Assembly (NCBI RefSeq): GCF_017876815.1
Contig: NZ_JAGIOS010000001.1
Coordinates: 1,200,001-1,232,000 of the forward strand
DNA: 32,000 bases
Reading direction: 5' to 3'
Source of the DNA: Sinorhizobium meliloti
GTDB taxonomy: Bacteria; Pseudomonadota; Alphaproteobacteria; Rhizobiales; Rhizobiaceae
Of this stretch, positions 1-32,000 are shown piece by piece. Within the stretch, counting starts at the first letter, position 1, and each line of letters opens with the position of its first letter. The notes beneath the pieces were generated by a model that saw nothing but the letters and a program-made list of their open reading frames with translations, did no database searches and had not been told where the DNA came from. Both the position numbers and the translations under genes were made by a program.

Positions 1-1
1 G

Positions 2-64
2 ATTGAAGCCGCCTTCGTGGACGAGCCGACGCGAGAGAAGTTGCTGGCTGCGTTACATGTCTAG
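2..64 (+). CDS. 3' end (last 20 codons) of an upstream gene cut by the window edge; product not assignable
   Basis: The frame is open from the window edge to TAG at 62-64 and translates to ...IEAAFVDEPTREKLLAALHV*. It is too short to classify. Its position just upstream of upp in a nucleoside-salvage neighbourhood makes adenosine deaminase a guess only. Confidence 0.3.
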   Translation: MEAAFVDEPTREKLLAALHV

Positions 65-174
65 TTGCGCGGATGAGAGGGCGCAACTGCACAAGTTCCG
101 CCTACACCCTTGCGGCCCCCGCCCTTTCCATGGAAAAGAGGGTGGATAGCCAATTTTCGCGGGGAAGATGAGCC

Positions 175-804
175 ATGGACGGCGTAACGGTGATCGGTCA
201 TCCGCTGGTGCAGCACAAGCTGACCATCATGCGCAAGAAGGAAACGTCGACTGCGGGCTTCCGCCGGCTGCTCAAGGAAATCTCGACGCTGCTCTGCTAT
301 GAGGTCACGCGCGACCTGGAGCTGACGACCGAACGGATCGAGACGCCTCTCGTGGAAACCGACGCGCCGGTGCTCGAGGGCAAGAAGCTCGTCTTCGCTT
401 CCATCCTGCGCGCCGGCAACGGCCTGCTCGAGGGCATGCTCGAACTGGTACCCTCGGCGCGCGTTGCGCATATCGGCGTCTACCGGGACCACGAGACTCT
501 GCAGGCGGTCGAATATTTCTTCAAGGCTCCGGACAACATCAACGAACGCCTCGTCATCGTCGTCGACCCGATGCTCGCCACCGGCAATTCCGCGATCGCG
601 GCCATCGAGAAGCTCAAGGAGCGCGGTGCGCGGAACATCCGCTTCCTCTGCCTGCTTGCCGCTCCGGAGGGTATCCGCAACTTCCAGGGCGCCCATCCGG
701 ACGTGCCGATCTTCACGGCCTCGATCGACAGCCATCTCAACGAGAAGGGCTATATCGTGCCGGGCCTCGGCGATGCGGGCGACCGCATGTACGGAACGAA
801 GTAG
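175..804 (+). CDS. upp: uracil phosphoribosyltransferase
   Basis: 209 aa, full-length Upp-like. It has the PRPP-binding loop [11 protein letters not shown], the C-terminal [17 protein letters not shown] motif and an [10 protein letters not shown]-terminus. ATG at 175. Confidence 0.95.
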
Positions 805-907
805 GGCTGTCGGCCTACCGTCCTGTCGCCTCGGAAAACGGCGCTGCATCTCGTCAACGAGTCTGATAAGTTGCGGGATGCGGGCGTAAAACCGCACACG
901 CTTTTCC

Positions 908-2230
908 TCATCCCGCTCTGAGCTTCGAAACGATCACCGGCCGTCGCGCCGGCTCCTCGTCTGCGATCGCATAGAGCGTTACGACCCGTTTTGCGATCGC
1001 CTCGGCCTGGCTTTGGTCGGCAGCATGGACGAAGGCGATCGGCTCGCCCTTTTCGACTTTCGTCCCGAGCGGCCTCAGGCCGGTAAGACCGACGCGGTGA
1101 TCGATCCGGTCATCCGGGCGGATGCGCCCGCCGCCGAGCTCGATGACTGCCATTCCCAGTTCGCGCGTCTTGCAGGACGTGAGATAACCATGCCGGCCCG
1201 CCGGCACGGCAAGGATCGCGGGTGCCTTGGCAAGATAGGCGCCCGGGCGATCGACAAAATCGGCAGGGCCGCCGAGCCGATGCACCATGAGGCCGAAGCG
1301 CTCCATCGCCTCCCCGCTCCCCAAAACGCGCCGCGCCATGGCTTCGGCTTCGGCTTCGTGAGCCGCAATACCCGCTGCAACGAGCATCTCCGCAGCCAAG
1401 GCCATCACGACCTGATCGAGGCGGGTTCCCGCTTTCTCGCCGCGCAGATAGGCCAGGCAGTTCTCGATTTCGAGCGCGTTGCCGGCCGCGTCCGCCAGCG
1501 GCTCGTTCATGTCGGTGATCAGCGCAGAGGTGCGCACGCCCGCACCATTGGCGACCTCGACAAGCGAACGCGCCAGGACTTCGGTTTCGGCAGGATCGGT
1601 CATGAAGGAGCCGTTGCCGAGCTTGACGTCGAGCACCAGCGACCGTAGCCCTGCGGCGAGCTTTTTCGACAGGATCGATGCGGTGATCAGCGGCACCGAA
1701 TCGACCGTCGCCGTCACGTCGCGGATCGCATAGAGGCGCTTGTCGGCCGGCGCCAGATCGGCCGTCTGGCCGATGATCGCGCAGCCGACCTCGTCGGCCA
1801 CGCGGCGGAACAGTTCCGGCGAAGGCTGGATGTCATAGCCGGGGATCGATTCGAGCTTGTCGAGCGTCCCGCCGGTGTGGCCGAGCCCCCGGCCCGAAAT
1901 CATCGGCACGGCCGCACCGCAGGCGGCGACGATCGGCGCCAACATGAGCGAGACATTGTCGCCGACTCCGCCCGTCGAGTGCTTGTCGACAATGGGGCGT
2001 GCGAGATCGCTCCAGTCGAGCGTTTCCCCGGAATCGCGCATCGCCAGCGTCAGCGCCACGCATTCGTCGCGATTCATGCCGGAGAACCAGACCGCCATGG
2101 CGAAGGCAGCCGCCTGCCCTTCCGAGACCGAGCCATCGGTCACGCCCGCGATGAAACCGGCGATCTCCGCCGGATCGAGCCGATCGCCGTCCCTTTTCTT
2201 TCGTATGATTTCCTGCGGAAGCATGGCCAT
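908..2230 (-). CDS. deoA: thymidine (pyrimidine-nucleoside) phosphorylase
   Basis: 440 aa. The N-terminus QEIIRKKRDG...L..EI..FI.G matches the DeoA pattern, and HSTGGVGD and GRGLGHTGGTLDKLESIPG motifs are present. The start ATG at 2228-2230 abuts the stop of the upstream PNP gene. Confidence 0.93.
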   Translation of the reverse strand: MAMLPQEIIRKKRDGDRLDPAEIAGFIAGVTDGSVSEGQAAAFAMAVWFSGMNRDECVALTLAMRDSGETLDWSDLARPIVDKHSTGGVGDNVSLMLAPIVAACGAAVPMISGRGLGHTGGTLDKLESIPGYDIQPSPELFRRVADEVGCAIIGQTADLAPADKRLYAIRDVTATVDSVPLITASILSKKLAAGLRSLVLDVKLGNGSFMTDPAETEVLARSLVEVANGAGVRTSALITDMNEPLADAAGNALEIENCLAYLRGEKAGTRLDQVVMALAAEMLVAAGIAAHEAEAEAMARRVLGSGEAMERFGLMVHRLGGPADFVDRPGAYLAKAPAILAVPAGRHGYLTSCKTRELGMAVIELGGGRIRPDDRIDHRVGLTGLRPLGTKVEKGEPIAFVHAADQSQAEAIAKRVVTLYAIADEEPARRPVIVSKLRAG

Positions 2231-3028
2231 TCAGCCTTCGCTCGAGATCATCTCTTTCAGGATTGCCGCCAGCCGCGTGCCGCCGAGCGGCGCCATTTGC
2301 TTGGTTTCTTCATGGCTGAGTTCCGACCCGGTCATGCCGGCGGCGAAATTGGTGACGACGGAGGCGGCGGCGACCTTGAGCCCGAAGAACCGGGCGAGAA
2401 TGACCTCCGGCACCGTGGACATGCCGACCGCATCGGCACCGAGGATACGGGCCATGCGGATTTCGGCCGGCGTCTCGAAACTCGGCCCGGAGAACCACAT
2501 ATAGACGCCGCGCGCGAGCGGGATGCCGAGGCGTTCGGCGGCCTCCTCCATCCCTATGGCCAGCGCCGCGTCATAGGCATTTGTCATGCCGACGAAACGC
2601 TCATCGCTTTCGAGGCCGATCAGCGGATTGGCGCCGGCAAAGGCGATGTGATCGGCAATGCGCATGACCGAGCCCGGCGGCATGTCTTCGCGCAGCGACC
2701 CGGCGGAATTGGTGAGGATCAGGTTCTCGACGCCGATCCGCTTCAGCGTTTCGATCGGCACGCGCATGGCTTTGGCGTCGCCGCGTTCGTAATAATGGGC
2801 ACGGCCGGAAAGCACGGCGACGGGAGTGTCGCCGATCCTGCCCGCCACGAACTCGCCGGCATGGCCGGAAACGCTGCTCACCGGAAAGCCCGGTATCTCC
2901 GCATAGGGGATGCGCAGCGGCTCCGCCACCGCGTCGACGAGAGAGCCGAGGCCGGAACCGAGTACGATTCCGTAGCGGGGCGCATGCGCTCCGAGCCTGC
3001 CCTTGAGGAAGTCCGCCGCCCCCGTCAT
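2231..3028 (-). CDS. punA: purine nucleoside phosphorylase (trimeric PunA/inosine-guanosine type)
   Basis: The ORF track extends to 3265, but homology starts at MTGAADFLKG (ATG at 3026-3028). Motifs GIVLGSGLG, HAGEFV.G, RAHYYE and GADAVGMSTVPEV are present. ATGA overlap with the cdd stop. 265 aa. Confidence 0.9.
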   Translation of the reverse strand: MTGAADFLKGRLGAHAPRYGIVLGSGLGSLVDAVAEPLRIPYAEIPGFPVSSVSGHAGEFVAGRIGDTPVAVLSGRAHYYERGDAKAMRVPIETLKRIGVENLILTNSAGSLREDMPPGSVMRIADHIAFAGANPLIGLESDERFVGMTNAYDAALAIGMEEAAERLGIPLARGVYMWFSGPSFETPAEIRMARILGADAVGMSTVPEVILARFFGLKVAAASVVTNFAAGMTGSELSHEETKQMAPLGGTRLAAILKEMISSEG

Positions 3029-3420
3029 CCGAGAATCTCCGTCTCGAAGCTGTGCGGCAGCAGGTCGGAGAGCGCCAGCGTCTTCCTGATCCCCGTTTCG
3101 TCGCAAAGATAGATGCGGGTGCTCGCACCGGAAAATTCCGCCAGTCGCTGGCGGCAGCCGCCGCAGGGCGGGCAGAGCGCGAGTTTCTCGGCCACCACCG
3201 CGACTTCCGTGATCTTGCGCTGGCCGGCCATCACCATATGGCTGATCGCCGTCGTCTCGGCGCACCAGCCCTCAGGAAAGGACAGGTTCTCGATGTTTGC
3301 GCCCGTATAGATCCTGCCGTCCTCGGCGCGAATGGCGGCGCCGACCGGAAACTTGGAATAGGGCGCATGCGCCTTTGCCATGGCTTCACGCGCCGCGACA
3401 AAGAGTTCGTCCTTGGACAT
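3025..3420 (-). CDS. cdd: cytidine deaminase
   Basis: Zinc-ligand motifs CAE (PEGWCAETTAI) and PCGGCRQ are present. I chose the start at MSKDELF (ATG 3418-3420) rather than the track start at 3483. 131 aa. Confidence 0.9.
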   Translation of the reverse strand: MSKDELFVAAREAMAKAHAPYSKFPVGAAIRAEDGRIYTGANIENLSFPEGWCAETTAISHMVMAGQRKITEVAVVAEKLALCPPCGGCRQRLAEFSGASTRIYLCDETGIRKTLALSDLLPHSFETEILG

Positions 3421-3486
3421 GGGTTTTTCCTTATAGTTATGCATATCGTTATCCCGAAACCGCTGCGCACTTTCGGGCGGCATGCA

Positions 3487-4458
3487 TTAGCGCTCCTTCA
3501 CATAGGGTACGCCGCCCGCCTTCGGCGGAATGGCCTTGCCGATGAAGCCGGCAAGCAGGATGACGGTGAGGATATAGGGCAGCGCCTGCATGAGCTGCAC
3601 CGGAACCTGGCCGACAAGCGGCAAGGGCGTGCCCTGCAGACGGATGGCGAGCGCGTCGAGGAAGCCGAAGAGCAGGCAGGCAAACATGATATTGAGCGGG
3701 CGCCATTTGGCGAAGATGAGCGCCGCGAGCGCGATATAGCCCTTGCCCGCCGTCATGCCCTTGACGAAGCCCGCCGTCATCGCCAGCGACAGATAGGCGC
3801 CGGCAAAGCCGCAGAGAATGCCGCAGCAGATGACCGCGCGATATCTGAGCCAGATCACCGAGATGCCGGCGGTATCGACCGCGCCCGGATTCTCGCCGAC
3901 GGCGCGCAGCCTCAGGCCGAAACGGGTGCGGTAGAGAATCCACCAGCTGATCGGCACCATCGCGAAGGCGAGATAGGTGAGCAGGAAATGGCCGGACAGG
4001 AGGTCCGCATAGACCGGCCCGAGGACGGGGATCTCGCGGATCATGTCCGCGTCGGGGAAGTTGATCGTCTGGAACCGCGCGCCTTCGGCAAGCGCCGGCG
4101 TGCGGCCGCCCTGCCGGAACCAGGCCTCCCCCAGGATCACGGTGGAACCGGCGACGATGAAGTTGATCGCCACACCCGAGACGATCTGGTTGCCGCGCTG
4201 GGTGATCGAAGCATAGCCGTGGACGAGCGACAGGGCCACGGAAACGAGGATCGCCGCACCGAGCCCCACCCAGACGGACTGCGTGACGGCTGCCGCCGCA
4301 CCGGCGGCAAAGGCCGCACCGAGCATCTTGCCCTCGAGGCCGATGTCGAAGACGCCGGCGCGCTCGGTGAAGAGGCCGGCAAGGGCTGCGAAGACCAGCG
4401 GCACGGAGACGCGGATCGTCGATTCCAGGAGCACGACGAGAACGTGGAAGAAATCCAT
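3487..4458 (-). CDS. ABC transporter permease, BMP/nucleoside (CUT2-like) family
   Basis: Multi-pass hydrophobic protein starting MDFFHVLVVLLESTIRVSVPLVFAALAGLFTERAGVFDIGLEGKM, which is typical of YufQ/NupQ-type permeases. ATG at 4456-4458; the track's N-terminal extension to 4563 is Arg/Pro-rich junk. Confidence 0.87.
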   Translation of the reverse strand: MDFFHVLVVLLESTIRVSVPLVFAALAGLFTERAGVFDIGLEGKMLGAAFAAGAAAAVTQSVWVGLGAAILVSVALSLVHGYASITQRGNQIVSGVAINFIVAGSTVILGEAWFRQGGRTPALAEGARFQTINFPDADMIREIPVLGPVYADLLSGHFLLTYLAFAMVPISWWILYRTRFGLRLRAVGENPGAVDTAGISVIWLRYRAVICCGILCGFAGAYLSLAMTAGFVKGMTAGKGYIALAALIFAKWRPLNIMFACLLFGFLDALAIRLQGTPLPLVGQVPVQLMQALPYILTVILLAGFIGKAIPPKAGGVPYVKER

Positions 4459-4462
4459 GGTT

Positions 4463-5596
4463 TCAGGCTTCCTTGGTCTGCACGACGGCGGCCGCGCGCT
4501 GACCCCGCGCCGAAAAGGCGCGCGTGATCGCCGGCCGGAACATGTTCTCGAGCGCCCCGGCAAAAAGGATCACGAGACCCTGGATGATGACGATCATGTC
4601 CCGGGAGATCGAAGGCATCTCGAAGGCGATCTCGGCGCCGCCCTGATAGAGCACGCCGAAAAGGATCGCGGCGGGAATGATGCCGCCCGGATGCGAGCGC
4701 CCCATCAGCGCGACCGCGATGCCGACGAAGCCGGCGCCTTGCACGAAATCGAGCTGCATGCGGAACTGCTCGCCCATGATCGGGTTCAGCGCCATCATGC
4801 CGGCAAGACCGCCTGATATCATCATGGCGACGACGGTGATGCGGCTTTCGCTGATACCGGCATAGCGCGCGGCAGACGGGCTATGGCCCATGGTGCGCAT
4901 CTCGTAGCCGAGCCTGGTGCGCCAGATCAGCACCCAGACCGCGAAGGCGGCCGCCAGCGCCAGCAGGAACGAGATGTTGAACGGCGCCGTACCGATATTG
5001 AGGCCGAAGATCGACAGCAGCCAGTCGAGCTTCGGCAATTGCCCGCCCTCGGCGAAGGTCCGCGTCTGCGGCGCCATGGAGCCGAGCGGCTTCAGCACGC
5101 GGGTCAGCAGATAGACCATCAGGCTCGACGCGATGAAATTGAACATGATGGTGGTGATGACGATATGGCTGCCGCGTTTGGCCTGCAGCCAGCCGGGCAG
5201 GAACGCCCAGAGCGCGCCGAAGAAGGCAGAGCCGACGATGGCGAGCGGGAAGACCACGTACCAGGGCATCGTCTGGTCGAGCCAGAGGCAGGCGAGCGCC
5301 ACGCCGATGCCGCCGACATAGGCCTGGCCCTCGCCGCCGATGTTGAAAAGACCGGCATGAAAGGCGACCGCCACCGCGAGTCCGGTGAAGATGAAGGTCG
5401 TCGCGTAATAGAGCGTGAAGCCGATATATTCGCCGCGGCCGAAGGCACCGTTGATGAGATGATAGGCGGCTTCGAGCGGGTTTTCGCCGACGAGGAGAAC
5501 GACGAGGCCGGCGACGAGGAAGGCGACGGCAAGATTGATCAGCGGGATGAGGCCATATTCCACCCATCCCGGCAGTTTCGCATAGGGCGTACTCAT
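4463..5596 (-). CDS. ABC transporter permease, BMP/nucleoside (CUT2-like) family
   Basis: 377 aa hydrophobic protein containing GLFNIGGEGQ, paralogous to the downstream permease. Its ATG overlaps the ATPase stop (ATGA at 5593-5596). Confidence 0.87.
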   Translation of the reverse strand: MSTPYAKLPGWVEYGLIPLINLAVAFLVAGLVVLLVGENPLEAAYHLINGAFGRGEYIGFTLYYATTFIFTGLAVAVAFHAGLFNIGGEGQAYVGGIGVALACLWLDQTMPWYVVFPLAIVGSAFFGALWAFLPGWLQAKRGSHIVITTIMFNFIASSLMVYLLTRVLKPLGSMAPQTRTFAEGGQLPKLDWLLSIFGLNIGTAPFNISFLLALAAAFAVWVLIWRTRLGYEMRTMGHSPSAARYAGISESRITVVAMMISGGLAGMMALNPIMGEQFRMQLDFVQGAGFVGIAVALMGRSHPGGIIPAAILFGVLYQGGAEIAFEMPSISRDMIVIIQGLVILFAGALENMFRPAITRAFSARGQRAAAVVQTKEA

Positions 5597-7128
5597 TCTG
5601 CGGCCTCCTTGCGGCCTTCGACGCCGGCCATCAGCAGGCCGAGCTCGCCTTCGGTCGCCTCGGGGCTGCGTTCGCCGACGACGCGTCCGGCGAACATCAC
5701 GAGGATGCGGTCGGAAAGGGAACGGATCTCGTCGAGTTCGACCGAGACCAGCAGAACGGCCTTGCCCTGATCGCGCATCTCGATGATCCGCTTGTGGATG
5801 AATTCGATTGCGCCGACATCTACGCCGCGGGTCGGCTGGCCGATGATGAGGACGTCCGGATCCCGCTCCATCTCGCGCGCAAGCACGACCTTCTGCTGGT
5901 TGCCGCCGGAGAAGTTGGCCGTCCTCAGCCGCGCATTCGGCGGGCGAATATCATATTTGGCAATCTTCTCCTCGGCATCCTTGCGGATCGCATCGATGTT
6001 CAGGAACATGCCGTTGGCGAAGCGCGGGTCATGGTGGTAACCGAGGATCGCGTTTTCGCACTCCTCGAATTTGAGCACGAGCCCGACGTGATGCCGGTCT
6101 TCCGGCACATGCGCCAGTCCGCGACCCCTGAGTTCGGCCGCGTCTGCGTTGCCCGTCACGTCCACCGGCCTGCCGTTGAGGAGAACCGTCCCGGAGGCGG
6201 CCTTGCGGATGCCGGCGATCGCTTCGAGCAGTTCCGACTGACCGTTGCCGGCCACGCCGGCGATGCCGACGATCTCGCCTGCACGAACATCGAAGGAGAC
6301 GTTGTCGACCATGGTCACGCCGCGGCTGTCCTTGACCGTCAGCCCCTGGACGGCGAGCTTCACGTCACCGGGATTGCTCTCGCCCTTCTCGACACGAAGC
6401 AGCACGCGCCGGCCGACCATCAGCTCGGCCAGCTCCTCGACCGAGGTTTCACGCGTCGTGCGCGTCGCCACCATCTCGCCGCGGCGCATGACCGAGACCT
6501 CGTCGGTGATCGCCATGATCTCGCGCAGCTTATGGGTGATGAGGATGATCGTCTTTCCCTGAGCCTTGAGCTGGCCGAGGATGCGGAACAGGTGGTCCGC
6601 CTCGGCCGGCGTCAGGACGCCGGTCGGCTCGTCGAGGATCAGGATATCGGCCCGGCGATAAAGCGCCTTCAGGATCTCCACGCGCTGCTGCAGGCCGACC
6701 GGCAGCTCCTCGATCAGGGCGTCCGGATTGACCTCGAGGGCATATTCCTTCTCGAGCCGTTTCAGCTCCTGCCGCGCCTTGGCGATGCCCTTGTTGAGGA
6801 TCTGGCTGTCCTCGGCGCCGAGCATGACGTTTTCGAGCACGGTGAAGTTCTCGACCAGCATGAAGTGCTGGTGGACCATGCCGATCCCAACGGAGATCGC
6901 CGCATTCGCATCGCGAATGGAAACAGGCTTGCCGTCGACCAGGATCTCACCGTTGTCGGCCTGATAGAAGCCATAAAGGATCGACATCAGCGTCGACTTG
7001 CCGGCACCGTTTTCCCCGATGATGCCGTGGATCGTGCCCTTGCGAACCCTAAGATTGATGTTCCTGTTGGCGTGGACCAGCCCGAAGCTCTTGTCTATTC
7101 CACGCAATTCGATGGCAATATTGTTCAT
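5593..7128 (-). CDS. ABC transporter ATP-binding protein with two fused ATPase domains (nucleoside/sugar CUT2 type)
   Basis: 511 aa with Walker A GENGAGKST, Walker B ILILDEPT and a second-domain signature FSGGNQQK. It is the first gene of the operon that continues into the permeases, cdd, PNP and deoA. Confidence 0.92.
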   Translation of the reverse strand: MNNIAIELRGIDKSFGLVHANRNINLRVRKGTIHGIIGENGAGKSTLMSILYGFYQADNGEILVDGKPVSIRDANAAISVGIGMVHQHFMLVENFTVLENVMLGAEDSQILNKGIAKARQELKRLEKEYALEVNPDALIEELPVGLQQRVEILKALYRRADILILDEPTGVLTPAEADHLFRILGQLKAQGKTIILITHKLREIMAITDEVSVMRRGEMVATRTTRETSVEELAELMVGRRVLLRVEKGESNPGDVKLAVQGLTVKDSRGVTMVDNVSFDVRAGEIVGIAGVAGNGQSELLEAIAGIRKAASGTVLLNGRPVDVTGNADAAELRGRGLAHVPEDRHHVGLVLKFEECENAILGYHHDPRFANGMFLNIDAIRKDAEEKIAKYDIRPPNARLRTANFSGGNQQKVVLAREMERDPDVLIIGQPTRGVDVGAIEFIHKRIIEMRDQGKAVLLVSVELDEIRSLSDRILVMFAGRVVGERSPEATEGELGLLMAGVEGRKEAAE

Positions 7129-7326
7129 ATTGGCCTGCGATCCCCTTTTTGCCCGCTTCGGCTCATCGCAGAAACCGTGCCGACAATTTTTTTACCATTT
7201 GGTATAAGTTTATCATCGATTTTCAGGCGCGAAAGCCTGGGCGACGAGATCTCCTTATACTTTCATAGGATCGCTGGTGAGAGTCCAGCGCGAATATACA
7301 CAGCTGCGTTGGTGCGGCCGGATAAG

Positions 7327-7364
7327 CCCCTCCCCCTTGTGGGGGGCTAGGGCATACACATCTG
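7327..7364. repeat. outer arm of an imperfect inverted repeat; partner at 8957-8993
   Basis: CCCCTCCCCCTTGTGGGGGGCTAGGGCATACACATCTG compares with the reverse complement of 8957-8993, GGACCCCTCCCCACAAGCTAAGGCATATACATATCTG. They share CCCCTCCCC and CTA(G/A)GGCATA(C/T)ACA..TCTG. Aligned by eye. Confidence 0.55.
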
Positions 7365-7388
7365 ACCCTCCCGCGGGACCATTGCCTT

Positions 7389-7470
7389 GGGGCAGACGAC
7401 AATGGTTTGACCTTCGCATGCCCAAAACGAACGCCACGGGCAGAACGCAGAAGCGGAAGTGAGGGCCGCC
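7389..7470. repeat. roughly 80-nt intergenic module, direct imperfect repeat of about 8853-8925
   Basis: GGGGCAGACGACAATGGTTTGACCTTCGC...GAAGCGGAAGTGAGGGCCGCCG compares with GGGGGAGACGACAAGCGGCTTGACCTCACC...GGAAGCGAGAGCCAGCCGG. Similarity was judged by eye at roughly two thirds of positions; boundaries are approximate. Confidence 0.45.
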
Positions 7471-7478
7471 GCAGGTAT

Positions 7479-7494
7479 TCTCCCCCCTTGTGGG
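7479..7494. repeat. left part of RIME-like repeat copy A, split by the IS; its last 10 nt (7485-7494, CCCTTGTGGG) form the left target-site duplication
   Basis: Joining TCTCCCCCCTTGTGGG to 8671-8697 after removing the IS and one CCCTTGTGGG copy rebuilds TCTCCCCCCTTGTGGGGGAGATGGCCGGCAGGCCAGAGGGGGT. That differs by one G from the reverse complement of copy B (8818-8859). Confidence 0.8.
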
Positions 7495-8660
7495 CAGGGC
7501 TATCGCATATGAGCGATAAGAGAAGTGAGGAATTGGTCATCCCAGCCCGCCTTTTTGATTTTCCGGCGGATGGAGGCCTTGTCGGGGTGAGATCGCAAGA
7601 GGTTGAGAGCGATCTTGCGCAAGAAGGCAATGTTCTGAGGGCCGTTGTCCTTGCGGTTTCTGGCGGCGTCCTCGCGGAAGTGGACATCCAGAACCCAATG
7701 CAGTTTGTTTTCGATTTGCCAATGGGTTCTTACAACCTCGATCAGCGCGCTCGGCGACATGGTGGTGGAGAGCAGGAAGTAGCGGACATGGCTGGTCAAA
7801 TGGCCGTTGGTATGACGGCTTGTGGTCTCGACGCAGCCGATGGCCTGCAGGCCCGGAAAGTTGATATCGTCGACAGCCACAACGCTGGCGCGGCGTGTCT
7901 CGGTGCGGTCATGGGCAGTCTCGGCTGCAATCTGGATGCTCTCGACGTGGTCGGCGTCCTCGATGCGGGCGAGCGCCTGGGCCAAGAGGCCGGGCTGGTT
8001 GGCCTTCAGTGCCAGAGCATAATCGCCGCCGGCAGCGAGGATGGCGCGGGCGGTGTCGGGCCGGCAATGCAGGGCATCGGCGGTGACGATAGAGCCCTCC
8101 AGTGCCAGCAGCGCGAGCGCATCGAGAGCCCCTTGCACCTCATTGCGGCCCGGCGCGAGCTTTTGGCCGATGACCAGACCGGGACCGGCAGCCCAGACAT
8201 TGACGAAGTGGAGTGGCGTGGCCTTGGCGGCGCGCCGGTAGGCACCGCGCACCGCCTTGCCATCGATCGCTACCACCCCTTCGAGACCCTGCGCAAAGCT
8301 CGCCGTGAGACGGCGAAAGGCCGCGTCAAAGGCATCCGGATCGAGATGGCGGAAGACGGTGGAGAAGGTGTCATGGCTGGGAATGCCATAGGGCAGCGGC
8401 ACGATTGTCTTCAGCCATTTCTTCTTGGCAACGCCGAAATCGGCCATATCGGTACAGCTTTCCGCACCGCAGACAATCGCCGCAACGGCAATGAACAGGA
8501 TCGACGTCAACGGATGGCGCGCATTGCGACCGCGCGGATCGGGCAAATCTTCAAAGCAAGCGGCAAATCTACTCATCGAGACCTCCAAGTCAGCGGAGAA
8601 CTCCAAGAATCGATTTGCCGCAACAAAACAACCGCTTATTTGCTAAATGCGATTCCCCTG
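7495..8660 (-). mobile_element. complete ISAs1-family insertion sequence (1166 bp)
   Basis: Terminal inverted repeats are CAGGGCTATCGCATAT (7495-7510) and, as reverse complement of 8645-8660, CAGGGGAATCGCATTT, matching at 13/16. CAGGG termini fit my recollection of the ISAs1 family. Flanked by a 10-bp direct repeat CCCTTGTGGG (7485-7494 and 8661-8670). A single transposase ORF fills the element. Confidence 0.82.
7500..8576 (-). CDS. ISAs1-family (H-repeat-associated) DDE transposase
   Basis: The protein aligns by eye with E. coli H-repeat/YhhI-type proteins: LPDPRG..ARHPL..IL..AV.A..CGAE...D...FG, GIPSHDTF, VAIDGKA.RG, TADALHC, GGDYALALKANQ, VRYFLLS and THWQIENKLHWVLDVHFRED. I prefer the start at MSRFAAC (ATG 8574-8576); the track start at 8606 is an alternative. 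The stop lies inside the left terminal repeat. Confidence 0.88.
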   Translation of the reverse strand: MSRFAACFEDLPDPRGRNARHPLTSILFIAVAAIVCGAESCTDMADFGVAKKKWLKTIVPLPYGIPSHDTFSTVFRHLDPDAFDAAFRRLTASFAQGLEGVVAIDGKAVRGAYRRAAKATPLHFVNVWAAGPGLVIGQKLAPGRNEVQGALDALALLALEGSIVTADALHCRPDTARAILAAGGDYALALKANQPGLLAQALARIEDADHVESIQIAAETAHDRTETRRASVVAVDDINFPGLQAIGCVETTSRHTNGHLTSHVRYFLLSTTMSPSALIEVVRTHWQIENKLHWVLDVHFREDAARNRKDNGPQNIAFLRKIALNLLRSHPDKASIRRKIKKAGWDDQFLTSLIAHMR

Positions 8661-8697
8661 CCCTTGTGGGGGAGATGGCCGGCAGGCCAGAGGGGGT
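8661..8697. repeat. right part of RIME-like repeat copy A; its first 10 nt (8661-8670) form the right target-site duplication
   Basis: Sequence CCCTTGTGGGGGAGATGGCCGGCAGGCCAGAGGGGGT. One frame reads LVGEMAGRPEG, the pseudo-peptide typical of rhizobial intergenic repeats. Confidence 0.8.
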
Positions 8698-8817
8698 CTG
8701 CTCTCCTGCTCGCCCATCAGGACTACATGACGCAGTCGTATGACCGCATCTTCGGAAATGCCGCAGGGTATCCTCGCGGCAAATTCATCTTCGGCGGCAT
8801 CTAGAGTTTGGCGTTCA

Positions 8818-8859
8818 ACCCCCTCTGGCCTGCCGGCCATCTCCCCACAAGGGGGGAGA
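8818..8859. repeat. RIME-like repeat copy B, inverted relative to copy A
   Basis: Sequence ACCCCCTCTGGCCTGCCGGCCATCTCCCCACAAGGGGGGAGA. It is the reverse complement of the reconstructed copy A apart from one G, and contains the local hairpin CTCCCC-acaagg-GGGGAG. Confidence 0.8.
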
Positions 8860-8925
8860 CGACAAGCGGCTTGACCTCACCTCCCGAACGATGCCGCATA
8901 ATTGGAAGCGAGAGCCAGCCGGTTT
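8853..8925. repeat. second copy of the roughly 80-nt intergenic module (see 7389-7470)
   Basis: Alignment by eye to 7389-7470; boundaries are approximate. Confidence 0.45.
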
Positions 8926-8956
8926 CTCTCCGTGGCAACGGCTCCCGCCAGAGGAG

Positions 8957-8993
8957 CAGATATGTATATGCCTTAGCTTGTGGGGAGGGGTCC
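8957..8993. repeat. outer arm of an imperfect inverted repeat; partner at 7327-7364
   Basis: See 7327-7364. Confidence 0.55.
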
Positions 8994-9022
8994 TGCGGAA
9001 GGCCGCGGTAAATCTCGGCCAA

Positions 9023-11254
9023 CTAGCGCAGCAGCCTCAATGCGTTGATCGTCACCAGGACAGTCGCGCCGGTATCGGCGAGGATCGCCGGCCAGAGACC
9101 CGTCACGCCGGCGATCGTCGTCGCCAGGAACACGGCCTTGAGGCCGAGCGCGATCGCGATGTTCTGGTGAATGTTGCGCATCGTCACCCGCGACAGCTTC
9201 ACCATCGCCGCGACATCCGAAACGCGGGCATGGAGGCTGGCGGCATCGGCCGTTTCCAGCGCCACATCGGTGCCGCCGCCAACAGCGATGCCGACATCCG
9301 CCGCCGCCAGAGCCGGCGCGTCGTTGATGCCGTCGCCGACCTTCGCCACCACGAGACCCTCGGCCCTGAGCCTGCTTACGATGCGCTGTTTGTCCTCCGG
9401 CAGAAGACCGGCATGCGCCTCGATGCCTCCGAGCCGGCCGGCGATCGCCTCGGCCGTCGCCCGGTTGTCGCCGGTGAGCATCACCACGCGCAAACCCTGA
9501 TCGGCGAGCGCCCTCAGGCCCGCCGCGGCATCCGCACGCGGCTCGTCGCGCATGGCAAGCGCTCCGGCTGCCCTCCCGCCGACGACGAGCACGGAGACGG
9601 TCTTCCCCTCACCCTGCAGGGTTTCGATCCGAGCCAGGTCTTCCGCGGCCAGCGGCGCGCGCTCCCGGGCCGCCTCGGGCGAGCCGAGGAAAAGCTCGAC
9701 GCCGTCTGCGGAGGCGGCAACACCCTTGCCGCCGATGGCCCTGGCGCCTTCGACGGGAAGTAGCGCCAAGCCATCGGCTTCGGCACGCGACAGGACGGCA
9801 TGGGCCAGCGGATGGCTGGATCCCTGTTCGAGCGCAGCGGCGTAGCCGAGGATCTCCGCCTCCGATCTGCCGAAGCCGACGATGTCGGTCAGCTTCGGCC
9901 TGCCTTCGGTGAGCGTTCCGGTCTTGTCGAAGGCGACGGCTGTGATCCTGCCGAGATTTTCGAGGACGGCGCCGCCCTTGATCAGAAGACCGCGGCGTGC
10001 ACCTGCCGAAAGGCTCGCGGCGATCGCGGCCGGCGTGGAGATGACGAGGGCGCAGGGGCAACCGATCAGGAGAAGCGCGAGCCCTTTATAAATCCAATCC
10101 TGCCACAGGCCGCCGAAGAAGAGCGGCGGGATGACCGCGACCAATGCCGCGACGAGCACCACGCCCGGCGTGTAATAGCGGGAGAAGCGATCGATGAAAC
10201 GCTCCGTCGGCGCCTTCTTCTCCTGCGCCTCTTCGACAAGCCTGATGACGCGCGCGATGGTATTGTCGGCCGCCGCGGCGGTGACGCGCACCCGCAGCGC
10301 GCCGTCACCATTGACGGTTCCGGCAAAGACATTCGCGCCGGCTTCCTTCAGGACGGGCGTGCTCTCGCCGGTCACCGGCGCCTCGTCGACGCTGCTCTCG
10401 CCGGAGACGATGATGCCATCGGCCGGGAGCCGGTCGCCGGGACGGACGAGGACGATGGCGCCAGGGGCCAGGCTTTCGGCGGGAACCTCCACAGTCCTGC
10501 CGTTTTCTTCGAGGAGCGCCGATTTCGGCACGAGCGCCGTCAGCGCCTGTATGCTCGCCCGCGCCTTGCCCGCGGCAACGCCCTCCAGCAGTTCCCCGAT
10601 CAGGAAGAGGAAGACGACCATGGCCGCTTCCTCGCCGGCGCCGATGAAGACGGCACCGGCGGCCGCAATGGTCATCAGCATCTCGATCGAGAAAAGTGTG
10701 CCGGAAAGTGCTGCCATGAGCGCACGTCTTGCGATCGGCAACAGGCCGACGAGCATGGCGAGGGTGAAAATCCAGGGCTCGGTGGCGGGAACGAACTGGC
10801 CGATCGCATAGGCTGAGGCAAGGGCAACGCCACAGGCGAGCGTGAGCTTGCCTTTTGCCGTTCGCCACCATGGCAACGGCGCCGTGAAACGGGAGGACGG
10901 CTTCGTGCTTGCCGGAAGGGCGGTTGAATGCCCGTGATCGTGACTCGCTTCGCCATGCGCAGAGCCCGCGGCATGGTCGTGGCCGCAGCAGGCGTGCTCG
11001 CTCTGAGCCGGCTGCCGTTCCGCCGCAACGTCAAGCGGCGAAAGACCGTAGCCGAGGACACCGACCTTCCGCATCACCTGCGCGCCGATATCGTCGCGCG
11101 CCGCATGCCGGACGGTCATGGTGCCGGCGGCCACCGAGACATTGACGTCCTCGACCCCTGCAACCCGCCTTACGGCCGTGTCGATCTTGGCAGCGCAGGA
11201 TGCGCAATCCATCCCATCGACGCGAAATCTCGTTTCCCGAAATATGCCTGTCAT
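9023..11254 (-). CDS. heavy-metal-translocating P1B-type ATPase (Zn2+/Cd2+/Pb2+-type, ZntA/CadA-like)
   Basis: 743 aa with an N-terminal HMA domain GMDCASCAAKI and a His-rich linker HACCGHDHAAGSAHGEASHDHGHS. Also present: TGES (VTGESTPV), the transmembrane CPC motif (GCPCALVISTP), the phosphorylation site DKTGTLT and the hinge GDGINDAPAL. AAGGAG lies 7 nt upstream of ATG 11254. Confidence 0.93.
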   Translation of the reverse strand: MTGIFRETRFRVDGMDCASCAAKIDTAVRRVAGVEDVNVSVAAGTMTVRHAARDDIGAQVMRKVGVLGYGLSPLDVAAERQPAQSEHACCGHDHAAGSAHGEASHDHGHSTALPASTKPSSRFTAPLPWWRTAKGKLTLACGVALASAYAIGQFVPATEPWIFTLAMLVGLLPIARRALMAALSGTLFSIEMLMTIAAAGAVFIGAGEEAAMVVFLFLIGELLEGVAAGKARASIQALTALVPKSALLEENGRTVEVPAESLAPGAIVLVRPGDRLPADGIIVSGESSVDEAPVTGESTPVLKEAGANVFAGTVNGDGALRVRVTAAAADNTIARVIRLVEEAQEKKAPTERFIDRFSRYYTPGVVLVAALVAVIPPLFFGGLWQDWIYKGLALLLIGCPCALVISTPAAIAASLSAGARRGLLIKGGAVLENLGRITAVAFDKTGTLTEGRPKLTDIVGFGRSEAEILGYAAALEQGSSHPLAHAVLSRAEADGLALLPVEGARAIGGKGVAASADGVELFLGSPEAARERAPLAAEDLARIETLQGEGKTVSVLVVGGRAAGALAMRDEPRADAAAGLRALADQGLRVVMLTGDNRATAEAIAGRLGGIEAHAGLLPEDKQRIVSRLRAEGLVVAKVGDGINDAPALAAADVGIAVGGGTDVALETADAASLHARVSDVAAMVKLSRVTMRNIHQNIAIALGLKAVFLATTIAGVTGLWPAILADTGATVLVTINALRLLR

Positions 11255-11280
11255 TCCATGCTCCTTACGAAACCGGAAGC

Positions 11281-11311
11281 AGGCTAAGTCCTCTAGCGGC
11301 TAGAGGTTCAA
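11281..11311 (-). promoter_or_regulatory. MerR-family-type promoter/operator of the metal ATPase gene
   Basis: The minus strand reads TTGAAC-ctctagccgctagaggact-TAGCCT. The -35/-10 spacer is 19 nt and is filled by the perfect dyad CCTCTAG-ccg-CTAGAGG (11290-11306). This resembles ZntR/CadR/PbrR operators of the CTCTAnAG...CTAGAG type. It lies about 26 nt upstream of the start codon. Confidence 0.6.
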
Positions 11312-11351
11312 GAGGGAAAATGTGCAGGTCAGACTTCCGACTTTGACGCGG

Positions 11352-12653
11352 TTAGCGCCTACTGCATGTTTCCTTTAATCGCTCGCGCATCGGCTGCGCC
11401 CCGTCGGTGAACAATTCCGGCATCAGATCAGCCAGGCGGACGATCTTGCCGGTACGCGAACTCTGAAGCGCCGCAATGCCGCAAAGGACCGACATGGCAC
11501 CGGCCCGCGCGCCGGCGCGCTGTCCCAGCGGATCCTTCGCATCCGGCTCGAAGAGCGTATTCCGCAGCCGGTCGTCGCCGCCATAGTGCCCGCCGGGAAA
11601 ATGCGGCACCGTGATCCGTTCCATCGCCGGCTTGCCCTTCGGAAAGTTGCGGACGAGCAGGATCTCGTCCTCGGGCGGCGTCTCCCAGGGCTGGTCCTCG
11701 TACTGGCGAAGCTCGATCCTGCCCTTCGTACCGTTGAAGGCGATGTGATGGCCTTCGATCGGCTGGAAGGTATTGAGCGAATAGGAGACGTGGACGTCGT
11801 TGCGGTAGCGGATATTCGCGACCATCGTGTCGGGGATGTCGATGTCCTCGCGGAAGACGCAGCCGTCGCGGAAATAGCTGTCGATTTCGGAAGGTTCCTC
11901 ATAGAGCGAGTCGAGAAACGGATCGGCTTCGAGATCGAGGTAGAAGTCGCACTCGCTCTTGTGAGGACAGAGCTTGCAGCGCGGCCCGCGAAACGGTCCC
12001 CTGCGGCCGTACATCTGCAGGTCGGCAAAGGCGCTGACCGCCTCCGGATCGCTGTCGAGATACCAGTTCAGGAGATCGAAATGGTGTGTCGCCTTATGCA
12101 CGAAGAGGCTGCCCGAGTGTTCCGCATAGGCGTGCCAGCGGCGGAAATAATCGGCGCCGTGGCGCGTATCGAGATACCAGTGGAAGTCGACCGAGGTGAC
12201 GCGGCCGATCTCGCCGGCATTGAGGAGTTCCTTGATGCGCGCTGCGGTCGGCGCGAAGCGGTAGTTGAAGGAAACGTCCACCCGCCGCCCGGTCCGCTTC
12301 TCCGCGTCGAGAATGCGGCGGATCTTCTCGACCGTGGTCGACATCGGCTTTTCGGTGATGACGTCGGCGCCGGACTCCAATGCGCGCACGACGATATCGT
12401 CATGCGTGTCGTCCGGCGTGCAGACGATGACGAGATCGGGGCGCGTTTCGGCAAGCATCGCATCGACATTGCCGTAAACAGGCGCATTGGTGGCGATCAT
12501 CGTGCGGGCGCGCTCGGCCCGCAGCGCGTTCGTATCGGCAATGGCGACGAGATCGACGAGGCCGCGCCAGCCGGCCAGCAGATCCCTGCCCCACATGGTT
12601 GTTCCGCGGTTGCCGGTGCCGACCAGCGCAAAGCGACGCTTGTTGTCCATCAT
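11352..12653 (-). CDS. Gfo/Idh/MocA-family oxidoreductase (long form, about 433 aa)
   Basis: N-terminal Rossmann motif RFALVGTGNRG, the EKP motif (DVITEKPM), and the family's C-terminal alpha/beta domain. An insert carries the Cys motif PRCKLCPHKSEC. The start is at tandem ATGs 12653/12650; the track start at 12665 is a TTG. Confidence 0.85.
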   Translation of the reverse strand: MMDNKRRFALVGTGNRGTTMWGRDLLAGWRGLVDLVAIADTNALRAERARTMIATNAPVYGNVDAMLAETRPDLVIVCTPDDTHDDIVVRALESGADVITEKPMSTTVEKIRRILDAEKRTGRRVDVSFNYRFAPTAARIKELLNAGEIGRVTSVDFHWYLDTRHGADYFRRWHAYAEHSGSLFVHKATHHFDLLNWYLDSDPEAVSAFADLQMYGRRGPFRGPRCKLCPHKSECDFYLDLEADPFLDSLYEEPSEIDSYFRDGCVFREDIDIPDTMVANIRYRNDVHVSYSLNTFQPIEGHHIAFNGTKGRIELRQYEDQPWETPPEDEILLVRNFPKGKPAMERITVPHFPGGHYGGDDRLRNTLFEPDAKDPLGQRAGARAGAMSVLCGIAALQSSRTGKIVRLADLMPELFTDGAQPMRERLKETCSRR

Positions 12654-12707
12654 ACCCTCACGCAATCCCTGTCATATCTTGTAGGAGAAACATCCTGCCC
12701 CAGCATA

Positions 12708-13532
12708 TCAGCAGCAATTCCGGTAGCGTTCCACGCAGGTCGCGATCACCTCGTCGGCCGGGCGCTTCCACCAGTTGTCTGCGGAGAATATCTCGACCTC
12801 CTGCGCCCCGTGGAAGCCGGCCGCCTCGATCCGGCGCCGGATGCCCTTGAGATCGATGACGCCGTCGCCCATCATGCCGCGATCCGTCAGCATGTCCTTC
12901 GTGGGCACGAGCCAATCGCAGATGTGGTGAGCGAGGATCGCCTTCATTTTGCCGGCCCGCGCGATCTGATTGGCCAGATCGGGGTCCCACCAGACGTGAT
13001 AGACGTCGATCGCCACGCCGACGCCCGGACCAAGGGTCTCGCAGATGTCGAGAGCCTGGCCGAGCGTGTTCACGCAGGCGCGGTCGGCGGCATACATCGG
13101 ATGCAGCGGCTCGATCGCAAGCGGCACGCCGGCCGCGCGCGCATGCGGCAGCACTGCCGCGATCCCTTCCACAACCATCCGGCGGGCCGCGTCGATGTTC
13201 TTCGAGCCGCCTGGCAGGCCGCCGGCGACCAGCACCAGACAGTCGGCGCCGAGCTCCGCTGCCTCGTCCACCGCGCGCCTGTTGTCATCGATCGCCTTCT
13301 CCCTGCCTGACGCGTCCGGCGCCGGAAAGAAGCCGCCGCGGCAGAGCCCGGTCAGCTTCAGCCCGTTGGCCCGGACGATACGCCCGGCCTCGCCGAGGCC
13401 GATCGCCGCCACCTGGTCGCGCCAGGGCGCGATCGCCGTGATGCCGTGCTTCAGACAGATATCCACGGCTTCGGCGAAGCCGCATTGCTCCCGGATCGTC
13501 GCCAGATTGATGGAAAGCCCCTCGACCTGCAT
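12708..13532 (-). CDS. sugar phosphate isomerase/epimerase-family protein (xylose-isomerase-like TIM barrel)
   Basis: 274 aa from MQVEGLSINLATIRE (ATG 13530-13532, GGGAGGAG upstream). The family pattern is present: GI.AI.PWRD, ...LVLV.GG, PLAIEPLHP, AIDVYHVWWDP and EVEIFS. The track's 117-codon N-terminal extension is Arg/Gly/Pro junk overlapping the upstream gene. Confidence 0.85.
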   Translation of the reverse strand: MQVEGLSINLATIREQCGFAEAVDICLKHGITAIAPWRDQVAAIGLGEAGRIVRANGLKLTGLCRGGFFPAPDASGREKAIDDNRRAVDEAAELGADCLVLVAGGLPGGSKNIDAARRMVVEGIAAVLPHARAAGVPLAIEPLHPMYAADRACVNTLGQALDICETLGPGVGVAIDVYHVWWDPDLANQIARAGKMKAILAHHICDWLVPTKDMLTDRGMMGDGVIDLKGIRRRIEAAGFHGAQEVEIFSADNWWKRPADEVIATCVERYRNCC

Positions 13533-13549
13533 ATGTTCTCCTCCCGATT

Positions 13550-14965
13550 TCAGGATACCATCGCCACCCAGTCCGGCTCGACGGATGAGCCGAGGCCGAC
13601 GGACCGCAAGACGGTGGAAAAAGTGATTTCGCCGCCCCGGATCGCCAGCCGCGCCCGCCCGGAACCGCTTTCGTAGAGATCGCCATGATGGGCGAGATAG
13701 GCGGCCTGCTCCGCCGCCGGGGCGCCGGCCATGCCGTCGACATAGTGGTGGCCGTTGCGTTCGACGTGGCCGGCGCCGACAAGCGCTGCCAGCACGAGGT
13801 CCTGCTGGAGCGCCAGGCCCGACTGCGTCGTCAGGTCCTCGGCGGACATGAAAGAGCGTGCGGCCCCGGCCTCGGCGTTCCACATCTCCACGCGAGCGCG
13901 GTTGACGAGTGCCCGGTAGAAGCCTTTGCAGGACTTCGAGGAGATGCCGGCATAACCGAGCGCGCGGGCACGGAGAAATGCGCCGATATCGCCATCGGAC
14001 TCGTCGATTTCGAGCGGCATCCGCCCGGCGACCTCCGTGACCGGCCTCGACAGCGCCTCGGCGCGAACGATCGGCTGCTCGAAGAAGAGCGCCGAGGCGC
14101 GCAATTTTTCGAGACGCGGCTCTTCGGCGATCCGGTCGAGAAGATCGGCAACGGCATCGGCATTTTCGAACTGCTCGTTGCCGTCGAGCGTCACCCTATA
14201 CGCATCGACGCGCTGGTCGAGGACCGCGGCGATGGCGAGCAGACGCCGGGTGTCCTCGGCCGGGCGGCCCGAAACCTTGATCTTGAAATAACGATGGCCA
14301 TAGGCGGCGATCACCTCTTCCAGAGTCTGCGGCAGTCCGTCCTCCAGCCGCTGCCCGGGCGCTAGATCGGCCGCCGTCAACGCGTCGGCAAGGCCGATCG
14401 TGTGGCGAACGGCCAGCCTCGGGCCAGGTTCGAGGCGCGAAAGGAACCGCGCAAGGTCGAAGCCTTCCAGATCGGGCGCGGTGGCGCCGGTGATGCCCGG
14501 CAGGTTGGCTCTGACCGCCCCGGCGGCGCTTGCTCCGGTCATGCGGCACAGCGCATCGAGGATAGCGCGGTCAAGAAGCGCCAGGCCGTAGGAGGCGACA
14601 AGGGCTGGCAGACCATGCCCGGCTGCCGCCCGGTGGTGATCACCCTCGGCAGCCGCATGCAGGCCAAAGGGGGTCTGCGCCTGCAGCGATGTCAGTCCTT
14701 CGATCGCCAGCCGCAGGGAGGCACGAAGCTGCTCGACATTATCCTCCGGCGAAAGGCCCGGGTTCTTGTCGAACCATTTCGGCATCATCATCTCGGCCGA
14801 CCAGCCGATGGCGGACCGGCCGCGCGCATCCTCGACCCGCACCCGGACGAAGGCCTGCGGCGCGGTCGCAACGCGCGCCGATCCGAAGCGGAAGGGGAAA
14901 CGGAATTCGACCGGCCGCTCGAAAACCTCCGCTTCGGCCAGCCTGACGCGCGGGGCTTCCGTCAT
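13550..14965 (-). CDS. enolase-superfamily protein (mandelate racemase/muconate-lactonizing-enzyme-like), function unknown
   Basis: 471 aa from MTEAPRV (ATG 14963-14965). It has an ordered catalytic signature: FKIKVSG (KxK), then LDGNEQF 31 residues later, then FFEQP, EIDESD and SSKSCKG. Confidence 0.75.
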   Translation of the reverse strand: MTEAPRVRLAEAEVFERPVEFRFPFRFGSARVATAPQAFVRVRVEDARGRSAIGWSAEMMMPKWFDKNPGLSPEDNVEQLRASLRLAIEGLTSLQAQTPFGLHAAAEGDHHRAAAGHGLPALVASYGLALLDRAILDALCRMTGASAAGAVRANLPGITGATAPDLEGFDLARFLSRLEPGPRLAVRHTIGLADALTAADLAPGQRLEDGLPQTLEEVIAAYGHRYFKIKVSGRPAEDTRRLLAIAAVLDQRVDAYRVTLDGNEQFENADAVADLLDRIAEEPRLEKLRASALFFEQPIVRAEALSRPVTEVAGRMPLEIDESDGDIGAFLRARALGYAGISSKSCKGFYRALVNRARVEMWNAEAGAARSFMSAEDLTTQSGLALQQDLVLAALVGAGHVERNGHHYVDGMAGAPAAEQAAYLAHHGDLYESGSGRARLAIRGGEITFSTVLRSVGLGSSVEPDWVAMVS

Positions 14966-14975
14966 CGCAAAGGCC

Positions 14976-16139
14976 TCACTCGACGCCGTGCATGGCGAGC
15001 ACGCGCCGCATGCGCGCGGTCGCAAGCTCCGGATCGGCGAGGGCCCCGGCCTTGTCCGCCAGGCGGAAAAGCTCGGCGAGATGGACGAGCGATCGGGCGC
15101 TCTGCTGCCCTCCGATCATGACGAAATGGTCCTGTAGACCGTTCAGATAGGCGAGGAAGACGACGCCGGTCTTGTAGAAACGCGTCGGGGCCTTGAAGAT
15201 GTGGCGCGACAGCGGCACCGTCGGCTCCAGCAATTCGAAGAATTCGCCGTTCCGCCCGCTACCCAGCGCTTCCAGCGCCGCCGAAGCCACCGGCGCGATA
15301 GCGTCGAAGATGCCGAGCAGCGCGTCCGAATGCCCTTCCTCGTCGCCGGCGATGAGCTCGGCATAATTGAAGTCGTCGCCGGTATACATGCGCACGCCTT
15401 TCGGCAGTTGCCGCCGCATCACGATCTCCTTCTCCTTGGAAAGGAGCGAAATCTTGATGCCGTCGACCTTGGCGGCGTGCGCCTCGAGGACGTCGAGGCA
15501 GGTCTTCATCGCCGCCATGTGGTCGGCATTGCCCCAATAGCCTTCGAGCGCCGGATCGAACATCTCGCCGAGCCAATGGATGATCACCGGCTCCTTCACC
15601 TGGGAGAGAACGCGGTCGTAGACGCGGATATAGTCCTCCGGGCCCTTTGCCGCGGCGGCAAGCGCCCGGCTCGCCATCAGGATGATCCGGCCTCCTTCTG
15701 CCTCGATCGCCTCGATCTGGCTCTCATAGGCCGCGAGAATATCGTCGATCGACACGTCCGGCCCCGGCGCCAGATGGTCGGTGCCGGCGCCGCAGGCGAT
15801 CAGCGCGTCCGGGCGGCCGCGCGCTTCGGCAAGCGAGCGGCGGATGAGTTCGCGCGCTTCCGGCCAGCCGAGGCCCATGCCGCGCTGGGCTGTATCCATC
15901 GACTCGGCGACGCCGAGACCGAGATCCCAGAGGCGGTGACGAAAGGCGAGCGTGCGCTCCCAGTCGATCGCCGGCGCCAGCCAGGGATCGTTGTCGGCGA
16001 GCGGGTCGGCGACCACATGGGCGGCGGCGAAGGCGACCCTGGAAAAGGCCTTGGCATCGCGGCTGTTGAACGGCACCGGCCGGCCCGTAAGGTCGTAGCG
16101 GGCAAGCCTGCCTTCGATTGGAAGATCGATGCTGACCAT
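14976..16139 (-). CDS. conserved protein of unknown function, probably DUF993 family (DHDPS-like TIM-barrel fold)
   Basis: 387 aa. The assignment rests on my recollection of DUF993 proteins, which are about 380 aa and usually encoded next to Gfo/Idh/MocA and sugar-phosphate-isomerase genes. I can cite no catalytic motif. Confidence 0.6.
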   Translation of the reverse strand: MVSIDLPIEGRLARYDLTGRPVPFNSRDAKAFSRVAFAAAHVVADPLADNDPWLAPAIDWERTLAFRHRLWDLGLGVAESMDTAQRGMGLGWPEARELIRRSLAEARGRPDALIACGAGTDHLAPGPDVSIDDILAAYESQIEAIEAEGGRIILMASRALAAAAKGPEDYIRVYDRVLSQVKEPVIIHWLGEMFDPALEGYWGNADHMAAMKTCLDVLEAHAAKVDGIKISLLSKEKEIVMRRQLPKGVRMYTGDDFNYAELIAGDEEGHSDALLGIFDAIAPVASAALEALGSGRNGEFFELLEPTVPLSRHIFKAPTRFYKTGVVFLAYLNGLQDHFVMIGGQQSARSLVHLAELFRLADKAGALADPELATARMRRVLAMHGVE

Positions 16140-16142
16140 GGC

Positions 16143-17291
16143 TCAGAGCTCCAATTCCGGAACGTCGAGCCAGCGGCGCTCCGCCCAGGATTTGAGGCCG
16201 AGTTCCGCAAGCTGCACGCCCTTGGCGCCGGCCTCGAGCCCGTGGGGCCAGGGACCGTCCTCCGCCACGTGGCGCAGGAACATTTCCCACTGCGCCTTGA
16301 AGCCGTTGTCGAAGGCCTGCGTATCCGGCACCTCGTCCCAGGTCCTGTAGAAATCGATCGTCTGCGGCTGATCGGGATTCCAGACCGGTTTCGGGGTATT
16401 GACGCGGTGCTGCGTCCAGCACTTCGTGAGCCCGGCGACAGCGGAACCATGGGTTCCGTCGACCTGAAACGTCACCAGATCGTCGCGCCGCACGCGCACC
16501 GCCCAGGAGGAATTGATATGCGCGACGATGCCGCCCTCGAGTTCGAAGGTGGCGTAGGCCGCGTCGTCGGTGTCGCAGTCGTAGGCGCGACCCTGTTCGT
16601 CGATGCGGCTTGGGATATGGGTCGCGCCGAGGCAGGAGACCGCCTTCACTTCCCCGAAGAGATTGTCGAGCACGTAGCGCCAGTGGCAGAGCATGTCGAG
16701 GATGATGCCGCCGCCGTCCTTTTTCCGGTAGTTCCATGAGGGCCGCTGGGCCGGAACGCCCCAATCGCCTTCGAACACCCAGTAGCCGAACTCGCCACGC
16801 ACCGAGAGGATCTTGCCGAAGAAGCCTGAATCCCTCAGCAGGGCCAGTTTGCGAAGGCCGGGCAGGAACAGCTTGTCCTGAACGACCCCATGCTTGAGCC
16901 CGGAGGCGCGCGCCTTCCGCGCCAGTTTGACCGCCGTCCTCAGATCATCGGAGATCGGCTTCTCGCAATAGACGTGCTTGCCGGCGTCGAGCGCGCGGCC
17001 GATGAGCTCGGCACGCATCAGCGTCGTGCCGGCATCGAAGAAGATCTGGTCGTTCGGATCGGCAAGCGCCGCGTCGAGATCGGTCGACCAGCGGGCAATA
17101 TCATGGCGCTTGGCCAATTGCTCCATCTTGTCGCGATTGCGGCCGACGATGATCGGATCGATCTCCAGCCTTTCGCCCGACTGGAGCGTGATCCCGCCCC
17201 GATCACGGATGGCCAGGATCGAACGCACCAGGTGCTGGTTGTATCCCATGCGGCCGGTGACACCGTGCAATATTATACCCAAACGCGGCAT
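16143..17291 (-). CDS. Gfo/Idh/MocA-family oxidoreductase
   Basis: 382 aa from MPRLGIILHGVTGRMG (ATG 17289-17291, GGGAGGAA upstream). It has the EKP motif (HVYCEKPI) and a typical C-terminal domain. First gene of the five-gene minus-strand operon. Confidence 0.87.
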   Translation of the reverse strand: MPRLGIILHGVTGRMGYNQHLVRSILAIRDRGGITLQSGERLEIDPIIVGRNRDKMEQLAKRHDIARWSTDLDAALADPNDQIFFDAGTTLMRAELIGRALDAGKHVYCEKPISDDLRTAVKLARKARASGLKHGVVQDKLFLPGLRKLALLRDSGFFGKILSVRGEFGYWVFEGDWGVPAQRPSWNYRKKDGGGIILDMLCHWRYVLDNLFGEVKAVSCLGATHIPSRIDEQGRAYDCDTDDAAYATFELEGGIVAHINSSWAVRVRRDDLVTFQVDGTHGSAVAGLTKCWTQHRVNTPKPVWNPDQPQTIDFYRTWDEVPDTQAFDNGFKAQWEMFLRHVAEDGPWPHGLEAGAKGVQLAELGLKSWAERRWLDVPELEL

Positions 17292-17342
17292 GCCGTTCCT
17301 CCCTGAGAGGCCCGTGAGGGGAAGAACCAGCCCTCCCAAGCC

Positions 17343-17389
17343 AGTAACTAATCGGTTACTTTGTGGCAGAGGAGAATCACACTTGTCAA
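17343..17389 (-). promoter_or_regulatory. candidate promoter (-35 TTGACA) plus palindromic operator for the 17291->11352 operon
   Basis: The minus strand reads TTGACA (17389->17384), then 24 nt, then AGTAAC-cgatta-GTTACT, a perfect 6+6 dyad at 17343-17360. No convincing -10 hexamer is visible. It sits in an AT-rich patch 52 nt upstream of the start codon. Confidence 0.5.
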
Positions 17390-17413
17390 CAAAAAAAACG
17401 ACATGTGCCTGGA

Positions 17414-18091
17414 TCAGCGCCGGATCGATGCCAGCGTGACATGGACGATATGGCGCTGCCAGACGTCGAGATTGCTCTTGTCCATGAGGTCGCGGCCGAA
17501 GATCGTCGAGAGCGTGTATTGGTTGGAAAGGTAGAAATAGCCGAGGGCGGCGATCGTCAGATAGAGGTTCAGCGGGTCGACATCGGGCCGAAAGAGGCCG
17601 CCGGCCTTGCCGCGCTGGAGAAGGTCGGAGAGCTTGTCTATGAAGCTCGAATGCAGTTCCTTTAGACGCGTCGACTGACGCAGCCAGCGGGCCCGGTGCA
17701 GGTTTTCGGTGCCGAGGAGACTGAGGAACTCCGGATGCTCCAGGAAGTAGCCCCAGGTGAACATGGCGAGCTCGGCAATTCCCTGTTCAGGTTCCAAGTC
17801 GCTGAGGTTTAAGGATTTTTCCGCCGTTCTTATGCCGACATAGGCCTCTTCCAGGACCGCGAGATAAAGCTGCTCCTTGTCGCCGAAGTAGTGGTAGAGC
17901 ATGCGCTTGTTGATGCCCGCCCTCTCGGCGATGGCATCGACGCGGGCGCCGCCTATGCCGTTTTCGGCGAACTCCCGGGTCGCAGCGGCGAGGATCGATG
18001 CGCGCGTGCGCTCGGGGTCGCGCTGCAGCGTCCGTTCCGCCCGCCCCCCGGACCCGTTCCTCCCCTTCGCTCCGTCTCGCATCTTCTCCAT
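17414..18091 (-). CDS. TetR/AcrR-family transcriptional regulator
   Basis: HTH region ILAAATREFAENGIGGARVDAIAERAGINKRMLYHYFGDKEQLY. I prefer the start at MEKMRDG (ATG 18089-18091) because GGAGG lies 9 nt upstream. The ATG at 18148 (track start) has no SD and is the alternative. Confidence 0.85.
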   Translation of the reverse strand: MEKMRDGAKGRNGSGGRAERTLQRDPERTRASILAAATREFAENGIGGARVDAIAERAGINKRMLYHYFGDKEQLYLAVLEEAYVGIRTAEKSLNLSDLEPEQGIAELAMFTWGYFLEHPEFLSLLGTENLHRARWLRQSTRLKELHSSFIDKLSDLLQRGKAGGLFRPDVDPLNLYLTIAALGYFYLSNQYTLSTIFGRDLMDKSNLDVWQRHIVHVTLASIRR

Positions 18092-18187
18092 CACACGCAA
18101 CCTCCGCATCCTCTTGCCTTTAGCGGCATTCGGGTGCAACTTTGTCATAATAATTTACAAGTCAATGATAGTTCCGCACACAACTGC

Positions 18188-18232
18188 TTGACAGGATCAT
18201 TGCTTGTCCATAACTTGTAACCAAATAGTTAT
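18188..18232 (+). promoter_or_regulatory. candidate sigma70-type promoter plus operator for the ABC/oxidoreductase operon
   Basis: TTGACA (18188-18193), a 17-nt spacer, then TAACTT (18211-18216). This is followed directly by GTAAC-caaata-GTTAT (18217-18232), which has the same half-sites and 6-nt spacing as the 17343-17360 dyad. Confidence 0.5.
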
Positions 18233-18285
18233 TTGTTGCAAGAGGCCGGAACGTTGTGGAGGCGTTCCGAAGGGAGGAGGAACAG

Positions 18286-19569
18286 ATGACGCATAAGATC
18301 AGCAGGCGAAATGTACTCGCGGGAGGGGCGGCACTTCTTTCGATGTCCGCACTGGCGCCCGCCTTTGCGCAGGAGGCGCGGCTGCGGGTGCTCTGGTGGG
18401 GTTCGCAGGCCCGTGCCGACCGCACGAACAAGGTCAATCAGCTCTTTCAGGAGCAGAACGCGGGCGTCGCCATCAATGGCGAATTCCTCGGCTGGAGCGA
18501 CTACTGGCCACGGCTTGCGACCCAGGTCGCCGGGCGCAATGCGCCCGACATCATCCAGATGGACTATCGCTACATCGTCGAATATGCCCGGCGCGGCGCG
18601 CTCGCGCCCCTCGACGACTATCTCGGCTCCGTGCTCAAGGTCGAGGATTTCGACCAGGTGCAGATCAAGGGCGGCAGCGTCGAAGGCAAGCTCTACGGCA
18701 TCAGCCTCGGCGCCAACTCGGCAGCGATGATGGTCAATGCCGCCGCTTTCGAGGAAGCCGGCATTGAACTTCCGACGCCGTCAACGACCTGGGATGAGAT
18801 GGCGCGAATCGGCGCCGAGATCACCAAGGCAGGCAAGCGCAAGGGCTTCTATGGCCTCTCCGACGGCAGCGCGGTCGAGCCGCTTTTCGAAAACTGGCTG
18901 CGCCAGCGCGGCAAGGCACTGTTCACCGCGGACGGCAAGATCGCCTATGATGCGAACGATGCGGCCGAATGGTTCGCCATGTGGCAGAAGATGCGAGAGG
19001 ACAAGGCCTGCGTCCCGCCGGACATCCAGGCGCTCGACCAGTACAATGTGGAGACGAGCCCGCTGTCGCTCGGCAAGGCCGCCGCTTCCTTCGCGCACTC
19101 CAACCAGTTCGTCGCCTATCAGGGCATAAACAAGGACAAGCTGGCGTTGAGAAGCCATCCGCTGATCGGCAAGGATGCGAAGGGCGGCCATTACCGCAAG
19201 CCGTCGATGTTCTTCTCGGTCTCGGCCCAGACCAAGGACCCGGAACTCGGCGCCAAATACGTCAACTTCTTCGTCAAGGATCCGAAAGCCGCCGAAATCC
19301 TGGGCGTCGAGCGCGGCGTACCGGAATCGGCAGCCGTGCGCGAAAAACTGGCGTCGACGCTCGACGAGCTCGGCCGCGCCATGCTCGACTATGTCTCCGG
19401 CCTCGGAGCGCTTGCCGGCGATCTGCCGCCGCCGCCGCCCAGCGGTGCCGGCGAGGCGGAATTCGCTCTGCGCAACGTCGCCGAACAGGTCGGCTTCGGT
19501 CAGCTCGACGCCAAGCAAGGGGGCGAGACGCTGGTGAACGAGGTCAGCCAGATCCTCGCGCGGGGTTAA
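18286..19569 (+). CDS. ABC transporter substrate-binding protein, family 1 (CUT1 carbohydrate type)
   Basis: 427 aa from MTHKISRRNVLAGGAALLSMSALAPAFAQEA, a Tat-like signal peptide, with GGGAGGAGG upstream of ATG 18286. The mature part shows the typical sugar-SBP pattern (LRVLWWGS..., PDIIQMDY, YGISLG.N). Confidence 0.88.
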   Translation: MTHKISRRNVLAGGAALLSMSALAPAFAQEARLRVLWWGSQARADRTNKVNQLFQEQNAGVAINGEFLGWSDYWPRLATQVAGRNAPDIIQMDYRYIVEYARRGALAPLDDYLGSVLKVEDFDQVQIKGGSVEGKLYGISLGANSAAMMVNAAAFEEAGIELPTPSTTWDEMARIGAEITKAGKRKGFYGLSDGSAVEPLFENWLRQRGKALFTADGKIAYDANDAAEWFAMWQKMREDKACVPPDIQALDQYNVETSPLSLGKAAASFAHSNQFVAYQGINKDKLALRSHPLIGKDAKGGHYRKPSMFFSVSAQTKDPELGAKYVNFFVKDPKAAEILGVERGVPESAAVREKLASTLDELGRAMLDYVSGLGALAGDLPPPPPSGAGEAEFALRNVAEQVGFGQLDAKQGGETLVNEVSQILARG

Positions 19570-19574
19570 GGAGG

Positions 19575-20531
19575 ATGGCGGCCGTGCAGGACACCGCTGT
19601 CGCAGTCGGCACGGGCGCGTCTTCGCGCCCGGCCGCACAGGGTCGCCTGGCCAGGATATGGGCAAGCCATGGAGCCGGCTACATGTTCCTGTTGCCATGG
19701 CTCATCGGCTTCTTCGGCCTGACGCTCGGGCCCGCCATCGCGTCACTCTATCTCTCCTTCACGAACTTCGACCTGATCCGCGCGCCGGAATGGATCGGCA
19801 CCGCCAACTACGCGCGCATCGCGACGGCCGACCCGAAGTTCGCCGCTGCCGTCAAGGTGACGTTTCTCTATGTCGTGCTCTCGGTGCCCTTCAAGCTCGC
19901 CTTCGCGCTGCTCGTCGCGATCCTTCTCGACCGCGGCGTCCGGGGGCTCACCGTCTATCGGGCGATCTTCTACCTGCCGTCGCTGCTTGGCGGCAGCGTC
20001 GCTATCGCCGTGCTCTGGCGGCAGCTCTTTGCCGGCGACGGCCTGATCAACAGCCTGCTGGCCCAGTTCGGCATCGAGGGGCCGAGCTGGATCTCGCATC
20101 CGGACTATTCGATATGGACGCTCGTGGTCTTGAGCGTCTGGCAGTTCGGATCGCCGATGATCATCTTCCTCGCGGGCCTTCGGCAGATCCCGACGGACAT
20201 GTACGAGGCGGCAAGCCTCGACGGGGCGTCCAAGTTCCGTCAGTTCTACAAGATCACGCTGCCGCTGCTGACGCCGGTCATCTTCTTCAACGCGGTCGTG
20301 CAGACGATCGACGCCTTCAAGGCCTTCACCCCCGCCTTCATCATTTCCGGCGGCACCGGCGGCCCGATCAACTCGACGCTGTTCTACACTCTTTACCTCT
20401 ACCAGGAGGCCTTCGGTAATTTCCGCATGGGCTACGCCTCGGCGCTTGCCTGGATTCTCGTGCTGATCATCGGGCTGTTCACGGCCTTCTCGTTCCTCAC
20501 CTCTCGCTACTGGGTGCACTACGATGACTGA
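19575..20531 (+). CDS. carbohydrate ABC transporter permease (MalF/UgpA-like)
   Basis: 318 aa from MAAVQD (AAGGAGG upstream of ATG 19575). EAA loop YEAASLDGASKFRQFYKITLPLL; six predicted hydrophobic spans. Confidence 0.88.
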   Translation: MAAVQDTAVAVGTGASSRPAAQGRLARIWASHGAGYMFLLPWLIGFFGLTLGPAIASLYLSFTNFDLIRAPEWIGTANYARIATADPKFAAAVKVTFLYVVLSVPFKLAFALLVAILLDRGVRGLTVYRAIFYLPSLLGGSVAIAVLWRQLFAGDGLINSLLAQFGIEGPSWISHPDYSIWTLVVLSVWQFGSPMIIFLAGLRQIPTDMYEAASLDGASKFRQFYKITLPLLTPVIFFNAVVQTIDAFKAFTPAFIISGGTGGPINSTLFYTLYLYQEAFGNFRMGYASALAWILVLIIGLFTAFSFLTSRYWVHYDD

Positions 20532-21411
20532 CGCGACCATGAGCTCGGTAACCGCCCCGCCGCCGGTCCCGACGGGCCGCCGCGGCCCTGTCGGATCGTT
20601 CCTCGTTCACGCCGCCCTGATCGCCGCCTCGATCGCCATGATCTATCCGCTCCTGTGGATGATCTCGGCCTCGGTCAGGCCGGAGGACGAGATCTTCGCC
20701 TCGACGTCGCTTTGGCCCTCCTCGGTGGACTTTTCCTCCTATGTGCGCGGCTGGTTCGGGCTCGACGTCAGCTTCGGGCGGTTCTTCTGGAACTCGCTGG
20801 TCATTGCGGTCCTCACCGTCGTCGGCAATGTCGTCGCCTGCTCGCTCGCGGCCTATGCCTTCGCGAGGCTGCGCTTCGCGGGGCGGAATTTCTGGTTCGC
20901 GGTCATGCTCGGCACGATGATGATCCCCTATCACGTGACGCTCATTCCCCAATATGTGCTCTTCCTCGATCTCGGCTGGGTGAACACCTTCCTGCCGCTG
21001 GTGGTCCCGAAGTTCCTCGCCAGCGATGCCTTCTTCATCTTCCTGATGGTGCAGTTCTTCCGCGGAATACCGCGCGAACTGGACGAAGCGGCGATGATGG
21101 ACGGCTGCGGCGCCTGGCGCATCTACTGGAAGATCATGCTGCCGCTATCGCTTCCCGTTCTGGCGACGGCCGCCATCTTCTCCTTCATCTGGACCTGGGA
21201 CGATTTCTTCGGGCCGCTGATCTACCTCAACGACATGAACAGCTACACGATCCAGCTCGGCTTGAGGACCTTCGTCGACTCCAGCAGCACCTCCGACTGG
21301 GGCGGGCTCTTCGCCATGTCGACGCTCTCGCTCGTGCCGGTGTTCTTCTTCTTCCTCTTCTTCCAGCGCCTTCTGATCGAGGGCATCGCCACAACCGGCA
21401 TGAAGCGCTGA
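20524..21411 (+). CDS. carbohydrate ABC transporter permease (MalG/UgpE-like)
   Basis: 295 aa with EAA loop LDEAAMMDGCGAWRIYWKIMLPLS. It overlaps the preceding permease by 8 nt; ATG 20539 is an alternative start. Confidence 0.88.
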   Translation: MTDATMSSVTAPPPVPTGRRGPVGSFLVHAALIAASIAMIYPLLWMISASVRPEDEIFASTSLWPSSVDFSSYVRGWFGLDVSFGRFFWNSLVIAVLTVVGNVVACSLAAYAFARLRFAGRNFWFAVMLGTMMIPYHVTLIPQYVLFLDLGWVNTFLPLVVPKFLASDAFFIFLMVQFFRGIPRELDEAAMMDGCGAWRIYWKIMLPLSLPVLATAAIFSFIWTWDDFFGPLIYLNDMNSYTIQLGLRTFVDSSSTSDWGGLFAMSTLSLVPVFFFFLFFQRLLIEGIATTGMKR

Positions 21412-21433
21412 GCGACGGAGCTTGAAAATCATC

Positions 21434-22450
21434 ATGGACGAACTGCGTTTCGCTGCCGTCGGGCTCAACCACAACCACATCTACGGCCAGGTCAACTGCC
21501 TGCTTCGGGCCGGCGCCCGCCTCGCCGGCTTCCACGAGAAGGACGATGCGCTGGCCGCGGAATTTTCCGCCGTCTACGCGGACGCCCGGCGCATCGCGAC
21601 GGCAGAGGAAATCCTCGAGGACGAGAACATCGGCCTCATCGTCTCGGCCGCCGTTTCGAGCGAGCGCGCGGAACTGGCGATCCGTGCCATGCAGCACGGC
21701 AAGGACGTGCTCGTCGACAAGCCGGGCATGACGAGCTTCGACCAGCTCGCCAAGCTGCGCCGGGTCCAGGCCGAGACGGGCCGCATCTTCTCGATCCTCT
21801 ATTCGGAGCATTTCGAGAGCCCGGCCACGGTCAAGGCCGGCGAGCTCGTCGCCGCCGGCGCGATCGGCGAGGTGGTGCACATCGTCGGCCTCGGCCCGCA
21901 CAGGCTGCGCCGCGAGACGCGGCCCGACTGGTTCTTCCGCCGCGCGGACTATGGCGGCATCCTGACCGACATCGCATCGCACCAGTGCGAGCAGTTCCTG
22001 TTCTTCACCGGCGTCAACGACGCGACCGTGCTATCGGCAAGCGTCGGCAACCGAAGCGTTCCCGACGCTCCGGAACTGCAGGATACGGGCAGTATCCACC
22101 TCTCGACGGGGCGGACCACCGGCATGATTCATGTGAACTGGCTGACCCCGGAGGGAATGCCGACCTGGGGTGACGGCCGGCTCTTCATCGTCGGCACCTC
22201 CGGAACGATCGAGGTCCGCAAGACGGTCGATCTCGCCGGCCGCGAAGGCGGCAACCACCTGTTTCTCGCGGACCGCAACGGCGTCGAACATATCGACTGC
22301 TCTCGCGTCGACCTGCCCTTCGGGCGCCAGTTCCTCGCCGACATCCGCGACAGGACCGAAACCGCAATGCCGCAGGAGCGCTGCTTCAAGGCCATGGAGC
22401 TTGCGCTTCAGGCGCAGGCGATCGCCGAACAGAACGGGGACAGGAACTGA
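21434..22450 (+). CDS. Gfo/Idh/MocA-family oxidoreductase with a non-canonical dinucleotide-binding loop
   Basis: 338 aa from MDELRFAAVGLNHNHIYG (ATG 21434; the track start at 21422 is a TTG). The family core is present (DVLVDKPG in place of EKP, and the C-terminal domain), but GLNHNH replaces GxGxxG. Confidence 0.8.
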   Translation: MDELRFAAVGLNHNHIYGQVNCLLRAGARLAGFHEKDDALAAEFSAVYADARRIATAEEILEDENIGLIVSAAVSSERAELAIRAMQHGKDVLVDKPGMTSFDQLAKLRRVQAETGRIFSILYSEHFESPATVKAGELVAAGAIGEVVHIVGLGPHRLRRETRPDWFFRRADYGGILTDIASHQCEQFLFFTGVNDATVLSASVGNRSVPDAPELQDTGSIHLSTGRTTGMIHVNWLTPEGMPTWGDGRLFIVGTSGTIEVRKTVDLAGREGGNHLFLADRNGVEHIDCSRVDLPFGRQFLADIRDRTETAMPQERCFKAMELALQAQAIAEQNGDRN

Positions 22451-22451
22451 C

Positions 22452-23525
22452 ATGAGCGTGAAGACAGTTGCCATCATCGGCTGCGGCATCGGGCGTTCGC
22501 ACATCGTCGAAGGCTATCAGCCGCACCCGGACAAGTTCCGGGTCCAGGCTCTCTGCGACCTCAACGAGGAGCGGCTGAACGAGGTCGGCGACGAATTCGG
22601 CATCGAGCAGCGGACCCGCTCCTTCAACGAACTGCTCGACGACGACAGCATCGACATCATCGACATCTGCACCCCGCCAGGCATCCATCTCGAACAGGTG
22701 CTCGCAGCACTTGCCGCCGGCAAGCATGTGATCTGCGAAAAGCCGCTGACCGGATCGCTCGAGGGCGTCGATGCGATCATGGAAGCCGAGAAAGAGGCCC
22801 GCGGCGTGCTGATGCCGATCTTCCAGTACCGCTATGGCGACGGCATCGAGAAAGCCAAGCGCATCATCGAGGCGGGCATCGCGGGCAAGCCCTATGTCGG
22901 CTCGGTCGAGACGTTCTGGCTGCGCACGCCCGAATATTATTCCGTCCCCTGGCGCGGCAAGTGGGCGACGGAGCTCGGCGGCGTGCTCGTCACCCACGCG
23001 CTGCATCTGCACGATATGATGCTGCATCTTCTCGGCCCGGTGGCGCGCGTATTCGGCCGCGTCGCGACCCGGGTCAACGACATCGAGGTCGAGGATTGCG
23101 CCTCGGCGAGCCTGCTCATGAAGAACGGCGCCTTCGTTTCGCTTTCCTGTACGCTCGGCTCGCAGGAGCAGATCAGCCGGCTCAGGCTGCATTTCGAGAA
23201 CGTCACCTTCGAAAGCAGCCACGAACCCTATGCGCCGGGTAAGGATCCGTGGAAGATCATCGCGGCAAATGACGAAGTGCAGGCGCGGATAGACGAAGTG
23301 ACCGGCGACTGGCGCCCGGTCTCGCCACGCTTTACCACCCAGATGGCGCATTTCCACGATTTCCTGAGCGGCAGGGGACCCCTGCCCGTGACGACGCAGG
23401 ACGCGCGCCGCGCACTGGAACTGGTCACCGCGATCTATCAATCCGCCGATACCGGCCGCGAAATTGAGTTACCGCTTGGGCCGGACAGCCCGAAATATGC
23501 CGATTGGCGTGCGAATACCCGATAA
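22452..23525 (+). CDS. Gfo/Idh/MocA-family oxidoreductase
   Basis: 357 aa from [17 protein letters not shown] (canonical GxGxxG). EKP motif [11 protein letters not shown] 22452 lies 1 nt after the preceding stop. Confidence 0.87.
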
Positions 23526-23548
23526 AGGCCGCAGGGAGGGACTTTGAC

Positions 23549-24631
23549 ATGGCGACGAGCGTCGTTCTTCAGAAGGTCGAGAAGCGCTACGGCGCGCTCG
23601 ACGTGATCCACGGCATCGACCTGACCATAGACCCCGGCGAGTTCGCCGTCTTCGTGGGTCCGTCCGGTTGCGGCAAGTCGACGCTGCTCAGAATGATCGC
23701 CGGACTGGAGGAGATTTCCGGCGGCACGCTGATGCTCGACAGCGACCGGATGAACGAAGTGGCACCCGCCAGACGCGGCATTGCCATGGTGTTCCAGTCC
23801 TATGCGCTCTATCCGCACATGTCGGTCTACAAGAATCTCGCTTTCGGCCTCGAAACGGCCGGCTTCAAGAAGGCCGAAATCGAGCCGAAGGTGCGCCGGG
23901 CGGCCGAGATCCTGCAGATCGAAAAGCTGCTCGACCGCAAGCCGAAGGCGCTCTCCGGCGGTCAGCGGCAGCGCGTGGCGATCGGCCGGGCGATCGTGCG
24001 CGAGCCGCGCATCTTCCTCTTCGACGAGCCGCTTTCCAACCTCGACGCCGAACTCCGCGTGCAGATGCGCGTCGAGATCTCGAGGCTTCATCGGGACCTC
24101 GGCAACACCATGATCTATGTGACGCACGATCAGGTGGAGGCCATGACCATGGCCGACAAGATCGTCGTCCTGAATTCCGGCCGAATCGAGCAGGTGGGCG
24201 CACCGCTCGATCTCTACAACAATCCCGTCAACCGCTTCGTCGCCGGCTTCATCGGCAGCCCCAAGATGAATTTCCTCAAGGCGCGGATCGCGGACGTCAC
24301 CGGAAGCGAGACGGCGATCGAGGTCTGCGGCGGAACGATCCGCCTTCCCCGTCGCCTGAACGGTGCGACACAGGGACAGGACGTCACGTTCGGCATCCGG
24401 CCGGAGCATCTTTCCGCGCGCGAGGGCGGTATCGAGCTCGCTACCGTCAATGTCGAGATTGTCGAGAATCTCGGCGGCGAAACCATGCTCTACGGGATCA
24501 CGCCGGATCGCCAGCAGCTGACCGTCGCGCTGGAGGGGCAGCAGAAGGTCGAGCGCGGCTCCAATCTCGCCGTCCACTTCGACCCGTCGCGCTGCCATGT
24601 CTTCGGCGCCGACGGCAGGGCCATGCGATGA
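23549..24631 (+). CDS. ABC transporter ATP-binding protein (MalK/UgpC type)
   Basis: 360 aa from [15 protein letters not shown] (GGGAGGGA upstream of ATG 23549). Walker [10 protein letters not shown], signature LSGGQRQR, Walker [13 protein letters not shown], and a C-terminal MalK-like regulatory/TOBE domain. Confidence 0.92.
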
Positions 24632-25269
24632 AACTGTTCTACAGCCGCAATCCCAATCCGCGTCTTGCCGTCGCGGTGGCACGCCATCTCGCAGCCGAGG
24701 TCGAGTTCGAGTTCGCCTCGCCCTTCGCGCCGGGGCAGGCGGAACGGTTTCGGCCGCTCAACCCGAACCTTTCGCTGCCGATACTCGTGGAGGCCGGAAA
24801 AAGCCTTTGGGAGGCCGACGCGATCGCCTGCCGGCTTTCACGCGCGATGCAATCGGATTTCTGGCGCATCGGCGACGACGAACCCGACATGGTCCGATGG
24901 ATCAGCTGGGGCAAGGAAAACTTCGTACGAGCTTGCGACATGGTGCAGTTCGAGCGCGGCACGAAGCAGCGCTATGGGCTCGGCCCGATCGACCAGCAGC
25001 TGGTCGAGGAGGGGCTGAGCATGTTCCGTACGGCAGCGGCGATACTCGATATGGAGCTTTCCGGGCGGAACTGGCTGGTCGGAGGCGCCGTGTCCCATGC
25101 GGATTTCCGAATGGCGACCTTTCTGCCCTTCAACGATGCCGCCGGGCTGCCGCTTGGCGATTATCCCAACATCTGCCGCTGGATTGACCGGCTCGAGGAG
25201 ATCGATGCCTGGCGCGATCCCTTCAGGGGACTGGATGCGCCCGAACTGCCGCCTGTCCCGGAGCGCTGA
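24628..25269 (+). CDS. glutathione S-transferase-family protein
   Basis: 213 aa, [17 protein letters not shown].... The N-terminus is thioredoxin-like ([21 protein letters not shown]) and the C-terminus is a helical GST_C-like domain (W..G...S.AD......L). Its ATG overlaps the ATPase stop (ATGA at 24628-24631). Confidence 0.78.
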
Positions 25270-25289
25270 TCGGACCGCAGACGCCAGCC

Positions 25290-26174
25290 TCAAATCCAAC
25301 GATCGTCGAAGCGGTGGACGGCCACACCCGCCACGGGGCTTCTTGCGACAAAAATGCCGCCGGAGCGGTTTTCCTTGCCGATGCCCGCGGGCCGCAGCGA
25401 CGTGACGAGAAGCGTCTTCAAGTCCGGTCCGGCGAAGCAGGGCATGGTCGGCGCCGGCACCGGAAAGCGGTGCGTCCCGACAAGGCGGCCTTCGGGCGAG
25501 AAGCGATTGACGATGCCCGCCGACACGCCGGCGCTCCAGTAATGGGCTTCCGCGTCGGTGGCGGCTCCGTCCGGCCGGCCGCTCGCCTCGTCCAGGCTTG
25601 CCAGCCGCCTGCGCCCGGAAAGCGCGCCCGTTGCGGGATCGAACTGCCAGCGGTCGATCCAGGCCCCGCGCGAATCCGAGTGAAACAGAAGGGAACCGTC
25701 GCCGCTCCAGGCGAGGCCGTTGGAGCAGACCACGCCTTCCACCTTGCGTTCCACCGCGCCCTCGGGCGAGACGCGGTAGAGCGACGCGACGGGGCGGCGG
25801 TCGGGCACATCGTGCATCGTCCCCACCCAGAAGGCGCCGTCCGGTCCCACCTTGCCGTCGTTGAGACGCGTATCCGCAATGTCCGGCTCGATCGCGGCGA
25901 TTTCCCTGGTGACCGCGCCGGCGTCGGGATCGAACAGAACCACGCGATCGCGCTGCGCCAGAACGAGGCGTCCGGAGCGCGCAAGGCCGGTGCTGCAGGC
26001 GCCGCCCTCGATGGTCCATTCGACGTGGCCGGCGCCTGAAAGATCGACGCGATGAAGGGCGCTGCGGCCGATATCGACGAAGAACAGGCAGTTCCGGCGC
26101 TCATCGAAAACCGGGCTTTCGGCGACGTCGCAGCGCGAATCCAGAAGACACTCAAATGTTAAATCGAAAGACAT
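25290..26174 (-). CDS. SMP-30/gluconolactonase/LRE-family lactonase
   Basis: 294 aa with ESPVFDE, LNDGKVGPDGAFWVGTM, CSNGLAWS and PDGAATD, typical six-bladed propeller lactonase motifs. Convergent with the GST gene across a 20-nt gap. Confidence 0.88.
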   Translation of the reverse strand: MSFDLTFECLLDSRCDVAESPVFDERRNCLFFVDIGRSALHRVDLSGAGHVEWTIEGGACSTGLARSGRLVLAQRDRVVLFDPDAGAVTREIAAIEPDIADTRLNDGKVGPDGAFWVGTMHDVPDRRPVASLYRVSPEGAVERKVEGVVCSNGLAWSGDGSLLFHSDSRGAWIDRWQFDPATGALSGRRRLASLDEASGRPDGAATDAEAHYWSAGVSAGIVNRFSPEGRLVGTHRFPVPAPTMPCFAGPDLKTLLVTSLRPAGIGKENRSGGIFVARSPVAGVAVHRFDDRWI

Positions 26175-26292
26175 GTTTCACACCATGGGCCCGGGCCGCT
26201 GCCAGGAGAAATGCGTACAGAGGCGCTTAAAGTCCATATTTGAATTCGTTGCCGCAGGTGTTTGCTCTATCATTGCTCTTGCCCTCGCTCAA

Positions 26293-26313
26293 CTTGTAAA
26301 ATAAAAATACAAG
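26293..26313. promoter_or_regulatory. AT-rich palindrome, candidate operator upstream of the lactonase gene
   Basis: CTTGTA-aaataaaaa-TACAAG, perfect 6-nt arms, about 120 nt upstream of the lactonase start. It is the most AT-rich 21-mer in an otherwise GC-rich intergenic region. Confidence 0.4.
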
Positions 26314-26448
26314 AAACCGGCCGGGAGATTTGCATGAAGACGCCCCTTGAAACCGCGATTCTGAAGGCCTGCCGCTCCGCGCGGTGCGCCGCGGCAGCGT
26401 GAGCCGGGCTATCGGCGAGCGCTTGAAGTGGATCGGAGCATGACCGGA

Positions 26449-27192
26449 TCAGAGATCGCCATGGGAGCCGGTGATACGGGCGCGCGATTCCGTCAGATGG
26501 TAGCGCATGTAAAGGCGGGCGAGGTCCCGGTTCTGGCCCGAAATGGCAGAGTAGATCTTGCGGTGTTCTTCGAGGACACGGCGGCGGCGATCATCGGAGC
26601 CCTGCCGCGTCAGGCCGAGCGCCATGCGCATCGAGCCGCTGAGAATGTCACGCAGTTCTTCCAGAAGCCGAGGGAAAAGCTCGTTTCCCGCGGCTTCTGC
26701 CACGGCGTGGTGAAAGGCGAAATCCTCTTCCCAACCGGTTTCGCCGCGCGCGAAGGCGCCTTCCAGCGCCGCCAGCGCCTCGCCGATCTGATTGAGCTGA
26801 GCCTTTGTCCGGCGCATCGCGGCAAGCCCCGCGCATTCCGTCTCCAGCGCGAGCCGGGGCTCGAAAGCCCTCAGATAGCTCGCGATCTCGGCCGAAGCGG
26901 CGAGACTGGTGAGCTTGTCGGACGGACGCGATTTCACGAAGGTGCCGATACCCTGGCGCGAAACCACCAGGCCGTCGGCCTGCAGCCGCATCAGCGCCTC
27001 CCGCACGACCGGACGGGAAACCTGAAAGTCGCGGCAGATATGCGCTTCGGACGGCAGCTTCGCCCCCTCGGCCATCTGGCCGCTGGCGATCTGCTCGAGA
27101 ATTTGCCCGTAGAGAACATCGGCAAGCCGCTCCCGCCGCGCCGGTTTCAGTTTCAACGTTACGTCGTTCAAGGGTCTGCCTTCACCTGTCAT
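26449..27192 (-). CDS. GntR-family transcriptional regulator (FadR/FCD subfamily)
   Basis: wHTH LPSEAHICRDFQVSRPVVREALMRLQADGLVVSRQGIGTFV followed by a helical FCD-like C-terminal domain. First ATG at 27190-27192 (MTGEG); the track start at 27210 is a TTG. Confidence 0.88.
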   Translation of the reverse strand: MTGEGRPLNDVTLKLKPARRERLADVLYGQILEQIASGQMAEGAKLPSEAHICRDFQVSRPVVREALMRLQADGLVVSRQGIGTFVKSRPSDKLTSLAASAEIASYLRAFEPRLALETECAGLAAMRRTKAQLNQIGEALAALEGAFARGETGWEEDFAFHHAVAEAAGNELFPRLLEELRDILSGSMRMALGLTRQGSDDRRRRVLEEHRKIYSAISGQNRDLARLYMRYHLTESRARITGSHGDL

Positions 27193-27196
27193 TTTT

Positions 27197-27204
27197 CTGT
27201 ACAG
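27197..27204. promoter_or_regulatory. short palindrome CTGTACAG in the 56-nt divergent region between the gntR-like and dehydratase genes
   Basis: A GT..AC core as in GntR-family operators. It is only 8 nt long, so it could occur by chance. Confidence 0.25.
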
Positions 27205-27248
27205 GCGCAATCTAGCCGACCCGCCCGCAAATGCAAAGGAGCGTGCCG

Positions 27249-28973
<1,725 letters not shown>

Positions 28974-29036
28974 TCCCGACGACGACTGGTCATTAGACCC
29001 GAAATCATCGCGATCCGTGCCAAGCAGGTTGTACGC

Positions 29037-29822
29037 ATGACGACGCGACTATTGATAACCGGGGCCGCGGGCGGCCTCGGCCGCTATGCCCGCGAGGGGC
29101 TGAAGGGCTGCGCCGATGTTTTGCGCCTTTCGGATGTCGCCACGCTTTCTCCCGCCGGAGAGGGCGAGGAGATCGTGCGATGCGACCTCGCCGAGCGCGA
29201 GGCGGTCGACCAACTCGTGCGCGGTTGCGATGCGATCCTGCATCTCGGTGCGATCTCGGTGGAGTCAGACTTCGACGCTCTTCTTCAGGCCAACATCCTC
29301 GGCACCTACAATCTGTACGAGGCGGCGCGAAAAGCCGGCGTGAACCGCATCCTCTTTGCGAGCACCAACCATGTGACCGGCTTCCATCCCATCGGCGAGA
29401 CGCTCGACCACCTGTCGCCGCGGCGGCCGGACAGCCTTTACGGCGTCAGCAAGTGCTTCGGCGAGGACCTTTCCCGGCTCTATTTCGACAAATACGGCAT
29501 GGAAACCGCCTGCCTCAGGATCGGCAGCTGCTTCGCCGAACCCACCAACCGGCGCATGCTCTCCACCTGGCTGAGCCCGCGTGATTTCCTGGCGCTTGTG
29601 CGCCGGCTTCTCGATGCCCCGAAAATCGGCCATCTGGTGCTCTACGGCGTCTCCGCCAACCGCGACGTCTGGTGGTCTAACGGGCATGCGGACTTCCTCG
29701 GCTGGCGCCCGCAGGACAGCAGCGAGCCTTACCGGCACGAGATTGAGAAGCGTGAGGAGGAGCCTTCGGACGGCGTGCGCTATCAGGGCGGGCGTCATGC
29801 GGCGGCGAAGTTGCCGGGTTGA
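29037..29822 (+). CDS. udh: uronate dehydrogenase-like NAD-dependent epimerase/dehydratase (extended SDR)
   Basis: 261 aa, collinear by eye with my recollection of Agrobacterium tumefaciens Udh. Matching stretches: LLITGAAGGLGR, ILRLSD, CDLA, LHLG.ISVE, YNLYEAAR, FAS.NH, YGVSKCFGE.L.R.YFDK.G.ET..LRIGSC, RMLSTW and FLGW.P.D. Confidence 0.8.
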   Translation: MTTRLLITGAAGGLGRYAREGLKGCADVLRLSDVATLSPAGEGEEIVRCDLAEREAVDQLVRGCDAILHLGAISVESDFDALLQANILGTYNLYEAARKAGVNRILFASTNHVTGFHPIGETLDHLSPRRPDSLYGVSKCFGEDLSRLYFDKYGMETACLRIGSCFAEPTNRRMLSTWLSPRDFLALVRRLLDAPKIGHLVLYGVSANRDVWWSNGHADFLGWRPQDSSEPYRHEIEKREEEPSDGVRYQGGRHAAAKLPG

Positions 29823-29969
29823 GGCGACCGGCTCCGCAAGACCACGGTTTTCCGTCCCTGCCGCTACGCTCGGCATTGCCCTGGCGCCGCACCGCCATAG
29901 ATTCTGCAGCGGCAGCTTCGGCGGCTCGTTGCACCGTCGCTATCCGAGCTCTCGCTTCAGGAGGAATAC

Positions 29970-32000
29970 ATGACTTCCCCCAGGACGGCACGTGACGTTT
30001 CCAGCCAAGAGCCATTATCCGCCGGTCCGCTGTCTGCAGATGAACTTCAGCGGATGGACGCCTACTGGCGGGCGTCGAACTATCTCTCCGTCGGCCAGAT
30101 CTACCTCCTCGACAACCCGCTTCTCAGCGAGCCGCTGAAGCGGGAGCACATCAAACCGCGGCTTCTCGGCCATTGGGGTACGTCGCCCGGCCTGAACATG
30201 CTCTATGTGCACCTGAACCGGGTGATCAAGCGCGACGATCTGGAGATGATGTATGTCATCGGCCCCGGGCATGGCGGGCCCTCGCTTGTCGCCCACGCCT
30301 ATCTGGAGGGCACCTATAGCGAGGTCTATCCGGACATCAGCCAGGACGCCGAAGGCCTGCGGAAGCTGTTCAAGCAGTTCAGCTTCCCCGGCGGCATCCC
30401 GAGCCATGTCGCGCCGGAAACGCCGGGCAGCATTCACGAGGGCGGCGAGCTCGGCTATGCGTTGAGCCATGCCTACGGTGCCGCCTTCGACAATCCGGAG
30501 CTGATCGTCGCCTGCGTGGTGGGCGACGGGGAAGCCGAAACGGGCCCGCTCGCGACCGGCTGGCACGGCAACAAGTTCCTGAACCCGGCGCGCGACGGCT
30601 GCGTCCTGCCTATCCTGCACCTCAATGGATACAAGATCGCCAATCCCTGCTTTCTCGCACGTATTCCCAGAGAGGAGCTGCAGAAGTTTTTCGAGGGCAT
30701 GGGCTATGCGCCGCTTTTCGTCGAGGGTCATGATCCCGCAGACGTGCATCAGCAGCTGGCGGCCGCGCTCGATACCGCGCTCGCGGATATCAGGCGCATT
30801 CAGACCGACGCCCGGGTCAACGGCAATCTGAAACGCCCTGCATGGCCTATGATCGTCTTCCGCACACCCAAGGGCTGGACCTGCCCGGCCGAGATCGACG
30901 GCAAGAAATGCGAGGATTACTGGCGATCGCATCAGGTCCCGATGGGAGACATGGACAAGCCGGAGCATATCCGCATCCTCGAAGGCTGGATGAAGAGCTA
31001 TCGGCCGGAGGAGCTCTTCGACGGTGACGGGCGGCTGACGGCGGAACTGGCGGCGCTTGCCCCAACAGGACGGCGCCGGATGAGCGACAATCCGCATGCC
31101 AATGGCGGGCTGTTGCTGCGCGACCTGAAGATGCCCGACTTCCGCGATTATGCGGTTGCGGTTCAGAGCCCCGGAGCGGCCACGGCCGAGTCGGCCCGCG
31201 TGATGGGCAGCTATCTGCGCGACGTGATGAAGCTCAACCTGAAGTCCGGGAACTTCCGCCTGTTCAGTCCGGACGAAAACAACTCGAACCGCTGGCAGGA
31301 CGTGCTCGAGGTCACGGATCGCTGTTTCATGGCGGACATCTATCCGGAAGACGACCACTTGTCGCCCGACGGACGGCTGATGGAGGTCCTGAGCGAGCAT
31401 CAAAGCCAGGGCTGGCTCGAAGGTTATCTCCTGACCGGACGCCACGGCTTCTTTTCCTGCTACGAAGCCTTCATTCACATCATCGATTCGATGTTCAACC
31501 AGCACGCCAAATGGCTGAAGGTCTGCAACGAGATCCCGTGGCGGCGCCCGATCGCTTCCCTGAACTATTTCCTGAGCTCGCATGTCTGGCGCCAGGACCA
31601 TAACGGCTTCAGCCATCAGGACCCCGGCTTCATCGATCACGTGGTCAACAAGAAGGCGGACATCATCCGCGTCTATCTGCCGCCGGACGCCAATACGCTG
31701 CTGTCGGTGACGGACCATTGCCTGAGGAGCCGCAACTACATCAACGTCGTCGTTGCCGGCAAGCAGCCTTCTCCGCAATGGCTGACCATGGACCAGGCGG
31801 TGAAGCATTGCACCGAGGGCCTCGGCATCTGGGAATGGGCAAGCAACGACAAAGGCTGCGAGCCGGATGTGGTCATGGCATGTTGCGGCGATGTTCCGAC
31901 GCTGGAGACGCTCGCCGCGGTGCAATTGCTGCGCGAACACCTGCCGGAATTGAAGGTGCGGGTGATCAACGTCGTCAATCTGATGAAGCTGCAGCCATCG
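29970..32000 (+). CDS. xfp: phosphoketolase (xylulose-5-P/fructose-6-P), 5' 677 codons; 3' end beyond the window
   Basis: ATG 29970 is preceded by CAGGAGGA and the frame is open to the last base of the window. The translation contains [80 protein letters not shown] and [19 protein letters not shown]. It is missing from the ORF track because there is no in-window stop. Confidence 0.93.

What the first reader, a model, noticed from the sequence alone, without database searches (positions are those of the whole stretch)
11352..25269. TetR-centred carbohydrate locus with no hydrolase: four Gfo/Idh/MocA oxidoreductases, a TIM-barrel isomerase/lyase-like protein, a DUF993-like protein, an enolase-superfamily protein, a CUT1 importer and a GST
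Two tightly packed operons flank a TetR gene. The minus-strand operon runs 17291->11352 with intergenic gaps of 3, 10, 17 and 54 nt. The plus-strand operon runs 18286->25269 with gaps or overlaps of 5, -8, 22, 1, 23 and -4 nt. The importer is CUT1 type (family-1 SBP, MalFG-like permeases, MalK/UgpC-like ATPase), a class that normally takes up glycosides, oligosaccharides or polyols. Despite this, the locus encodes no glycoside hydrolase, sugar kinase or aldolase. Gfo/Idh/MocA dehydrogenases paired with a xylose-isomerase-like TIM barrel are the signature of oxidise-then-eliminate sugar chemistry. Known examples are C-glycoside deglycosylation (DgpA with DgpBC, CarA with CarBC), levoglucosan degradation (LgdA/LgdB/LgdC), 3-keto-glucoside metabolism in Agrobacterium, and IolG/IolE and MocA/MocC in inositol and rhizopine catabolism. 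To my knowledge, none of those characterised systems also carries a DUF993 protein, an enolase-superfamily enzyme with intact ligands and a translationally coupled GST. I cannot name the substrate. This is the best candidate in the window for an undescribed catabolic pathway.
Basis: partly seen in the sequence, partly recalled or inferred. Interest (0 to 1): 0.72.

Follow-up and report, generated by a model that had tools for sequence, protein, structure and literature searches.

The report
Orphan TetR-controlled sugar-acid catabolic regulon
This Sinorhizobium meliloti locus is a real, expressed pair of operons under one repressor, and at its heart is a widespread three-enzyme module (a dehydrogenase, a DUF993 protein and an isomerase-like barrel) whose substrate nobody has identified, although the evidence points to an acidic sugar rather than a neutral glycoside.

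Summary
All 13 genes, their families and the intergenic distances are as described. The window is the S. meliloti chromosome, SMc04129 to SMc04141.

The two operons form one regulon. A palindrome, GTAAC-N6-GTTAY, sits in both promoters and nowhere else in the window. It recurs upstream of the orthologous operons in 43 of 80 related loci.

The 12-gene set is not the conserved unit. The core is Gfo(g5)-DUF993(g4)-XI-like TIM(g2). TetR accompanies it in 51 of 80 loci and the enolase-type protein in 31 of 80. The importer is swapped between lineages: CUT1, TctABC tricarboxylate-type, or NitT/TauT-type ABC. The GST occurs in 0 of 80 loci and is a recent S. meliloti-clade addition.

"No aldolase" is doubtful. 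DUF993 aligns weakly but consistently with DHDPS/NAL class I aldolases, and an invariant lysine falls on the Schiff-base position.

Four clues favour an acidic (carboxylate) sugar substrate: the Tct transporters, the enolase-superfamily fold, the DHDPS-like lyase, and an SBP whose nearest solved relatives are YesO and TogB.

No protein reaches any curated equivalog cut-off (Lgd, Iol, BT_2158/9). No paper in the library mentions DUF993. It is a genuine orphan pathway built from familiar enzyme types. Interest is moderate.

The parts
11352..12653 (-). g1, a Gfo/Idh/MocA oxidoreductase of 433 aa (SMc04129 by consecutive numbering). It carries a conserved C-x2-C-x5-C insert. Accessory gene: found only where the CUT1 importer is present.
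   Evidence: Pfam. Present in 11 of 80 related loci. Cys motif conserved in 12 of 12 sequences.
12708..13532 (-). g2, a xylose-isomerase-like TIM barrel (SMc04130). Core gene; inferred keto-acid or keto-sugar isomerase/epimerase.
   Evidence: Pfam AP_endonuc_2, 148 bits. PDB 3ju2 and 3qc0 are this protein and carry no assigned function. A Paenibacillus orthologue is PDB 7vpf. Present in 72 of 80 loci. Nearest named relatives are IolI (E 3e-7) and IolO (E 2e-8), both far below cut-off.
13550..14965 (-). g3, a divergent enolase-superfamily protein of 471 aa (SMc04131 by numbering). Optional accessory; inferred epimerase/racemase (or cycloisomerase) acting next to a carboxylate.
   Evidence: MR_MLE_C 29.7 bits. 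AlphaFold pLDDT 90 and Foldseek probability 1.0 to enolase-superfamily structures at 13-20% identity. Invariant K228-x-K230, D261, E296, D321, K344/K347. Present in 31 of 80 loci.
14976..16139 (-). g4, the DUF993 protein (SMc04132). Core gene; inferred DHDPS-like, Schiff-base-forming lyase (aldolase or dehydratase).
   Evidence: PF06187, 620 bits. PDB 4dnh, 'uncharacterized protein'. Weak same-register alignments to DHDPS. K229 invariant in 71 of 71 orthologues.
16143..17291 (-). g5, a Gfo/Idh/MocA oxidoreductase (SMc04133). Core gene and first gene of the minus-strand operon; inferred NAD(P)-dependent dehydrogenase.
   Evidence: Pfam. A close homologue (E 3e-180) is PDB 3oqb. Present in 72 of 80 loci. 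Conserved (H/N/Y)G(V/I)TGRMG N-terminal motif.
17344..17359 (.). Operator-like palindrome GTAACTAATCGGTTAC, 53 nt upstream of the g5 start codon.
   Evidence: 0.01 matches expected by chance in the window. The same motif lies within 250 nt upstream of g5 in 27 related loci.
17414..18148 (-). g6, the TetR-family regulator (SMc04134). PGAP starts it at 18092. Inferred repressor of both operons.
   Evidence: TetR_N plus TetR_C_29. Present in 51 of 80 loci. Listed as a transcription factor in PMC11387232.
18217..18232 (.). Second operator-like site, GTAACCAAATAGTTAT, 54 nt upstream of the SBP start codon.
   Evidence: The equivalent site lies upstream of the CUT1 SBP gene in 14 related loci.
18286..19569 (+). 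g7, a family-1 (CUT1) solute-binding protein (SMc04135).
   Evidence: SBP_bac_1 and SBP_bac_8. Nearest solved relatives are YesO (5z6b; 4r6k also matches at E about 1e-56) and TogB (2uvh, E 1e-33). Present in 19 of 80 loci.
19575..20531 (+). g8, ABC permease (MalF-type).
   Evidence: BPD_transp_1. Annotated as a sugar ABC permease.
20524..21411 (+). g9, ABC permease (MalG-type). Overlaps g8 by 8 nt.
   Evidence: BPD_transp_1; annotation.
21434..22450 (+). g10, a Gfo/Idh/MocA protein (SMc04138) with a non-canonical N-terminal motif, G(L/I)NHxHI, in place of GxGxxG. It travels with the CUT1 importer.
   Evidence: Pfam. PDB 3u3x is this protein. Present in 11 of 80 loci. Motif conserved.
22452..23525 (+). 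g11, a Gfo/Idh/MocA oxidoreductase (SMc04139). It travels with the CUT1 importer.
   Evidence: Pfam. Present in 15 of 80 loci.
23549..24631 (+). g12, a MalK/UgpC-type ABC ATPase.
   Evidence: ABC_tran plus OB_MalK plus TOBE_2. UgpC subfamily model scores 485 bits against a cut-off of 432.
24628..25269 (+). g13, a glutathione S-transferase family protein, translationally coupled to g12. A lineage-specific add-on, not part of the conserved system.
   Evidence: GST_N and GST_C. Present in 0 of 80 related loci. The megablast match to S. fredii and others ends at query position 13274, the end of g12.
25290..26174 (-). SMP-30/gluconolactonase-family protein, convergent with g13. A possible feeder step (sugar lactone to sugar acid). 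In this window it sits with a separate FCD-GntR module.
   Evidence: PF08450, 227 bits. Orthologues (53-63% identity) lie next to or inside the CUT1 operon in L006, L034 and L035; a second SMP-30 type occurs in 5 further loci.

Best explanation
The locus is a single TetR-repressed catabolic regulon for a carboxylate-bearing carbohydrate: a sugar acid, a keto-deoxy sugar acid, or an acidic glycoside that yields one.

Shown:
- The TetR gene sits between two promoters, and each carries the palindrome GTAAC-N6-GTTAY.
- The same site precedes the orthologous operons across Alphaproteobacteria and some Beta- and Gammaproteobacteria.
- The conserved catalytic core is g5 (Gfo/Idh/MocA dehydrogenase), g4 (DUF993) and g2 (xylose-isomerase-like TIM barrel). 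g3 (enolase superfamily) is an optional fourth gene.
- The importer differs by lineage.

Inferred mechanism:
1. In S. meliloti the YesO/TogB-like CUT1 system imports the compound.
2. The three accessory Gfo enzymes (g10, g11, g1) convert it oxidatively to the acid that the core handles. A neighbouring SMP-30 lactonase may help. Other bacteria take that acid up directly through TctABC or a NitT/TauT-type ABC system.
3. Where present, g3 uses its two-lysine, Mg-dependent active site to epimerise the carbon next to the carboxylate, widening the stereoisomers accepted.
4. g5 oxidises a secondary alcohol to a ketone.
5. g2 shifts or epimerises next to that carbonyl.
6. g4 forms a Schiff base through its invariant Lys229 with the resulting 2-oxo acid and cleaves or dehydrates it to central metabolites.
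7. The pathway substrate or an intermediate releases TetR.

The GST is a recent passenger.
For: Regulon:
- The palindrome occurs only at 17344 and 18217 in the 32 kb window, against 0.01 expected by chance.
- 43 of 80 DUF993 loci carry it. It lies within 250 nt upstream of g5 in 27 loci, the CUT1 SBP gene in 14, tetR in 12, tctC in 8, a second TIM-barrel gene in 5 and a second DHDPS-like gene in 3.

Core:
- g5 is in 72 of 80 loci, g2 in 72, TetR in 51 and g3 in 31.
- The trio persists in Paenibacillus, Sediminibacillus, Lederbergia and Roseiflexaceae, where AraC or LacI replaces TetR.

Carboxylate substrate:
- tctCBA lies beside or inside the core operon in 16 loci, for example L019, L020 and L079 between g4 and g3.
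- g3 has the enolase-superfamily fold and invariant KxK/D/E/D/K residues. By established knowledge this superfamily abstracts the proton next to a carboxylate.
- The SBP's closest solved relatives are YesO and TogB, which bind uronate-containing disaccharides (ligand specificity is from my own knowledge).

DUF993 as a DHDPS-like lyase:
- A profile search hits three DHDPS entries at E 0.017-0.05 over the lysine-bearing region.
- The same register appears against a DHDPS-family paralogue and against E. coli DapA: G-I-K aligns with G-I-K161 and TGDD with SGDD.
- K229 is invariant in 71 of 71 orthologues.
- NCBI names the protein 'dihydrodipicolinate synthase family'.

Expression: SMc04132, 04133, 04135, 04138 and 04139 proteins were detected together in TY medium but not in mannitol minimal medium (PMC12542648).

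Lactone entry: SMP-30 genes occur in or beside 8 related loci.
Against: - No substrate has been identified. Every chemical step is inferred from superfamily membership.
- The DHDPS relationship rests on weak alignments (E 0.005-0.05; hhalign probability 2-7%).
- CUT1 systems usually carry neutral sugars.
- In Firmicutes the trio sits beside neutral-glycan hydrolases (GH51, GH29, GH42), which fits a neutral monosaccharide as well.
- NitT/TauT-type SBPs are not typical sugar-acid receptors.
- Repression by TetR and binding to the palindrome are untested.
- The roles of g1, g10 and g11 are guesses. g10 lacks a canonical dinucleotide-binding motif.
Confidence: 0.5

Rival explanations
1. The locus degrades a neutral glycoside, C-glycoside or anhydrosugar. 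A Gfo enzyme oxidises C3. The TIM-barrel enzyme then eliminates or hydrates, as in LgdA/B, DgpA/BC, CarA/BC or BT2157-2159. This would replace a glycoside hydrolase.
For: - A CUT1 importer, several Gfo enzymes and an XI-like TIM barrel are present, with no glycoside hydrolase or kinase in the S. meliloti locus.
- The Gfo proteins give family-level hits to DgpA, levoglucosan dehydrogenase, glucuronide 3-dehydrogenase and other Gfo entries.
- Firmicute versions lie near glycan-degrading genes.
Against: - All equivalog models fail by a wide margin. Levoglucosan dehydrogenase scores 33-99 bits against 650. BT_2159 and BT_2158 score 16-37 against 650-750.
- g2 gives no match to DgpB/C or other C-glycoside lyases at E below 0.01.
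- The core is mostly found without CUT1, and often with TctABC inside the operon.
- This reading gives no role to the enolase-type protein or the DHDPS-like protein.
Confidence: 0.15
2. The DUF993 trio is the missing lower half of a non-phosphorylative aldose pathway whose upper half lies next door at 25290-29822. That module would run sugar 1-dehydrogenase (extended SDR), then SMP-30 lactonase, then IlvD-type aldonate dehydratase, giving a 2-keto-3-deoxy-aldonate. g5, g2 and g4 would then process that product.
For: - The adjacent genes are an L-arabinonate dehydratase equivalog (1042 bits against a cut-off of 882), an SMP-30 protein, an extended SDR and an FCD-GntR regulator. No downstream aldolase or keto-deoxy-acid dehydratase is among these four genes.
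- Parts of this module recur beside the DUF993 core in 7 of 80 loci from several lineages. In Microvirga the SMP-30 and SDR genes follow g10 in the CUT1 operon.
- By established knowledge, DHDPS-family enzymes act on 2-keto-3-deoxy acids.
Against: - Only 7 of 80 loci show the association.
- In S. meliloti the two modules have separate regulators, and no GTAAC-N6-GTTAY site lies in the neighbouring module.
- This reading does not explain why the trio needs a dehydrogenase and an isomerase.
Confidence: 0.15
3. The substrate is a cyclitol or a cyclitol carboxylic acid (an inositol isomer, or quinate/shikimate). g5 would act as an inositol/quinate-type dehydrogenase. DUF993 would be a Schiff-base dehydratase comparable to type I dehydroquinase. 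g2 would be an inosose isomerase or a dehydroshikimate-dehydratase-like enzyme.
For: - The best named relatives of g5 are scyllo-inositol dehydrogenases (E 2.5e-15).
- IolI is the best-scoring functionally named structure for g2 (E 3e-7).
- IolG is the top, though sub-threshold, NCBIfam model for three of the four Gfo proteins.
- Quinate is a carboxylate, which would fit Tct transporters.
Against: - IolG scores are 41-108 bits against a cut-off of 355.
- No IolD, IolB, IolC or IolE is present, and no protocatechuate-pathway genes appear among the recurrent neighbours.
- g2 gives no match to a dehydroshikimate dehydratase at E below 0.01.
- This reading gives no role to g3 or to the recurring 2-hydroxyacid dehydrogenase and lactonase neighbours.
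Confidence: 0.08
4. The juxtaposition is accidental: unrelated oxidoreductase genes collected around a transporter, with no shared pathway.
For: The peripheral genes (GST, g1, g10, g11 and the transporter type) vary between genomes.
Against: - Core synteny holds across 72 of 80 loci and in Firmicutes.
- A shared operator lies in both promoters and is conserved in 43 loci.
- Genes are tightly packed, with overlapping stop and start codons.
- Five of the proteins are co-detected in proteomics.
Confidence: 0.02

Closest known systems
E. coli ycjQRS-ycjNOPV system (D-guloside to D-glucoside conversion; Raushel laboratory, recalled from my own knowledge)
   Same: A CUT1-type ABC importer is encoded with a Gfo/Idh/MocA dehydrogenase (YcjS) and a xylose-isomerase-like TIM-barrel epimerase (YcjR). 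The logic is oxidise, then rearrange next to the carbonyl, without initial hydrolysis or phosphorylation.
   Different: The ycj cluster has no DUF993, no enolase-type protein and no TetR. It does carry phosphorylases. Here the core also occurs without any CUT1 system. Sequence relationships are at family level only.
Levoglucosan (LgdA/B1/B2/C), C-glycoside (DgpA/BC, CarA/BC) and Bacteroides BT2157-2159 3-keto-glycoside pathways
   Same: Gfo/Idh/MocA dehydrogenases are paired with XI-like TIM-barrel enzymes and an ABC importer.
   Different: All curated models are missed by a wide margin. Only one TIM-barrel gene is present, so there is no DgpB/C-type pair. These pathways contain no DUF993 or enolase-superfamily member, and their substrates are neutral.
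Agrobacterium oxidative uronate pathway (Udh, galactarolactone cycloisomerase Gci, keto-deoxy-galactarate dehydratase KdgD; recalled from my own knowledge)
   Same: It combines a sugar-acid dehydrogenase, an MLE-subgroup enolase-superfamily enzyme acting on an acid-sugar derivative, and a DHDPS-family Schiff-base enzyme. These are the same three superfamily types inferred here for g5, g3 and g4.
   Different: Udh is an SDR, not a Gfo enzyme. Gci and KdgD are ordinary members of their families, whereas g3 and g4 are highly divergent (13-20% identity, and E about 0.02). g3 is optional here. That pathway has no XI-like TIM barrel.
Acid-sugar pathways found through transporter SBPs (L-threonate/D-erythronate: LtnD, OtnI, OtnK, OtnC; D-apionate pathways; Gerlt laboratory, recalled from my own knowledge)
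   Same: Small acid sugars are taken up by TRAP, TTT or ABC systems. They are oxidised by a dehydrogenase and then isomerised by an XI-like TIM barrel (OtnI). g2 gives a weak hit to the OtnI model (E 2e-4).
   Different: Those routes proceed through a DUF1537 kinase and a class II aldolase-type decarboxylase. No kinase is present here, and a DHDPS-like protein takes the terminal position.
Structural-genomics entries 4dnh (SMc04132), 3ju2/3qc0 (SMc04130), 3u3x (SMc04138), 3oqb and 7vpf
   Same: 4dnh, 3ju2/3qc0 and 3u3x match these very proteins (near-identical over the full length); 3oqb and 7vpf are homologues.
   Different: They are deposited as 'uncharacterized protein', 'sugar isomerase', 'oxidoreductase' or 'xylose isomerase'. 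No function is attached, and the library holds no paper citing them.

Membership tests
Gfo/Idh/MocA oxidoreductases (g1, g5, g10, g11) | N-terminal NAD-binding Rossmann domain (PF01408) plus a C-terminal alpha/beta domain (PF02894 or PF22725). | tested here: met
   All four pass Pfam cut-offs for both domains. g10 has a non-canonical G(L/I)NHxHI motif in place of GxGxxG, so its cofactor binding is uncertain.
Levoglucosan pathway (LgdA) | Score at or above the NCBIfam equivalog cut-off for levoglucosan dehydrogenase (NF052479, 650 bits). | tested here: not met
   Scores are 33.5-99.2 bits for the four Gfo proteins.
Bacteroides 3-keto-glycoside pathway (BT_2158/BT_2159) | Score at or above the cut-off of NF058561 (750 bits) or NF058563 (650 bits). 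| tested here: not met
   The best score is 37 bits.
C-glycoside deglycosylation (DgpA with DgpB/C, or CarA with CarB/C) | A 3-oxidase plus a two-subunit XI-like TIM-barrel C-C lyase. | tested here: not met
   Only one TIM-barrel gene is in the locus. g2 gives no hit to DgpB/C-type chains at E below 0.01. DgpA hits are generic family-level matches (E 1e-7 to 1e-21).
Inositol catabolism (iol) | IolG equivalog score of at least 355 bits (TIGR04380), with IolE, IolD, IolB and IolC partners. | tested here: not met
   Scores are 41-108 bits. No IolD, IolB, IolC or IolE family is found in the locus.
Enolase superfamily (g3) | Capping domain plus modified TIM barrel. | tested here: met
   AlphaFold model pLDDT 90.3. 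Foldseek gives probability 1.0 to more than 200 enolase-superfamily chains, with target-normalised TM-score up to 0.75. Pfam MR_MLE_C just passes, at 29.7 against 29.4 bits.
Enolase superfamily (g3) | Three carboxylate metal ligands on successive strands, plus general-base residues (KxK and a strand-6 Lys in the MLE subgroup). | tested here: met
   K228-x-K230, D261, E296, D321 and K344/K347 are invariant in 38 homologues at 58-80% identity. Their spacing is like that of muconate lactonising enzyme. The strand assignment is inferred from spacing, not from a structural superposition.
DHDPS/NAL class I aldolase family (g4, DUF993) | A Schiff-base lysine on a TIM-barrel strand in a G-x-K motif, followed about 24 residues later by an S/T-G-D-D turn. 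| tested here: inconclusive
   A profile search hits DHDPS at E 0.017-0.049 over this region. K229 is invariant in 71 of 71 sequences and TGDD in 70 of 71. Pfam's DHDPS model is not matched.
DHDPS/NAL class I aldolase family (g4, DUF993) | A catalytic Tyr/Thr triad and actual imine formation with a 2-oxo acid. | not testable with these tools
   This needs a superposition of 4dnh on DHDPS or NAL structures, and borohydride trapping.
CUT1 ABC importer | A family-1 SBP, two MalF/MalG-type permeases and a MalK-type ATPase with a C-terminal regulatory domain. | tested here: met
   SBP_bac_1 and SBP_bac_8, two BPD_transp_1 proteins, and ABC_tran plus OB_MalK plus TOBE_2. The UgpC subfamily model scores 485 bits against 432.
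TetR-family repressor with palindromic operator | An N-terminal TetR HTH domain, a ligand-binding C-terminal domain, and a palindromic site in the target promoters. | tested here: met
   TetR_N plus TetR_C_29. GTAAC-N6-GTTAY lies in both promoters and is conserved in 43 of 80 loci. Binding itself is untested.
GST as a pathway component | Co-conservation with the other genes. | tested here: not met
   GST domains are present, but no orthologue occurs in any of 80 related loci, and the gene is absent from other Sinorhizobium species at this position.

The most novel reading that the evidence does not exclude
DUF993 is a previously unrecognised, highly divergent branch of the DHDPS/NAL Schiff-base lyases. 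Together with a dedicated Gfo dehydrogenase and an XI-like isomerase, it forms a new, widespread, kinase-free three-step route. That route would take an abundant plant- or microbe-derived acid sugar (for example a uronate-derived or keto-deoxy acid) directly to central metabolites. The module is plugged into different importers (CUT1, TTT, NitT/TauT, Opp-type) in different phyla.
Probability: 0.3. Interest if true: 0.7.

Novelty: new variant of a known kind. Interest (0 to 1): 0.5.

Why it matters
DUF993 homologues are numerous. The word-indexed search filled its 8000-candidate limit, and 2007 representatives at 50% identity score E up to 0.001. They occur in soil, rhizosphere and marine Proteobacteria and in Firmicutes and Chloroflexi.

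Four proteins of this module have been crystallised, three of them from this very locus, and none has an assigned function. Identifying the substrate would annotate thousands of genes at once. It would also define a new reaction for a divergent class I aldolase-like fold and add a carbon source to rhizobial metabolic models.

This analysis narrows the experiment. The unit to study is the g5-g4-g2 core with its TetR and operator. Ligand screens should favour acidic sugars. The GST can be ignored.

Tried and rejected
- Literature. Six of the ten allowed full-text searches were run: DUF993, PF06187/IPR009334, all twelve SMc locus tags searched (SMc04137 and SMc04140 were not), the PDB codes, and combinations of family names. 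They returned only a proteomics table and a network paper, with no functional study. The Mauchline 2006 transportome paper is not held.
- Single-sequence AlphaFold model of g3. It was useless (pLDDT 35) and was redone with an alignment.
- DUF993 structure. It could not be folded and fold-searched because both prediction jobs went on g3. The DHDPS link therefore rests on sequence profiles only.
- First attempt at related loci. A 17-sequence alignment was too divergent. A 7-sequence alignment worked.
- 7vpf. This 'xylose isomerase' entry was followed up in the hope of finding a published function. It is a Paenibacillus orthologue from the same trio, and no paper was found.
- Urea-transporter (Urt) genes. 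They lie next to the core in Ferrovibrio-type loci. I judge this a lineage-specific coincidence.
- Dehydroshikimate-dehydratase-like role for g2. No sequence support was found.
- Promoter and terminator consensus scans. They were uninformative in this high-GC genome.

Full report
**1. What is there**

The window is the Sinorhizobium meliloti chromosome. The 13.9 kb region is 99.5% identical to a 3.7 Mb S. meliloti record and 96% identical to other Sinorhizobium records. That record annotates the same genes.

The genes correspond to SMc04129 to SMc04141 of strain 1021. Seven tags are confirmed. A published table names SMc04132, 04133, 04135, 04138 and 04139 with matching descriptions. A PDB title names SMc04130. 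A network paper lists SMc04134 as a transcription factor. The other tags follow by consecutive numbering.

Pfam confirms the families:
- four Gfo/Idh/MocA proteins (g1, g5, g10, g11);
- one xylose-isomerase-like TIM barrel (g2);
- DUF993 (g4);
- a borderline enolase C-terminal domain (g3);
- a TetR regulator;
- a family-1 SBP, two permeases and a MalK/UgpC-type ATPase;
- a GST.

**2. The enolase-type protein**

g3 has no sequence match in the PDB and barely passes Pfam. An alignment-based AlphaFold model is confident (pLDDT 90). Foldseek places it in the enolase superfamily with probability 1.0 at only 13-20% identity.

Among 38 homologues, K228-x-K230, D261, E296, D321 and K344/K347 are invariant. 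Their spacing is that of the muconate-lactonising subgroup: a KxK motif, three metal ligands and a strand-6 lysine. The strand assignment is inferred from spacing.

**3. DUF993**

The protein is PDB 4dnh, deposited as an uncharacterised protein. NCBI names it "dihydrodipicolinate synthase family".

Three alignments bear on this:
- A profile of diverse DUF993 sequences hits three DHDPS entries at E 0.017-0.05. The match covers profile positions 223-316 and DHDPS residues 155-245, the region that carries the Schiff-base lysine.
- A profile-profile alignment to a DHDPS-family paralogue that sits next to the core in some genomes gives E 0.005.

All three are in the same register. G-I-K229 aligns with G-I-K161, and T-G-D-D with S-G-D-D. 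K229 is invariant in 71 of 71 orthologues, and YTGDDFNY is present in 67 of 71.

Each alignment is weak on its own, with hhalign probabilities of 2-7%. I rate the relationship as likely, not proven. It undercuts the statement that the locus has no aldolase.

**4. Comparative genomics**

A scan of 185,579 species genomes returned at least 593 DUF993 loci. The 80 closest (65-83% identity) were fetched with 10 kb flanks. Gene co-occurrence is as follows:

| Gene | Loci out of 80 |
|---|---|
| g5 | 72 |
| g2 | 72 |
| TetR | 51 |
| g3 | 31 |
| CUT1 SBP and permeases | about 19 |
| g11 | 15 |
| g10 | 11 |
| g1 | 11 |
| GST | 0 |

The conserved unit is g5-g4-(g3)-g2 with TetR.

The importer is interchangeable:
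- CUT1 in Rhizobiaceae and Devosia.
- TctC/B/A tripartite tricarboxylate systems beside or inside the operon in 16 loci. For example, they lie between g4 and g3 in L019, L020 and L079, and between tetR and g3 in L040, L044, L046 and L050.
- A NitT/TauT-type ABC system with an NMT1-like SBP in Bradyrhizobium, Rhodopseudomonas, Azospirillum and others.

In Paenibacillus, Sediminibacillus, Lederbergia and a Roseiflexaceae genome the trio is intact. It is controlled by AraC or LacI and sits near glycan hydrolases, CUT1 or Opp-type transporters and a 2-hydroxyacid dehydrogenase.

The GST is missing even from S. fredii, S. americanum and related species. Their megablast matches stop at query position 13274, the end of the ATPase gene.

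**5. Regulon**

The palindrome GTAAC-N6-GTTAY occurs at 17344-17359, 53 nt upstream of g5. It also occurs at 18217-18232, 54 nt upstream of the SBP gene. It occurs nowhere else in 32 kb, where 0.01 matches are expected by chance.

I found the motif by eye, so the within-window statistic is post hoc. The independent test is conservation. 43 of 80 related loci carry the motif. It lies within 250 nt upstream of these genes:

| Gene downstream of the site | Loci |
|---|---|
| g5 | 27 |
| CUT1 SBP gene | 14 |
| tetR | 12 |
| tctC | 8 |
| second TIM-barrel gene | 5 |
| second DHDPS-like gene | 3 |

This is strong comparative evidence that one regulator, presumably the TetR, controls the core plus whichever importer is present.

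Proteomics from another laboratory agrees. It detected SMc04132, 04133, 04135, 04138 and 04139 only in TY medium, not in mannitol minimal medium. All five proteins were lower in a phbC phaR mutant than in the phbC strain (PMC12542648).

**6. What the substrate is likely to be**

Four independent hints point to a carboxylate:
- Tct systems are carboxylate importers.
- Enolase-superfamily enzymes abstract a proton next to a carboxylate.
- DHDPS-family enzymes work on 2-oxo acids.
- The SBP's nearest solved relatives are YesO (E about 1e-56) and TogB (E 1e-33), which bind uronate-containing disaccharides.

The ligand specificities and family chemistries above come from my own knowledge.

SMP-30 lactonases recur in or beside eight related loci. 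One lies immediately downstream here, at 25290-26174. It sits with an FCD-GntR regulator, an L-arabinonate-dehydratase equivalog (1042 bits against a cut-off of 882) and an extended SDR. Parts of that neighbouring module occur beside the DUF993 core in 7 of 80 loci. That is a lead, not a proof, of a functional link.

Against the carboxylate idea, CUT1 systems mostly carry neutral sugars, and the Firmicute contexts are neutral-glycan contexts.

**7. Mechanism proposed (inferred)**

1. The compound is imported.
2. The transporter-linked Gfo enzymes, perhaps with a lactonase, convert it oxidatively to the acid.
3. g3 optionally epimerises the carbon next to the carboxylate.
4. g5 oxidises an alcohol to a ketone.
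5. g2 isomerises or epimerises next to the carbonyl.
6. g4 cleaves or dehydrates the product through a Schiff base.

TetR would be released by the substrate or an intermediate. I give about 0.5 to the general statement: a TetR regulon for an acidic carbohydrate with this core logic. I give less to any single step.

**8. Comparison with known systems**

No protein reaches a curated equivalog cut-off. Levoglucosan dehydrogenase scores 33-99 bits against 650. IolG scores 41-108 against 355. BT_2158 and BT_2159 score at most 37 against 650-750. g2's best named relatives are IolI, IolO and OtnI, all far below threshold.

The systems that work most alike are:
- the E. coli ycjQRS/ycjNOPV cluster (Gfo, XI-like epimerase and CUT1);
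- the Agrobacterium oxidative uronate route (dehydrogenase, MLE-type cycloisomerase and DHDPS-type dehydratase);
- the acid-sugar pathways with OtnI-type isomerases.

None contains DUF993. The locus is a member of none of these families.

**9. Novelty and verdict**

The locus is a genuine, conserved, expressed, uncharacterised catabolic regulon. Its parts come from familiar superfamilies, and many orphan sugar-acid clusters of this general kind exist. A specialist would find it worthwhile rather than startling.

This analysis changes the unit to study: the core trio plus TetR and its operator, not twelve genes. It also changes the likely ligand class to acids, gives DUF993 a probable role as a Schiff-base lyase, and shows that the GST is irrelevant. 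Interest is 0.5, and the novelty class is a new variant of a known kind.

Noticed in passing
window 25290-29822: A separate sugar-acid module lies immediately downstream. It comprises an SMP-30 lactonase (-), an FCD-type GntR regulator (-), an IlvD-family dehydratase that passes the NCBIfam L-arabinonate dehydratase equivalog cut-off (1042 bits against 882), and a 261 aa extended SDR that resembles sugar 1-dehydrogenases. No downstream keto-deoxy-acid enzyme is among these four genes. Parts of the module recur beside DUF993 loci in 7 of 80 genomes.
   Followed up: partly
window 24628-25269: The GST overlaps the ATPase stop codon by 4 nt, yet it is confined to the S. meliloti clade. It is absent from S. 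fredii, S. americanum, S. terangae and related species at this position, and from all 80 related loci. It looks like a recent insertion at the 3' end of the operon.
   Followed up: yes
window 21434-22450 (g10) and 11352-12653 (g1): g10 replaces the canonical GxGxxG dinucleotide-binding motif with a conserved G(L/I)NHxHI. g1 carries a conserved C-x2-C-x5-C insert (CKLCPHKSEC) that could bind a metal. Both features are conserved among orthologues and are unexplained.
   Followed up: partly
L041, L043, L054, L056, L060, L064, L068; and L014, L020, L040, L041, L044, L046, L050, L054: In Tct-type loci the core is often joined by a second, more orthodox DHDPS-family gene (Pfam DHDPS, E 3e-6) placed just upstream of g5, and by a second XI-like TIM-barrel gene. 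Each has its own GTAAC-N6-GTTAC site. An NAD-dependent epimerase-family gene also recurs in six loci.
   Followed up: partly
window 1-11254: The upstream neighbours are a nucleoside-salvage cluster (upp, thymidine phosphorylase, purine-nucleoside phosphorylase, cytidine deaminase and an ABC importer) and a cadmium/zinc P-type ATPase at 9023-11254 (-). A phosphoketolase gene begins near 29970 and runs off the end of the window.
   Followed up: no
GenBank CP090106.1 (L001): This 3.72 Mb record is titled 'plasmid pSymB' and is held in the plasmid collection. Its gene content and size are those of the S. meliloti chromosome, so the record appears to be mislabelled.
   Followed up: no
L070, L073, L078 (Bradyrhizobium), about 240-2160: Two PfkB/ribokinase-family kinase genes lie just upstream of the TetR/NitT-type/DUF993 operon. 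Together with the NMT1-like SBP, this probably explains the old SEED label 'potentially related to ribose or hydroxymethylpyrimidine metabolism' seen on one homologue.
   Followed up: no
window 11586-13310 (+), 15201-16739 (+), 18969-20531 (+): Long ORFs of 500-570 aa lie antisense to, or out of frame with, the real genes. They are typical of this 62-69% GC DNA and are not genes.
   Followed up: yes
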